This document shows positions 1 through 57,439 of a stretch of 57,439 bases of DNA, in pieces. The notes beneath the pieces are model-generated. The model searched no databases, was not told the DNA's origin, and was given only the letters and a program-made list of their open reading frames with translations. Origin of the DNA: a virus (lineage: Duplodnaviria > Caudoviricetes). The number at the start of each line of letters is the position of its first letter. Positions within the stretch are counted from its first letter, which is position 1. The stretch covers positions 1 to 57,439 of the IMG/VR virus record IMGVR_UViG_3300046737_000215; one strand, given 5' to 3'. The translations under genes and the position numbers were made by a program.

Positions 1-39
1 TTTGGATGTTCTGCGCCCTTGAGCAGACTCGCAGGTTGG
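1..39. repeat. Terminal overlap, copy 1 (circularisation signature)
   Basis: Matches 57401-57439 at 38/39 positions (A27 vs T57427). Confidence 0.95.
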
Positions 40-259
40 CCCTGCAGTTATTGCTCCTGTCGCCGTCGATGTGGTCAACATCTTTGCCTTCGATTTCCAG
101 GCCCATGCAAGTGGCAACCACTCTATGTAGGGACCTAACCTTGTGTGGCCTGTCCCTGGATACGTAGCCGGTCTGTCCGATACGCCAAGAAGAGGTCGAG
201 ATTTCCTCGAAGTCCTCTGGAGATACCGTGATTACTCCGTTTCGGACGACCAGCTCCAT
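1..259 (-). CDS. HNH-AP2 endonuclease, 5' part (continues at 57400..57204 across the junction, 151 aa in total)
   Basis: ATG at 259 directly after the stop of 261..1022; reads ...LHRVV..VDHIDGDRSNNCRANLRVCSRAQNIQ, an HNH_3-type motif; not in the ORF track because it is split. Confidence 0.9.
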   Translation of the reverse strand, partial: MELVVRNGVITVSPEDFEEISTSSWRIGQTGYVSRDRPHKVRSLHRVVATCMGLEIEGKDVDHIDGDRSNNCRANLRVCSRAQNIQ

Positions 260-260
260 G

Positions 261-1022
261 TCAGCCCCCGAACTTGGCGCGAAGTGCAGCCTCTTTCAGC
301 TGCTCCTTCGTGCCCTTCAAGTAGAAGTAGCCTGGAGCGTTGGGGTTAGGCTTCCAACCTGCCTGAACGGCCAGCGCGAGTGCGTCGACCGCGGGCTCTT
401 CCGACTCCTCCTCGACTGGAGCCGGCGGGGTCTCATCATCTGAAGGCTCCGAGCCCTCAAACGTCGTGCTGATTTGGAGATTGGCGGAGAGGGGAAAGAA
501 CTCGTAAGTGACTGACTTCTGGCCCGTCTTTGGGTTCGACTTGCGAAGGCCCGTGCGCTTATCGAAGTACGGCGAGACCACCAAGAATGCCTCGGCGCCT
601 GACTGGACGAGCGGGAGCTCGCTCTTTTCGCGCGACGAGTTGGCGATGGTGTTGCCAGCGTACGAGACGTTGCGCGAGTTGGCCGAGAAGAACTCGTTGT
701 CAACGCGAAAGCCTGCCTTGTCCCTAGAAAAACCCGCGAATGCGCCGACGACCGTCGCGATGGTGCCGCGAGCCTTCTCGGCCATCCATGCCTTCGAGTA
801 GCCGGAATGCATGATGAGTTCGGCTGCCGTGCGCCCGGCGAGGGGGCCTGCTGTCACCACTAGATCTACCTGAGTACGGTCACCGCCATTTGCACCGAAG
901 TGGTCGCAAATGTCAGTTACACGGACACGGTAGACTGCTTGATTGCCATTGTTGCCGGCGGGGAGTTTGTCGCGGTTGACTCGGCTCGTATCAACGCGCC
1001 CGGATGAGAAGAAGCTGGACAT
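261..1022 (-). CDS. Hypothetical protein, possibly ssDNA-binding protein
   Basis: 253 aa, beta-rich with an acidic Pro-rich C-terminal region; lies in the helicase/nuclease cluster and has its own promoter. Confidence 0.45.
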   Translation of the reverse strand: MSSFFSSGRVDTSRVNRDKLPAGNNGNQAVYRVRVTDICDHFGANGGDRTQVDLVVTAGPLAGRTAAELIMHSGYSKAWMAEKARGTIATVVGAFAGFSRDKAGFRVDNEFFSANSRNVSYAGNTIANSSREKSELPLVQSGAEAFLVVSPYFDKRTGLRKSNPKTGQKSVTYEFFPLSANLQISTTFEGSEPSDDETPPAPVEEESEEPAVDALALAVQAGWKPNPNAPGYFYLKGTKEQLKEAALRAKFGG

Positions 1023-1067
1023 GTTTATCTCTTTGTTTTTGGAGTTAGGGGTTTCGGTGACTGTTCT

Positions 1068-1096
1068 AAGGTACCTGACGGCCTAGTGCCCGTCAA
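1068..1096 (-). promoter_or_regulatory. Sigma70-type promoter
   Basis: TTGACG-17bp-TACCTT upstream of 1022. Confidence 0.7.
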
Positions 1097-1102
1097 CATC
1101 TT

Positions 1103-1489
1103 TTATTCGAGGGTCAATATAGGCTCAACCCTTACGACGGCTCGACCGTCCGACGACAACCCTACCGCGCATGCATAGGGAGAGTCAACACCCGCGACCT
1201 TGACGAGCCCGGAGGCGTCGTCGAAGCGGAGAATCCCGCCCCACTCCAACGGCTTCGAGCCGGTCACCGCGAGCGTCAAGAAGGCGTGGTTTAGGGTATC
1301 CCACTTCGCCGACAAGAACCCGACGGGCTTGCCGGTTAGGCGGTGCTGGAGCTCGCACGCGGTCGTATCGCCCCGAGCCGAGCACTCGCCGACCGAGAGG
1401 TCGTGTACGGCCGCCGCGCATCGCACCAACGCCGCCGTAGGGTGCTCTTGGAGGAGGAAAATCACTTCGGCTAGGAGCAGGAGGTTCAT
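1103..1489 (-). CDS. Hypothetical protein
   Basis: ORF filling the gap between the helicase and the 261..1022 gene; ATG 1489 chosen to avoid overlap. Confidence 0.55.
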   Translation of the reverse strand: MNLLLLAEVIFLLQEHPTAALVRCAAAVHDLSVGECSARGDTTACELQHRLTGKPVGFLSAKWDTLNHAFLTLAVTGSKPLEWGGILRFDDASGLVKVAGVDSPYACAVGLSSDGRAVVRVEPILTLE

Positions 1490-1499
1490 CTCGTAGAGA

Positions 1500-3362
1500 C
1501 TACGCGTCGCCGTCCGAAGAGTCAACGCTTCCGACGACAGTCGACCATCTTCGGCCTTCCTCGGGTAGCCGTTCAGGCATCTCGTTCTCGAAATAGCAAA
1601 GCTTAGACGCCGAGCCGCTTAGGCGCTGGGCGAAGTTCTGGGCGAGCCCGACTTGGCGCCAAAACCTAGCCAAACAGCTCCCAGAGCCGCAGTACACGAA
1701 GTTCTCTACCTTCTCGCCGGTGAAACCTGGGCGATGTACGCGGGCTAAAGCCTGTTCTTGCGGAGCGCAAAGCCACAGCTGCCTGGAAATCCCTTTCGCC
1801 TGGAGTCCGTCGGTCCCTGTCCCGACCGCGGCCATCGACAACACCGCCGACTCGCCGTTCTTCAGACGAGTCACGTGACGCCCCGAGGCGTCGGTCTTGC
1901 CCCCGGAGAAGTACGGCAGCCCGAGGTCTTTAGACAGCCGCTCGCCGAGAGCGCGCCACGACACCCACACGTACGCGGGGCCGTCCTTGAGGAAGCGACG
2001 GACTTCCTCGACGACTTCGTCTGAAATCCACACCGGCTTAGACGGCGGCTCTCGAAGACCCGTAGCCGCCGAGTAGTCGAGCTTCGCTTGGCGCCACGCG
2101 GCTAGGGTCTCGGCATGCTCCGGGAGTATGCCGCGCTCGACGGCGTCGCGGACCATAAACTCGCTGTCTAAGTTCAACCCCGGGAGGTATTTGATGGTAT
2201 TGCGAACGGCGGACGCCCACGCACTCGACGCCTGCTTATACTCCTCTGGAGGTGCTGGGTCCTGGATTTGGTAGAAGCCGAAGGACAGCGTGTTCAACGG
2301 CCTGGCCAAAGATTGAGCGTCCGCGAGCAAAGTGCCATCGGCCAACGCCCACGCGGGCCGGTCGTTCTCTTCGTCGCCCTCCAGCAGCCGCACGTATTCT
2401 TGCTCGATGGCCTCGTCCTCGTTCTGGACGTAGTAAGGTTTTAGGTCCGCCGGTATTTGCAAGGGCCCGTCGGCGGACCCAACGACGCCTGCCGTTTCGA
2501 GGATTCGCTGCCCGATGAGCTCGCAAACCGCACCCCGGGCGTCTTCCGAAAAGTCGGCGGTTTCGTACGCGGTGCGAAGCCCAGGCGGCATGTGCGACAG
2601 CAGCGCCCCCGGGTCCGTGCGCTTGCCCTTGGACGGGCGCGGGTCCGTGGCGTCGGACCACGCCTGAAGCTCCTTCCACTCCCTTGGGAGCGGCGAGCGG
2701 TCGCGTAGGGCCCAGTACATAATGTGCGCGGCGTCTGACAGCGAGCGCCGGATAAGCGTCCCGGACATCGCCACTACGATGGTCTCTGGGTGGCCTTCTA
2801 GGTACCTCCCGACTCGTCGAGTGCCGGCGGCCGACACGTCGCCAAAGCGATGCGCCTCATCTAGTACCACCATATCGGGGCGGAGCCGTTGGATGATATC
2901 CGGGTAGATTTGCTGGCCGTCCGGGAGCGTCTTTGCCCCCGAGCCCGGGGAGGATATCTTCTCGTACGACAGCACCGAGACGTCCTCGAATGTCGGGATG
3001 CGCCAATGCTGGTGCAACCGGCGCCATGTCTCCTCGGCGTCCACGAGCATTGACGCGGGTACCACCAGCAGCGGGCGCTTCGGGCGCATAATCGCGATGG
3101 ACGCCGCCGCGATGAGCGTCTTACCGCCGCCGGTACGCACCGGGAGAACCGCACCCCGACTCTCCCACATCTCCTTGAGGGCGAGAGCTTGAGTCGGGTA
3201 CAGCGCCCCGGGCCAAGGACTGTCCGAGCGCGCCAGGAGCTTAGTCAACTCGGCGGCGAGCGCCCGAGACTCGGCGGAGTTCGGGTCGGGTACCGCGCGG
3301 CGCGGCAAATCAAATATCCGATTTAGCTCGGGTCCGTCCGAGACGCTGTGAAACACGGGCAT
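1500..3362 (-). CDS. SF2 (SNF2-like/DEAH) helicase
   Basis: Q-motif LYPTQ, Walker A RTGGGKT, VVLDEAH, motif III SGT, motif VI QALARVHRPG. Confidence 0.9.
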   Translation of the reverse strand: MPVFHSVSDGPELNRIFDLPRRAVPDPNSAESRALAAELTKLLARSDSPWPGALYPTQALALKEMWESRGAVLPVRTGGGKTLIAAASIAIMRPKRPLLVVPASMLVDAEETWRRLHQHWRIPTFEDVSVLSYEKISSPGSGAKTLPDGQQIYPDIIQRLRPDMVVLDEAHRFGDVSAAGTRRVGRYLEGHPETIVVAMSGTLIRRSLSDAAHIMYWALRDRSPLPREWKELQAWSDATDPRPSKGKRTDPGALLSHMPPGLRTAYETADFSEDARGAVCELIGQRILETAGVVGSADGPLQIPADLKPYYVQNEDEAIEQEYVRLLEGDEENDRPAWALADGTLLADAQSLARPLNTLSFGFYQIQDPAPPEEYKQASSAWASAVRNTIKYLPGLNLDSEFMVRDAVERGILPEHAETLAAWRQAKLDYSAATGLREPPSKPVWISDEVVEEVRRFLKDGPAYVWVSWRALGERLSKDLGLPYFSGGKTDASGRHVTRLKNGESAVLSMAAVGTGTDGLQAKGISRQLWLCAPQEQALARVHRPGFTGEKVENFVYCGSGSCLARFWRQVGLAQNFAQRLSGSASKLCYFENEMPERLPEEGRRWSTVVGSVDSSDGDA

Positions 3363-3403
3363 TGGTCGAACCTTATCCTATTCGTGTCTGAGATGCGAGA
3401 GAA

Positions 3404-4780
3404 TCAGCGGGGCGCGAGCAGGCGGTCGAGCTTCGCTTCGATGCGCTCCAGCGTCGTGCGCAAATCGGAGTGGTAGAAGACGCCGGGGTCGGTGGGCTGC
3501 TGGACGACGGGCGCCGCGACGAAGGACATAGGCGCCTCTTCGGCCACGAACACGTCCTGGGGCTCGGCAACGAATGCCGGCACTTCGACCACTTCGACCT
3601 TAGCCGCCTTGACCTTTTTGGCCTTCGGCGCCTTGACTGGCTTTTCGACCACGACGACGGGCTCAACGCCTTCGCCTTCGGCCGCTGCTTCCGGGGTGGC
3701 GTAGGGCGCTTTGCCGGCGGCTTCCGGGGCGTTGATGAATCCGGCTTCGACGGTAGCCGGCGCCGGGCGCGCGGGCCTACGGGCGGCTAGGTACTCGGCA
3801 ACCAGCTTCTCCGCTTCGAGTTCCTCTTCTTCGGGCGGCGCGGGCGGGGCTTCGTCTAGCTCGCCAGCAGCCTCAACGGCGGCCCAACCTTCCGGTGCGG
3901 CGGGCTCTTCGTCTGCCGGCGGCGCGGGGGGCGCTTCGTCGTCTACGGGGGGAGGCGGCGGGGCGTCGTCGGTTTCGAGGGCGAGGGCGGAGTTGCGGAT
4001 GGAGTCGAGGAAGTTGCGCATTGATAGCTCCTGGTTGTTGTCGAGGTTGAGAGGATCAGATTGAAACACGCCGCGAGCCTTAGTGCAACGTTCTGCTTGT
4101 CCGCACGGACGATTGAATGCGTTGCAATACGAGGCGCGATACGGAACGTCGTTAGCTTTCGGGCGGATAGCGTATAGCTCGTTCATCTCTTGCGCGTGGC
4201 CGTGCATGGTGGCGTAGGCCGCCTCGGTGGCCTGGCGGTCGAAGTTGCACTCGACCAACCGAGTAGTGAACGGGGCCTTCGATTGGATGTACGCCCAATG
4301 CCCGGTCACCGTCTCGGCGCCTTCGCAAAACTCCCTCGTGGCGTACAAAGTACTTTGCGGGTCAATCTTGCCGTCCGCGTCCACTAGCAGCCCACCCGAC
4401 TCCCGGAGCGCCCACTTGAGGTCGTTAGTGGTCTTAGCGTCGCCAACGATGCGATGACTGGGCGCGTCGCCTGCGCGGCGCCAGTCCGTGTAGCCCAGCC
4501 AGTTCACGCCTTGGATGTGTAGGCGGAACTCCTCTTCCGAAGCGGAGGTCTCCTTGCTGGGAAAGTGCGGATGGTCCGAGAACATCGCCAGCCACTTCTT
4601 GGTCACCGGATGCTTCGGGAACGTGCCGTTCTTGATCCACTCCTCTATTTCGGCGTGGACCTCGGTTCCGAGCGTCGTTGCGGCCGTGGACTCCTCGCGG
4701 AAGCCCTCGATGCGCTCGAACACCCATCGGCGAGGGCAGCCTAAATATGTCTTCAATGAGGACGCTGACAAGGGTTTCAT
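3404..4780 (-). CDS. PD-(D/E)XK Cas4-like exonuclease with a long acidic Pro/Ala C-terminal extension
   Basis: LSASSL..CPRRW, GTEVH, GYTD, GDAKT, QSTLY and C-terminal C-x6-C-x5-C putative Fe-S ligands. Confidence 0.85.
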   Translation of the reverse strand: MKPLSASSLKTYLGCPRRWVFERIEGFREESTAATTLGTEVHAEIEEWIKNGTFPKHPVTKKWLAMFSDHPHFPSKETSASEEEFRLHIQGVNWLGYTDWRRAGDAPSHRIVGDAKTTNDLKWALRESGGLLVDADGKIDPQSTLYATREFCEGAETVTGHWAYIQSKAPFTTRLVECNFDRQATEAAYATMHGHAQEMNELYAIRPKANDVPYRASYCNAFNRPCGQAERCTKARGVFQSDPLNLDNNQELSMRNFLDSIRNSALALETDDAPPPPPVDDEAPPAPPADEEPAAPEGWAAVEAAGELDEAPPAPPEEEELEAEKLVAEYLAARRPARPAPATVEAGFINAPEAAGKAPYATPEAAAEGEGVEPVVVVEKPVKAPKAKKVKAAKVEVVEVPAFVAEPQDVFVAEEAPMSFVAAPVVQQPTDPGVFYHSDLRTTLERIEAKLDRLLAPR

Positions 4781-4839
4781 GTGTCCCACTCTAACCTACC
4801 GGCTTGCTCGATGCCAGCGAATAGGGCTATTCTCTGCGA

Positions 4840-5892
4840 ATGCTCGTCGCTGCGCCCAAGAATCTCGGTACCTGGACTATCTCTCTCCACGACGTCGGCT
4901 CAAAAAGCGACGGGGGCATCTACACTTGTGACCTCTCGGGGCGGCTGACGTTCCGGACGCGTGCGGAGCGTCGGGCTTGGCTGAACCCGACTAAGCGGCA
5001 AGGCAACACGAAGTTCGCGCACGGCGGATTCGTCCCGGCGCTCTTTGGCGACTCTCTGGAGCGCAAAAACTGGAACGCGAGGGGCACGGACGCTTGGGTG
5101 GTGCTGGACTTCGACGGGCTGCCTACGGAGGCCGCTAGCCGCTTCGGCGCGCTGGCGCCGCTCACCGGAGAGTGGCTGACGTCTTACTCCCAAGGCATCA
5201 AACCCGGTGGTCGCATCCGGATGGTGCTAGAGCTCGACCGGGCGCTCAAGTACGACAAGTCATCCGGGGTTGACGAGGTGTCGCCTGCCCGCGCGGCGGC
5301 GTCTTATTACGTGGCGGAGCTCCTTGGGCTAGACGCCGAGGCGCTGGCCGAGAGCAACGTAATCGACCGACTTTGCTGGAGAGTCAGCCAGTACTATAAT
5401 ACGCCTTGCCACGACCCTAAGCGCCCCGGAGACACGTACTTCGCGGAGCTCAACGGTGGCCACGTGCTCTCGGTCGACGCGCTGCTCGCGAAAGGCCGCT
5501 CGCTGGTCAAAGTCTTAGCCGGGGCAACGCCGCTCAAGCCGGGCGAATACCCGGCTCCGACCCCCCGAGACCGGGAGCTGGCGCTGGAAGACCTAGAGAC
5601 CGTATGTAGCTGGCTCGAGGCTCACCGGGGCAGCGGCTTCGGCTACTCGTACGTCCACGTCAAGCGCCTCGGGGGTCGCGTCGCCCTCGGGCAGCTGGCG
5701 TTCGACGAGGCGGAGGACTGCCTGCTCTCCGCGGTCGCAGATGGGCTGGACGCTGAGGCAGAGGAGTCCTCGACGAAGCCCGACGCGGATTTGCTCGCTC
5801 GACGAGAGGCGTATGTTAGAGCATGGCTGAACGACCCGTACGTCCACTCGGGCCTAATCGCCTCAAAGCTGGAGTTCTCGCGTGAAGCTTGA
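4840..5892 (+). CDS. AEP/prim-pol-like DNA primase
   Basis: WVVLDFD acidic motif, TSYS..GRIRMVLEL, D..C..VSQYYNTP; directly upstream of a helicase. Confidence 0.7.
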   Translation: MLVAAPKNLGTWTISLHDVGSKSDGGIYTCDLSGRLTFRTRAERRAWLNPTKRQGNTKFAHGGFVPALFGDSLERKNWNARGTDAWVVLDFDGLPTEAASRFGALAPLTGEWLTSYSQGIKPGGRIRMVLELDRALKYDKSSGVDEVSPARAAASYYVAELLGLDAEALAESNVIDRLCWRVSQYYNTPCHDPKRPGDTYFAELNGGHVLSVDALLAKGRSLVKVLAGATPLKPGEYPAPTPRDRELALEDLETVCSWLEAHRGSGFGYSYVHVKRLGGRVALGQLAFDEAEDCLLSAVADGLDAEAEESSTKPDADLLARREAYVRAWLNDPYVHSGLIASKLEFSREA

Positions 5893-7924
5893 TTTCTCGC
5901 CGCCTGCGCGGCGTACGCTCAAGGTCCACCAACCGTACACCGGCACCGGCAAGTCCTACGCCGCGGCTGGGTACTTGGCGGAAGTTGCTGCGTATCCGGT
6001 TCAGGACAACGGCCAGCCGCTTCTGAAGGTCACGTACGCCGCTCCGTCTCACCGGGTGGCCTCGGATATGGAGCGCGCGCTAGCCGAGCGCGGAGTGCCT
6101 TCCGAGACGGTCGTACACCGGTGGTCCGTGCTGATGGCCCGCGAGGACCTCGACGGCACCGTCACGCCGAGTTGCCAGCGCGCTGAGGAAATCCAAATCC
6201 TCATCGAAGCCGGCACGGGGCTTCAGCCGCGAAAGGTTTGCATCTCCTGTCCGTTCCGGCAAGAGTGCCCCGCCCACGCCGCGGCTCTCCGGGACGACGT
6301 CCGGGCGAAGACCGCCGCCATTGAGATTGTCACCCACGCTGCGCTGGGCGGAGACGCCGCGGAGCAGCCGCTGATTTGCGACGAGCCGCCTGGGTACCTG
6401 GACGATGTTTCCGTGTCGAGCGAAGTGTTGTCGTGGATTCGTGGCGACCAGCCCCTTCACGGGGTGTTGGTTCACGAGCGCGAAGTTGCCCGGCAAATCG
6501 CCAGGGCTTGGCTCCGGGGCGCGGACCCGTACGCTCCGGCGGCGGGATACGCCCGCGAGGACGAGGACGGCAACCTCGTCGAGCGGGAGACCATCGGCCA
6601 GTGGTTGGCGCACCGAGATGGCTCGGCGTTCGACGTGGTCAACGGCCACGACCTCCCGCGCGGAGCGTCGGCGCAAACCTTAGCGACAATCCGGGGTGTT
6701 CGAGATGTGCTGCGTCTGGCGGCGTGGGACCTTCGCCGAGGGCACCCACGCCGCAAGGGCACGAAGGCTGTCGACGTGTCCATCCCGGCAGCGGCGATTA
6801 TGCGCCTGCGTGAGCAAGGCGGCATTCTCCTCGATGGAACGCCGTGGCTGACTGCCTTGACCGAGCTATTCGACACCCTCGAAGTGTTCCCGGCCGAGGA
6901 GCCAAACTGGGCTAGCTTGCCGGTGACTCGTCAGTGGCGCGAGTCCAACGGAGTAGCCAAAGTCCGTCTATGCCACTCGTATTGGGACGGTGCGCGGTTT
7001 AACGATGAGCCTGGTTGCCGTCGAGTCGACGACGTCTCGGTGCCCGGGGTGAACTGGCCTCTGGTTTTGAACGAGCTTCGGCGCGCGTTGTCGGAGGTCT
7101 CCGGGACGGTGTTGCTCGGGTCGTTCAAGCTGGTCGTCGATGTGCTCTCCGGGAAGATCAAGGACCACGTCGAACGCGACGGGGCGTTGGCGCCGCTCGA
7201 GAAGGTGCGCCTGAGCGCGCTGGAGGCGTGTAGGCGCCTCGTGACCGAGCGAGGCGTACAGAGCTGCTCCTTCGGCGCCGTACGGTCTAGGAACGACTGG
7301 CAGGACGTCCAGGCGGTGTTGGTGGTCGGGTCTCCGTTCATGTCCGCCCAACGCACGGCGGAGGCGCTAGGCATCGATGAGAGCGACGTCGAGGCGGCTC
7401 GGTGCGAGTACGCCCAAGGCGAGCTCATCCAAACGGCGGAACGCGGTCGGTCGGTGCGCCGAACCGAGGCGAACCCGCTGACGCTGACGATCGTTTGCGC
7501 TTCCAAGTGCCTGCCCAAGGGCTGGGGCGTCAAAACCCGGCGCACTCTCCCGACAACGGCAGACGAACGCCGCCAAGACGCCGCGCTGGCTCTCCACGTG
7601 GCCATCTCGGTGCACGGCGAGGATGGCGTTAAAGCCGCCCTAGTGCCCAACCACGGAGACCGGTCGTGGCGCAAGTGGATGGGCGGGGAGGTCGATTTGT
7701 CATCGGTGGACGGGCTGCTTGCGGAGCTTTGCAAAGGCGAGCAGAAGACGCCCATCCCGAGAGAGTACCTCCGGGAGACGCAAAACGAGTGGAGACGTCT
7801 ACTTGGCGAGGTGTCGGCTGCCGAGAGCCAGGGCGCATATCGCAAACAGCTGAACAAGTACGTAGGAAGAGGCCGACTATGGCTAATCCCGCTTTGTTTA
7901 GGTCAGTACCTGGAAAGCCTCTAA
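5882..7924 (+). CDS. Divergent SF2 helicase-like replication protein with a Cys cluster
   Basis: Walker A YTGTGKS, YAAPSH, C..CISCPFRQEC, ICDE, LLDGTP, ELIQTAERGR; GGAG SD upstream of the GTG. Confidence 0.7.
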   Translation: MKLDFSPPARRTLKVHQPYTGTGKSYAAAGYLAEVAAYPVQDNGQPLLKVTYAAPSHRVASDMERALAERGVPSETVVHRWSVLMAREDLDGTVTPSCQRAEEIQILIEAGTGLQPRKVCISCPFRQECPAHAAALRDDVRAKTAAIEIVTHAALGGDAAEQPLICDEPPGYLDDVSVSSEVLSWIRGDQPLHGVLVHEREVARQIARAWLRGADPYAPAAGYAREDEDGNLVERETIGQWLAHRDGSAFDVVNGHDLPRGASAQTLATIRGVRDVLRLAAWDLRRGHPRRKGTKAVDVSIPAAAIMRLREQGGILLDGTPWLTALTELFDTLEVFPAEEPNWASLPVTRQWRESNGVAKVRLCHSYWDGARFNDEPGCRRVDDVSVPGVNWPLVLNELRRALSEVSGTVLLGSFKLVVDVLSGKIKDHVERDGALAPLEKVRLSALEACRRLVTERGVQSCSFGAVRSRNDWQDVQAVLVVGSPFMSAQRTAEALGIDESDVEAARCEYAQGELIQTAERGRSVRRTEANPLTLTIVCASKCLPKGWGVKTRRTLPTTADERRQDAALALHVAISVHGEDGVKAALVPNHGDRSWRKWMGGEVDLSSVDGLLAELCKGEQKTPIPREYLRETQNEWRRLLGEVSAAESQGAYRKQLNKYVGRGRLWLIPLCLGQYLESL

Positions 7925-8074
7925 GCCCGAATCCGTGAGTTTCCTCCGGTGTGCGTAGGGGCACTTCTGTTGAGGCGATTCGAGCGATTCCAGCTACTTA
8001 GCGAGTCGGCGTCCATCCGGTAAATCCCGAATAGCCGAATGAAAACACTAGGCGGTCTGCGCTTTCTCACACAG

Positions 8075-8123
8075 CGGAACGAGTGCCAATAGAGATATCT
8101 CAGACTCTCTGGCACTCGTTCCG
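8075..8123. repeat. Stem-loop element, copy 1 (14-bp arms, 21-nt spacer)
   Basis: CGGAACGAGTGCCA-N21-TGGCACTCGTTCCG; 46/49 identical to 37575-37623. Confidence 0.95.
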
Positions 8124-8247
8124 ACCTTTGAGATAACTCACACCTCCGGATAGGCGGCTACCGGCGGTCGCTGAGCGAGACTCGGGATGGGCGAGCTTCG
8201 GCGCTTCGGGATTGACGCCCTTCGCCAAACACGATAAAAAGTTACTT

Positions 8248-8580
8248 ATGAACTGCCTGCCGCCCCCCGCCCTCGAAACCGCCCTCTGCCACGTCGCCCA
8301 TCCGGGAGATTGCGAGTGCACCCTCTGCCTGCCTACGCGCCGCCTAATCGCCGCCTGGCCCGTCCACGGGACGTTCTGCGGCTGCGAGCATTGCCTTCGA
8401 GCGAAGGTCGCCCGCATCGACGCCTTCGCCGAGGGCTTGCTGGCCGGCCTCGCCGCCGCCCCAGAGACCGTAGAAGGCCCGCAAAGGGTCGGGGCGCCAG
8501 TCAGCTACCCCCAAGACGTTTTCGGGGCTTCTAGCAGCCCTACGCGCCGCCCGCCGCCCCCTCTGCCGTCCAGGCGCTAG
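8248..8580 (+). CDS. Small putative zinc-binding protein
   Basis: Two H-x3-C-x-C-x2-C motifs (HPGDCECTLC, HGTFCGCEHC); TTGACG-17-TAAAAA upstream at 8212. Confidence 0.65.
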   Translation: MNCLPPPALETALCHVAHPGDCECTLCLPTRRLIAAWPVHGTFCGCEHCLRAKVARIDAFAEGLLAGLAAAPETVEGPQRVGAPVSYPQDVFGASSSPTRRPPPPLPSRR

Positions 8581-8588
8581 AGGTAGCC

Positions 8589-10064
8589 TCAGAAGCCGTA
8601 CTGAAGGTAGTGGTGCTTGGCGACCTTGTCAGCGTCAAGGTTGCTGAGGAATGCCGAGTGGAGCGTGACGCGCTCGACGGTGCCCGCGAACCGATAGAAC
8701 TGATGACCCAGTTTCAGCGCCGTTGGAGCCGCCAGCGAAGGCGACACGGGATTGAAAAACGGCGCCGACGTCCACGTGCCGCCGTTGGTGCGGGTTTGTA
8801 GGGTTCCCGTTTGCATGCGGTACTGCACCACCAACTTCGTGTTGATGGGCACGGTACGCGGCGTGTTGCCGTTGTACAGCGCACCGCCGCCGACGTAGCA
8901 GTACGGCAGAAGGCTCCCCCCCGTAAAGCGCAACAACAACCCGGCATCCGTACCCAAGGTGGTCGTGAAGAGGTCCGCGTTTGCGGCGGTGTACCGGCAC
9001 GTAATCGTCAAAGTACCACCGAGGCCGTTGTGGAGACACGCCCAGTCAGCCAAGGAGCCGGAATATAGCATCTCGTCGTTGGAGCCGTCGAACGTGGCTG
9101 AAGGCAGGCTATTCCAGGTTGCATCCGACGCCGAGTACGTCGGGCGCGCGGTGCCGGTACCGACGAGCGACTTGGCCCGAATGGTGTCTGCGATAGCGTC
9201 GACCGCTCCCGACGTTTGCTGGATGGTAGCAGCGTCCAAGACCGTCCCAGAGACCGTCGATAGATCCGGCGTGACCATCGCTGGAATGGCGCCGAAGTTG
9301 CCCGCGAACTGCTGAGCCAGCACGGCTGCGGCAGGAGCGGCTTGGTGAACTAGGTAGTCTACTTGCGTGTTGTTGACGGCCCCATTCCCCCACGGTCCAG
9401 CCGGGTCAACCACGAACATAATGCGGTCGGCGGCTGCCCACGCGGCCTGTTGCGTCCGCACGGTGTTCCAGCTCGTCGAGTAGTTGACGTGCGGCGTGCC
9501 CGCGGGGAGCTGGGCGTACAAAATCGGGACGGAAGCGGCACCTGCGATAGCAGCCCGCCACGCGGTGAACGTGGTCGTCCAGTTCGTACCCCACGCCGGG
9601 CTGCCCAGCGAGCCGTCGTTGGCGCCGCCGTACAGCAGGAACCCGCCTAGATACGCTCCGGGCTGGGACAGAGCCAGCGCAGCCGCCGCGATGACCTTTT
9701 GATGCATCGACACGGGGTTTACGTCTGGTAGGTAGTGCGTTGAGTTTGTGCCCGACACGCCGCACTGCACCGAAAGGACTTTCTTGGTCGGGATCTGGCG
9801 CTGGCGGTACCAGGCGAACATCCCGTCCGGTCCCACGCCGCCAGGCCCCGGCTCGGCCAGCTCTGTGACCGAAGCCGCGAAGTCCCGGACCATGTACAAG
9901 GTGCCGTCGGCCGGAGGGAAGAACCCTGGCATTTCGGTGATCAGGCCCGAGCCTTGCATCTCTGAGTCGCCGACCGAGATCCACACCTCCATAGGAGTAG
10001 TCCCAGGGCTTGTACTTCGACGCGCGGGGGGGGCTCGGCGGATGTCACGGCGTAATAGGCGCAT
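8589..10064 (-). CDS. SGNH/SASA-like esterase plus ConA/LamG-like domain protein (receptor-binding candidate), paralog 2
   Basis: GDSEMQG, YGGANDG and DYLVH blocks, then ATFDGSND lectin-like domain; start uncertain (10064 or 9992). Confidence 0.7.
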   Translation of the reverse strand: MRLLRRDIRRAPPARRSTSPGTTPMEVWISVGDSEMQGSGLITEMPGFFPPADGTLYMVRDFAASVTELAEPGPGGVGPDGMFAWYRQRQIPTKKVLSVQCGVSGTNSTHYLPDVNPVSMHQKVIAAAALALSQPGAYLGGFLLYGGANDGSLGSPAWGTNWTTTFTAWRAAIAGAASVPILYAQLPAGTPHVNYSTSWNTVRTQQAAWAAADRIMFVVDPAGPWGNGAVNNTQVDYLVHQAAPAAAVLAQQFAGNFGAIPAMVTPDLSTVSGTVLDAATIQQTSGAVDAIADTIRAKSLVGTGTARPTYSASDATWNSLPSATFDGSNDEMLYSGSLADWACLHNGLGGTLTITCRYTAANADLFTTTLGTDAGLLLRFTGGSLLPYCYVGGGALYNGNTPRTVPINTKLVVQYRMQTGTLQTRTNGGTWTSAPFFNPVSPSLAAPTALKLGHQFYRFAGTVERVTLHSAFLSNLDADKVAKHHYLQYGF

Positions 10065-10106
10065 AGCCTATACTCGCCGACTAGAGGGCTACTCGGCCCT
10101 TCAACC

Positions 10107-11891
10107 TCAGAAGTAGGCGACGTGGTGGGACTGCGCGACTTGGTTGGCCTCGTAGTCCGTGAGGTACTTGGAGTGCAGCGTGGCCCGCATTATCGTTCCC
10201 GCGAAGCGGTAGAACTGGTACCCGAGACGAGGGGTGAAGGTCGGCGCTGCAACCGACGGCGAGCCCGAGTATGACGGTGCCGGCGTCCACGGCTGTCCGT
10301 CGAGGCGGATTTGCAGGGCGCCGGTTTGCATTCGGTACTGAACCGTGACGCGGGTGTTATTTGTAATCGCGCGCGGTGTGTTGCCGTTGTACGTCAACGA
10401 GGAGCCGCGATAACAATAGGCGAGGAGTTGCCCGCTCGACACGCGCAACAACAACCCCGCGTCTGCGCCCGCGGTCGAGCAAAACACGTCGGAGTTGGTG
10501 TTGGTGTAGCGCATCGTAATCGTCAAGGTGCCTCCAGACCCGTCGTGTAGACACGAGAAGTCCGCGGCGGCACCCGAGTATTGCAACTCGTCATCTGACG
10601 CGTCGAACGTGGCCGAGGGCAACCCGCCCCAAACCGCGTCCGAGGCGGAGTACGTCGGACGAGCGGTGCCGGTGTTGGCAAACGACTTGGTCAGCACCGT
10701 GTCAGCAATCGCGTCCACAGCACCGGCCGTCTGCTGGATGGTGGCAGCGTCCACAACAAGATCGGCGATGGCCGTCAAGTCTGGCGAGGTGAGTTCAGGA
10801 ACCGCACCGAAGTGTTCGGCGAACTGCAGGCCAACCGCGGCTGCCTGGGCGCCGGTACCGTGAACCAAGTAGTCCGGGTACGACGCGTCTATCGCATTGT
10901 TTATCCACGGCCCGACCGGAGACGCCGCGAACATGATCTGGTCGGCGGCTTGCCATGCGGCTTGCTGCGCGCGCACCGTCGCCCAAGACGTGGAGTAGTT
11001 CGTGTGCGGCGTGCCCGAGGGCAGCTGGGCGTACAAGATGGGCGCGGTCAGCGCCGCGCCGCCGATTGCAGTACGCAACCCAGCGAACGCCGTCGTCCAG
11101 TTCGTACCCCATGCCGGGGTAACCAGCGAGCCGTCGTTGGCTCCGCCATAGAGAAGGAAGCCGGCGAACACCGCATTTGGCTCCGCCATGGCCAACGCCG
11201 TCGCGGCGATAGTCCTCTGGTAAGCCGACACGGGGTTCACATCCGGCAAGAACTGCGTGGAGTTGCTGCCCGAAATCGCGCACTGCACGGAGATTACCTT
11301 GTTGGAGGCGCCGAGCTGTCGCTGGCGATACCAAGCAAACAGCCCGTCAGAGCCAACAGAGGACAACTCGTCCACGGTCCCGGAGAAGGCGCGCACCATG
11401 AACGTCCCACCGTCGTACGGCGGGTAGAAGTCCGGCGTTCCGTACCCCACAGCATTCACGTCCAGCCCGTACATCTCGGAGTCGCCCAGCGAGACCCACA
11501 CCTCCGTCGTGTTGACGGGAGCGGGCTCCACGCCATCGTCCACATACACCACAGCGTCAGGGGGAAAGCCGCCCGCCCTCACGAGGGAGTACGTACCGTC
11601 TACGAGGGTCGAACCCTCTAGGTAGTAATACGTGAACTCGCCGTCTCGAAAGGCGGTCTCGGTGTACGTACCGAACGAAACGGAGATGACGTCTCCTTCC
11701 TCGGCGAAGCCCGTCATAGGCTCTTCCGAGTAGCCGAGGTCGTCGGAGCTCGTGAGGAGTCCGCCCGCACGGAGGTTCCGGGCGATGTAGTCCGTGAGCT
11801 CGACTTCAAGGCCGACCTCTAAGGTAGGGTCGGAGGCGGTCGGCACACCTACGGTCAAGGGCGGGTTGGGGTAGACGAATATGGTCGCCAT
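10107..11891 (-). CDS. SGNH/SASA-like esterase plus ConA/LamG-like domain protein, paralog 1 with an extra N-terminal segment
   Basis: GDSEMYG, YGGANDG, DYLVH; long colinear identity with 8589..10064. Confidence 0.7.
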   Translation of the reverse strand: MATIFVYPNPPLTVGVPTASDPTLEVGLEVELTDYIARNLRAGGLLTSSDDLGYSEEPMTGFAEEGDVISVSFGTYTETAFRDGEFTYYYLEGSTLVDGTYSLVRAGGFPPDAVVYVDDGVEPAPVNTTEVWVSLGDSEMYGLDVNAVGYGTPDFYPPYDGGTFMVRAFSGTVDELSSVGSDGLFAWYRQRQLGASNKVISVQCAISGSNSTQFLPDVNPVSAYQRTIAATALAMAEPNAVFAGFLLYGGANDGSLVTPAWGTNWTTAFAGLRTAIGGAALTAPILYAQLPSGTPHTNYSTSWATVRAQQAAWQAADQIMFAASPVGPWINNAIDASYPDYLVHGTGAQAAAVGLQFAEHFGAVPELTSPDLTAIADLVVDAATIQQTAGAVDAIADTVLTKSFANTGTARPTYSASDAVWGGLPSATFDASDDELQYSGAAADFSCLHDGSGGTLTITMRYTNTNSDVFCSTAGADAGLLLRVSSGQLLAYCYRGSSLTYNGNTPRAITNNTRVTVQYRMQTGALQIRLDGQPWTPAPSYSGSPSVAAPTFTPRLGYQFYRFAGTIMRATLHSKYLTDYEANQVAQSHHVAYF

Positions 11892-11895
11892 GGCG

Positions 11896-12300
11896 TTACG
11901 CCGGCACTTCGGAAACGAAGATCTCCAAGAAACAGCTCGCCTCGGTCGCGGACCCGATGAAGTTCAAAAAGGTCACGTCTTGCTCGATGAGCGCGTCTTC
12001 CGAGGAGTTCGGGAAGATGGTGCCGCCCGCTGACGCGTGGCCGGTCCCGAGCGCGGAGAGCTGGTTCAGCACGATCGTCTGGCCGGCTGCCGCCTTCGAC
12101 ACGCCGTATTGGACGGAAGTCGTCCCGGCGGGGCTAACGAGCTTCAGCTTCAAAAACCGCGCCCGGAGGGACAGCGGCACCGCGATGGACTGGCTAGCGT
12201 TCGTGACCGCGATGCGGTAAACACCGTTGATGCCCGTGGGGTTCAGCGCGGCGCGGGGGTGCGCAACGCGACATGCTTTTTCTACGCTCTTGCCGCTCAT
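11896..12300 (-). CDS. Putative small virion protein
   Basis: Beta-rich 134 aa upstream of the tail esterases, under a GGCC-class promoter. Confidence 0.55.
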   Translation of the reverse strand: MSGKSVEKACRVAHPRAALNPTGINGVYRIAVTNASQSIAVPLSLRARFLKLKLVSPAGTTSVQYGVSKAAAGQTIVLNQLSALGTGHASAGGTIFPNSSEDALIEQDVTFLNFIGSATEASCFLEIFVSEVPA

Positions 12301-12306
12301 CCAGAA

Positions 12307-12335
12307 AGCTTATCGCGACGGGTAGGGCGGCGGCC
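12307..12335 (-). promoter_or_regulatory. GGCC-class late promoter (leaderless)
   Basis: GGCCGC-17-TAAGCT-6nt-ATG. Confidence 0.7.
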
Positions 12336-12351
12336 TCGGCGAAAATAATCC

Positions 12352-12450
12352 TTGACGACGAGCCGGGTAGGCGCTAGGTTAGCTCATCTGGTCGTGATGG
12401 GCCGGGTCAATCGCCCCGGTCGGCAATGGTGCTGACCGGGGTTTTCTATT
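12352..12450 (+). ncRNA. Candidate ~60-nt small RNA with its own promoter and terminator
   Basis: TTGACG-17-TAGGTT (12352-12380), then a 12-bp hairpin at 12414-12441 and TTTTCTATTT. Confidence 0.5.
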
Positions 12451-13921
12451 TCCGGCCGCCCTTCCGCCACTGGGCTTTCGCCGCGGCGATTTCGTCCGCT
12501 TCGCGGTCGGCATCGGTCTTGACCACGGCGGGCTTGGCGAGGAAGGCGCGGTGTTCGCGCCACGCATACAGCGTCGCGTCCGAGCAGTGGTTCGGATACG
12601 CAGGGTGGGCCTTGGTCTTGGCTTCGTCCGCCCACGGGAGCGCGTTCCACTCCTCCACTACCGGCGCAGCGGAAGGCACGAAGGCTTTGACCCGCCCCAA
12701 CCGTAGATCCGAGTTGAACATGCCGATGGCCTCGGACCGGTTCATCTTCTTAGCCGGAATGGCGGCCCCGCCGGCCATCTTGCCATAGCGCTGCTGGAAC
12801 TCGGCGAATACGAGCTTGCCCTGGCCGCCGACGTCGATAACCGTCCTAGAGGCACGGTACTTGTCGCGGAACTCCTTGAGCTTGAGCGCCTGCTCGTCGG
12901 CTCGGAGACCGGCCTGAGTGAAGGCGTCCAGTACGTAGACGTCGGTCGAGCCCGGCGGCGAACCCAGCGCCACCACGGCGCAAGCGTCAGTAAACCCGAC
13001 GTCGAGGGCGCACGTGACCAACCACGACTCCCTAATCCACTGGTCGAGCGGGATGTTGGCCGGGGCGTCCGGGAGGTCCCGAGCGGTGTTGCGTGTGTTG
13101 TTGGCGGCGTATACCAGCACGGATTCGTCCTGAACCCACTCGCCCAGGTACTCGCGCCGGTAGGAGGGGTCCTCTTCCGAGATGTTCTCTTCCTCTCGGA
13201 TTTTGCGCAGGATGTCCTCGATACTCTTGCACTTCCGGTTGTTCGCCAGCAACAACGGGTTGTCCTTCAAGGTCCACCCGAAGCACTTCCAGCCGGGCTT
13301 CAGTCCCGAGGACACGGAATACCAGTACCCGCGCCGCGAGTAGCCCGGCGTTCCCGCCAAGACGATGCGCCCACCGACGTCGATGCAACCCGGCGAAATG
13401 CAATCCACGACGAGGCGTTCTAGAAGCATCTCGTAGGTCGCGCTCTCGTCGCACACAGCCAGCCGCCACTTCGACCCCCGGACCTTCTCGGCGGCGTTCT
13501 GGTCGTCCACGCCGAGCAGGATGAAGCATGCCCCATCCGGAGTAGTTATCTGACCGATATGGGCGGACATTGTCCAACCAAGGCCGTACTCGTGGTTGAT
13601 CTTGTCCAGAATGGGCCAGATGATCTGGCGAGCGCGGGCTAGCGTCCGGGCCGCAAATAGCGAAGTCTCGTTATGTCCCGACTCCAGGAGCGAGATGGCG
13701 AGCATGCGCCCGGCCAGCTCCGTCTTGCCTGCGCGCCGCGAGCAGCACACCGCGATGCGGTCAGACTCGCAATCCAGCACGTCCAACTGGAGCTGGAACA
13801 AGTCCGCACGCAATTGCCGGATGACGTCCGCCTTGAACTCGGGGGTCTCCCGGCGCGTGGCCAACTCTTCTTGTGCCCTACGGGCTAGCTCGCGCTTAGC
13901 GTCAAGTGCCGTAAAGGCCAT
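12446..13921 (-). CDS. terL: Terminase large subunit
   Basis: Walker A SRRAGKT, Walker B AVCDES, coupling motif GTP, YRREYLGEW, nuclease ALDVG and NHCSDATLY. Confidence 0.93.
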   Translation of the reverse strand: MAFTALDAKRELARRAQEELATRRETPEFKADVIRQLRADLFQLQLDVLDCESDRIAVCCSRRAGKTELAGRMLAISLLESGHNETSLFAARTLARARQIIWPILDKINHEYGLGWTMSAHIGQITTPDGACFILLGVDDQNAAEKVRGSKWRLAVCDESATYEMLLERLVVDCISPGCIDVGGRIVLAGTPGYSRRGYWYSVSSGLKPGWKCFGWTLKDNPLLLANNRKCKSIEDILRKIREEENISEEDPSYRREYLGEWVQDESVLVYAANNTRNTARDLPDAPANIPLDQWIRESWLVTCALDVGFTDACAVVALGSPPGSTDVYVLDAFTQAGLRADEQALKLKEFRDKYRASRTVIDVGGQGKLVFAEFQQRYGKMAGGAAIPAKKMNRSEAIGMFNSDLRLGRVKAFVPSAAPVVEEWNALPWADEAKTKAHPAYPNHCSDATLYAWREHRAFLAKPAVVKTDADREADEIAAAKAQWRKGGRK

Positions 13922-13926
13922 GCAGA

Positions 13927-13955
13927 ATAATAACCTTGACGTTCACCGTACGGCC
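13927..13955 (-). promoter_or_regulatory. GGCC-class late promoter (leaderless)
   Basis: GGCCGT-17-TATTAT-5nt-ATG. Confidence 0.7.
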
Positions 13956-13956
13956 G

Positions 13957-16900
13957 CTACCTCGCCATAATCGAGTCGGAGCGGGCCATGAGCGCATCCG
14001 GGTTACCGTCGAACTGGATAGGCGCCCTGGCGGTGACGCCGTCCGATCCGTTGGCGCCTTGCCCTTCCGGCGCCCCGGCGTCCTCCGCCCCCTGAGTCGC
14101 CGCCTGGGCGCGCTTCTGGCTATCCGCCAGCCGCATAAGCGCCGGGGTCAGCGGCTGTCCCGTAACTCTGCTGAGGTACATCCTCAACGAGTTGGACTTG
14201 ACACGCTGCGGGTTCTTCTGCACCTCGGCCATGATAGTGTCGGTCAGCTGCTTGTACTGTTGCGGGTACAAAGTTCGGCACATATCGAGGTCTTCCGCCG
14301 TAGCGGCACCTGTCACGATTCGCTCGAAAGTCTTTCGGGGTCCGTTGACGGCCAGAATCGTGCGGTCCAGCGACGTCGCGGCGGCTGACGTCAACCGCGG
14401 CGGCGGCGAGAAGACTGCCGATGAGGGGGGCTTCGGGAGTTTGTTGACTAGATACTGCGCGGTCTCGAGGCGGTGCTGAAGCGCCGCGTCGCCCAGCCCG
14501 GGCGACAGAACGTTCATCTTCTCGGCCTCGATGGCCGCCTCGACGAACTCAGGCGAGCGCTGGTCGAGGATCGCGTTCGACCGAGCGATGGTCTCGGCCC
14601 GAGAGTTGCCCGGCTTCGAGAGCTCTCGCTCCCGAGCCGCCGAGCCTGCCTGCTTCGCGAGGAGCCTAGCGCCGCCCTTGGCTACGGGGGCGATCGCTTT
14701 GCCCGTGCCTGACAGCAGCCCCGAGACGCCCTTGGCGATGGTCTGGGCGACGTCGCCCTTATACTGCCCGAGGGTGTTCAGCAACCAACGCGCCGAGATG
14801 AACGGCACGCCCGCCGCCGCCAGTATCGGGTTGCCGGTGGCCAGACCCACGCCAGAGGCCGCCGCGCCGACCGTGGCGAGCAGCGCCCCGTTCTGGATGC
14901 GCTGCCTGCCTTGGGCAGCCAGGCGGCTTTCCAGCGCGGCGTGGTCCATCGCGTCTTCGAGATGTGTTTGGATCTTCGCCATCTTCGCCGGGATGTGCGC
15001 CGTGGACTCGTCGCCCCAAGCGGCCTGCCGGTTGGTGTAGTCGAGGGTGTCCGCTCGAAGTGCGTTGCGGGTGCCGACCTCGGTGGTCTCCCCTTCGAAC
15101 TTGCCGATGTTGTTCAAGAAGCCCGCGATGGGTCCAGAGTTGCCGGTCTGGCGCTCGCCGAAGCCGCCGCGACCTGCCACACCGGAGTTGGTGTGCAACG
15201 ACCGGTAGCCCGAGTTCTTGCCGGCGTGGATGGCATCCGACCAACTCCTATTCGCCAGCACGTTGCGGCCCGCGATGTCGTCGCCCCAAACCTGCGCGTT
15301 CTCCAGGAAGCCTTGCGGGGCCCGGTAGAGGTTCATCGCGAAGTCTTGGACTTCCGAGCTCTTCGCCCCGTTGACGAGGTCGCCCACGGCGCCCTTCAAG
15401 CCTTGGTCTATCAAGTTGTGTGCCGTGCCGTAGTCGCCGGCTCGGTACGCGTCGATGACGGCCGTGCGGTGCGCGGCTACGCGCTTCATGAAGTTCTCGA
15501 CGACGTCCCGGTCAGGGCCGGCCACGGTCGGGAGGAACTCGCGCGCGGCAGCGGACATACCCGAGAATAGGTCGCGGGAGTCGGCCTCTAGGCGAGTCAT
15601 CGGGCGGGCGGCGGGCAGGCTGGCCGCTTCTTTGGCGAGGGCGTCGGCGGCTGCTCGTCGCGAGCCGACGTCGCCGCTTACGCGGTCGAACTCCTTGGTG
15701 GCTTTCTTCAAATCCTCACGGGCGGCTTGGAAAGCCTCCTTGTAGAGGCGCATCTCCGACTTCGGGAGCTTCTTCGGCTTGCCGGCAGCCGCCGGGGCGG
15801 CCTTCTCGAACGACTCCGTAAGCGGACGGTTCAGTACGTACCGATTGACGGTCGGGTCGAGCTCTGCGCGCCCGGCGGCTACTTGCTTCTTCCACCAGCC
15901 CGCCGACTCGGGGGTCTGCTTATCGAGCGAGTCCGACGCGAGCTTGAGGCCCTTGCTGCGCGCGAACTCATCCGCCTTTGCGTAGAGCTTGGACCCGATG
16001 CCCTGGCGGCCCTTGGACGGCGGGACTTGGATGTGCGCCACCGAGGCATAGCCCGGTAGCTCGTTCGAGTTGACCTGGATTCGGCTGTCGCCAAGGTCGA
16101 AGGTGTCCGCCCGGAAGTCGGGCATATCCCTAGAGAACTTCGCGTTGGGTACGATCTCGCCGAGGTCCGCCGCGTTGACGGCTGGCGCCACGACGGTCGG
16201 TGCGATACGGCCCGCTTCCGCGTTGTCGAGCGCCTTACGGGCGGCTGCCTCGGCGTCTACAGCGGCTTGGCGACGAGCGGTCGCGTCAGCTACGGCCGAG
16301 TCGTACTGGGCGAGTTCTTGCGCGGCTAGGCCGGCTCGGTCCTGGGCGACTTGCTGACGAACGAGGTCGTCCGGGTCGACTCCGGCGATGTTGTCGGCGA
16401 AGCCTTGCTGGAGAGCGACCTCGTTGACGCGGCGCTTCTGGGCGATGCCGAGGGCGTCGTGGGCTTCGATGGCGAGAGCTTCCTTCTCGTCGATGCCGCG
16501 CACCAACGCCCGGCCAACCTCGGCCTTGACGTTGTCTTCGGAGCCCATCGCGCGCGTCTCGGCGAGCCGGGTGCCTGCCCAAGTCCGCTTCTCGTCTGGG
16601 AGCTTAGCCGAGAAGAGCTCGCGGGTCGCGTTCGCTTCGACGGCTTGCTCGGGCAGGATGTCCCGAACGGCCGGAACGAGGGGCTTCGGCGCCACGGCCG
16701 CATCGAGCGCCGGGCGAAGTGCGTTGCCGGTGGCCCGGATAGCGCCCTCGGCGAGCCCGAGCCCGCCACCCAGCACCGCGCCCACGCCGCCGCTTACGGC
16801 CGTGCCGAACGCGATGTTCTTGGCGGCTTCGATCGGGTCCTTCAGCGCGGTGTCAACGTTGTCCGTGGCCGCCGAGAGGGCGCCCTGCCCGAGGTTCTCT

Positions 16901-17574
16901 ACGAGAGCCCCGGTGGCGCGCGCGGCGGCGGTCTTAGCGATAGACGCCTTGACGGCCTCCTCGCCTAGCATCTTGGTGGCGACCTTTGCGCCGTACTTCT
17001 CGAAGAGCGCGACCGGCGAGAGGGCTAGCGCTTTGGCGCCGAGCCCGGCGGCCGTACCCGCTCCGAGTGTCGCGATCGTGCCGATGCCCTGCCCGATGAT
17101 GTCGCCGGCTACGCCGAGCTTCTCCTGCCGGTCGCGCCGGTCGGCCTCAGCCGCCGCGAAGTCCTGGCCGAAGGTGGCCTCGGGGGCAAGCGGGGCGTCG
17201 AGCCCAGGGGCTGCCGCCACCCCCAGGTCGCCGCCCGCGGGGGCCAGTTGCCGGACGCCTGCCGACGCAACCGAGCCCGCCAACCCGCCGATGCCCCCTA
17301 GGGCGCCGCGGTCAACTGCTTCGCCAAACGCCAGCCCGCGCTCTGCCACGCCCGCCAAGCCGCCCGCGAACGTCGGGTTGAACTCGCCGCCCTCGGCGAA
17401 CCGGGTGTCCTCGTAGCCCTGGCCGAGGTAGTCTATGTGCTCGGACTCCGGGACTTCTACGGTCTGGCCGTCCTTGACCATCTTCACGGTCGGCTCGGCG
17501 GCCGGCGGGGGCGCCGAAGCGGCTCGGCGGTCAGAAACGGACTTCAGTACGGCGAGCTCTTCGGGTGTCGGCAT
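13957..17574 (-). CDS. Large internal virion/ejection protein with an embedded GNAT-like domain
   Basis: 1205 aa, Ala/Gly-rich helical with hydrophobic Gly-rich segments; internal HIQVPPSKGRQGIGSKLY. Confidence 0.7.
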   Translation of the reverse strand: MPTPEELAVLKSVSDRRAASAPPPAAEPTVKMVKDGQTVEVPESEHIDYLGQGYEDTRFAEGGEFNPTFAGGLAGVAERGLAFGEAVDRGALGGIGGLAGSVASAGVRQLAPAGGDLGVAAAPGLDAPLAPEATFGQDFAAAEADRRDRQEKLGVAGDIIGQGIGTIATLGAGTAAGLGAKALALSPVALFEKYGAKVATKMLGEEAVKASIAKTAAARATGALVENLGQGALSAATDNVDTALKDPIEAAKNIAFGTAVSGGVGAVLGGGLGLAEGAIRATGNALRPALDAAVAPKPLVPAVRDILPEQAVEANATRELFSAKLPDEKRTWAGTRLAETRAMGSEDNVKAEVGRALVRGIDEKEALAIEAHDALGIAQKRRVNEVALQQGFADNIAGVDPDDLVRQQVAQDRAGLAAQELAQYDSAVADATARRQAAVDAEAAARKALDNAEAGRIAPTVVAPAVNAADLGEIVPNAKFSRDMPDFRADTFDLGDSRIQVNSNELPGYASVAHIQVPPSKGRQGIGSKLYAKADEFARSKGLKLASDSLDKQTPESAGWWKKQVAAGRAELDPTVNRYVLNRPLTESFEKAAPAAAGKPKKLPKSEMRLYKEAFQAAREDLKKATKEFDRVSGDVGSRRAAADALAKEAASLPAARPMTRLEADSRDLFSGMSAAAREFLPTVAGPDRDVVENFMKRVAAHRTAVIDAYRAGDYGTAHNLIDQGLKGAVGDLVNGAKSSEVQDFAMNLYRAPQGFLENAQVWGDDIAGRNVLANRSWSDAIHAGKNSGYRSLHTNSGVAGRGGFGERQTGNSGPIAGFLNNIGKFEGETTEVGTRNALRADTLDYTNRQAAWGDESTAHIPAKMAKIQTHLEDAMDHAALESRLAAQGRQRIQNGALLATVGAAASGVGLATGNPILAAAGVPFISARWLLNTLGQYKGDVAQTIAKGVSGLLSGTGKAIAPVAKGGARLLAKQAGSAARERELSKPGNSRAETIARSNAILDQRSPEFVEAAIEAEKMNVLSPGLGDAALQHRLETAQYLVNKLPKPPSSAVFSPPPRLTSAAATSLDRTILAVNGPRKTFERIVTGAATAEDLDMCRTLYPQQYKQLTDTIMAEVQKNPQRVKSNSLRMYLSRVTGQPLTPALMRLADSQKRAQAATQGAEDAGAPEGQGANGSDGVTARAPIQFDGNPDALMARSDSIMAR

Positions 17575-17613
17575 GTGCTTATATTACTCTACCAGCTCCA
17601 GCTTCGACCCCGT
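17562..17613. repeat. 52-bp direct repeat, copy 1
   Basis: Identical to 18107-18158. Confidence 0.97.
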
Positions 17614-17665
17614 AGAGTGCATTTTATAGTGGATCGTTGGTGTCAAGTTGCGCGAGGATTGCCGG

Positions 17666-18070
17666 ATGACCAAGACCAAAGACGCTTCGAGTGACCAGAA
17701 CGGCGCTGAATGGGACGACGGCGACAGCTGGCACGACCTCAACGCGAAGCCCGCAGAAGACCAAGTAGCCGCCCTCGAAGCCGAACTGGCCGCCACCTAC
17801 GCCAAGCTGGCGCGCACCGCCGACCTGCTCCAAGCCGAGCGCGACAAAGTAGCCGAGCTCGAAACAGCCAACGACAACGCCCCACTGCGGGAGCTGTTGG
17901 CCCAGTGGGACTCGTCGTCTGACGAGATGCGCCTGGACTGGGCGGCCGACCAGGTACGCGCAGCGCTCGCCAAGGAGCTGTGGTCGGTCTACGGGCAGCT
18001 GGCCCAGCAGCGCGACGCCCCGGCGTACGAGGAGGGTCGCGCGACGTTGGAGGAGTGGGAGCGCCGATGA
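17666..18070 (+). CDS. Inserted (moron-like) acidic coiled-coil protein, antisense to the virion operon
   Basis: 134 aa, GAGG SD, GC3-rich codons, lies between the 52-bp repeats. Confidence 0.75.
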   Translation: MTKTKDASSDQNGAEWDDGDSWHDLNAKPAEDQVAALEAELAATYAKLARTADLLQAERDKVAELETANDNAPLRELLAQWDSSSDEMRLDWAADQVRAALAKELWSVYGQLAQQRDAPAYEEGRATLEEWERR

Positions 18071-18106
18071 GCCCACGCGACCGTTTCGGACGGCGCCTCG
18101 GCGAAC

Positions 18107-18158
18107 CGGGTGTCGGCATGTGCTTATATTACTCTACCAGCTCCAGCTTCGACCCCGT
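18107..18158. repeat. 52-bp direct repeat, copy 2
   Basis: Identical to 17562-17613. Confidence 0.97.
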
Positions 18159-20087
18159 TCGCTGAAGCGCCTCTACGTCGTCGGGCGAAAGGGGCTGCTC
18201 GACGCCGTCCGAGAACCGGTAAACGCGCTTTGCCGGGGTGCCGCCCGCCGGCGGGGCCGCGCCGCCCTTGGGCTCCTTCGTGAAGCGCATCTTTTGCATG
18301 TAGTTCGCGTAACCCTGCTGGGTGTCTGCGTACTGCTGACGGAGCTGGTTGTACGAGTCGCCGCGCTTGAAATACTCTTGCGGGTCCGCGGTGATACCCA
18401 TGAAGCGGTCGAACTCGCCAGCGTTAGGGGCGCCAGCGCCGGCCGCTTGGGTGCCCATCGGGACTGCCAGTACGCGCAACCGGTCGACGCGGGCTTTCAC
18501 GTTCGGGTCTGTCCAATCGAGCTTGTTGCTCTTGACTTGCTCCGCGATCTTGAGAAGTTCGCCTTGGACGTACTCTAGGTTCGCGACGGGTTTGACCTCG
18601 TCCGCCACCTTCGCAAGGATTTGCGGCGTCAACCCCGGTGGAGCGACCCAATCCTGGGGCGCCCACGGAGCTTCCTGGCCCTTGGCCGCTGCCGCTTCGA
18701 CCTTCGCGCGGTCTAGGTCGGCCTTAGCGCCCAGCGCGTTGGTCTCCGCGATCGTCTTCGGCTGCGACAAGAGCTCCGAGCCGAGCTTCGCTTCGGTGGT
18801 TTGGTTCTTGAGGTTCCTGGCGAGTACCCGGTGACCGACTGCGCCGTGGGACTTGGCGATATAGTCCGCCTCTTCTTGGGTCTTGGCGTTCGCGATGAGC
18901 GAGGTGACCTTGCGCTCGTATTCCGCTTGAGCGGCTTTTGCGCGGACTTGAAGCGTGTGGTCGACAAGCTCTTTTTGAAACCCCACACGGGCTTCTGCGA
19001 TGTTGTTTAGTTGCTGAGCCGTAGTGGCCTGCTTGGCGCCCTCCGCCAACGCCGAATCGAACTCAGCCACGGCGGCTTTGTGGACTGCCAGCGCCTTTTC
19101 GTCTTCGTCCGCGGCGTTTAGGCGGTCCATATTCAGCAACTTGCCCATACCGTCGAGGTGCTGCTTGCCGCCCTCAACGTCGCTCTTCCAGCGATTGAGC
19201 CGCACCGACATCGCCGGGCCAATGACGTTGGCAAGGATGTTGCCGGTGGCCTCTTTGCCGCCCGCTGCCGCAAACGCGCCGAGCAGCCCGAAGATGAGCT
19301 GCGACGTGTTGAAAGGCGGGTTGCCCATCTTCTCTTGGAGCTGCTTCTGCTCGTCTTGCCACTGCGCGCGGGTCTCTTCGAAACGCCTATGCTGCAAGTC
19401 TCCGCGCTCTTTGGTACCACGGATGTGCTCGGCGCCTTCGGTGGCAGAAGCTTCGTAGGTTTTGTGCCGCTGGGCGTCAGCTGCTTTGATAATGTCGCCT
19501 TTCTCGCCGAGAAGCTCGCCGCTGCGGACGTCCAATGCCGCCCGGTGGGCTTGAAGCTTGCGGGTCGGGTCAGACGGGTTGTGGGCCAGCGTCTCGATTT
19601 CGGGCTCGCGCGGCGGGGCTGGGGGCGCCGCGTGGCCCTGGCGGGTCAAGCCCAAGATATCCGCGTCGGTCGGCTTCTCGGCGGGGGCAAGCTCGCGCGG
19701 CGGGGCTTCGGTCGGCCTAGGCGCCGCTTCGCTGGCCGCCGCGGCGACTTGCGGAGACGCTTGACGCACGGCGCCGGCGGTCGCCTTGGGGCGCGGGGCC
19801 GACTCTTCGGCTACCGGCGGCGGGGTCGGCATTGGCTCGGGGGCGCTAGGCGCCGGGGGCGCGGGCTGACGAGTCGGCTCGGGGGCCGCCGGCTCTGCCG
19901 AACGCGAGTACGCGATAGGCGTCTGCATAGCCAACTTTGCGTACTCGTCTTCGAGGGCTGCCGGCGCGGCTGGCGCAGCGGGGGCCGGGGCAGCTTGCGG
20001 AGACATAGACATGGGGCCTTGGGCACCGAGTTGGTACGGGCTGCCCATGGCCCGTAGGGCCGCGTCGATTTCTTCTGGAGTCGGCAT
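18129..20087 (-). CDS. Internal virion/ejection protein
   Basis: 652 aa; Pro-rich N-terminus, coiled coil and a Gly-rich hydrophobic segment; positioned after the tail genes. Confidence 0.65.
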   Translation of the reverse strand: MPTPEEIDAALRAMGSPYQLGAQGPMSMSPQAAPAPAAPAAPAALEDEYAKLAMQTPIAYSRSAEPAAPEPTRQPAPPAPSAPEPMPTPPPVAEESAPRPKATAGAVRQASPQVAAAASEAAPRPTEAPPRELAPAEKPTDADILGLTRQGHAAPPAPPREPEIETLAHNPSDPTRKLQAHRAALDVRSGELLGEKGDIIKAADAQRHKTYEASATEGAEHIRGTKERGDLQHRRFEETRAQWQDEQKQLQEKMGNPPFNTSQLIFGLLGAFAAAGGKEATGNILANVIGPAMSVRLNRWKSDVEGGKQHLDGMGKLLNMDRLNAADEDEKALAVHKAAVAEFDSALAEGAKQATTAQQLNNIAEARVGFQKELVDHTLQVRAKAAQAEYERKVTSLIANAKTQEEADYIAKSHGAVGHRVLARNLKNQTTEAKLGSELLSQPKTIAETNALGAKADLDRAKVEAAAAKGQEAPWAPQDWVAPPGLTPQILAKVADEVKPVANLEYVQGELLKIAEQVKSNKLDWTDPNVKARVDRLRVLAVPMGTQAAGAGAPNAGEFDRFMGITADPQEYFKRGDSYNQLRQQYADTQQGYANYMQKMRFTKEPKGGAAPPAGGTPAKRVYRFSDGVEQPLSPDDVEALQRTGSKLELVE

Positions 20088-20491
20088 TATCCCCTCACCG
20101 AGTTAGCGCTCTTTGCGGCGCCCGCATAGTTGCCCATGTACAGATTCGCAACGGTTCCCACGATCCCGCTAATCTTGTCCATCCCGGACTTCTGACCAGA
20201 GCCATCATTCGACCCCAGCGCCTGGAGGCTGCCCTGGATGCCGTTCACGACGTCCGAGCCAGTGACGCCGTCTTCTTCGTCCTTCTTGGCCTCGGTTTCA
20301 ACGCCAGGCATGCCGGCGCCAGCCGACGTGTTGACTCGTGGCGGCGGGGCCGCCGACTCGGCAGCGGGCTTCGCCTCTGGGGTAGAGGCCTGCTGGGCGG
20401 CGGGCGCCGCGCCCAGCGTCGGGAGCTGATACGAGCTTCCGGTGGCTTGGAGCGCCTGATTAGTGGCGTAGGGGTCGTACTGGAAGGCCAT
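20087..20491 (-). CDS. Small internal virion/ejection protein
   Basis: Gly/Ala-rich amphipathic C-terminus; TATCCT-6nt-ATG. Confidence 0.55.
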   Translation of the reverse strand: MAFQYDPYATNQALQATGSSYQLPTLGAAPAAQQASTPEAKPAAESAAPPPRVNTSAGAGMPGVETEAKKDEEDGVTGSDVVNGIQGSLQALGSNDGSGQKSGMDKISGIVGTVANLYMGNYAGAAKSANSVRG

Positions 20492-20528
20492 TCCAAGAGG
20501 ATATCGCACTTGGGGCCAGAGCGGGCGG

Positions 20529-21884
20529 TTAGCCCCCGGGCATCAGGAACTTGGCGAGCATCGGGCGGTCTTCGGCGGCGCGGTCCTTTTGTGCCCCGTA
20601 CTTCGCCCCGAGGACGTCCGACTGATAGCCAAGGTCCGTGTGGGCTGCCTGAGTGGCGTTAGTGGCGTTGCCCGTCGCGACGTTGGCGCGCTGCGATTGG
20701 AGCTGCAAGTTCGACTGGTTGCTTTGGTTGGCGCGGGCCTGGGCCGCCTGCGCAGCCTGAGCACGAGCCGCTTGGTCGGCCGCCGCTGCTTGCGTGCCCA
20801 TCTGGGCTTGAGCCCCAGCAACGCCGAGTCCGGCTTGCGCCCGCGCGGCGGCGGCGGCTTCGAGACTGCCGGCGTTCTGCCCCGCGATGTTTAGCTGGTT
20901 GGTGCGCTCCTGGCCGGCAGCGCCCAGTCGAGTCTGGAGCCCAAGGTTCGCTGAGTCCACGGTCTCTCCGCGTGTCGCCATCGCCGCGGCGTACCGCTGC
21001 TGAGCGACTTGGTCGGCCAGCTGCAGGTTCTGCTGGGCCGCGAGGTCGCCCGACGCTGCGCCGGCCGACGCCAACGCTTGTTGCATCGCCAGCGCTCCGC
21101 CTTCGCCTTGTGCCGCCGCGAGCCCTTGGGCTTGCCGGTTAAGCATCTGGGTCGAGCGGTTCTGGTTCGCGGCGGCGTTTACTTGGTTGGCCGCGATGTT
21201 GGCCTCGGCGAGCGACCCGATGCTGGGGGCGGCGGCAAGCGCCGACTCGCGCTGGGCAAGAATGCTTTCGCCCGAGTCCCGGAGCGACCCGTTGTTGTAC
21301 GCCTGGTTGCGTTGGTCGAGTGCTGACTGGGCGCCTTGGGTGTACTCGTTGCTCGCGGTCGAGCCGGCGGCGCCAAGGCGGTTCGAGCCTTCGCGCGCGG
21401 CTTTGTTGATTTGGTCGATGGAGCTGTATGCCTCCATATCCCGGGTGTCCGCCGCGTAGCGGTCATTCCGGTAGTCACCTTCGGCGCTCTTCTGGGCGTT
21501 GCGGGCACTCTGGAGCTCTTCCTTGACGTACCCCGCCGCCGCCGAGCGCTGCGCGCGCGCCTCGCGAGAGTTCTGTTTGGCCTCCTCGTAGAGAGCGGCT
21601 TCTTCCTTCTGGCTGCCGCCGAGGGACTTATATTCCAGCGCCTTTTCGGTGCGCGCGTTCTTGCGCGCGGCGACGTTGTTGGCGATGCGCTCGATCGGGC
21701 CGCCTTTGAAGACCCCTTTGTACTTGCCTTTTTCCTTAACGCCGGCGGCCGTGGCCCCAGACTGGTCAAGAAGACTTTGAAGCTCCGAGTCTGAGATTTT
21801 CTTCCCGGGGTTCTCAGCCTGCCAGGCCGCTGCGAGCTGCTTGGCCTTTGCGACAGCCGCCATTTGTTCTTTTTGACTAGCCAT
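20529..21884 (-). CDS. Internal virion/ejection protein (Ala/Gln/Asn-rich)
   Basis: 451 aa low-complexity helical protein directly after the nozzle gene. Confidence 0.6.
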   Translation of the reverse strand: MASQKEQMAAVAKAKQLAAAWQAENPGKKISDSELQSLLDQSGATAAGVKEKGKYKGVFKGGPIERIANNVAARKNARTEKALEYKSLGGSQKEEAALYEEAKQNSREARAQRSAAAGYVKEELQSARNAQKSAEGDYRNDRYAADTRDMEAYSSIDQINKAAREGSNRLGAAGSTASNEYTQGAQSALDQRNQAYNNGSLRDSGESILAQRESALAAAPSIGSLAEANIAANQVNAAANQNRSTQMLNRQAQGLAAAQGEGGALAMQQALASAGAASGDLAAQQNLQLADQVAQQRYAAAMATRGETVDSANLGLQTRLGAAGQERTNQLNIAGQNAGSLEAAAAARAQAGLGVAGAQAQMGTQAAAADQAARAQAAQAAQARANQSNQSNLQLQSQRANVATGNATNATQAAHTDLGYQSDVLGAKYGAQKDRAAEDRPMLAKFLMPGG

Positions 21885-21923
21885 GCCCCTAGTCTAGCTC
21901 GTTCGGGCGGCCCCTAGCCCCGG

Positions 21924-24900
21924 TTACTTATAGGAGCCCTGTATTCGGGAAGCCTCGTGCACCTGAGCTTGGACGGTGTACCGGAAGGTGAGGCAAATCG
22001 GGGCTACGCCGTGCCTTACCGGCCACTCGTCATACGGCACTTCTGGGTCGGCTAGCGGCGCGGCCTCGGTGATGCGGACCTTTATCGCTTTCGTGTCTTG
22101 GCGCTGCGGGGAGACGTGGAGCGTGTAGCGGTCGTAGCCGCCGAGTAGGCCGAGGATTTCCGTCTCGGTCCAACTTCGCGAGGTGTAGCCGGTCGACGAC
22201 TCAGACTCTTCGTAGTTGGTGAACACCTCGACCGTGATGCCGTGGGCCGAGCCCCAGCGCGCCGAGAAGATGGTCTCGTGCAGCAACACGGAGTCTTGGA
22301 AGTCTCCGCCCAGCACAACCCAGTCGGTCTCCCAGCTCATATCCGCGTCGTATGACAAGGTCTCGGCGTCCATCGAGTAGAACGTCTGGGGCGGATCTCC
22401 CTCGACGTCTGGGTCGTTCGAGCCAACGATGAGCGTCGCGCCGGGGTCAAACCCGAGGGGGTGCACGAGTGAGCCCAGCGCGGGCGCGTCCCACATCGTC
22501 CACCGGTTGAGCGCGTAGTTGTGAACCTTCCACTCGCCATCGACCAGGAACGCCACCTCGTCTTGGTTCCGGAGCAACGTCGCTCCGGAAACGGGGGTCT
22601 CGGGCTGGACGCCTTGTAGGGCCGTGGGCTGCCCGCCCGCGAAGACGAAGAAGTCGCTACCGCGCTGGAAGTAGATCCCGGCCGGCGTCTGGATGACGGA
22701 CTCGCGAGACGTCGTGCCCACGTACGCCAGCAGCTGGGGCGCCGAGAATGAGCCGCCCGACGGGTTGCCGACTAGGTTGTCCGGCCCCGAGCCCGAGATG
22801 CCGTAAATGGCATATTCCGTGAACACCACCACGGAGCCTTGCCACTCTCGGACGGCCATCGTGCGTCCAGCGCCTGCCGGTAGGACGATTTCGTACGCGG
22901 GGTGGAACTCGAACCCGACACCGGCGATGCGGTGCTTTGAGTGAACGACGCGCGACCGCATTTCCGCGTCCAGGATCCAGCACCGATCGCCAATGATGGC
23001 GATGTCGTGCGCGGGCGGCGGCGGCTGGGGGGTCTGCTCCTCGTTGGCTGTGCCGCGCGAGTACAGCTGCTTTAGCGCCGTGTCGGGGTAGGATAAATCG
23101 CCGGCTAGCTGTACTATGTTGGCAAACGTGAAAGGCCGTTCCGGGAGAAGGTGCGCCGTCGCCCCGTTGGTCTCGGTCGTGTAGATAAAGGCGTCCAGGG
23201 TCGACTGGCGTTCGCCGTCCCGCATGGAAACCGGCCCGGTGATGTAGACTGTGATCGGTGTGCCTGTGCCCGTGAAGTTAACCACGGCAGGCGCCGTACG
23301 GTGCTCCAACCCCGAGGCGTCGTGCCACGTGTAGACGCAAGCCATCGAGTAGGCGCCCACGGGGTAGATGTCCCCGGTCCCGGCTCCGGCGTTAATGGTT
23401 ATGTGCGGCGCGTACAAGGGGCCGCCCATTTCGACGATTTCCGTGCCGTCCCATTGGACTGGCAACGCCGCCGCCACGTAGGCTGAGCCGTCCTTGTCGT
23501 GGGCCACTGGCGGCTGAAACGGGGCGAAATCCAACTCGACGAAGCGCACCGGATGGTCCGTTTGCAAGCTCGAGCCAACTGTGTCTTTGAGATAGGTTGC
23601 GTACAGCTTGGTGCCGTAGTTCAACGTTGAGTTGTTGAGGGGCATGGCTAGCCCGATGTATGCCGGGGCCAACGTGAAGCGCACGCACCCGTATCTGGCC
23701 ACGGGCGTGAACGACGTCAGGTCGCCGATCAAGTACACCGTCACCGAGGGGTCGACAACGTGGTCAGGGTGGTCAGGGGCTTGGGCGTCGATGCCATAGC
23801 GTGGCACCATATCAAACAGCGGGTACAGCTCGTCGTCGGCGAACCGAATGGTGGCGCCAGTGGAGCTTAACCCCATCCACGGTATGTACATCCGTTGGGT
23901 CAGCACGTTGGTGGTCATCGGGAGCGAGTACAAAATGCACCCGTTGTACGTAAGCGAGTCGAACGAGCCGTCCGTGTAGGAGTTCGCCACGATCAAGTGG
24001 GTTCCGAGCGCGGGCGTAGAAAGGAACTGAACCGCCGTATCCGAAAAACGGTCGGCGCCCCCGGAGGTGCTGTCGAAGTTTATAACCGCCAGAGTGGTGG
24101 GGTTTAGGATTGCCCCGGCGACGTAGTCCCCGGTGTACCCGTTCCAGCCAACCCCCACGTAGTGCGCGCCGTCTATCTTCTCGAAAACGATATCCGTGGA
24201 CCCGCCGCCGCCCATGGATAGAAAGGTAGCCGGAGATGTGACGACCGCGTAGGTGTTTACGTCGATGCGGTGCACCTTTCCCTCAAAGGGTGCCCCGCTC
24301 CGTTCCGTGGTGACGTACGCGTACTGCTCGAAGGTGCTGTCGGCAACGCCGTCCGCGCCGAAGGTCAACCCGGTGTCGATCCCCATGGCCGCGCCTGCGT
24401 TGATGGTTAACGCAAACATGACGGTGCCCGAGACCACGACGGTGTCTACCAAGGTCAACGCCGCCGACATGAGCTGCGTGTTTAAGGAGTACCAGATGCG
24501 AACCCCGCTGGCACCGTGCGCCGTCAGCCCCAGCCAAGGTTGGGTCGCGCCGTTGCGGAATACCACAACCGGGGGCGCAATGACTGCGCCATCTTGGTCA
24601 GATACCGTGACGAAAACGTCGCCGCCACCGATGGAGCCGTCCTTGGTATAGGCCAGGTACGCGGTCCAAATGTAGCCGGTCGTGTGGTCTAAGCAGGTGC
24701 TCGCGTAGTTGAGTGAAGCCGCGGACGGGACCGCGCCCGCCCGGGTGATTTGACACGGGATGTAGGAGTTCTGGGGGAGCGTTGGGTCCAAAGGCGACAC
24801 CAGCTGGCCAGTGCCCGGCAAGCCGATAATGCCCTCGGCCGTCAGCACCGAGTTGCCGGTCTGTCCCGGGCGTCGGAAGGTCACGACGTTGCGCCCGGCA

Positions 24901-25121
24901 GCCGCCGAGACCATCCCGTGGACCTCACCGCCCGACAGCGACGAGCCTTCGGACTGGTAGGGCGCGCGTACGCACGTCCCGCGCCGTTCCGACAATCGCG
25001 TATTACGCGACGCCCGGAGCGTGAGGCTGGCGCCTTGCGACGCCACTGGGCCGCCGAGTTCGGTAGAAGCTTGTTCGTCTACGCCGCCGTTAAGGAGCAC
25101 CGACACTTTCGACATGGCCAT
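21924..25121 (-). CDS. Tail nozzle/stabilisation protein (P22 gp10/T7 gp12-like position)
   Basis: 1065 aa, beta-rich; C-terminal propeller-like segments (VVVFTEYAIYGISG, GIYFQ, VHNYALNRW); synteny. Confidence 0.7.
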   Translation of the reverse strand: MAMSKVSVLLNGGVDEQASTELGGPVASQGASLTLRASRNTRLSERRGTCVRAPYQSEGSSLSGGEVHGMVSAAAGRNVVTFRRPGQTGNSVLTAEGIIGLPGTGQLVSPLDPTLPQNSYIPCQITRAGAVPSAASLNYASTCLDHTTGYIWTAYLAYTKDGSIGGGDVFVTVSDQDGAVIAPPVVVFRNGATQPWLGLTAHGASGVRIWYSLNTQLMSAALTLVDTVVVSGTVMFALTINAGAAMGIDTGLTFGADGVADSTFEQYAYVTTERSGAPFEGKVHRIDVNTYAVVTSPATFLSMGGGGSTDIVFEKIDGAHYVGVGWNGYTGDYVAGAILNPTTLAVINFDSTSGGADRFSDTAVQFLSTPALGTHLIVANSYTDGSFDSLTYNGCILYSLPMTTNVLTQRMYIPWMGLSSTGATIRFADDELYPLFDMVPRYGIDAQAPDHPDHVVDPSVTVYLIGDLTSFTPVARYGCVRFTLAPAYIGLAMPLNNSTLNYGTKLYATYLKDTVGSSLQTDHPVRFVELDFAPFQPPVAHDKDGSAYVAAALPVQWDGTEIVEMGGPLYAPHITINAGAGTGDIYPVGAYSMACVYTWHDASGLEHRTAPAVVNFTGTGTPITVYITGPVSMRDGERQSTLDAFIYTTETNGATAHLLPERPFTFANIVQLAGDLSYPDTALKQLYSRGTANEEQTPQPPPPAHDIAIIGDRCWILDAEMRSRVVHSKHRIAGVGFEFHPAYEIVLPAGAGRTMAVREWQGSVVVFTEYAIYGISGSGPDNLVGNPSGGSFSAPQLLAYVGTTSRESVIQTPAGIYFQRGSDFFVFAGGQPTALQGVQPETPVSGATLLRNQDEVAFLVDGEWKVHNYALNRWTMWDAPALGSLVHPLGFDPGATLIVGSNDPDVEGDPPQTFYSMDAETLSYDADMSWETDWVVLGGDFQDSVLLHETIFSARWGSAHGITVEVFTNYEESESSTGYTSRSWTETEILGLLGGYDRYTLHVSPQRQDTKAIKVRITEAAPLADPEVPYDEWPVRHGVAPICLTFRYTVQAQVHEASRIQGSYK

Positions 25122-25122
25122 T

Positions 25123-25431
25123 TCAATACACTCTCAATCGGACGGTTAGGTCGGCCAACGGGCCAACGAGGAGGGAAACGGTTAGGTGGGTCTGGGCGTC
25201 GGTGCCCGGCAGCGAGACGGCGGGCGCGCTGGCGGTCGAGGACTGGCCCACGACCGCCGCTCCGGTGAATGCGCGACCGAGGCCGTGCGGCACCGTCACG
25301 GACGTCTGGCCGGCGGGGATGACCAAGGTCAAGTCGACCGACCGGAAGAACGCCGAACGTTGCAGATCGCGAAGGAGCGACGCCGCCGTGAACACGGTCA
25401 ACGACGCTTGGCGCAGGAGCTCGTCCAGCAT
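25123..25431 (-). CDS. Small virion protein
   Basis: VTVPHGLGR motif seen in phage tail-associated proteins; coupled to flanking genes. Confidence 0.55.
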   Translation of the reverse strand: MLDELLRQASLTVFTAASLLRDLQRSAFFRSVDLTLVIPAGQTSVTVPHGLGRAFTGAAVVGQSSTASAPAVSLPGTDAQTHLTVSLLVGPLADLTVRLRVY

Positions 25432-26147
25432 TAGAAGCTCCAGGGGTCGCGTCGGGCGTTGCGGCCACGGCGCGACCGAACGTCCCGGATAGTCTCGGTG
25501 ACGTGCGGGTCGCGGGTCCGGGCTGCCGAGAAGAGGTTAGCCTCCAGCATCGCCTTTTCCTGAACGAAGACCTGAGCTTGGTCGTGGCGCCCTTGGGCGT
25601 TGAGAATCCACACCACGAGGTCCAGCGTCAGCCACCTGTCCGCATCAACGCGGCTAAGGAAGTCCGTCTGGCCCACTCCGCTCAAGTCCAAGTGGTTCGT
25701 GTAATACACGACCACCGTCTCGGCCACGGACGACGCCGGGAGGAACTGAAGCACGTTGCCCTGGATTTGGTAGTACGGCTTCGGGCCCTGAGCCCACGGC
25801 TGGAGGAGCTCGAGTTGGCCTTGCTCCAAGTCTTCGTGGGTCGCCGAGTCCATCAGCTGCCAGTTGCTGGACGAACGCACCCAGAGCACCGCGGATACCT
25901 CACCGCAGTTGACCGGCAGCGAGGCGAAGCCCACGCCGGCTTGGACCGCCAACGTTGCCTGCTGGATGAAATCCTTGTCCGCGCCGCGGAAGTGCTGGCG
26001 AAAGAGCGCGCTTAGGCTCCGGGCGGACTGGACCAGACGGTAAGTCACCTGAGCGGTGGTGACGTTGGTCGTCGAGGTGAACGTCGGGACGTTAGCCGTT
26101 CGGGCCACGTCTGCCAGGATTTCCGCCATTTGGAAGGTCGTTGCCAT
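25431..26147 (-). CDS. Head-tail adaptor-like protein
   Basis: Size, LPVNC..V and GPKPYYQIQGNVLQFLP motifs, position before the nozzle; TAACAT-6nt-ATG. Confidence 0.65.
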   Translation of the reverse strand: MATTFQMAEILADVARTANVPTFTSTTNVTTAQVTYRLVQSARSLSALFRQHFRGADKDFIQQATLAVQAGVGFASLPVNCGEVSAVLWVRSSSNWQLMDSATHEDLEQGQLELLQPWAQGPKPYYQIQGNVLQFLPASSVAETVVVYYTNHLDLSGVGQTDFLSRVDADRWLTLDLVVWILNAQGRHDQAQVFVQEKAMLEANLFSAARTRDPHVTETIRDVRSRRGRNARRDPWSF

Positions 26148-26153
26148 TGACAA

Positions 26154-26195
26154 ATGTTACGTCACGGGCCGTCCGGGCGGCCGGGGCGCTATTCT
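26154..26195. promoter_or_regulatory. Overlapping divergent GGCC-class promoters
   Basis: Minus: GGCCGC(26182-77)-17-TAACAT; plus: GGCCGT(26167-72)-17-TATTCT. Confidence 0.7.
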
Positions 26196-26240
26196 TTACC
26201 TAATCGCCCACGAGGGTGGGCCCTAACGTAAGGTTATTCT

Positions 26241-26618
26241 ATGGCGCTTCGCAGACATCTCAACACCTCCGGCCTCATCCCCAACTCGCTAATGGCAGCT
26301 TGCCGTTTCGTTCCCGGCGCCTCCACGGCCGCGATCGTGACGCAGGAACAATGGGGCATCAAGTCCATCACCCGTGACAGCACCGGCGTCTACACCATTG
26401 CCATCTTCGGCAAGGTGAAGGGCATGGTTGCCGTTGCAGTCGCTCAGTCCAACGACGTCACCGCGTACAACTTCGTCCGCGTTGAGTCGCAGTCGGATTC
26501 GGCCGGCACCGTGACGATCTCGCACAAAGCCGTCGCTTACGCGTCGGTGGCGACGGGCCCCTCGGTCTCGGATACGGTCGACGGCATCTGTGTGATGATC
26601 TACGGCCGGGGCGAGTAA
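26241..26618 (+). CDS. Putative virion decoration/fibre-like protein, inverted relative to the structural operon
   Basis: SITRDSTGVYTI motif; TAAGGT-6nt-ATG. Confidence 0.55.
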   Translation: MALRRHLNTSGLIPNSLMAACRFVPGASTAAIVTQEQWGIKSITRDSTGVYTIAIFGKVKGMVAVAVAQSNDVTAYNFVRVESQSDSAGTVTISHKAVAYASVATGPSVSDTVDGICVMIYGRGE

Positions 26619-26914
26619 TGGCTAAGACCACGCTGATGATCGGCATCGGTGCCCCTAAGAAGGGCGGCGAGATGGCCGAAGAGATGTCAGAGAAGATGCC
26701 CGGCATGGCGCCCGAGGAGTCCGAGATGGACCCCCGTACCGCTTCGGCGAAGGCCGTCATGTCGGCTATGAAGACCGGCAACGCCGCCAAGTTCGCGGAC
26801 GCGCTCGAAGAGTTCGTCATGAACCTCGTGGGCTCCGAGGACGAGCACGAAGGCGAGCGCGAGATGGAAGAGGCCGCTCCGAAGGCCGAAGGCGAAGAGC
26901 CCAGCCCGTTCTGA
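26618..26914 (+). CDS. Acidic Met/Glu-rich hypothetical protein
   Basis: TAATG coupling to the previous gene; strong codon bias. Confidence 0.7.
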   Translation: MAKTTLMIGIGAPKKGGEMAEEMSEKMPGMAPEESEMDPRTASAKAVMSAMKTGNAAKFADALEEFVMNLVGSEDEHEGEREMEEAAPKAEGEEPSPF

Positions 26915-26929
26915 TTCTAGCCGTTCCGT

Positions 26930-26973
26930 AAAAAGGGCCCGTTCTGCTTACCGCGGAACGGGCCCTTTACTTT
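26930..26973. terminator. Bidirectional intrinsic terminator
   Basis: AAAGGGCCCGTTCTGC-ttacc-GCGGAACGGGCCCTTT between convergent genes. Confidence 0.8.
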
Positions 26974-27001
26974 GGCCGTCCACTAGTAACGGACAAGGCG
27001 C

Positions 27002-27169
27002 TTAGCTGGACAGCCCGCACCAAATCAGCCCGGCTACCCCGACGACTAGCGCCAAGGCGCCTAGCCGGCCGTGGAGGACCGTCAGGGGGTCAGTCGCTTC
27101 GGCGAACACGAAGTCGATGCTGGGGACGAGGCCGATTAGGGCGAGGGCTAGGAAGGCGAGCTGGAGCAT
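27002..27169 (-). CDS. 55-aa two-TM membrane protein (holin-like candidate)
   Basis: MLQLAFLALALIGLVP...LGALALVVGVAGLIWCGLSS; TAATAT-6nt-ATG; too short to appear in the ORF track. Confidence 0.6.
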   Translation of the reverse strand: MLQLAFLALALIGLVPSIDFVFAEATDPLTVLHGRLGALALVVGVAGLIWCGLSS

Positions 27170-27173
27170 GTCT

Positions 27174-27719
27174 TTATATTACCTTAGGCGGGTAGTAGGT
27201 GGCGTGGTAGTTCTTCTTGGCGGAGTTGCAGGACTTGCAAAGCGGCTGGATGTTCCAAATCCAGTTGGTGCCACCCCAGCTCAACGGCACAATGTGGTCG
27301 ACGCTTAGCTTCTTGGGCAGACCACAGCAGCCGCAAAGCCAGCCGTACTCCGCCTTGCGGTCAGCCCACTCTTCGGTCGAGAACTCGCCGGGCGTGCCAA
27401 GAAGCAGTGCCTTGCGCTTGGCGGCGTAGGCCAGAATCTTATCGTGGTTGGCTCTCGACCACTCCCGGATGAAGGCGGTAATCTTCGGCCTGTTCCGGTC
27501 GTAGTAGCTCTTGCGCTCCGCTTTGACCTTCTCAGGTTCGCGCTGCTCCCTCGCCCTAACGGCGGCCCGGCGCTTCGCCTTGTCGCGCTGGTACCGGGCA
27601 CGGTCTCGCCTACGGTGCGCCTCAGGGTCTTTGGCTTTCGATGCCGCCTGGTAGTGCTTGTGGCACATACCTTTGCCGTAGAACTTCCCTGGGCAACCTT
27701 CTATGGAGCAGACTTTCAC
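27174..27719 (-). CDS. HNH endonuclease with an N-terminal Zn motif
   Basis: CSIEGC..GMCHKHY; CGCCG..VDHIVPLSWGGTNWIWNIQPLCKSCNSAK. Confidence 0.92.
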   Translation of the reverse strand: MKVCSIEGCPGKFYGKGMCHKHYQAASKAKDPEAHRRRDRARYQRDKAKRRAAVRAREQREPEKVKAERKSYYDRNRPKITAFIREWSRANHDKILAYAAKRKALLLGTPGEFSTEEWADRKAEYGWLCGCCGLPKKLSVDHIVPLSWGGTNWIWNIQPLCKSCNSAKKNYHATYYPPKVI

Positions 27720-27731
27720 AGCTCTAAACGT

Positions 27732-27762
27732 AACAAAACCCGCCTGCGTTAGCAAGCGGGTT
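27732..27762 (-). terminator. Intrinsic terminator after the capsid gene, overlapping a TTGCTA-17-TACGTT promoter for the HNH gene
   Basis: CCCGCTTGC-taac-GCAGGCGGG-TTTTGTT on the minus strand. Confidence 0.75.
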
Positions 27763-27791
27763 CAGTCGAGTTAAGCTAACTGCGCGTTATC

Positions 27792-29021
27792 TTAGAGAGA
27801 ACGGGTGCTGAGCTTCAAATGTCCGAGCTGGGCAACGCGCTCCGAGTAGCAGTTTCCGAGGGTCAGGATCGTGAACGCCAGGAGACCGGTCGTGGGCGAG
27901 TAGGTGAAACGGTCACCTGCAGGCTTGAACAGGTCCGCCATGGGGCCAGCGGTTCCGAGCGTGAACGCGTCGGCGGGGACGAGGTACGCGTTGCCGATTG
28001 GGCAGTGGCGATCCTCGGCGAGCGTGTATCCGAGCACGGTCTTGGTCTTGATACCAACGTTGTACTTGGAGGGCATCTCGCCGTCCACAACGCGGATACC
28101 TTCGATCGAAGACTCGATCTCGGCCACGTCGAGGGGGTTCATGAAGATCGGCGCCTTAGCGTCGAAATTGTTACCCAAAGCGAGCTTGAACTTCGCGAAG
28201 CCACGGATGAAGCCCTCGCGGACGCCATAGGACGAGACGTCCACGTACGTACCGGAGATGCGGCCCGGGGCAACCGTCTGGTCGACTCCGAGGAAGGTCG
28301 TCGGGACAGCAGGCGCCCAACCGTTGAGGCCATCGAGGTACGCGTTCAGCGTGTCCTGACGGAGCAAGCCGTCAAGGTTCGTGATGCCCGCGATGTTCGA
28401 CCACGCGGCGTCAGCCGTGATGGTGCCCGCGATCGGGTCCACCTTGGTGATCGTGACGAAGTCGCCCGAGTCACGGAGCGCGAACGCTGCCGCGGGGTCG
28501 CCGGCCACAACGCGCATTCCTGGCTCGAAAAGCGTCACTGCTTCCGGGGTCAGGTTGCCCGCTGCGTCGGTCAGCGTCGCGACGGTCGTCGAGAACGTGG
28601 CGAAAGCGCGAACGCCGTTGTTCGAGCGGTAAAGAGCTTCGTTGAGCTCCTGGCCGAACGCCTCGGTCGCACCGTCGATGTCGTTCGCAACGGCGTCGAT
28701 CAGCTGGCTCTCGTCCGTGCCGTACTGTGCGTTCTTGACGACGTCGTCGCTAAGCTCGCCGAAGTACCGAAGCGTGCGCTGCGGAACAACGTAACGCACA
28801 CCCTTGTTGCCCACGCGGTTGGCGTATGCGCCAGCTGCCGTGGTTCCGATGCCCTGGCCGTTGCTCAGGGGCGTCGAGATATAGACGCCGTTCTGCGAGG
28901 AGAACGTCGACTCGTGCTTCACATGCTTGAGGAGCGCGTTACCGGAGGTAAGTGCGTCAACCGACACACCGTTCCTGTAAAGGCGCTTTGCGGTCCATTC
29001 TACGTCAGCTTGCGCGGTCAT
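27792..29021 (-). CDS. Major capsid protein
   Basis: 409 aa after portal and scaffold; strong codon bias, own promoter and terminator; IFMNP..and EDRHCP..AYL segments typical of an HK97 fold. Confidence 0.82.
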   Translation of the reverse strand: MTAQADVEWTAKRLYRNGVSVDALTSGNALLKHVKHESTFSSQNGVYISTPLSNGQGIGTTAAGAYANRVGNKGVRYVVPQRTLRYFGELSDDVVKNAQYGTDESQLIDAVANDIDGATEAFGQELNEALYRSNNGVRAFATFSTTVATLTDAAGNLTPEAVTLFEPGMRVVAGDPAAAFALRDSGDFVTITKVDPIAGTITADAAWSNIAGITNLDGLLRQDTLNAYLDGLNGWAPAVPTTFLGVDQTVAPGRISGTYVDVSSYGVREGFIRGFAKFKLALGNNFDAKAPIFMNPLDVAEIESSIEGIRVVDGEMPSKYNVGIKTKTVLGYTLAEDRHCPIGNAYLVPADAFTLGTAGPMADLFKPAGDRFTYSPTTGLLAFTILTLGNCYSERVAQLGHLKLSTRSL

Positions 29022-29184
29022 GATAGTCTCTTTGAATCAAAATCTGCCGGGTCAACTAGCTAGCTTGTCGTGACCCAGGTGCCTCGTGACTAAGTAAGTT
29101 GGCTCGTACCGGGAACGTCCCTCGGCGACCGAATGTGGGTCCCGACGTCCGTCGCCTCGCTCGTGGGGTAACCCCGATTCATTT

Positions 29185-29213
29185 ACGATAACTCTTGCGT
29201 TCTGGGGGCGGCC
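29185..29213 (-). promoter_or_regulatory. GGCC-class late promoter for the capsid gene (leadered)
   Basis: GGCCGC-17-TATCGT immediately after a hairpin-plus-T-tract terminator (about 29215-29253). Confidence 0.7.
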
Positions 29214-29316
29214 CAAATAAAATCGGCCGGCTAGGCGCTACCCCGGCCGGCCGTACGCCGTGCTCTCTTCTGGTCCTGCTCAGGCATCCAGCCCGTTCGG
29301 CGGTCTTCTCCTACTA

Positions 29317-30405
29317 TCAGTCGTCGTCCGAGTCGGCGGCCTTGCGACGGCGAGCCTTCATCTCGGCCGCGAGCTCTGCCTTGACGTCTTCGCGGGTCTT
29401 CTTCGTGGTCCGAGCAGGCGGGTCGCGGGTGAGATCATCGAGTCCGCGGATTTCGACCTCTTCGTCGTCACCCTTCGACTTCTTCGCCTTGGGGGCATCT
29501 TCCTCGAACATCTTCTTGAAGACGTCCTTGAGGGCCGGGTTCTTCTTAATTGCAGCACGCATGGCTTTGTCGGAAGTGATGAGCTTCTCGGCGTTGTTCG
29601 CGAGGTTCTCTTCGAGGCGCTGCATAATCGGCATGACGTCTGTCACACCCTTCTCGTTCGCCTGGGTGAGGATTTCCTGAGTCGCCCACGGGACCGATGC
29701 CAGGAAAGGGAAGTCGTCCGAGTTCGCATCGAGGAACGCCGAGACCTTCTTGGTGTCAGCGGCCATGCGGGCTTCGGACTCGGCCTTCAGGGACTTCGCC
29801 TGCTCGGCGGCTTCGCGGTCGGACTTGTCCTTCTTGAGCTCCGCGATTTGGTCGAGGATCTCTTGGGGGACGGAAGGTTTGGCGCCGGGCGGCGCGTACT
29901 TCTTAGCGTTGATGCCCTTGACGAGGTCTTCGAAGGAGACGCCCAGGTGCTCCAGGATCGTCAGCGGGTTGGCCTTGCCGGCCTCGATGAGCTTGACGAG
30001 CTTGGCTGTCTCCTTGGTTGCTTTGTCGGCGGTCTGGATGGCTTCGTTCTTCTCGCGAAGGAGCTTCGCCAGGCGGAGGTCGTAGTCCGCGTCCGACTCG
30101 GACTTCCGCTGGTCGGGCACGTCAACGCCTGCGCGTTCGAGCTTCTCTTCCTTCGCTTCGATCTTCTTCTCGATGGCGGTTTCGGCCTTGGCTTCTACCT
30201 TCGGTTCCACCTTCGCCTTGGTCGCCTTCGGCGCCTCGTCGGCTTCGTCGTCCGATGCGTCCGCGGCAGCCGCCTTAGACCGTCGAGCGGCGAGCTCCGC
30301 GACGAGCTTGGCTCGGGCGTCCTTCGCTTTGACGGGGGTGTTCGCCGAGGGTACGTCTTGCTCGGGGGTGGTTACGTTGCTTGGCTCTTTTTGGATTTCG
30401 TCCAT
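29317..30405 (-). CDS. Capsid scaffolding protein
   Basis: Highly charged coiled coil between portal and capsid genes. Confidence 0.75.
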   Translation of the reverse strand: MDEIQKEPSNVTTPEQDVPSANTPVKAKDARAKLVAELAARRSKAAAADASDDEADEAPKATKAKVEPKVEAKAETAIEKKIEAKEEKLERAGVDVPDQRKSESDADYDLRLAKLLREKNEAIQTADKATKETAKLVKLIEAGKANPLTILEHLGVSFEDLVKGINAKKYAPPGAKPSVPQEILDQIAELKKDKSDREAAEQAKSLKAESEARMAADTKKVSAFLDANSDDFPFLASVPWATQEILTQANEKGVTDVMPIMQRLEENLANNAEKLITSDKAMRAAIKKNPALKDVFKKMFEEDAPKAKKSKGDDEEVEIRGLDDLTRDPPARTTKKTREDVKAELAAEMKARRRKAADSDDD

Positions 30406-30412
30406 GAGAGTT

Positions 30413-30441
30413 AGAGTAACCTAGACGTTTGACGGGGGGCC
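30413..30441 (-). promoter_or_regulatory. GGCC-class late promoter (leaderless)
   Basis: GGCCCC-17-TACTCT-7nt-ATG. Confidence 0.6.
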
Positions 30442-32349
30442 TCAGACCGGCGGGGCTCCGATGCCCGGGGCGAGGATTTGCGTGGGCAGTTCAGCGCCCA
30501 TCGGTGGCGCTCCCGGAGGTGCCATTCCGGGACCGGCGCCGGGGGCTGCGGGCGGCGGGGCTGCCTGGGCAGCGGCCTGGTCGAGCAACTCCTCGCAGAA
30601 AACCATAAAGTCTTCCAGGCGCTGGAGATCGTCCTCGTCCGCGCCCATGGTCGTTGCTTTGAGCTTGGCCTTCGTGACCAAGTCAACCGCCATCGCGAGG
30701 TCCTGGCGCGGGTCGGGCATGGGCTCGAAACCGTCAAGGAGCTGTTCGATCTGCCACCTGACGATGTCAAGGTGCGCAAGCTCCTGGGACGCATACGCGT
30801 CGAGGTCCGGGAACTGCAAAAGTTGCATCGAATACTGACGACTGACGAACCCTGCCTGTATCCACTCTTGCACTGCGGCCCACTTGCCTTGCGGGGTCGT
30901 GGGGAGCGCGGACAGAGCGGCCATCGTAAGCCGAGCGTCGCCTTGTGGTGGGCGAATCTCCAGCCAGTTCGAAGTCTTGAGGAAGCGAGACGACTGGGTC
31001 GTGCGCCCCTCGACGGCGATCTTGTAGTTCTCATCTCGGCTGGCCATGTCATCGTTCATGCGCTCGAAGAGCCTGGCGACACCCTGCATAGACGACTGAA
31101 AGCGAGTCACGTACTGGACCAACCGGCGAGACTGGACGTCGTCTGCGGCTCGGACGGCGACGCCCGAGTCCAGACCCTTACCCGCCCCCTGGCCTCCCAT
31201 CTGGGATGCCGAGAGGCCCTCGGACATCATCCAGCGCTCTGTTTCGAGCTCCACTTGTTGCTGAAGGTCGCCCAGGGTGCCTTCCCACTTCGCGAGGGTC
31301 GGCGGCCCGAATGCGGGCTCGTAGTTGAGCACTAGGCCGATGTCATTCGTGAACTTGGCGGGGGCAATCGAGCCGTCGCCGTTCGGGTTAAAGATGATGA
31401 TGTTCGACGCAAGGTCTTGCGCGCGCGCGATGCGGGTGATGAGCTGGTCGATACGGAGCTGGTGGGGCTCGCACGACTCGCCGAGGCCCGCGCCGTAGTA
31501 CCCCATGTCGCGCTCTCGAAACCGGAAGACCGAGCAGGGGAAGTCTGTGTGCGAGTAGCCCGTGTCAAGCAGCGTAAGCCCGTCGAGGCAAAGCACGTGC
31601 CGGCCCTTGCCCTTAGCGGTAGGTTTCAAATAGTAGGCGTCCACGCACTCTACGAAATCCTTGTGTGAGTAGCCCGCGCCGAGGCCAGCGGTCAGGATAT
31701 CGGACTGATACTCTCGGGACACTGCCGGCGCTCGCATAATCTCGGCGGCGTACTTCGGCAGCTGGGCGGCGAGCTGGTGACGCGACATAATGCGCGTTCG
31801 GGCCAGGCAGCGGGGCTTCATCGTCATCCCGTCGAGGTGCTCGACGTAAACCGACTCTGCCACTTCGCGCTCAACTGTCACGAGCCCGGTAACCGGGTCG
31901 AACTTCTGGAACACGAAGCCGGTGCCGATCTTGAGGGCGTCCAAGAGAGCGCGCTTGCACGCCTCCTTGACTTCGTCGGACATTTGACCCTGCAAAACCT
32001 CGGAGGCCCGCTCCGCTTTGCGCATGAGCTTGAAGTCCGCCCCGACAGTTATATATTGTGGAATGCTGGGCGCCTGGCCGATGAGCGAGAAAGCCGTATC
32101 CACGCCCGCCGCGGTAAGATTATACCCGATGTGAGGCGCCCCACCCTCCTGCTCGCGGCCGAACCAATAGCGGCTGGTGCCCTCCGACCGGAGGCCCGTG
32201 GGGTTGCCGCGCGAGTAGAGGTCGCGATGTAGCGCCCAATCCTCTCGCATATCGGCTTGTTGGCGCCGGCAGTGATTGACGAAGGCGAAGACATCTTTGT
32301 GGGCCTGGCCCCTCGGCTCTTGAAACCAGCTACACCCGTTTTGTGTCAT
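30442..32349 (-). CDS. Portal protein
   Basis: 635 aa; DALKIGTGFV, GYYGAGL, SGVAVR motifs and a Pro/Gly tail; synteny. Confidence 0.85.
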   Translation of the reverse strand: MTQNGCSWFQEPRGQAHKDVFAFVNHCRRQQADMREDWALHRDLYSRGNPTGLRSEGTSRYWFGREQEGGAPHIGYNLTAAGVDTAFSLIGQAPSIPQYITVGADFKLMRKAERASEVLQGQMSDEVKEACKRALLDALKIGTGFVFQKFDPVTGLVTVEREVAESVYVEHLDGMTMKPRCLARTRIMSRHQLAAQLPKYAAEIMRAPAVSREYQSDILTAGLGAGYSHKDFVECVDAYYLKPTAKGKGRHVLCLDGLTLLDTGYSHTDFPCSVFRFRERDMGYYGAGLGESCEPHQLRIDQLITRIARAQDLASNIIIFNPNGDGSIAPAKFTNDIGLVLNYEPAFGPPTLAKWEGTLGDLQQQVELETERWMMSEGLSASQMGGQGAGKGLDSGVAVRAADDVQSRRLVQYVTRFQSSMQGVARLFERMNDDMASRDENYKIAVEGRTTQSSRFLKTSNWLEIRPPQGDARLTMAALSALPTTPQGKWAAVQEWIQAGFVSRQYSMQLLQFPDLDAYASQELAHLDIVRWQIEQLLDGFEPMPDPRQDLAMAVDLVTKAKLKATTMGADEDDLQRLEDFMVFCEELLDQAAAQAAPPPAAPGAGPGMAPPGAPPMGAELPTQILAPGIGAPPV

Positions 32350-32355
32350 GCCCCC

Positions 32356-32384
32356 AGTCTAAAGGGCGGGTGGCTTTATCGGCC
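32356..32384 (-). promoter_or_regulatory. GGCC-class late promoter (leaderless)
   Basis: GGCCGA-17-TAGACT-6nt-ATG. Confidence 0.7.
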
Positions 32385-32561
32385 GCGCCTAGGGAACCGC
32401 TCCAGCTCGTCTGCGGGCGCCTCCCGTCCCGGGGCGGCCGGTCTCCCAGCCAGCCCGGAGAAGGTGGCTTTGCGGTCGCCAGACTCCACGACGGTGGCGC
32501 CTAGCGCCCGAAGCTCCTTGCAAAGCGCGATGAACGCCTCGTCGGCTGGGGTCAGAAGCAT
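32376..32561 (-). CDS. Hypothetical protein
   Basis: 61 aa; LCKELRALGATVVE resembles the core of 35811..36044. Confidence 0.55.
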   Translation of the reverse strand: MLLTPADEAFIALCKELRALGATVVESGDRKATFSGLAGRPAAPGREAPADELERFPRRGR

Positions 32562-32674
32562 GACTTGATACCCAGGCAGAAGGATGCGCAGCCGACGGCC
32601 ACGACGCTAACGGTGCCAGGCTCCCAGCCGAAGGCCAACGCGGTAACAACCCCGAGAACTAGACCGATGTACAT
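32552..32674 (-). CDS. 40-aa hydrophobic peptide
   Basis: MYIGLVLGVVTALAFGWEPG...; GAGG SD; fills the gap between genes. Confidence 0.45.
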   Translation of the reverse strand: MYIGLVLGVVTALAFGWEPGTVSVVAVGCASFCLGIKSCF

Positions 32675-32683
32675 TCCCTCAAG

Positions 32684-33349
32684 TTACTCGCTGTCCGACC
32701 CGTCGTCAACTATTTCCGCTTCGGCGGGCTCGCCGGCGGTCAACTGGGGCACCGAGTCGACCTGTTGCTTAGCCAGCGCGAGCAGCGTAGCGGTAGGCAG
32801 CGAGGCGATGTCGACCTTGTTGCCCGCGGACGCCTCGACAGATATCTTGCTGGCAAGGTGCCAACGTCGTGCGGCGAACCGCTCAAGCATCCAGGCGGCG
32901 GCCTTCCAGTCGTGAGATGCCGCACTACCTATGCAGGCGATCAAGCTCGCTTCGTACTGGGCCTTCGCCTCGTGGACGCGGTCGAGCCAGTAGATATACG
33001 GCGACTCGCCTTTGTCGAAGCCGCCGATTAGGCCCTTCTCCTTGTGCGCGCGCGCGGTCTTCGACCAGCTCTTCCACAGCTCGCCTTTGATGCCGATGGA
33101 GGCCGCGGCGACGTGCACGGGCACGCCGACCTTGACGAGCTCCGCCATCGCGGCGGCGCGCTTCGGGGTGATGGAGTTGCAGTCTGGGTCGGGGTCCGAA
33201 AAGTCCAGAACGATGCCCTCGTCCGAGTCCAAGCGGTCGTCTTCCGAGTCGACGTGGTCGTACGGAGCCGCAGAGCCCCCACGTCGGTGCTTTCCGTAGC
33301 CGGGCTTAGGCGATCCTTGCCTAGGCGTTTTCGGTGCTCCCCAGCCCAT
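32684..33349 (-). CDS. terS: Terminase small subunit-like HTH protein
   Basis: HTH (VHVAAASIGI..LWKSW) and DWKAAAWMLER; upstream of the portal. Confidence 0.7.
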   Translation of the reverse strand: MGWGAPKTPRQGSPKPGYGKHRRGGSAAPYDHVDSEDDRLDSDEGIVLDFSDPDPDCNSITPKRAAAMAELVKVGVPVHVAAASIGIKGELWKSWSKTARAHKEKGLIGGFDKGESPYIYWLDRVHEAKAQYEASLIACIGSAASHDWKAAAWMLERFAARRWHLASKISVEASAGNKVDIASLPTATLLALAKQQVDSVPQLTAGEPAEAEIVDDGSDSE

Positions 33350-33350
33350 A

Positions 33351-33782
33351 CTACGCCCCGACGATGATTCTGGCGAACGGCACGCGCCCTTGAACCGTAA
33401 TCCGCGCCTTCGCCGCGGCTAAAGTCGCCTGCTCTCGGCGGCAGAAGCGCGAGGTGACCATCTGCGAGGCGAGCTCCATCCGAAACTCGGCCAACGCGAG
33501 ACGCTCCGAGCGGTCGGTAGCGGAAAAGCCGCCTCGTGCGCCAGGAAACGCGGAATCCGACAACGTTTCCACGCGCCAGAAGCCGTTTTTGTCCTCGAAC
33601 GCCATGACGTCCACGTCGAGGATGTCGGTGGTGCGCTCGGGGCCGTCTATTTCGTGACGACGTGCGCCCTCGACCCAACTCTGGTAGAGCTCCTTGCCCA
33701 TTCCGCGGATGCGTTCACCGGCGTCGATGCCTTCAAGGACTTTCAGCTGCTCGCGGACGCGAGTTTTGCGGTCATCACTCAT
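33351..33782 (-). CDS. Hypothetical protein
   Basis: Translationally coupled ORF in the late operon. Confidence 0.65.
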   Translation of the reverse strand: MSDDRKTRVREQLKVLEGIDAGERIRGMGKELYQSWVEGARRHEIDGPERTTDILDVDVMAFEDKNGFWRVETLSDSAFPGARGGFSATDRSERLALAEFRMELASQMVTSRFCRREQATLAAAKARITVQGRVPFARIIVGA

Positions 33783-34060
33783 TTGGGGCTCACCTTTTCC
33801 TTCAGTTTCGCCGGTTTTGGTGTCGCCGGGACGACAACTACGGGCAAGGGTTCGGAGGCAGGCGCAGCGAAAACCGCGCCGAAGCAGTTAGAAAGCGCGA
33901 AACGGGATTCGGCCCCGTCAGCCGCGGTGAGAATGACCGTCTGGCCGTCCACTTCGATGCTGAGCGTCGGCGACGCGTCGAAGCGCGCGAAGAGCAACCC
34001 GTTGCGCGGGTCAATGGCGTCTCGGCCAGGCCGTAGCCGCACGTAAGAGCACTTCTTCAT
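33779..34060 (-). CDS. Hypothetical protein
   Basis: ATGA overlaps on both sides. Confidence 0.6.
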   Translation of the reverse strand: MKKCSYVRLRPGRDAIDPRNGLLFARFDASPTLSIEVDGQTVILTAADGAESRFALSNCFGAVFAAPASEPLPVVVVPATPKPAKLKEKVSPK

Positions 34061-34458
34061 AGGTCCCCCGGCACATGGAATCCATAACGGACCGCGGTCT
34101 CTTTCCAACGCTCGGACGGGAAGAAGGACTCCAGCGACGCCTCGGGGCTAATCCGGTCGTAGGTCGCGACGAGGAGCTCCTTGGCGATGCCCTGGCGGCG
34201 TTCGCCATCGCGGACATACACATGCACCAAGACGATCCCGTCCTCTTCCAAGAACATGGAGAAGCCGAGGGCGCGGTGGCCGCGTCGGGCGACGAGGACT
34301 TGGGCCTTGGAGAGGATGTCGTTAACGAGAGGGTTGACGATCGCGTAGGCTTCGAAGTTCGGGCGGTCTGAGAGGAGCGTCGATTTGACGTGCTCCTTGG
34401 CCGCTTTGGCTACGAAGGACGTTTCGTCCAACTTCATGGGGGAAATGGCTTGGCTCAC
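34057..34458 (-). CDS. GNAT acetyltransferase
   Basis: HVYVRDGERRQGIAKELL acetyl-CoA binding motif. Confidence 0.8.
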   Translation of the reverse strand: MSQAISPMKLDETSFVAKAAKEHVKSTLLSDRPNFEAYAIVNPLVNDILSKAQVLVARRGHRALGFSMFLEEDGIVLVHVYVRDGERRQGIAKELLVATYDRISPEASLESFFPSERWKETAVRYGFHVPGDL

Positions 34459-34464
34459 TCGTCA

Positions 34465-34493
34465 ACGGTAACCCAGACCTTTAGCGGGCGGCC
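34465..34493 (-). promoter_or_regulatory. GGCC-class late promoter (leaderless)
   Basis: GGCCGC-17-TACCGT-6nt-GTG. Confidence 0.7.
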
Positions 34494-34687
34494 TGGCTAG
34501 GCGCCGAAAGACGCCCGGAGCGCGCCGATAGCGACGGCCAGCCCGTCCGGGTCGTTCTTCGGCCACTTCCTCCGGAGCTCTTCGGCGCCGGCTTTGGCGG
34601 CGTGGAGCGCGCGCATAAGGCGCGGGACGTTATCCCACGGGGACGCACGTCCACGGAAGATGTCGTCTGCCCACTGGTACGAGTCTT

Positions 34688-34918
34688 TCATGGCCACATC
34701 CCAAATGCGAAGTCGAGTTCCGCGTCTAAATCTTCGCTGAGCTCCAGCACGGGAATGGCGACTGCCGCCGGACACCACGGACAGCACTCCGATTCCGGGT
34801 GGAATTGCTCGTGCTTGCGGCATTGCACCAACCGCGACGGCTGCGGACCGAGGCGGCGGTTCGGATTGGCGGCGAGGTGGTCGCCGAGGAGCTTGAGTTC
34901 TTCTTTCGGATTAGCCAC
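34688..34918 (-). CDS. Small Cys/His protein
   Basis: CRKH..CCPWC; GAAAGG SD. Confidence 0.55.
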   Translation of the reverse strand: MANPKEELKLLGDHLAANPNRRLGPQPSRLVQCRKHEQFHPESECCPWCPAAVAIPVLELSEDLDAELDFAFGMWP

Positions 34919-34965
34919 GGGGTGCCTTTCGGGCGACGAACGAGAGAGCCCATACCACTAGGTAC

Positions 34966-35151
34966 CTAAGCATCGAGCGACCTCCGCTTGCCGGTCGGGT
35001 CGTAGCGGGTCATGGGGTCGTCTGCCTCGGCGTCGACCCAATCAAGGACCGGCCAGTACATCCCGGACTCTTCGTCGATGAGGAGTTGGTCCGCGTAGTC
35101 ATGCCATTGGCCGAGGAGGAAGTTGAGTACCGAGCGGTCGATGTCGTTCAT
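34966..35151 (-). CDS. Small acidic hypothetical protein
   Basis: TTGACC-18-TACTCT-6nt-ATG. Confidence 0.6.
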   Translation of the reverse strand: MNDIDRSVLNFLLGQWHDYADQLLIDEESGMYWPVLDWVDAEADDPMTRYDPTGKRRSLDA

Positions 35152-35183
35152 CTCGTTAGAGTACCGCCCGGAGGGGCGGCAGG

Positions 35184-35486
35184 TCAAGTCCGAAAGGCCC
35201 CTTGGTGGTGAGCGTCGATGATGGCTGCGCGATGCCGCTTAAACGCGAGCTCCAACCAATATGGGATCGTGTATGCCGGATCTTTAGAGACGACCCAGAA
35301 GAGTTGCTGGGCGGCCTGCTCCGGGTCGCCGTGGTCGGCGAGGGCGGAGAGCCACAGCAACCACAGACACGAGTCGATGGCGGTAGTGTAGTTGGCACGG
35401 ATGGCGCCGCCCAGGGGCAGCGACTGGGCGCGGAGCATTCCCTTGACGCTCATCGGTTTTGGAAACTGGCTTAGCTCGTTAGACAT
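35184..35486 (-). CDS. Hypothetical protein
   Basis: 100-aa ORF in operon context. Confidence 0.6.
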   Translation of the reverse strand: MSNELSQFPKPMSVKGMLRAQSLPLGGAIRANYTTAIDSCLWLLWLSALADHGDPEQAAQQLFWVVSKDPAYTIPYWLELAFKRHRAAIIDAHHQGAFRT

Positions 35487-35490
35487 CTGG

Positions 35491-35790
35491 TTACTCGCTC
35501 TCGCTCTCGGTCTCTGAAAAGTTCTCGTCTACGGCGTAGACCACATCCGCGCCGCCTAGGCGCTCGAAGCTCGGTCGGCCGCGGGCCAGATGGTCCAGCG
35601 CGAATCCGCTTTGCGCGAGCCAGCGGCGCACGGTCAGCGGGGCGACCGAGTGCTTGCGGGCTAGGTGGGTGACGATGAGCGCGGTTGGCCCGCGGGCAGC
35701 GACGATTTCGGCGGCCTCGGCGAGGACAGCTCGTCGGGCAATGGACAGCGCCTGCTTGGTGCGGCGCTTCAACTCGTTTAGGTTTTGCAT
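35491..35790 (-). CDS. TetR-like HTH DNA-binding protein
   Basis: LAEAAEIVAARGPTALIVTHLARKHSVAPLTVRRW; preceded by GGCCGC-17-TAAGAT-6nt-ATG (35797-35825). Confidence 0.6.
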   Translation of the reverse strand: MQNLNELKRRTKQALSIARRAVLAEAAEIVAARGPTALIVTHLARKHSVAPLTVRRWLAQSGFALDHLARGRPSFERLGGADVVYAVDENFSETESESE

Positions 35791-35810
35791 GGCCTTATCT
35801 TACCGTGCCT

Positions 35811-36044
35811 TTATCGGGTGCGGCCGGTCGATGGGTCGGCCCCGTCCGGCTCTTCCTCTTCGTCGCCGCCGTCACCGAAGCCGATAGGCCCCGACGAGCG
35901 GGCGTCCGTTTCTAGGGGCGCCGGGGACTCGACGTGGTACTCGTTGCCGTTGTACTTGACTGACACGTGGGCGTACCCCGCCGCCCGAAGGGCAAGGACG
36001 TGCTGGCGGAAGGACAGTAGGTCGCGGTCGAACTTGGTTGCCAT
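35811..36044 (-). CDS. Hypothetical protein
   Basis: GGAG SD, 77 aa. Confidence 0.6.
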   Translation of the reverse strand: MATKFDRDLLSFRQHVLALRAAGYAHVSVKYNGNEYHVESPAPLETDARSSGPIGFGDGGDEEEEPDGADPSTGRTR

Positions 36045-36045
36045 T

Positions 36046-36489
36046 TTACTTCTCCTCCGGGAGTCCGTTAGCCCAGTCGCGGGCGATCCTCTGAAGGCCG
36101 ACGAGCTGCTTGGCGCGCTCGGCGGCGTAGGCGGCGCAGGCGGCGTCGTAGGCGGCGTAGGCGGCGTCGGCGTAGGCGGCGTCGGCGTAGGCGGCGGCGG
36201 CGTCGTCGGCGGCGTAGGCGGCGTAGGCGGCGTCGGCGGCGGCGTAGGCGGCGTAGGCGGCGTCGGCGGCGGCGTCGGCGGCGGCGCGGCCTTTTGCGCG
36301 CTTGGCGCATACGCGGACGAATCGGGCTAGCCGGAACTCTCGCCCCATCAGCCAAATCAGCCAGTCGACTCGGGGGCAGCTACCGACGATTTCGGCGGCG
36401 TCTTCGGAGAGGTGTTGCAGTACGTAGGTCGCGGCGCTGAGGCACGCACGGTGCTTGTCCATCGTCAGTAGCAGTTCGGTTTTCGTCAT
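36046..36489 (-). CDS. Protein with an AAYAA/AAD low-complexity repeat
   Basis: GGAG SD; 36121-36290 is an array of GCC/TAC/GAC codons. Confidence 0.75.
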   Translation of the reverse strand: MTKTELLLTMDKHRACLSAATYVLQHLSEDAAEIVGSCPRVDWLIWLMGREFRLARFVRVCAKRAKGRAAADAAADAAYAAYAAADAAYAAYAADDAAAAYADAAYADAAYAAYDAACAAYAAERAKQLVGLQRIARDWANGLPEEK

Positions 36490-36641
36490 TTGCTTAGCTC
36501 CTGGTCTAAGGTAGCGGGTTGGTCGGACAGTAGCTATGGATTTCTTTAGAAGCGGTATCGATTATCGAAAAGCTGAATGACCGCGGGCGTGTTCCGGTTG
36601 TGTCTAGTAGAGTAGCGACCTAGCCCTCTTAGGTCAGTCGC

Positions 36642-37322
36642 CTAATCTCTCGGCCCGAAGCCCCCGCGATCGTATGGATCGGCGGGCATGCGGAAGAGCT
36701 GGTCCAGCCCGCGGCCGTGCCAGTCCTCTATGTGCCGAAGCCCGCGGTAGCTAGGGACGTCCAGGACCTCCGCCCACTCGGGCCATTCGCGGTCCGGGAT
36801 GTAGACAATCGCCTTGTATAGGAGCTGCCATCGCACTTGGCGTCGCTGCTCTCCGGTGAGGCCGTGGTCGAGCTTAGGCGGCGGCTCCAGAATCCAACGC
36901 AACACTGCGTGAAACGTAGTCGCGTATTCGTCCGAGATGGCTTCCAACATATTCGCCTCCTCTTGGGTTAGGCGCACTTGCAAGCGAACCGAGCGGGCCG
37001 CGTTCGTTGCTTTGACGGCTCGGGCGTGGGCGGCTTTGCGGACCCGGTACTCAGGGTCGTACTGGGCGGCGCCGACCCGGGCCCGTCGACGTTGGAGCTG
37101 GATGATCTCCTGCTCGACGCCGTCAGGCGTAGCGTTCTCGGGGACGACCATCCAAACCTTCAGAAGCTCTGATACGGACGCGCCGGTTTTGGCGGCGAGC
37201 CGGAGCAGCCGAGAGTGCTCGTCAGGCGTCATGTTGACTTCCTGGTCGAGGGCGGGGCCGTCGTCCGAGATGTCGGCGGAGTCCATGATGGGGTCGAGGA
37301 AGGTGTCTAGATAGTTTGCCAT
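36642..37322 (-). CDS. Tandem ribbon-helix-helix (CopG/MobC-like) DNA-binding protein
   Basis: EVNMTPDEHSRLLRLAAKTGASVSELL and VRLTQEEANMLEAIS..FHAVLR; TTGACT-18-TATTTT-7nt-ATG. Confidence 0.6.
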   Translation of the reverse strand: MANYLDTFLDPIMDSADISDDGPALDQEVNMTPDEHSRLLRLAAKTGASVSELLKVWMVVPENATPDGVEQEIIQLQRRRARVGAAQYDPEYRVRKAAHARAVKATNAARSVRLQVRLTQEEANMLEAISDEYATTFHAVLRWILEPPPKLDHGLTGEQRRQVRWQLLYKAIVYIPDREWPEWAEVLDVPSYRGLRHIEDWHGRGLDQLFRMPADPYDRGGFGPRD

Positions 37323-38798
37323 GACCGAAAAAATAACCTTACTCGTGCTCGGGAGTCAACCGAATAAAAGTCATCCGAGCCGAAGGCGGGGTCGTCGAGT
37401 CGAGTCGAGGTCTATCCCGATTACAGCGTTTCCGTAGAATTGAACAAAGACCCCCTAGAGACGATTCTCCGACGACCGACGAGACCCGATAGTCGGCTCT
37501 CCGCGATAGTCGCTCAGTCCGTGTCCATCCGTGATGCGCCTTACACGAAGTGAGCTAAGTATGCGTCAGGGTGACGGAACTAGTGCCAATAGAGATATCT
37601 CAGACACTCTGGCACTAGTTCCGTCACCCTGACGCTTTAAGAACGATACATCACAAATCCCAAAACCTCGTCGCGAAGCGCTTCTCGACGACCGTCGACC
37701 GTCGACTAGCCGACCCCCGCTCGCTGCGCTCGCTGGGGTCGGACTCGGATAAAGCAACTCACCCGACCCGGATGGTCGACCCCCGCCTAAGCGTCGACCC
37801 CTAGGTAAAAGTAACCTGTCGCCTAGCCGACCCAACCAAAAAATTGGCCCAGCCGATCTGCGTGCCGATCTTCTCGGGCGCGCCGGATGGGCACTTAGCC
37901 GCTTAGCCGGGCTCGGGCCCCGATGGCTAGTCGCTTAGTCGGCAGCCGCTTAGCCGGTAAAAGCAACTCACAAACACACCCAAGGCAAAATCTCCGACAC
38001 GCTCATAGCGGGGAAATCGGCGCACGCCGTAGGCGCCCAACCCCTCCCCCCTACATGTGGGCAACCGAAAGCTCAACGATTCCGTGCACTTGGCCGTCTG
38101 ACCAGCCAGGTTGCGCCCTCTAGCCCACTGAATCCGAGGCCCTTGCCTACCTGTAGCCCCCGCCTAGGCACCTAGCTGCCCCGCCTAGCCCCGAGGCCCC
38201 CGAGGGCTAGCTGCCTAGCTGCGGTGCCCGCTCCGGGCCGCCTAGGGGCCTCAGCGGCGCCGCCATGGCCTTCGGGGAGGCTCGGGGCCCGGGCGCCTAG
38301 CCGCTTAGTCGGCCTTCGGACCGAGGCAAGGTACTGGTTTCCGAGGTATCAATGCGACCTAGCGCACCGGAACGAGGGCAGGTCGATTTCTCAGCGAGGC
38401 GATGTCTGTGCGGGGGGCGCGGTAGTACCTGCCGTCTAAGCGCCCCATCGGCTCGGCAGCTGCCGTCTAAGCGCCCATCGGCTCGTGGCCTCGCCGCCCC
38501 GAAGCCCCGCCGCTCTGGTCGCCGCTAGCGGTCGGCTAAGCGGCTCGGCAGCCAGTCGCCTGGTCGACGTGCCGAACCGTCCCTCGCGGTCCCCGCATTG
38601 CTCTGGTTATCTTTTCCACAGACCCTTGAAAACAAGTGTTTCAATTTCCGTGCCCGCCGCAAAGCGCTTCTCAGGCACCTCGGAGAGCCCGACTTACGTT
38701 CAGCCATGGTCCCACGTTCTCCTGGGCTCCACATCGAGCTACCTCAGCCGACGCTTGTACGTAGTCCCACTGTAGGGCCTTTGTGGTACGTTCAGCCC
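37323..38798. other. Large non-coding region rich in hairpins and short repeats (origin or packaging-end candidate)
   Basis: No credible ORFs; repeated GCTTAG/CCTAG motifs, AAAGCAACTCAC twice, tandem 26-27 bp repeat at 38429-38485. Confidence 0.6.
37563..37635. repeat. Stem-loop element, copy 2 (26-bp perfect arms, 21-nt spacer)
   Basis: GCGTCAGGGTGACGGAACTAGTGCCA-N21-TGGCACTAGTTCCGTCACCCTGACGC. Confidence 0.95.
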
Positions 38799-39020
38799 AT
38801 GAACGAAAAAGACCCGTCAGACAGTTGGGGCGACGTCAAACCCCCGAAGCCGCGTAGGCCCCATCCGAACAGCAAGGTGCAACGCGACTTGCTCATCAAG
38901 CTTTACGCCGCCGCGCCGGTCAAAGCAGCATTCGATGCAGCGAGACTCCCGGGAGAGTCGCTGTCAGCGTGCGTGCGTAGGCTGGCGTGGACGGCATTGC
39001 AAGCACAGGTGAAGCCGTGA
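38799..39020 (+). CDS. Small RHH-like DNA-binding protein
   Basis: KAAFDAARLPGESLSACVRRL; TACGTT-6nt-ATG. Confidence 0.6.
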   Translation: MNEKDPSDSWGDVKPPKPRRPHPNSKVQRDLLIKLYAAAPVKAAFDAARLPGESLSACVRRLAWTALQAQVKP

Positions 39021-39337
39021 CCGAGTGTTGGTTCTGCAATGAGCACGCATCCGTCAAGCTGGCTAGTGGGCGCGTCGCTCTGCCTGCGTGCCGGTGCTGT
39101 CGTCAGCTGGCGGGTTGGGATGGCCGCGAGGGCTTCCAGAAGCCCAGGGAGCTTGCGGGAACGATACTGCGCGCATTCGATGTGCGCTATCGCAAACTGC
39201 TCGACATGCCGTTGTGGTCCGAAGATGAGCTAGACGAACTGGACTATCACTTGCGCACAAGCGTGGCCGCTACGGTGGCAGCAGCGCGCATAATCCACAT
39301 CCGAAGGGCAGCCATCATGCTGCGAGTGAACAGCTAA
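39017..39337 (+). CDS. Protein with an N-terminal zinc-finger-like motif
   Basis: CWFC..CRCC; GTGA coupling. Confidence 0.6.
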   Translation: MTECWFCNEHASVKLASGRVALPACRCCRQLAGWDGREGFQKPRELAGTILRAFDVRYRKLLDMPLWSEDELDELDYHLRTSVAATVAAARIIHIRRAAIMLRVNS

Positions 39338-39654
39338 TGGACTACCTATCGGTCACTCGGGCGCTAGCCGCCCACGATGATTGCCACGCCGCGGTGATGG
39401 CAGCATTCCGCCTAGCCGCTCGCAAGGGCAACCCGGCAACCCGATGGAACAGAGCCGACCGCGAGACGATGGCGCTAGCACTAACGGCCGCTGAGGATTG
39501 GTTGGACTCTCGCCGCGAGCCTACCGCCTCAGCAGCGTACCGTCGCGCGCGTAGGGCGCTAGAAGACTCGCTGAGCGTCGGAACCGGCAAGGGCGCGGCG
39601 CCGGATAGCTGGCCGCTCGTGCGGGCCGCGGTGCGTAGCCGACTGGCCGCCTAA
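39337..39654 (+). CDS. Hypothetical protein
   Basis: TAATG coupling; followed by hairpins at 39655-39765. Confidence 0.6.
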   Translation: MDYLSVTRALAAHDDCHAAVMAAFRLAARKGNPATRWNRADRETMALALTAAEDWLDSRREPTASAAYRRARRALEDSLSVGTGKGAAPDSWPLVRAAVRSRLAA

Positions 39655-39768
39655 ACGCCGAACGCCCCGCTGGATTGCCAGCGAGGCGTTTGGTAGGCGG
39701 AGCAGTTCCCCGCGGGTATCCTAGGTAGGATACCCGGCTTGCCGGCCTAAGCGGCCTAGCGGCTCGCC

Positions 39769-40281
39769 TTAGAACTCCCGGCGTGCGTCCCGCTCCAACA
39801 CCCGCCGGTTGTTCCCCGAGGTATCCGAAACTCGGTCGCCTGCGCCGCAGCCGTACATCGCCTCGGCAATCACGAGCCGTACCGCGTTGCGGTCGCCGAA
39901 CTCCGCAACGACGTCCCCCAAGTAGGGCGCTTCGATGGCCCGGAGACCAAGGTCGAAGCACCCGGGTTCGTGGCCGGTCATGACGAAATCGCTGCTCTTC
40001 AGCGACTCGTGCACCGAGCGGCCAACACCCATGCTGGGGAAGAGCCCGTGGGTGTGTTCATAGGAACCCGCGTAAGGCTCGAAGTTGTCGAACCCGAGCA
40101 CATCTACGTGATGTACCACGGCGTTGTACTTGCCGTACTCGGCATCGGCGTATCCGTAGAGTTCTTCCCGCTCTTGGACGTGGATTACGTACACATCGGT
40201 CCCGCCGGCATCGTAGAACTTGATGGTATCCGAGCCGGTGTAGGTCGAGGTGGCGAGAAGGCGATGGCGATAGCGGGTCAT
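39769..40281 (-). CDS. Hypothetical early protein
   Basis: 170 aa with protein-like composition; ACAGG SD. Confidence 0.7.
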   Translation of the reverse strand: MTRYRHRLLATSTYTGSDTIKFYDAGGTDVYVIHVQEREELYGYADAEYGKYNAVVHHVDVLGFDNFEPYAGSYEHTHGLFPSMGVGRSVHESLKSSDFVMTGHEPGCFDLGLRAIEAPYLGDVVAEFGDRNAVRLVIAEAMYGCGAGDRVSDTSGNNRRVLERDARREF

Positions 40282-40551
40282 TGTTATACCTGTTCTTGTT
40301 TGTGTTGGAGAAGGAATCGAGTGACTAGTACGCGCCCGTTAGGGCCGAGAGTCAAGCGGCTTTGGTTTCGACCGTCGCGGCCTCGTGCTGCGCATCGTAC
40401 TTGGCTGCGAGGCGCGCGCGGTGCGAGACCGGGGCGAGGAAGCCCTCGTGCGTCGCGGGCAAGTAGCGGGGGCGGTCGAAGTTCATCGCGGTTATGTTCT
40501 TGTTCGCCACTCCTAAAGAGTACGCGCACGCCCCCGGGCCCGGGAAAGAAT

Positions 40552-41130
40552 CTACTCGTTCGGTGCGGACTCTCGCACAATCGCCCGAACTGAGTAGTCC
40601 GACACCTCGACTAGGCGCGCGGTTTCGGCGACCGAAAGCCCGTCCGCCAACGCGGCGAGCACTGCTAGGCGCCGCTCCGGCGAAATCGAGCGCGGGCGAC
40701 CGGTCTTGACGCCGCGCGCTTTCGCCGCGGCAATCCCGGCGTGGACGCGCTCTAGCGTCGTCTCGCGTTCGAGCTGGGCCAACACGGCCATAATCCCGAG
40801 CATCGCGCGACCCATCGGCGTGGACGTATCGAATCCTTCGGTCAGCGACCGGAGCGAAACGCCGCGCGCTTCTAAGTCCCGCACTAGCGTAAGCACGTCC
40901 AGCGTGTTGCGCCCCAGGCGCGAGAGCGAGTACGTCACGAGGGTATCGCCCCGGCGCAGGTGCACAAGCAACGCGGCCATGGCGGGCCGTTCGCGGGCCG
41001 GCAAGGCGCCCGATACGCCCTCGTCCGTGAACGTCGCCTCGGGGCTCACGCCGGCCTTGCCGAGGGCATCGAGCTGCAACGCGATGCTTTGGGCATCGGT
41101 GCTAACGCGAGCGTACCCATAAGTAGTCAT
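40552..41130 (-). CDS. Serine recombinase (resolvase/invertase) with a C-terminal HTH
   Basis: YGYARVST..Q, DEGVSG..RP, GDTLV..LSRLGRN, DTSTPMGR, ERE..LER, GRP, HTH. Confidence 0.95.
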   Translation of the reverse strand: MTTYGYARVSTDAQSIALQLDALGKAGVSPEATFTDEGVSGALPARERPAMAALLVHLRRGDTLVTYSLSRLGRNTLDVLTLVRDLEARGVSLRSLTEGFDTSTPMGRAMLGIMAVLAQLERETTLERVHAGIAAAKARGVKTGRPRSISPERRLAVLAALADGLSVAETARLVEVSDYSVRAIVRESAPNE

Positions 41131-41637
41131 TCGACCACCGTGGCCTTTCGCCAAGCATAGCCCACGAGTATCACTAGCCCAACCCATACGCCGATGCCGG
41201 ACGTCAGCGCGATAGTTGCTGTGGCGATTTCCGAGTAAGACATCACTTGGCCCCTCTACTCGCGCGGATGCCTTCTCGGAACGCGGCGACCGCTTCGGCC
41301 AACGTATCGCCTTTGGCAATGACGCTGCGCCCGAAGATGTAGACCGGCGTGCCCAACCTAGTACGTGTCGTGATCCGCAACGCGGAATACCCGAAGTGCC
41401 TCGCGCCTCGTGTGTGGCGAAGAGTGTACTTGCCCATGATCAACACTCCTCGCATTCGAGCAACGCGGCAACCGTCTGCAAACCCAGCAAGCGGATGAAG
41501 CCATCTAGCGCATGCGTGAGTACGTAGACTCGGCGTCCGGCGCCAGCGGACAGATGGAGTACGATTAGTTCAGATGCTTTGTACGTGTTCATTTTGGTTT
41601 GCTCCTATTGGGTGCGTTTTTGAGAGGCGAGGTAAGT

Positions 41638-41922
41638 TCAAACGCTCACGTCGAACTGGCTGTTCAGGTCCTCGCAACCACCGGCTAGTTCCTGGGTGCA
41701 GACGAACACGTATCCCGTACTGTCCGCGTTCCCGCCTCCGCGCCATCTACCGCCCCAACCCATCTTTGTGGCGAACACTCTCGCCGCTGCGAGGTGGTTC
41801 TGTTCGCGGCTCAGCGCGTGGTCCCATGCAACGGTCAAGCGTCCGGCTTGCGCCTTCACTAGGACGCGTGAGCCGCGTGAGTTGGTTGGTCCGGCGAACT
41901 TGGTTTCGATTGCTTGGTTCAT
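41638..41922 (-). CDS. Conserved-looking phage hypothetical protein
   Basis: AIETKFAGPTNSRGSRV..NHLAAA..GYVFV. Confidence 0.7.
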   Translation of the reverse strand: MNQAIETKFAGPTNSRGSRVLVKAQAGRLTVAWDHALSREQNHLAAARVFATKMGWGGRWRGGGNADSTGYVFVCTQELAGGCEDLNSQFDVSV

Positions 41923-42008
41923 GTGAATGTTCCTAGGGGCGGGGCGGTTGCGGACTCTTCAGCGCTGGCCTTACCAGCGGACGGCTAGTCGCCGTTTCGT
42001 CCTAAGTA

Positions 42009-42257
42009 TCAGATTCGGGTCCATTCGCTGGATTGTGTAGGGTATGTCCACACTCCACGCTGGCCAACGATACGTTGCACCTTGCGTGCAGTGCCTTGAG
42101 CTAGTGTCACACCTGCCGCATGTTCCGGGAAAAGGCGACAGAATACCTCCAAACGGGCGCCCGCAGCGAGCTTATCCGAAGTGGGTCCAGCATACGGCTG
42201 TCCGCAAGCCTGTAGTACTGTGTAGACAGTCGCTGTGTTTTTGTTTGGTCTAGCCAT
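42009..42257 (-). CDS. Hypothetical protein
   Basis: 82-aa ORF in the small-gene array. Confidence 0.5.
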   Translation of the reverse strand: MARPNKNTATVYTVLQACGQPYAGPTSDKLAAGARLEVFCRLFPEHAAGVTLAQGTARKVQRIVGQRGVWTYPTQSSEWTRI

Positions 42258-42311
42258 GTTCTAAGTATCGTCTTTTCGGGAGAGACCTGTAGCGGAAAGT
42301 TTCGTGCCAAA

Positions 42312-42461
42312 TCAGCCCGCCAGGGCCGACTCGATGGCCATCGCGATTTCGACTCGCGCAAGGACGGCGCTTTGTACGCGGCGACCTGCCTCGGTCTTCG
42401 CGGGGCGCATGATCAGCAAGAGGGCGATTTCGGCGTTGGACTTGCAGATTGACTTAGACAT
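42312..42461 (-). CDS. 49-aa hypothetical protein
   Basis: MSKSICKSNAEIALL...; downstream of the repeated promoter cassette. Confidence 0.55.
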   Translation of the reverse strand: MSKSICKSNAEIALLLIMRPAKTEAGRRVQSAVLARVEIAMAIESALAG

Positions 42462-42494
42462 CGGTGGGCCCCTTTGGTGCCGGGTGACTTAGCT

Positions 42495-42513
42495 ATTACG
42501 CGCTCGTTCGCGC
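42495..42513 (-). promoter_or_regulatory. 19-bp repeated promoter/operator element, copy 1
   Basis: ATTACGCGCTCGTTCGCGC identical at 42970-42988; TTGCAT lies upstream on the minus strand. Confidence 0.7.
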
Positions 42514-42533
42514 CCGAATGCAAGCTTTTCTTT

Positions 42534-42929
42534 TCAGACGTAGATTAGGCCGTCATCGCCAACGTAAGGGTATACCTCGCCAGCTCGCTTGCTCGCGGCC
42601 GTTAGCCGATCACCCAATGCCTCCGGCAAACCGCGGTCCCAAAAGCCCACACCGTGCCCGTTGCGCGTCAACGCGAAGTCATGGCCAGCCATCTCCATGC
42701 CCGGCCACTCACTCGATGGGTATTCAATGCACGCCTCGATCAAGTCATCGAGATTCGCCTCAAAGAAGGCGGCGCAATCGGCCTTGCACTTCGCGTCAAA
42801 CGCGTCGCTGGTTTCAAACCGCGAATCGTCAAGATTGACGTCCTCGCCGTCCACAACATCGACAGACGACCACAATAGTGTTTCAATGTACGCGGCCGTG
42901 AACTGTTCGAGATCGGTTTGTTTTGCCAT
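42534..42929 (-). CDS. Acidic conserved phage hypothetical protein
   Basis: AYIETLLWSS..AGHDFALTRNGHGVGFWDRG. Confidence 0.8.
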   Translation of the reverse strand: MAKQTDLEQFTAAYIETLLWSSVDVVDGEDVNLDDSRFETSDAFDAKCKADCAAFFEANLDDLIEACIEYPSSEWPGMEMAGHDFALTRNGHGVGFWDRGLPEALGDRLTAASKRAGEVYPYVGDDGLIYV

Positions 42930-42969
42930 GGTAGCGGCTCCCTTTGGTGCGGTTCGCGGGTGTCAGAAC

Positions 42970-42988
42970 ATTACGCGCTCGTTCGCGC
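42970..42988 (-). promoter_or_regulatory. 19-bp repeated promoter/operator element, copy 2
   Basis: Same sequence as 42495-42513; TTGACT upstream. Confidence 0.7.
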
Positions 42989-42994
42989 TGAGAG

Positions 42995-43288
42995 TCAACC
43001 TTCGAAGTTCGCGGCCGCGGCGAACGTCCGAGCCAGAGCCATCCGCAAATCGGGGCGTGAGACCTCACCTTCCGGCAAGAGGCCATCGAAGATTAGTGAT
43101 TGGTTGTTTCGGCTCTCGAATGCCTCCTGCAGTGCCTTACGCGCCAGTCCGCGCGCTTGCGGAAGATTCATCGCGGAGAAGTGTCCTACCGTGCGGCCAT
43201 CGAGTATGACGCGGTAAACGTAGGGCGCGGCCTTAACGCGTGCGTCGAAGTCGAGGCTTGCCGTGATGCGGGTAAGGTCGATGGGCAT
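42995..43288 (-). CDS. Hypothetical protein
   Basis: AAAGGA SD. Confidence 0.65.
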   Translation of the reverse strand: MPIDLTRITASLDFDARVKAAPYVYRVILDGRTVGHFSAMNLPQARGLARKALQEAFESRNNQSLIFDGLLPEGEVSRPDLRMALARTFAAAANFEG

Positions 43289-43325
43289 GTTCTTGTCCTT
43301 TGTTCGAAGAGAGAGAGAGAGAGAT

Positions 43326-43511
43326 TCAGCGGCTAACAGCGTGCCACGCTTCGATGGCCTCGCGTGTGTGGTGGTAATGAGAGCCGGACATGTAGCAAAA
43401 GCTCGTGTCCGCGGCAGAGTCGAGGATAAGCCCCGCGGCCAGCGCGGCGCCGAGCACGAGAGCGGCGCCGAGTTTTGCGAGTCGTTCGATTCGTCGTTCT
43501 GAGTTATTCAT
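43326..43511 (-). CDS. Small membrane protein
   Basis: One hydrophobic helix, LGAALVLGAALAAGLIL. Confidence 0.55.
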   Translation of the reverse strand: MNNSERRIERLAKLGAALVLGAALAAGLILDSAADTSFCYMSGSHYHHTREAIEAWHAVSR

Positions 43512-44373
43512 GTTCCACCATCCTGCGGCATGGCCGCGAAGAGAGCAAGGGCTTTGCGATCGGACTGTCGTTCCGCAAGCGCCAGCAGCACCCTACGGGC
43601 CGACTCGCCGCGTAGCCATCGGAGCGTCTCGGAGCGGGTCACTTGCCCCCCGATGAGAGCATCGAGAGCAGCACGAACACTACGAGAGCTGTTTCAAAGG
43701 GTGACATTCGGCCTCCTGCCTAAGTTGTCGGCCGACTCGGCGCCGAGCTTGAGAACTATTTTCGCGCGCCTCGGAGCGGCATCGAGCGGCGCTAGCCGAC
43801 CCCGCGCTACGCGTTGCGGGAATCGTGCCAGCCTGATTCCCGAGCGATTCCGCGGTGTCGGACAACGCCCACCCGGGGGCTCGTGCCGGAATCCTCAATG
43901 ATTTCGCTGCCGACATGTAGGCAAGCGGTTTTGGCGCCCGGTGCCCGGCCGGGCCGGCGGCGCCCCAGTCCCTTTTATAGAAGAGTTCGGCAAACTTTTC
44001 AATAGTTCCGAGGCCTTACGGCCGGGTCGTCTTTATAGACTCGCCCAGTTATTTTTGGCGGCCGAACGAACCGCGAAAAGCTGGGCCCGGAGGGCATCGA
44101 GGTCCGTCTCTCCGGTGCCCAGCGGCGCGACGGCGTCGAACCTACCCGCCCTAGCGGCTCGCTCTTCGCGACGGGTCGCACGGATTTCGAACCGAGTAGG
44201 CGGCCTTCGAAAGTCGGCCTCGCGCACGCCGTCGTGTCGGCGGGAATGCTTTGGGAGCGGGCGGTTCGAGTAGCCGTCCGGCGTAGCGCGCTTACGCCCC
44301 GAGGCATACCCGGTTTCGAACACGCCGCCTCCGTAGCCCAGGCGTTCAAGCTCTTCGTCTAAGTCAGTGAAGC

Positions 44374-45276
44374 TCACGAGAGATCGTCTTCGTGTCGGAA
44401 GGCTACCCACACGGGGAATCGCGGTGCGGCGACTACCCCCGCTGCGGCGAAGTGCCGGAACGTCACCCGCTTGCCGACCAGCTGGTCGCGGATTACCCAG
44501 AAGTCCTTGCGCTGCTGGGCAGAGAAGCCGGTGCCGATCGAGAACTCTACCAGCTGGTCGCCCCGGCGCACTACGCACGTAAGCGCTCCGAGGTCGTTGT
44601 GCCCCGATTTGCCCGCTTGATGGCTAGTCCGCTTGGTATGTCCTAGGTTGTCGACCGTTGGCTCGTTACCGTTGTGCATGCGTTCGACCGTGTCAATGAC
44701 GACGGCCTCTTCATCTTCGAAGCGCTTGAGTTTCGTCAAAATGCCCTCTTTGCTCGTCGCCCTGCCTTGACGATATAGTCCGTGCGGTGAGCGAATCATC
44801 GCTCCCTCGTAGCCGTCTCGGAGAGCGCCCGCCTCGAACGAATCGAGGTCTGCCGCTGAGCCTACGAGCTCCTGGTTGACGACTTCCAGCCGCGCCTCGG
44901 GGTTCGCCCGCACGATCGCCCGCACGACTTCCAACCTGGCCTCGTAGCCCAGCTCGGGGCGGTTGTGGACGTCAAAGACGTAGAACGTGACATCCGGCTC
45001 GCCGTCGTGGCGCATACACCCCGACGTGGCCGCTTGCATCGCGTTCTGCGCGTTGGGCGGGCCGACGATAAGTTCGCCGTCCAAGCCCGAGAGTTCCGGG
45101 CGCCCGAAAAGGGCTCGACAGTGGGCGTTCGGGATGGGCTTGAGCGAGCGCGAGACGAGCTGGCCGTCGATGACGAGCCCTCGGATACCGTCTAACTTCA
45201 CGGACGCATAGACCGGGAACTTGACGGGGTGCTTGGGGTCTAGCTTTGCGGCTAAGAGCGGCTTGAAGGTGGTCAT
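44374..45276 (-). CDS. ATP-dependent DNA ligase
   Basis: KLDGIR, LDGEL, FYVFD, EGAMIR, KLKRFED; OB-fold IGTGF and PRFP. Confidence 0.95.
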   Translation of the reverse strand: MTTFKPLLAAKLDPKHPVKFPVYASVKLDGIRGLVIDGQLVSRSLKPIPNAHCRALFGRPELSGLDGELIVGPPNAQNAMQAATSGCMRHDGEPDVTFYVFDVHNRPELGYEARLEVVRAIVRANPEARLEVVNQELVGSAADLDSFEAGALRDGYEGAMIRSPHGLYRQGRATSKEGILTKLKRFEDEEAVVIDTVERMHNGNEPTVDNLGHTKRTSHQAGKSGHNDLGALTCVVRRGDQLVEFSIGTGFSAQQRKDFWVIRDQLVGKRVTFRHFAAAGVVAAPRFPVWVAFRHEDDLS

Positions 45277-45423
45277 ATCAATATGCCTGCCTTCCATCTG
45301 AGGTGTACATCAACCAAGTGGCCAGAACCGGCTGCTTATAAAACGTCGCCCAGCTCTCGACGGCCACGAGCTGGTCCGCGTAGCTATGCCAGCGTCGCAC
45401 TCTCGTAACCCATCTCCAGTTAG

Positions 45424-46008
45424 TCACTCGCACGGTGAAGACTCCCCTCGAACCCACTTGGGCTCGTTGTGTTTCTCTGCCAAAAGCTTGAACCTCTGCC
45501 CGGTTTGGTGCAAGAGGATAATGATGCCCTCGGGGCGCATAAACCCAGGGGCCGCGACCGAGCCGGAAGCCATCAAAGGCGCCAACACCGACATCGGGTC
45601 AACTAACAGCCCTTCGTACAGCTTCGGCACGACCGAGCAACAGCTAGGAGTGTTGGGGTTGTGCGCCCCGAAGCGCCGGGTGTCGAAGAGCGAGAACGTG
45701 CGGCCTTCGACGCCGTACCCACGCCCTACGCCCTGCCCCCACCACTCGCCGTAGTGCCAGCCCGCCCCGAGCTTAGCCAACTCGACAGCGTTCTCGGTGA
45801 CCCAAGCCGCGAAGCCGTAGTTGTCCGAGGTCTTGCCGGGAGTCAGCCAGCGGTTACGCGAGCCGGCCAGCACGCGGCCGTCGTCGGTCACATGCACGAG
45901 GGCGTTCGTCCCGTCAAGCTTCTCGGTGGCCGTCATCGCGATGCCGGACCACCTCGGGGTCTTGCCCCAGGGCTGAAACTCGGGCGTGTTTTGGATGTCG
46001 TTCGTCAT
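45424..46008 (-). CDS. Rnl2-like RNA ligase (nucleotidyltransferase domain)
   Basis: TEKLDGTN, GSRNR, YGEWWG, FSLFD, EGII, RFK; TTGACA-18-TACGCT-6nt-ATG. Confidence 0.85.
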   Translation of the reverse strand: MTNDIQNTPEFQPWGKTPRWSGIAMTATEKLDGTNALVHVTDDGRVLAGSRNRWLTPGKTSDNYGFAAWVTENAVELAKLGAGWHYGEWWGQGVGRGYGVEGRTFSLFDTRRFGAHNPNTPSCCSVVPKLYEGLLVDPMSVLAPLMASGSVAAPGFMRPEGIIILLHQTGQRFKLLAEKHNEPKWVRGESSPCE

Positions 46009-46061
46009 ATGGGCAGCGTACCGCCGAGGCGGGTCAGATGTCAAGCACGATACGATGCGGA

Positions 46062-46757
46062 ATGAAAGAAGTATCGGCAATCTTCGTGCATGGAGTTGGT
46101 GAGCAAACGCACGACTTCGCCTCAGCGGCGCGCAAACAGCTCAGCGGGGCCTTAGCCGTCAAAGGCGTCAAGCTCCGGGCGGCTAGCGTGCACTGGGCCC
46201 CGCTCGCGGACCAGCTAGAGCACAACTTCCTGCGCAACGCCCAGCTCCGGGGCAGCACGGGCAACCTCACCCAGCGCCTAGTCGTGGGCACCCTGGCGGA
46301 CGCTATCGCGTATCAAGCCTCAGAGCGTCTGCGCGAGCAAATCGCGTACTTGATTGACTACGAGTACACCCGCCTTCGAGTGCCCGAAGTGCACGTATTC
46401 GCTCACTCCTTAGGCGGGTTGATCTCGCTCGACTGGCTGCGCACGCGCAACAACGTACGGCCCGCGCATCTATGGACGCTGGGGTGCAACGTGGGCTTGT
46501 TCAACCTGGGGCGGCAGTTCGACTGCCCGCTCTCCGTTGCTGGCGCCGGCCGCTGGAGCAACCTTTTTTACCCCAGCGATCTTCTGGGATTTCCCTTGCA
46601 GGCCCAGCCAGGCTTCGGGCATGTACAGGACGTCGCTATCCGGTCGGCGGGCTTCTGGCGAATGTCTACGATTGTGCCCGGTCTCCGGCACCTTGACTAC
46701 TGGTCGGACTCGCGGTTGTGGGGCGATACCCTACCGGGGCTGATGCTAGCGAAATAG
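46062..46757 (+). CDS. Alpha/beta hydrolase (lipase/esterase-like)
   Basis: IFVHGVG, AHSLGG nucleophile elbow, SDLLG, HLDYW. Confidence 0.85.
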   Translation: MKEVSAIFVHGVGEQTHDFASAARKQLSGALAVKGVKLRAASVHWAPLADQLEHNFLRNAQLRGSTGNLTQRLVVGTLADAIAYQASERLREQIAYLIDYEYTRLRVPEVHVFAHSLGGLISLDWLRTRNNVRPAHLWTLGCNVGLFNLGRQFDCPLSVAGAGRWSNLFYPSDLLGFPLQAQPGFGHVQDVAIRSAGFWRMSTIVPGLRHLDYWSDSRLWGDTLPGLMLAK

Positions 46758-46812
46758 AGACGCCAACGGAGACCGGAACCGGCCCGGCCGGGCTATCCTT
46801 GACCTCACGAGG

Positions 46813-47628
46813 GTGGATGACGTGGACGCGATTCTTAATCTCACAGATGCCGTGGCTCGCATAGAGAGCAAACTGGAGGCGGCACAAGACGCTGAACCGC
46901 AGACACGGGAACTTCTCCGGTTGACGATTCGCGAGGCCGTAAGCGAGGCCCTGAACCCCATAGACGCTCGCCTAGACGCCCTCGAACGCGACGTCGCGCG
47001 TGCCAAGACCGCCGGGGCCGTAATAGCCGCCGCGGTAGCGTTCCTCGCCCCGGTGGCCAGCTGGCTACTCCCCAGGTTGACGGTGCTTTTATCCACGCTC
47101 GCGGTGCTGAGTTGCACTACCTTAGCCGGATGCGCCGCGCTGCCTAGCGACGTGGCCGAGTTGCCCGCCGGCGTGCCTGAAGGGCGCACGGACCTTAGAT
47201 GGTGCGAGCTGGAGCGCCCCGTTTACGTAGTGATTTCCGACGCGGTGCCCGCCGAGACCGCCTTGACGATGCTCAGCGCAATCGAGTGGTGGGCTGCCCG
47301 AGGCGTCGACTACCTCGTGCCCGTAGTCCGCCCCGCCGCCGAGGCGCCCCGCGACGTACCCGGGCACCGGGAAATCCGGGTCGTGCCGTCGGCCTTAGAG
47401 GAGCCGCTGCTGGGCTACACGAGCTACCGGTATTGGCCCGAAGGCTGCCTAGTGTCGGCGCAAATCGAGCTCCGCATCCCGAGGCTTCAATCCGGGGCTC
47501 ACGAACTCGGGCACGCCCTCGGGCTCGGGCACTCGGAAGACCCCTGGAATCTGATGTACTTCGGCGCCTATCCGGAGAAGGACGGGCCTTGGGACTTGAC
47601 ACCCGAGCAGATCGAGGCGGTAAAGTGA
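46813..47628 (+). CDS. Coiled-coil/TM segment fused to a lipobox and a matrixin-like zinc metalloprotease
   Basis: LAGC after a hydrophobic stretch; HELGHALGLGH and the LMY Met-turn. Confidence 0.8.
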   Translation: MDDVDAILNLTDAVARIESKLEAAQDAEPQTRELLRLTIREAVSEALNPIDARLDALERDVARAKTAGAVIAAAVAFLAPVASWLLPRLTVLLSTLAVLSCTTLAGCAALPSDVAELPAGVPEGRTDLRWCELERPVYVVISDAVPAETALTMLSAIEWWAARGVDYLVPVVRPAAEAPRDVPGHREIRVVPSALEEPLLGYTSYRYWPEGCLVSAQIELRIPRLQSGAHELGHALGLGHSEDPWNLMYFGAYPEKDGPWDLTPEQIEAVK

Positions 47629-48080
47629 AGAAGAAGTACGCCAGCGACGACATCGAGCTGCTTCTGCCGTCGTTTCGCCCGATAGCCCGCGCGCTGCTTG
47701 AGCGCATGGCAGCTCGGGGCCACGACGCCTGCCCGTTCGACACCCTCCGGACGCCAGAGCAGGCCCTCCGGAACGCCCAGCGCGGCACTGGGAGCCTCCA
47801 GTCCATACATATGTGGGGCTGCGCCATCGACGTGATTTGCCAGCAGCACGGCTGGGACTGTGCCAAGCATAAGTGCCGCTTCTTCCAAGACCTAGGCGCC
47901 GAAGCCAAGGCGCTTGGGTTGATTTGGGGCGGCGAGTGGGCTCGTCGAGACATGCCGCACTGCCAAGTGATACCGGTCGGCAAGTGGCAGAACGAGATGC
48001 GTCGGCTTCCTATCGGACCTGAGTCCGAAGGCGCCAGGGACGCACTCGTTCGCCGCTACTTGGCTACCTTCAAACGATAA
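47625..48080 (+). CDS. M15-family peptidase endolysin
   Basis: TLRTPEQ, SIHMWGCAID, LIWGGEW..DMPHCQ; GTGA overlap. Confidence 0.85.
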   Translation: MKKKYASDDIELLLPSFRPIARALLERMAARGHDACPFDTLRTPEQALRNAQRGTGSLQSIHMWGCAIDVICQQHGWDCAKHKCRFFQDLGAEAKALGLIWGGEWARRDMPHCQVIPVGKWQNEMRRLPIGPESEGARDALVRRYLATFKR

Positions 48081-48521
48081 CCGCTTCGCTCAAGTACCCA
48101 TCCGGGTCGTCGGCTGACAAGTAGGACGCCAACACCGGCGCGTTGATAGGGCGGGGCTCCAGGTAGTCCAAGGACATCACTGTCCGGTGCCCGTGGCCGA
48201 AGTATTGGAGCTCTCGGAGCGCTTCGATCAACTCGTCAACGGTCATAAATCGCCCCATCCCAGGCCGCCACGAACGCGGCGACTAGAGACCAAAACGAAA
48301 TCACGATTAGCGCCATAAGCGCCAACTCGGCGGCGAACTCTTTGACTCGTTCAATCATTTTACACTCCCCACTTGGTGAATGACTAGCCACAAAGTCAGA
48401 AACAAGACTCCGACTCCGGGCGCTGCCGGGCCTAGGAGGTAGGCCGCCAGGAGCAGCAGACCGACCGCAGCCCCGGCGGTCATGCACACGAACAAAGTCG
48501 TGATGAAGGACTCTAGGTATT

Positions 48522-48749
48522 TCATCGGCACGTTGTCACACACACTGACCCGGCGAGGGGCGGCGCGTTTTCCGAGTAGACGATGGGCGGATTGCACTTA
48601 GTCGAGCAGCTCTGGATCGTGACCTTCGTGCCGATGGGCAGCTTAGGCGACGAAGCGCAGCCCGAGAAGAGCGCGACGCCCGCGATGGCCGCTAGCGTGA
48701 TTGTGACGCCCAATGAAAGTCCCACTACCATATCTCTTAGCTCGTTCAT
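48522..48749 (-). CDS. Small lipoprotein
   Basis: Hydrophobic signal ending LFSGC; AAGGAG SD. Confidence 0.6.
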   Translation of the reverse strand: MNELRDMVVGLSLGVTITLAAIAGVALFSGCASSPKLPIGTKVTIQSCSTKCNPPIVYSENAPPLAGSVCVTTCR

Positions 48750-48847
48750 CTTTGACTCCTTGGTTCCTAACCTAGCACGTCGCCACTACCATATCTCTTA
48801 GCTCGTTCATCTTTGACTCCTTGGTTCCTAACCTAGCACGTCGCCAC
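48722..48847. repeat. Perfect tandem duplication, 61-bp period
   Basis: 48722-48786 equals 48783-48847, with CCAC microhomology at the boundaries. Confidence 0.95.
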
Positions 48848-48979
48848 AGCGATAATCAAACCCCAAATCCCGATCGACAGGATTATCCCCCAGCGGAGAC
48901 CCCGCGCGATATTCCCAGGCGCCACGGCGTCCCGGGCCTCTTCGTCGATAGTGTCCCAGCATTCGCCTCTAATAATCAT
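48833..48979 (-). CDS. 48-aa membrane peptide
   Basis: MIIRGECW...WGIILSIGIWGLIIAVATC; ATGA coupling. Confidence 0.5.
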   Translation of the reverse strand: MIIRGECWDTIDEEARDAVAPGNIARGLRWGIILSIGIWGLIIAVATC

Positions 48980-49248
48980 GGGTGCATCCCTTCGTACTCG
49001 TACCATTCATAGACCGCGTCGGTCAGGCTGTTGGCAAAGTGGTCGACAAAGCCAACCACCGACTCGTGCGTGTCGCGTTCCGACGCAGAGCGAACGAGGT
49101 CCATAGACAGTCGGAACTCGAACCCCCAGCCAGGTGTGTACGACCAACTCCCGGTGTTTGATGTCCGTGCGTAGAGCCTTCAGCTCGTCTGCGCCGTCTG
49201 AAAGCCGCCGTAGGAGGAAGTCAAAGCAGCGCATACTCTCGTCGGGAG

Positions 49249-49548
49249 TCATTGGTCGTCTCCTGCTGCCCGGAGAACCGCCAAAGCGACTTCGCGCCAA
49301 CTCTTCTTGGACAGCTCCGACTCGTACTTGAACGCCATATCCGACGTACCCGGGCCGATGGCATAGAACTCGTCATGGGCTGCCGCCGCGCAGCGCTCGA
49401 TGGACTCCGCGAGGCGCTGGGCAGCAGTAGGGGTTGCCGGCAAAGCCGGGGGCGGCGGCAGCAGGGTGTCGGCCAGCGCGTCTTCGAGCTCGAACCCGAG
49501 TTCTTCCCGCAACGCCCTAAGCTGCTCTTCGGTGAAGGTCTTGATCAT
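49249..49548 (-). CDS. Hypothetical protein
   Basis: 99-aa coupled ORF. Confidence 0.65.
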   Translation of the reverse strand: MIKTFTEEQLRALREELGFELEDALADTLLPPPPALPATPTAAQRLAESIERCAAAAHDEFYAIGPGTSDMAFKYESELSKKSWREVALAVLRAAGDDQ

Positions 49549-49875
49549 TTATGACCGCCCCGCTCTGTAGACGAAAGCAATGAGCTTGCCGCCTGAAACA
49601 TCTAAGTCCTTCAGCACGTCACGCTGCTCTGCCATCGCCTCTTCGGCATCCGCCTGGAGGTCAAAGCGCCCGAACTGTTCCATCCATTCCAGCGCGGACA
49701 CTTCGGTCGTGTGGCTCGGGGTAAGAACGGGCGTGCCACCTCGGCGCTGAGAGAAGTAGATGCGGGAGACGCCACCGACTAGGTCGATGAGGACGGCTTC
49801 GGCGGTGATGGACTGACCATCGTTGACGAGTTGGTGCATTTCAGTGAGGTCATAATCGTCTGGGTGCGTAGTCAT
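49549..49875 (-). CDS. Hypothetical protein
   Basis: ATGA overlap with the RuvC-like gene. Confidence 0.6.
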   Translation of the reverse strand: MTTHPDDYDLTEMHQLVNDGQSITAEAVLIDLVGGVSRIYFSQRRGGTPVLTPSHTTEVSALEWMEQFGRFDLQADAEEAMAEQRDVLKDLDVSGGKLIAFVYRAGRS

Positions 49876-50369
49876 TCTGGCCATCCGCATTTCTTGTGTG
49901 CCCTACCCGCTACCGACAAACCGATGCCGACCGCGGAAGTGACTTCCTTGTGAATAGACTTTGGCAGTTTCGAGCATGCCTCGTCTACCACTATCTTTTC
50001 CTCGGGTGAGAGAACGCACCTCGACCGAGTCTGTTCAACGTCCCGTTTTACGCCGCCCTTCCAGGCACTGGGCTTCACCCACGCGTTACCCAGGAACCCC
50101 GCCAGCGTCTGCAAATCGATTAGGTCTTGGGCGGGCACTTTGTATATTTGAATCATGTGCTCAGCCACGACAGGGTAGAGCCCGCACGACATCCGCACCT
50201 CTCTGAAAAGGTCGCCTTGTCCGCGGATGCGCTGACCCATCGTCAGCCAACTCTTATGGTTACGCAGCACGCCGGCCGCCAGTAGGCGCTCGTGGACGAA
50301 CAGCGCCCAGCCGCTACCCCCGACCTTGGCCAAGCCCGGGTCGACGGCGTAGAAGGATGAGGGTCTCAT
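49872..50369 (-). CDS. RuvC-like Holliday junction resolvase
   Basis: YAVDPG..GWALF, VVAE, VKPSAWK, SAVGIG. Confidence 0.7.
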   Translation of the reverse strand: MRPSSFYAVDPGLAKVGGSGWALFVHERLLAAGVLRNHKSWLTMGQRIRGQGDLFREVRMSCGLYPVVAEHMIQIYKVPAQDLIDLQTLAGFLGNAWVKPSAWKGGVKRDVEQTRSRCVLSPEEKIVVDEACSKLPKSIHKEVTSAVGIGLSVAGRAHKKCGWPE

Positions 50370-50983
50370 TTCGCCCTCAGCGCGGCGTCAAGCCGGAAGA
50401 CCACGCCCGGCACCACCGGCGGGTTGTCCTTGTCGGCGGCAGAGCAAACCTTCCTAAGCGCGGCTTCATCCGGCATCAGGAACTCTGCGGGCATCTCGGC
50501 GACCACGCACGAGTCGACCTTCCACACCATCCGCACCGTCGACCCGGTCGTTTCGACGTGCTGCGGGACGTGCGCCAGCGCCGCCATGACGCCCGCCGAA
50601 TCGCCGGTGGCTGCAGCGGTCTCCGCCAGCCGGAGAGCGGCGCGTTCGGCCTCTAGGCGCCCGCAAGCGGCCATTCTGAGTTTGTCGCGAATGATAGTCT
50701 CGCACTCCTTCAGCGGCTTCGTGGCCGGGCTGAACATCGCATCGATGCGCTTCTTGGCTTCGAGGAGCGGCTTCGTCAGCGACGTCCGGTTGTCTTCGAG
50801 GACCTTGATAAGCCCACGGACGTCCGAGAGACGCTCCGAGTACCACGCCTCGGCTTCGGGGGTCTTGCAAGGCGTATGCGTCAAGAACTCGACGAGCCCT
50901 ACGGCTTGCTGCTTGTATGACGCGAGCTCCGCCACGTCAACGCCTACCGATTTGACGATGGAATCTGCTTTATCCTTAGACAT
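50366..50983 (-). CDS. Coiled-coil phage protein (recombination/nuclease-inhibitor type, uncertain)
   Basis: RTSLTKPLLEAKKRIDAMF..; C-terminal MPAEFLMPD..VPGV. Confidence 0.55.
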   Translation of the reverse strand: MSKDKADSIVKSVGVDVAELASYKQQAVGLVEFLTHTPCKTPEAEAWYSERLSDVRGLIKVLEDNRTSLTKPLLEAKKRIDAMFSPATKPLKECETIIRDKLRMAACGRLEAERAALRLAETAAATGDSAGVMAALAHVPQHVETTGSTVRMVWKVDSCVVAEMPAEFLMPDEAALRKVCSAADKDNPPVVPGVVFRLDAALRAK

Positions 50984-51335
50984 TGTACAACCTCGCTACG
51001 GCGCAACACGCCTCAAAAGAACCTCGGGCCTTGAGCTCGTGATTTACGTACAGAAGGAGCAGGCCGGTGTACTTCCGGCGTCCGGACACCTCTCTCGAAT
51101 AGCACGCGCCCGTCAAGTCTTCTTCGCCTACGATGTGAATATTCGGCATGTGAAATCACCAAACGCTTATTTCGAGGCCCAACACGCACAAATACCCGAA
51201 GTCCGGGATGAACGAGAACGCCCAAGGTGACTTGTCTTCCCAATCGACCCATTCAGAGCGGGGCTTCCAGGTGACTAGGAGACTGCGGTTGGGTTTGTTG
51301 GAGCGATGTTCGAATAGGACTTTCATCTGGGTAGA

Positions 51336-53567
51336 CTACTTGGGTTTAGCCTGAGAGGCAAGCAAGAAGTCCTCGTACACGGCGAGCGTGCCGTCCGGCC
51401 AATAGACGGCGTCGCCGCCCGACTTCGACCATCTTCTAGTGGCGGCGGGCTTCGCCTGGATGAGGACATCCGTGCAGATTTCCTGTGCTCCGCCTACCCA
51501 AAGCTCTTCCAACCGCTTAGCTGCCGCGACGTATGTTTCTTCCGCAGATTCGACGAGGGCTTGGTCGTGGACGAACGCGATCGGCCGCGAGCCAAACAGC
51601 GCGGAAGCCGGCACGGCGTAACACTCAACCGTCACGCGCCACGTGGACTCCTTCGCGCAGTCGGACCCAAGCCCCTGGAACCATGAGTTATTCCCGTCCG
51701 TGTAGCGGCACCCGCCTCGGACGCGCAGAGAGTACGGGTGGGTCATTCGGATACCCGACTCACTCTTGGAGGTCTTGGCGCCTACCTTATTGGGCGGGCA
51801 TACCCCGGAGTTCATAATCTCCAAGTACCGCTCGCGCTGACGGTACTCCTCCTTGACCAAGCCCTTGACGACTACGAACTTGCCCTTGGCGTCCTTGCCC
51901 TTCCAGCCCGCGATGGCCTTAGCGACTTCCTCCGTGACCGTCACGCCGTAGTTGTCCTGGCAGTACCCGATGAGACGAGCCCAGCCCATTCCTCCGGGCA
52001 AACCGTACGCAGGGCCTTTGGCTAAGTTGCGCATCTCCTTGAAACGCTTCGGGTCGGTCGCCTTCATGGCGTAGCCCTCGGCCGCCGAAATCCCGTAGAT
52101 TCTCGCCCCTAGCTCCACGAGCGCCGACCGCTTCGGGTCGTTGAGGATTACCGCTAGGTCCGACTCGCCGAACAGCCACATCTCGACCTGGGCAAGCATG
52201 CACTGCTCTAGCCCGGTGAAGTCGATGTCGAGGATGACGTTGCCCGGGCGGGCCACCATTATCTCGCGCACGCCGGGGACTTCCACCTCGCCGTCGTACT
52301 TGCAGCTCTCGCAGCCCGCTCCGGCGCAACTCGGGCACGGCCCCGTCACGGCCTTCGGCGGGTTCTGGACCTGTACGCCGTACGCCATTGGGGCCTGCCC
52401 CGGCTTGGGGTCCTTGCCTTGGGAGCAGCTCGTGCGCCCCGTGGCCTTCAGCGTAGTGTAGGACGGCTGGAGCACCGGCTTCGACCACCTCTTGACCTTG
52501 GACAGCAGCGTGCCGGCTTGCCCCGAGTCCGTGTACGCGATGAGTGCCGGGGACTTAGTCGCGCGGCACGCCGCGTCGTCGAGCTTGATGTTGCCGGCCG
52601 CATCGGGGTCCTTCTCGATCATCTTCTCGGTCGGCTTGCCCCTCGGCACGGGCAGCGAGTGCTCGGTGCACCACTGAACCATATACGCCTCGGCGGCCTT
52701 CTTGTTCGCCGAGCCGTCGGGGTTGCGCAGCGGCTTAGTCTCGGTTACCTCGTAAGCGACCTTCTGCTTGGCTACCGAGCGGGTCTTGGTCTTAGAGTAC
52801 GTGACATAGGTGCTTTGGCACAACTCCGCCGCCGCCGCGAGCTCGGCAGCGGTCTTCTCGTAGAGCTTAGCCGCTTGGACAGGGTCCGACCGGAAACCGT
52901 AGCATTGCATCAGGTACAGCGCGATGGACGCTCGTACTTGGCGGTGCTGGTCCTTGAGCCACGTCGGGTGCGCGGACTGGGCCAGGTAGAGCTCGTCGGT
53001 GGCGCGCACGTCCTCGGTGACGTACGCCACGGCGTCAGCCGGCCACTCCGACACGTGGGTGCCGTAGAGCGTCCCGTAGCGCTGGCGCCAAGCGTCCGCC
53101 TTATTGGGCTGAGTCGGGGTGCTCCAGCGGGCGCAGCACGCCCCGAGGTTGGTGCGGAAGCCCGATTCTTCGGACATATCGAAGCGCGCCAGCGCGATGT
53201 GGTATAGCGTCTCGCGGAGCTCCGTACAGACGATTCGGTCTTGGTGGGCGGCGCCCAGGAGCATTTGCGCCCACTCGACTGGGCGACCCAGCTGTGCCCC
53301 GTAGGACATCAGCCCGGCCACGTCGTATGCCACTTTATGGCCCACGAAGAACAGCGACTCGTCCCGGAAGAGCGACTCGACGACTCGCGGGAACGCGGGG
53401 TCGCCAGCGCCGACTAGGTGGACCTTGCCGCCGTCGATGGCGAAGGCCAGCACCACCGGAGGAGGTGCCTGGACGCACGGCGCGATCAGCATCGATTCGG
53501 TGTCGAACGTCACGCGGATATGCGGCTTAGGCTTCGAGCGGGTCAGCGAGAAATCGAATGGTTGCAT
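51336..53567 (-). CDS. polA: Family A DNA polymerase with a 3'-5' exonuclease domain
   Basis: Exo I FDTE, Exo II HKVAYD, Exo III YVTED; TGRTS, motif A DFTGLE, motif B RNLAKGPAYG, FQG, motif C VHDQ. Confidence 0.92.
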   Translation of the reverse strand: MQPFDFSLTRSKPKPHIRVTFDTESMLIAPCVQAPPPVVLAFAIDGGKVHLVGAGDPAFPRVVESLFRDESLFFVGHKVAYDVAGLMSYGAQLGRPVEWAQMLLGAAHQDRIVCTELRETLYHIALARFDMSEESGFRTNLGACCARWSTPTQPNKADAWRQRYGTLYGTHVSEWPADAVAYVTEDVRATDELYLAQSAHPTWLKDQHRQVRASIALYLMQCYGFRSDPVQAAKLYEKTAAELAAAAELCQSTYVTYSKTKTRSVAKQKVAYEVTETKPLRNPDGSANKKAAEAYMVQWCTEHSLPVPRGKPTEKMIEKDPDAAGNIKLDDAACRATKSPALIAYTDSGQAGTLLSKVKRWSKPVLQPSYTTLKATGRTSCSQGKDPKPGQAPMAYGVQVQNPPKAVTGPCPSCAGAGCESCKYDGEVEVPGVREIMVARPGNVILDIDFTGLEQCMLAQVEMWLFGESDLAVILNDPKRSALVELGARIYGISAAEGYAMKATDPKRFKEMRNLAKGPAYGLPGGMGWARLIGYCQDNYGVTVTEEVAKAIAGWKGKDAKGKFVVVKGLVKEEYRQRERYLEIMNSGVCPPNKVGAKTSKSESGIRMTHPYSLRVRGGCRYTDGNNSWFQGLGSDCAKESTWRVTVECYAVPASALFGSRPIAFVHDQALVESAEETYVAAAKRLEELWVGGAQEICTDVLIQAKPAATRRWSKSGGDAVYWPDGTLAVYEDFLLASQAKPK

Positions 53568-53593
53568 ATATTCTCCAACGATAACGCACGGTC

Positions 53594-53622
53594 GGCCGTC
53601 CGTCCAGCCTAATCGCTAACCT
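53594..53622 (+). promoter_or_regulatory. GGCC-class promoter (leaderless), overlapping a divergent TGGACG-17-TATCGT promoter for the polymerase
   Basis: GGCCGT-17-TAACCT-6nt-GTG. Confidence 0.7.
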
Positions 53623-53628
53623 ACTGAA

Positions 53629-54018
53629 GTGCTTCGACTAAAAGACATCCGGGCGGCGTTCGCCACCTATAACCGAACGCTCTTCGGCGGGCGCCTTACC
53701 GAACCTCGGTTCGCGGTAAGGAAGATGCGCGACCTGGGGTGCTGGCACGAGCCCGGGCCGAAGTACCCAACCGGGCTGCTCGTGCTGGCGTCGGGCCAGA
53801 AGCACCCGATGTCGTGGCGCGCGACGCTAGTTCACGAGCTCCTCCACATCGCGGTGCCTGACTACGAAGCGGATGACCACGGACCCTTGTTTCTAGCAGA
53901 GGCCAACAAAGTCGGCAAGCTACTAGGACTGGACGAATGCGAGCCATGCGACGCGTGGGTGTGGCCCAGCCACAACGGCTCGTGGGAGCCCCCACCCGAC
54001 GCGAACATCCTCGACTAA
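53629..54018 (+). CDS. SprT-like zinc metallopeptidase
   Basis: YNRTLFGGRL, TLVHELLH, DHGPLF. Confidence 0.85.
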   Translation: MLRLKDIRAAFATYNRTLFGGRLTEPRFAVRKMRDLGCWHEPGPKYPTGLLVLASGQKHPMSWRATLVHELLHIAVPDYEADDHGPLFLAEANKVGKLLGLDECEPCDAWVWPSHNGSWEPPPDANILD

Positions 54019-54021
54019 GCG

Positions 54022-54597
54022 CTACGCCGACTGAAGCTCGCGAATGGTCTCCAAGCAGTCGTTGTATCCGTTGACGCGCTGCCAGTAATCCCAACTCATC
54101 GCGGAGCGGTTCCACGGCCGATCGAACAGCAGCGCGAAGCCGCCCATCCCGGCGCCGTCTTGCCACTTCGCACAGTTGGCGTTCGAGTCATCTACCAAAA
54201 AGTCCCCAATAACGAGCTCCTTGGCCGAGGTGATGACGATGTCGGACTTGGCAAAGCCGGCTTCGTTCTGCAGCCAGTTCCAGCGCTCCATAGCCCATCG
54301 GCCGCTAGCGGGCGAGGTGCACGCCACAACCCTCCCGAGTTGCCGCAGTTCCGAGAGAAACTGCCGCGCGCCGTCGTACATCGGAAGTTGGTAGACCAAG
54401 CGCGGCGTTGAGTTAATATGGCCCCAAATGTCGGCGTCTTGTTCTTTCGTGGCTACGCACCCGGTGAAGTCGAACGTGGTGATGTCCGTGATGTCACGGG
54501 AGACGCCGTGACGAGCGCGGAGTAGGTACAGATACGTCGAGGCGAAATCGACGATGCAGCCGTCGATGTCGAGGAGGATCGTGTCCGTGCGGCTCAT
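54022..54597 (-). CDS. HAD-family 5'(3')-deoxyribonucleotidase
   Basis: LLDIDGCIVDF, CTSP, KELV..DFLVDD, FDRPWN. Confidence 0.88.
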   Translation of the reverse strand: MSRTDTILLDIDGCIVDFASTYLYLLRARHGVSRDITDITTFDFTGCVATKEQDADIWGHINSTPRLVYQLPMYDGARQFLSELRQLGRVVACTSPASGRWAMERWNWLQNEAGFAKSDIVITSAKELVIGDFLVDDSNANCAKWQDGAGMGGFALLFDRPWNRSAMSWDYWQRVNGYNDCLETIRELQSA

Positions 54598-55166
54598 GAC
54601 TTCCTCGCAAAAAACTGTAGGAATGCGGCATTCGTAGCAACGTGGTCGACGTGGAGCCTACCGGACTCGGAGTCTCGCGACGTCAGCCCGTGCTTCTGGA
54701 TCTCTGCGAGGTGTCGCAGCAGCGCGGCCCGGTAGCGAGCCTCGGCATCCGGGACGAGCTGCCAAGAATCGGGCGCGTACTTGGCTGCGCCGTACGCCAA
54801 CACGTCGCCGATGCCCTCCAGGCACTCGCCTGGGATAAGGTCCATGCGGCTCTTCCCGGAGTCAAACTTACGGGAGTGATAGTCGTCGGTTCTGGCGACG
54901 GGCGCTTCGACGACGGGCTCGGTCATGAGCGAGATGTTGTCATTCGAGGCGACCAGGTCGACGTAGCATTCGTCCTCCCCGTCGTCCGGGTCGTAGCCGA
55001 TAGTTTCGGGACGTACGTAAGTGACCGTTGCCGGTCCACGATATCCGGTGTAGCTGTCATGAATCTCGACCCTATCGCCAACTTTGAACTTGCTCGTCAT
55101 ATCTTCTCCTTCGGGGGCGCACCCGGTACAGCCCGGCCAGCCCCAGCAACTCGATTGATGTCCCAT
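54594..55166 (-). CDS. DUF5664 dATP/dGTP diphosphohydrolase-like protein with an N-terminal SH3/KOW-like domain
   Basis: KFDSGKSRMDLIP..VLAYGAAKY..W..YRAALLRH..DSESGRLHVDHVATN; start may be 55100. Confidence 0.85.
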   Translation of the reverse strand: MGHQSSCWGWPGCTGCAPEGEDMTSKFKVGDRVEIHDSYTGYRGPATVTYVRPETIGYDPDDGEDECYVDLVASNDNISLMTEPVVEAPVARTDDYHSRKFDSGKSRMDLIPGECLEGIGDVLAYGAAKYAPDSWQLVPDAEARYRAALLRHLAEIQKHGLTSRDSESGRLHVDHVATNAAFLQFFARKS

Positions 55167-55189
55167 ATTGGATTCTTTCTAGTGGAGGG

Positions 55190-56530
55190 TCAAGCTCGGA
55201 ACGACGAGCCGATGACGACAACCATCTGCCTTTTGCCGTCGTGGTGCAGAACGCAATGGGCTTGGGTCCACGAACTTGGCTTTTTGTTGTATGACATCTC
55301 CAACTTGGCGGTGACGCCGACCTGGAAGGCGCCGTCCCGGATACCGCACGTATGGCTATGCCCGATCGTCACCTTGCAGCCCAGCTTCGAGTACCCGAGC
55401 AGCGACCCTCGGGAGCCGTTCGTTCCGGCGTCGCCATGAAAAGCGTGCTCTACATCCGCCAACATCAGCGAGTCCTCGCGCCCGAGGAAGCGCACCGAGT
55501 CGGGCACTCCCAGACGTCGACACTCGGTCGCCAAGATGTCTGGCCACTTTTTCGTCTCCCGGAAAGACTCGTACTGGTTGGTCCACAGTCGGTGCCAGTA
55601 CGGGGTGTTGATGGGGTCGGCGGCGGGGTCGTGCTCGTCCAACCAGCGGCCGAGGTGGTCGTGGTGGTTGCTCGCGACAACGTCGACCTCGTCGGCGCCC
55701 CAGCGGCTAAAGGCCCCCAGCATCGCGGCGGTCGACCGGACTTCGTCCTCGACCTCCAGCAGCCGCTTGACGTACTTCGCCTTAGGGGAGCGTTCGTGGT
55801 GCGACCGGGTCGCCCCATCGAATACGTCGTGGAGGACGAGGTGCTGCGGACGCACGCACTCCACGAGCGCCTTGGCGGCCTTCAGCGAGGCGATATCCTC
55901 GTGCCCTACGTGGATGTCACCGAGCACCACGCTGAGGGCGCGCTCAGCCTCGTAGGCGCCTTCCGGGGTGTAGCGGACATCCAAGTCCGTGAACGCCCCG
56001 GACTTACACGCCGAGACGTTTCGGACGTGAAAGCGCTTGCCGACGACTTCGACGACGACGGCGCCCAAGACGTGGTGCTCCTTCGCCTTGACCCCGGCGC
56101 GGGACGCCGAGTAGCGGGGCAGCGTACACGCGCCCGTGGACCAAATAATACGGGGAACGCGGTTGGTGGTCGGCACGACGGTTAGGGCGCGCTTGACGTG
56201 CCCCACGATGGCCGAGGTGCCTTTGCACAGAACCTCTAACCCCGTAGTCGGGTTGCCAGCCGTTGGCTGCACGGGCAGGTCCGCGAAGAGGGTCAGATTC
56301 TCGCCGAGCACTCGACGCTTGCGCGTCAAAAACGGCAGTACGGCTGCCGCATAGGTGGCGTCTTTGATACGCTTGTCTTTACCGCGCTTGGCGGTAGGGT
56401 TGACGTACTTGGCAGCGACCACGATGATCTCGGCGTCGTTGTGCTCAGCGTAAGCTTCGATGGACGCCCAAAAGCCCTTGTGAAGGGGCGACTCGTTCAC
56501 TGCGGTCGTAATGATGTAGTTGCGGGTCAT
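55190..56530 (-). CDS. T5 A1-like protein with a calcineurin-like phosphoesterase domain
   Basis: YIITTAVN..HKGFWASIEAYA, PTA.NP..G, STG.CT...Y....AG.KA..HH, then GDIH, HDVFDG, SNHH, HGD, GHSH; resemblance to A1 recalled, not searched. Confidence 0.75.
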   Translation of the reverse strand: MTRNYIITTAVNESPLHKGFWASIEAYAEHNDAEIIVVAAKYVNPTAKRGKDKRIKDATYAAAVLPFLTRKRRVLGENLTLFADLPVQPTAGNPTTGLEVLCKGTSAIVGHVKRALTVVPTTNRVPRIIWSTGACTLPRYSASRAGVKAKEHHVLGAVVVEVVGKRFHVRNVSACKSGAFTDLDVRYTPEGAYEAERALSVVLGDIHVGHEDIASLKAAKALVECVRPQHLVLHDVFDGATRSHHERSPKAKYVKRLLEVEDEVRSTAAMLGAFSRWGADEVDVVASNHHDHLGRWLDEHDPAADPINTPYWHRLWTNQYESFRETKKWPDILATECRRLGVPDSVRFLGREDSLMLADVEHAFHGDAGTNGSRGSLLGYSKLGCKVTIGHSHTCGIRDGAFQVGVTAKLEMSYNKKPSSWTQAHCVLHHDGKRQMVVVIGSSFRA

Positions 56531-56669
56531 TTGGTCTTGACTTCCTTCATCTTCTTGGCGTCTGCCGCAGCCACGAGGACGTACTGCATAACGTACACGG
56601 CGCCCGAGGGGTCCTTGGATTGAAAGTATCCGAACGAGCCGTCCGGGAGTTCTACCAGCGTGCCGGGTT

Positions 56670-56921
56670 TCATCCTTCCGGCTCGCTCTTGACGCCGACG
56701 TCCGCCAACGCCTTTTCCAGTCCCGCGACGGTCTCGCGGATGGACTGCTCGACCGTGGGGTTCGCCTGCTTCGCCATCCGGCGGCGGGCGCCTGACAGCG
56801 TGTTGCCGGCGAGGGCCATAGTGGCGGTCGAGCAATCGGGCAGCTTGCCGGAGCCTTCGAGGGCGTCGAGGATGTAGTTCGTGCGGGCGAGTTTGCGGGC
56901 GATTTTACGGGCGATAGACAT
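56670..56921 (-). CDS. Hypothetical protein
   Basis: AGGAG SD before MSIARK. Confidence 0.6.
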   Translation of the reverse strand: MSIARKIARKLARTNYILDALEGSGKLPDCSTATMALAGNTLSGARRRMAKQANPTVEQSIRETVAGLEKALADVGVKSEPEG

Positions 56922-56934
56922 TTTAGCTCCTGTA

Positions 56935-57200
56935 TCGGTTAGAAAGTGCCCGTCTTTCCGAGCTGTCCCTGCCGGTACCGCCGGCAGCCGTTCCCTCTTA
57001 CGGGCTGGGTGCATTCCCAAATAGAGGGGCATGGCGACGCGTCTAACGTCCACACTGTGGAAACCCCGAGCGCGTTAAGCCCCGGAGAGTTCATGCCCCA
57101 ACTAACCCTCGAAGCGCCTGAACCATTCAGGCGGGCTTTTGCGACACATTAGTGCCGACCTTCGAGGGTTAGTTAGGGCCGCGACCGAAGTCGCGACGGT
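56935..57200 (-). ncRNA. Candidate highly structured RNA
   Basis: At least eight stems including a C(UUCG)G hairpin and a 15-bp stem closing a multibranch loop; G-U pairs favour the minus strand. Confidence 0.55.
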
Positions 57201-57203
57201 GGG

Positions 57204-57400
57204 TTACTTGGTTCTGGCAAAGTCTCCGTGGAGTCTCAAAGCAGCCTCGCAGTAGGCGGTGTGGGCCTCCTCTGGGGCTTCATAGTACCCCAGATAGTGC
57301 AGTTGGCCAAAGGCCATTATGCGAGCTTCCCACTTCTTCATGCCTTTAGACCAAGAGACTCCTTTGAAACCTGACGTGTTGTTTCGCTTTATCCTCTGGT
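57204..57400 (-). CDS. HNH-AP2 endonuclease, 3' part (AP2 domain)
   Basis: NNTSGFKGVSW....KWEARI......HYLGYY...EEAH.AY...ALRLHGDFA, in frame with 1..259. Confidence 0.9.
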
Positions 57401-57439
57401 TTTGGATGTTCTGCGCCCTTGAGCAGTCTCGCAGGTTGG
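57401..57439. repeat. Terminal overlap, copy 2
   Basis: Matches 1-39. Confidence 0.95.

Follow-up and report, generated by a model that had tools for sequence, protein, structure and literature searches.

Known promoter classes and the phage under study

The middle promoters of phage T4 are served by host RNA polymerase through AsiA/MotA sigma appropriation, and the account in PMC6024815 describes an ordinary sigma70-type -10 element together with a phage-specific box in place of the -35 element, the box defining a temporal class. The PafBC promoters, found in mycobacteria rich in leaderless genes, have a hybrid architecture according to PMC8635444: a canonical TANNNT -10 without -35 consensus is combined with an upstream element at fixed spacing (tGTCgg, 10-nt gap), and the activator, a host WYL-domain protein, inserts between sigma region 4 and the DNA. 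In Deinococcus-Thermus, TANNNT a few bp before the start is described as the -10 of leaderless promoters, and a -35 element at 17 bp modulates their strength (PMC12340547). The podophages akin to phiEco32, 7-11 and SU10 change promoter class for middle and late genes and are reported to encode a recognizable sigma factor (PMC8948821). The class II late-gene activators, such as Mor/C of phage Mu and staphylococcal RinA, are small phage DNA-binding proteins that act at or beside the -35 position of late promoters devoid of a good -35 element (PMC4461284, PMC3152322). Such promoters are few and head operons.

The window, i.e. the whole stretch of DNA analyzed (~57.4 kb), is probably the complete genome of an uncultured soil podophage, because its termini overlap with 38 of 39 positions identical. 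An SU10_adaptor Pfam match is present, and in the nearest capsid clusters 13-24% of the members have SU10_MCP. Capsid and adaptor are probably SU10-like and the early module T5-like (A1/nucleotidase), which would make the phiEco32/7-11/SU10-like podophages distant structural kin. Orphan ORFs are numerous. The genes relevant to the promoters are:

11896-12300, minus strand, ORF with no assigned function
12446-13921, minus strand, terL (packaging)
27792-29021, minus strand, major capsid gene
29317-30405, minus strand, putative scaffold
30442-32349, minus strand, portal
34057-34458, minus strand, GNAT-like gene with GTG start

The phage resembles T4 in combining an ordinary -10 with a non-canonical box in place of the -35. 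The box differs in sequence and stands in exact -35 register (17-bp spacer), whereas the T4 MotA box sits around -30. Moreover, the phage has no AsiA/MotA homologue, its genes are probably leaderless, and its host would be a high-GC soil bacterium. The hybrid layout is shared with PafBC promoters; the element here is GGCCGY with a 17-nt gap and lies on a phage that encodes no WYL domain. The -10/start layout is that of the “-10 region adjacent to ORF” described for Deinococcus-Thermus and for leaderless genes of Actinobacteria. That work concerns host genes, mostly lacking a -35, in contrast to the two -35-position boxes of the phage, one of them non-canonical. No sigma factor like that of the phiEco32 group is detectable, and the -10 is the same in both classes. 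Like the Mor/C and RinA promoters, the GGCC class has no good -35, but neither a Mor-family domain nor a dyad-symmetric site is present, and the promoters are many, dispersed and single-gene.

The -10 boxes and the GGCC element

TANNNT boxes sit 6-7 nt 5' of start codons. For the pattern TANNNT-N(d)-[AG]TG, the counts peak at d=6 (27 sites, 16 of them opening an ORF of 60 codons or more) and d=7 (17 sites, 11 with such an ORF), and other spacings give 8-22 sites, 1-8 of them with such an ORF. A G two bases 5' of the -10 box, at -14, occurs in 19 of the 27 sites (P=4e-5). The N-termini of homologues back the starts of the portal, the 238-aa tail-like protein, for which alignments begin at ATG 26147, and the GNAT-like protein (GTG 34458), for which they start at residues 4-5. 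A sigma70-family TANNNT -10 in this position would start transcripts at or next to the ATG or GTG, and the mRNAs would therefore be leaderless. About a third of the phage genes are probably arranged for leaderless expression from ordinary -10 boxes. The earlier note had located the promoters properly and overlooked that the -10 boxes abut start codons; it is this adjacency that makes the statistical case.

All ten GGCCnn-N17-TANNNT sites reported in that note are present where it placed them, two on the plus and eight on the minus strand:

12307..12335, minus strand, GGCCGC-17-TAAGCT, 6 nt before ATG 12300 (ORF 11896-12300)
13927..13955, minus strand, GGCCGT-17-TATTAT, 5 nt before ATG 13921 (terL)
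26154..26182, minus strand, GGCCGC-17-TAACAT, 6 nt before ATG 26147 (238-aa tail-like protein)
26167..26195, plus strand, GGCCGT-17-TATTCT, without adjoining start codon
29185..29213, minus strand, GGCCGC-17-TATCGT, major capsid promoter with ~160-nt leader
30413..30441, minus strand, GGCCCC-17-TACTCT, 7 nt before ATG 30405 (putative scaffold)
32356..32384, minus strand, GGCCGA-17-TAGACT, 6 nt before ATG 32349 (portal)
34465..34493, minus strand, GGCCGC-17-TACCGT, 6 nt before GTG 34458 (GNAT-like)
35797..35825, minus strand, GGCCGC-17-TAAGAT, 6 nt before ATG 35790 (99-aa ORF)
53594..53622, plus strand, GGCCGT-17-TAACCT, 6 nt before GTG 53629 (129-aa ORF)

The site at 26167..26195, whose GGCC region overlaps that of its minus-strand partner and which would leave a leader of ~39 nt for the gene at 26241, is the least certain of the ten. 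The scaffold box (30441) begins right behind the portal stop codon. The capsid gene is flanked by two hairpins:

27736..27763, minus strand, terminator-like hairpin with T-run, right behind the capsid gene
29214..29253, minus strand, terminator-like hairpin (-23.6 kcal/mol) with U-rich tail, directly upstream of the capsid GGCC box

The bare 29-nt pattern is only weakly above chance: 10 occurrences are observed against 4.79±2.01 expected from dinucleotide shuffles, a count reached in 2 of 100 shuffles, and spacers of 14-20 bp give 7, 4, 3, 10, 4, 2 and 5. Once the start codon is included, the enrichment of GGCC at the -35 position that was claimed earlier is strong. In eight of the ten sites an ATG or GTG of a coding-type ORF follows 5-7 nt downstream. 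TANNNT-(5-7)-start sites that open an ORF of 40 codons or more number 36, and GGCC stands at offset -23 in 8 of them, versus 0.28 expected (binomial P=3.7e-10); all other offsets from -40 to -10 have 0-2 sites each, with none at -22 and -24. The other TANNNT sites carry GGCC at the 17-bp position in 2 of 442 cases (Fisher P=1.9e-8). When every 4-mer was counted blindly at every offset in 25 start-proximal sites, GGCC at -23 ranked top (8/25). The consensus extends to GGCCGYCC, and no second conserved half-site, repeat or dyad partner is found at the GGCC sites. On the best reading, the GGCC box is a genuine promoter element tied to one position, and it is concentrated in front of genes for packaging, head and tail.

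The variant boxes GGTCGA, GCCCGC and GGCTAG, also described earlier, are all present:

17581..17609, minus strand, GGTCGA-17-TAATAT, GGCC-like, 6 nt before ATG 17574 (1205-aa ORF)
20498..20526, minus strand, GCCCGC-17-TATCCT, 6 nt before ATG 20491
21891..21919, minus strand, GGCTAG-17-TAGACT, 6 nt before ATG 21884 (451-aa ORF)

The GGTCGA promoter and the first codons of the 1205-aa ORF are exactly duplicated at 18107-18158. The octamer GGCCGCCC also occurs at the GGCTAG site, but with a 10-bp spacer.

The TTG class, gene functions and relatives

In a second class, TTGACN or TTGCNN stands 17-18 bp before the -10. The four such sites given in the earlier note (1096, 8212, and those upstream of 37322 and 46008, which lie at 37359 and 46044) are all found, and the class comprises:

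1068..1096, minus strand, TTGACG-17-TACCTT, with leader and Shine-Dalgarno-like sequence before ATG 1022
1497..1525, minus strand, TTGACT-17-TAGTCT, 7 nt before ATG 1489
4804..4833, plus strand, TTGCTC-18-TATTCT, 6 nt before ATG 4840
8212..8240, plus strand, TTGACG-17-TAAAAA, 7 nt before ATG 8248, the -10 lacking the final T
32681..32709, minus strand, TTGACG-17-TAACTT, 6 nt before ATG 32674 (40-codon ORF)
35158..35187, minus strand, TTGACC-18-TACTCT, 6 nt before ATG 35151
37330..37359, minus strand, TTGACT-18-TATTTT, 7 nt before ATG 37322
46015..46044, minus strand, TTGACA-18-TACGCT, 6 nt before ATG 46008 (RNA-ligase-like gene)
51333..51361, minus strand, TTGCCT-17-TAGTCT, 6 nt before ATG 51326

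The promoter at 37330..37359 is the best sigma70-type match of its region and heads the leftward block. The proposal that the GGCC class drives late genes holds insofar as two -35 types precede one kind of -10 and recognized packaging/virion genes (terL, portal, scaffold, capsid and the tail-like gene) lie behind five of ten GGCC promoters as opposed to none of nine TTG promoters (P=0.022). The leftward block holds 9/10 GGCC and 3/9 TTG promoters (P=0.017). A clean two-way split does not stand: the 'late' block itself contains two TTG sites (35187 and 32709), and five of the ten GGCC promoters head non-structural or function-unassigned genes, namely the GNAT-like gene, three ORFs and gene 53629. 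The last of these, in the replication region, has the sole GGCC promoter outside the leftward block (53594..53622). The GGCC genes would probably have their own timing, middle or late.

The motif was also sought in relatives, and it is partially conserved. In one close relative (L027, 4.1 kb; 66-68% portal identity) the box is kept at two of three orthologous promoters. The portal retains GGCCGA-17-TANNNT-6-ATG, with spacer and -10 letters diverged, and the capsid retains GGCCGG-17-TATTCT; the scaffold promoter has GTCCGC in place of GGCC. The class is absent from the more distant relatives examined, in which starts are Shine-Dalgarno-led. In five actinobacterial genomes, which may not include the group of the host, the GGCC architecture occurs 37 times versus 73 for the reversed control, or at ~1.2 per Mb versus ~139 per Mb in the phage; the TTGA architecture gives 30 versus 15 for its control, and CCGG 59 versus 46.

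How the GGCC box may be read

Domain searches of the phage bear out the remark that no sigma factor or RNA polymerase gene is recognizable. A six-frame search with E up to 10 gives no match to Sigma70_r2 or Sigma70_r4, Pfam and PHROG scans return no known promoter-reading factor, and AsiA, MotA, WYL and Mor domains are not encoded; the DxDGD motif, used as a crude test, occurs in no large ORF. Among the candidate factors proposed before, the part 35811-37322 of the region 35184-37322 fares best: it is lineage-specific, and one of its products is an orphan with segments resembling ribbon-helix-helix. The candidate at 38799-39654 is doubtful, as the 2.4-kb stretch that contains it shows no coding periodicity, and the ORF at 8248 has no recognizable domain. 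The best candidate, a reasonable one on the features given here, is:

36642..37322, minus strand, candidate trans-acting factor, orphan 226-aa protein with two ribbon-helix-helix-like segments

The strongest host-type promoter, which heads the leftward block, lies in front of this protein's gene, and the protein has no homologue in two relatives (L009 and L010). Its NikA-like Pfam match (23.2 bits) is under the family cutoff of 27 bits, and its Atlas model is of low confidence (pLDDT 0.50).

We give an even chance to the reading in which GGCC is a true -35 substitute of leaderless phage promoters, read by a candidate trans-acting and probably phage-encoded factor. The common -10 would be preceded by a -35 slot that takes either TTGACN/TTGCNN (17-18 bp, host-type) or GGCCGY(CC) (exactly 17 bp). 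GGCC agrees with the canonical -35 at none of six positions in register, and a trans-acting protein is therefore its most likely reader. This protein would replace or bridge the contact that sigma region 4 makes with the -35, as class II activators do or as in sigma appropriation and sigma adaptation; the remodelling of region 4 suggested earlier may be one of several mechanisms. The factor would probably be phage-encoded and of no recognized family, and the 36642-37322 protein, which would be made from the strongest host-type promoter, is the best candidate for it. Transcription start sites, timing, and the existence and identity of the factor we infer from the DNA.

Since TANNNT next to an ORF is by itself a promoter in Deinococcus (PMC12340547), an activator is perhaps unneeded, and the box may instead serve as a modulator or bind a repressor. 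It is rather unlikely that the host principal sigma uses the sites directly and constitutively, the -10 with G at -14 sufficing and GGCC being tolerated or weakly favourable, so that the sites just let each gene lacking a Shine-Dalgarno sequence be translated leaderless. The Deinococcus account, in which TANNNT beside an ORF suffices and a 17-bp -35 only enhances (PMC12340547), is in line with this, as are the G at -14 and our alignment of nGGCCG, which when shifted by one base shares G and C of TTGACA. Nevertheless, mere tolerance leaves the conservation unexplained, in particular the L027 portal box kept while neighbouring bases diverge, as well as the restriction of GGCC to one offset (8 sites versus 0-2 elsewhere), the 17-bp spacer in 10/10 sites, and -35 hexamers that are bimodal with no continuum. 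A repressor operator placed over the -35, which would keep intrinsically active -10-only promoters off early and release them later, is improbable. Ribbon-helix-helix proteins, which the best candidate resembles in two segments, are typically repressors, and a protein bound at the box would stand in the way of RNA polymerase; a lone 6-8-bp site without repeat or dyad partner is, however, short for a classical operator. That -10-only promoters function in hosts rich in leaderless genes, as described in PMC12340547, would suit a repressor. The probability that the sites are a functionless by-product of GC-rich intergenic DNA is very small: GGCC is frequent (452 palindromic sites) and the bare pattern reaches about twice its expectation, but the single-offset enrichment, the contrast with other TANNNT sites and the conservation in L027 argue against chance.

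The reader of the box may instead belong to the host, as an alternative or second principal-like sigma or an activator at the -35, which is possible but unlikely; the virion genes would in that case join a host regulon, with no factor encoded by the phage itself. Phages of lytic type usually set the timing of late genes with a product of their own, the -10 identical to that of the TTG class speaks against a divergent alternative sigma, and the five actinobacterial genomes, with the reservation on the host's group made above, show no enrichment. In favour of a host reader, the phage encodes no sigma or known activator family, a lineage-specific box with Shine-Dalgarno-led distant relatives is the expected look of host-specific adaptation, and PafBC, as described, shows that a host activator can define hybrid promoters, in which a canonical -10 is paired with a specific upstream element. 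It is quite improbable that the entire element is read by a hidden sigma-like factor or RNA polymerase of the phage that has diverged beyond the reach of current domain models. Phages are able to hide such proteins: divergent RNA polymerases are described in Thermus phage P23-45 (preprint 10.1101/2022.12.01.518664), and in mycobacteriophage D29 a protein that displaces sigma; SU10/phiEco32-like phages, which share capsid and adaptor families with this one, are reported to encode their own sigma (PMC8948821), and the many orphan ORFs would leave room for such a factor. The Sigma70 and DxDGD searches oppose it, and the similarity between sites is far under that of single-subunit RNA polymerase promoters.

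If the preferred reading of a trans-acting, probably phage-encoded factor is true, a factor outside the recognized families would redirect the host RNA polymerase to the virion and packaging genes.

A GGCC box and a common -10 element

The earlier note had claimed ten sites in which GGCCnn stands exactly 17 bp before a TANNNT box (12335, 13955, 26182, 26167 (+), 29213, 30441, 32384, 34493, 35825, and 53594 (+)), and all ten are present at exactly these coordinates. The bare 29-nt pattern is modestly over-represented, with 10 occurrences against 4.79±2.01 in dinucleotide shuffles, 2 of 100 of which reach 10; the GGCCnn-TANNNT counts for spacers of 14 to 20 bp are 7, 4, 3, 10, 4, 2, and 5. Stronger enrichment is seen next to start codons. 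When start-proximal -10 boxes were picked without regard to the -35 region, a blind ranking of all 256 4-mers at every offset across 25 of these sites put GGCC at -23, which corresponds to the 17-bp spacer, first, with 8 of the 25, and TTGA/TTGC at -23/-24 explains another 8. The proposed enrichment of GGCC at the -35 position over background is borne out without any gene-call filter as well, since 8 of 36 sites carry it at -23 where 0.28 are expected (P = 3.7e-10), none at -22 and -24, and 0-2 at every remaining offset. GGCC occurs at -23 in just two of 442 other TANNNT sites (Fisher P = 1.9e-8), and these two are the leadered sites 29213 and 26167. The consensus is longer than the box, GGCCGYCC, the spacer is 17 bp in 10/10 sites, and an AACGTC-N-AGGT spacer motif is common to several of them. 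In register, the class agrees with a TTGACA -35 at 0 of 6 positions. The GGCC cis-element is real, and it is new in its particulars.

The earlier promoter picture left out that the TANNNT boxes abut start codons. Counted without gene calls, TANNNT-N(d)-[AG]TG peaks at d = 6, with 27 sites, 16 of which lead into an ORF of 60 codons or more, and a second peak lies at d = 7 (17 sites, 11 opening such an ORF); other values of d give 8-22 sites, 1-8 of them opening an ORF of this length. How sharply the counts rise at 6-7 nt shows that the hexamer is functionally relevant. The GC3 of ORFs behind start-proximal TANNNT is of the coding type. About 25 gene starts have TANNNT a few bp upstream, which leaves no room for a Shine-Dalgarno sequence, and G is found two bases upstream of TANNNT (-14, extended -10) in 19 of 27 sites (P = 4e-5). 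Judged from the sequence, the geometry is that of an extended sigma70-family -10, including its G, which would give leaderless mRNAs. Three of the starts are supported by homologue alignments, which extend to residues 1-5 of the portal, a 238-aa tail-like protein, and a GNAT protein. At 602 aa, the portal gene call in the deposited record falls 33 residues short: its homologues measure 635-640 aa and align from residue 1. In this genome, callers that look for a Shine-Dalgarno site seem to place the starts of leaderless genes wrongly. The same -10/start geometry has been demonstrated by experiment for Deinococcus host genes (PMC12340547), and the leaderless geometry is also known from Actinobacteria.

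A second class has TTGACN/TTGCNN at 17-18 bp before the same -10 box, at 1525, 1096, 4804, 8212, 32709, 35187, 37359, 46044, and 51361; the majority are also leaderless. A TTGCTA match at 27755 falls within the loop of the terminator that follows the capsid gene and is likely a coincidence. The -10, the G at -14, and the start-codon distance are common to both classes, which suggests that one sigma region 2/3 probably reads both and that the -35 contact alone differs.

An AATCG-hairpin-(C)ACGAG motif begins 5-6 nt past the -10 after both leadered GGCC promoters, at 29184-29022 (-) and 26196-26240 (+). It is also present in the capsid leader (3799-3960) of L027, a locus of a relative, and may therefore represent a 5'-UTR element conserved for the control of capsid expression. 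An exact 52-nt direct repeat (17562-17613 and 18107-18158) comprises a whole GGTCGA-17-TAATAT promoter and the first codons of a 1205-aa ORF; contigs of the source assembly break at both copies, and the intervening 545 bp could thus represent a variant produced by assembly or recombination.

Gene content and association with packaging and virion genes

The window, the complete IMG/VR virus record of 57,439 bp from soil metagenomes, has 59-69% GC. CheckV rates the record 32% complete and its label is linear. Positions 1-39 and 57401-57439 agree at 38 of 39 positions, and portal-bearing contigs of relatives span 45-61 kb. On these two grounds the record is taken, despite the label, as probably a complete genome, circular or terminally redundant. 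The genes recognised are the following.

12446-13921, terL
27792-29021, major capsid protein
30442-32349, portal/connector
32684-33349, terS
~40.6-41.1 kb, serine recombinase
51336-53567, DNA polymerase
54022-56530, T5-like early trio (A1-like, dATP/dGTP diphosphohydrolase-like, and NT5C 5'-nucleotidase)
SU10-type adaptor and several HNH endonucleases
helicase, nuclease, and two ligases

The capsid label is based on the ESM Atlas, in which the protein has a feature score of 0.99 and a TM of 0.77-0.88 to 'phage major capsid protein' clusters; SU10_MCP is found in 13-24% of members of the clusters nearest to it. Against solved structures, the capsid gave just two chance-level matches (E = 0.37) and the portal profile none. 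The late region has no match to deposited phages at the DNA level, and terL is only ~23% identical to T5-like phage terminases. Neither tRNA genes nor any Rfam family were found in the window. The A1-like 'DNA transfer' protein matches phrog_1745 (E = 2e-128), and it is unusual to find modules combined in this way, a T5-like pre-early set of adjacent genes in a podophage-like genome whose capsid is SU10-like. We also note that two neighbouring tail-fibre-like genes, 8589-10064 and 10107-11891, have ~400-nt segments in common at 72-75% identity, an internal duplication, and that a SASA carbohydrate-esterase domain is present in the former. At 48722-48843, a 61-nt unit is exactly duplicated in tandem.

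GGCC promoters stand before terL, the portal, the putative scaffold, the capsid, and a tail-like gene. These packaging and virion genes account for 5 of the 10 GGCC promoters and 0 of the 9 TTG promoters (one-sided P = 0.022), and the leftward 8.5-37.3-kb block holds 9/10 GGCC against 3/9 TTG sites (P = 0.017). The GGCC class is associated with packaging and virion genes, but the split is unclean, with two TTG promoters inside the block. The further genes headed by GGCC are the GNAT gene, three ORFs without known function, and one gene of the replication region. No RNA run is listed among the sequencing runs that contain the phage, and a late timing of the class is inferred from sequence. Near variants of the box (GGTCGA, GCCCGC, GGCTAG, GCCCAC, and CGCCAC) stand before further leaderless genes in this block. 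For the putative 'ejection' ORFs behind variant boxes, no family was found in searches that include the 25 of 64 PHROG families listed. At both borders of the block lies a 49-nt element (8075-8123 and 37575-37623), the two copies being 94% identical, each with a 21-nt loop flanked by a perfect 14-bp inverted repeat. A boundary terminator is one possible role, a recombination or regulatory site another; the genome encodes a serine recombinase.

Conservation of the element in relatives

The comparison comprised 18 viral-contig loci and 7 metagenome loci, and the portal family spans 34-71% identity. Relatives were found neither by a single-protein portal scan of viral contigs nor by an alignment scan of genome contigs, and the relative search gave one weak match for the DNA polymerase. 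The contigs from three soil runs are short fragments, none of them shown to cover a promoter. The sole close relative examined is L027, 4.1 kb at 66-68% identity. Its portal promoter keeps GGCCGA-17-TACCAT-6-ATG with changed letters in the spacer, -10, and discriminator; its capsid promoter keeps GGCCGG-17-TATTCT followed by a similar leader; and its scaffold promoter has GTCCGC instead of GGCC, the spacer motif, the -10, and the 7-nt gap being unchanged. L027 therefore retains GGCC at two of three orthologous promoters and the geometry at all three, but distant relatives are mostly without the class.

In relatives of at most 52% identity, portal starts are mostly Shine-Dalgarno-led or overlapping TGATG, and no leaderless gene directly follows the portal, bar one artefactual match in L017. 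A leaderless portal start was seen in one of 20 loci, that of L027. Summed over the 18 loci, there is a weak maximum at d = 6 (23 sites vs 4-18 at other spacings) and another at a spacer of 17 (13 vs 4-10). Across eight of the 18 loci, GGCC is present in one of 12 filtered start-proximal sites, the one in L012. This scarcity in the relatives of at most 52% identity suggests that the GGCC class is lineage-specific.

Candidate readers of the box

The earlier note had recognised no sigma factor gene, and six-frame searches with E up to 10 agree, sigma regions 2 and 4 being without a match. The sole Sigma70_r4_2 match (E = 0.0048, below cutoff) falls on the serine recombinase, in its helix-turn-helix. 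When all 74 ORFs together, and 50 ORFs one by one, were scanned against Pfam and PHROG, no sigma, RNA polymerase, or annotated transcription factor appeared among the families listed, which for the whole-set scans are 25 of 33 in Pfam and 25 of 64 in PHROG. T7-type RNA polymerase (PF00940) had no match in the window, the control being likewise silent in every genome, which makes this search uninformative by itself, and a screen for DxDGD, which we take to be an RNA polymerase motif, found none, although this is a crude test.

Promoter classes that keep the host -10 and replace the -35 are the means by which T4 and some bacteria reprogram RNA polymerase, and each new -35 solution has taught about sigma region 4 and given orthogonal regulatory parts. 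The mechanism class, -35 substitution on the host holoenzyme, is already known from T4 MotA/AsiA and from PafBC. The likeness to T4 sigma appropriation, a normal -10 with the -35 swapped for a specific box, is one of mechanism only; T4 uses AsiA and MotA, whereas in this phage neither AsiA (PF09010, six-frame search) nor MotA (PF09114) was matched with E up to 10. PafBC differs in its motif, tGTCgg-N10-TANNNT in PMC8635444 against GGCCGY-N17-TANNNT here, and its WYL activator (PF13280) has no match in the phage. Systems like phiEco32 gp36 rely on a phage sigma with regions 2 and 4, and the late activators Mor/C of Mu on a Mor-family protein (PF08765); both are without a match in this phage. 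An ordinary sigma70-family promoter agrees in the TANNNT -10 and G(-14), and its TTGACA-like -35 is found in the TTG class, but not in the GGCC class. The CGTC-like spacer motifs that recall an ECF-type promoter lie ~8 nt from GGCC, the wrong spacing; sigma28-type GCCGATAA is limited to 32384 and L027 and lacks a TAAA 15 nt upstream; sigma54 fails on the missing GG-N10-GC arrangement; an archaeal TATA/BRE promoter is contradicted by TTGACN boxes, Shine-Dalgarno sites, and a -10 geometry that are all bacterial; and GGCC as a terminator arm is at odds with a hairpin that precedes the capsid site alone.

An alternative sigma factor of the host, also suggested in the earlier note, would be expected to leave the motif in host promoters. 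Actinobacterial genomes were chosen for this comparison because the best named relatives of the recombinase are Actinomycetota. Over the 31.6 Mb of the five genomes used, 37 copies of the full GGCC architecture were counted and 73 of its reversed control, compared with 30 vs 15 for TTGA and 59 vs 46 for CCGG, and the density of the GGCC architecture is ~1.2 per Mb against ~139 per Mb in the phage. The motif is therefore not enriched in these five genomes, from which the true host may differ. The actinobacterial host is a weak hint, since the recombinase belongs to a mobile gene and its alignment draws on the very matches that gave the hint, and the negative result accordingly carries limited weight.

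The genes at 35811-37322 have no counterpart in L009 and L010, two relatives in which the adjoining genes do have counterparts. The first of them, 36642-37322 (-), stands behind the best sigma70-type promoter, TTGACT-18-TATTTT-7-ATG. Its 226-aa product has a NikA-like/ribbon-helix-helix (RHH) match below cutoff and a second RHH-like segment by sequence reading; its nearest ESM Atlas neighbours are RHH/CopG/NikA clusters, all below the naming bar, and among 5.8 billion proteins it retrieved itself alone. As a box-reading factor this orphan is a lead, nothing more. The candidate 38799-39654, proposed earlier, falls within a stretch of ~2.4 kb (37323-39700) without codon-position GC periodicity or convincing ORFs. 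This stretch, which has a 29-nt repeat at 37915 and 38285 and no Rfam match, is longer than is usual for non-coding phage DNA; it may represent an origin, a regulatory region, or RNA genes. Nearby, ORF 36046-36489 (-) contains at 36082-36324 a GC-rich 9/12-nt periodic repeat of 17 overlapping copies, which encodes an Ala-rich low-complexity segment, and the source run has 15- and 30-nt insertion variants there.

We tentatively propose, as a possibility with the odds against it, that an unknown small-protein family, possibly the 36642-37322 product, would bind GGCCGY in exact -35 register and direct the host's principal-sigma holoenzyme to some twelve leaderless promoters, each serving a single virion gene. 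The cis-element is unusually clean, with one box and a strict 17-bp spacer, in a genome without a detected known sigma, anti-sigma, or activator family, and it is coupled with pervasive predicted leaderless expression of virion genes; to our knowledge, such expression is rarely documented in phages. Reading the promoters as leaderless corrects gene starts, for example that of the portal, and such a promoter grammar may help to guess the hosts of uncultured phages. If the proposal is true, a MotA/PafBC-like -35 substitution would have arisen independently in a soil phage lineage, and its late-gene programme would be the first built almost wholly of leaderless transcripts. The factor, if found, would represent a new way to redirect the principal-sigma holoenzyme in high-GC bacteria.
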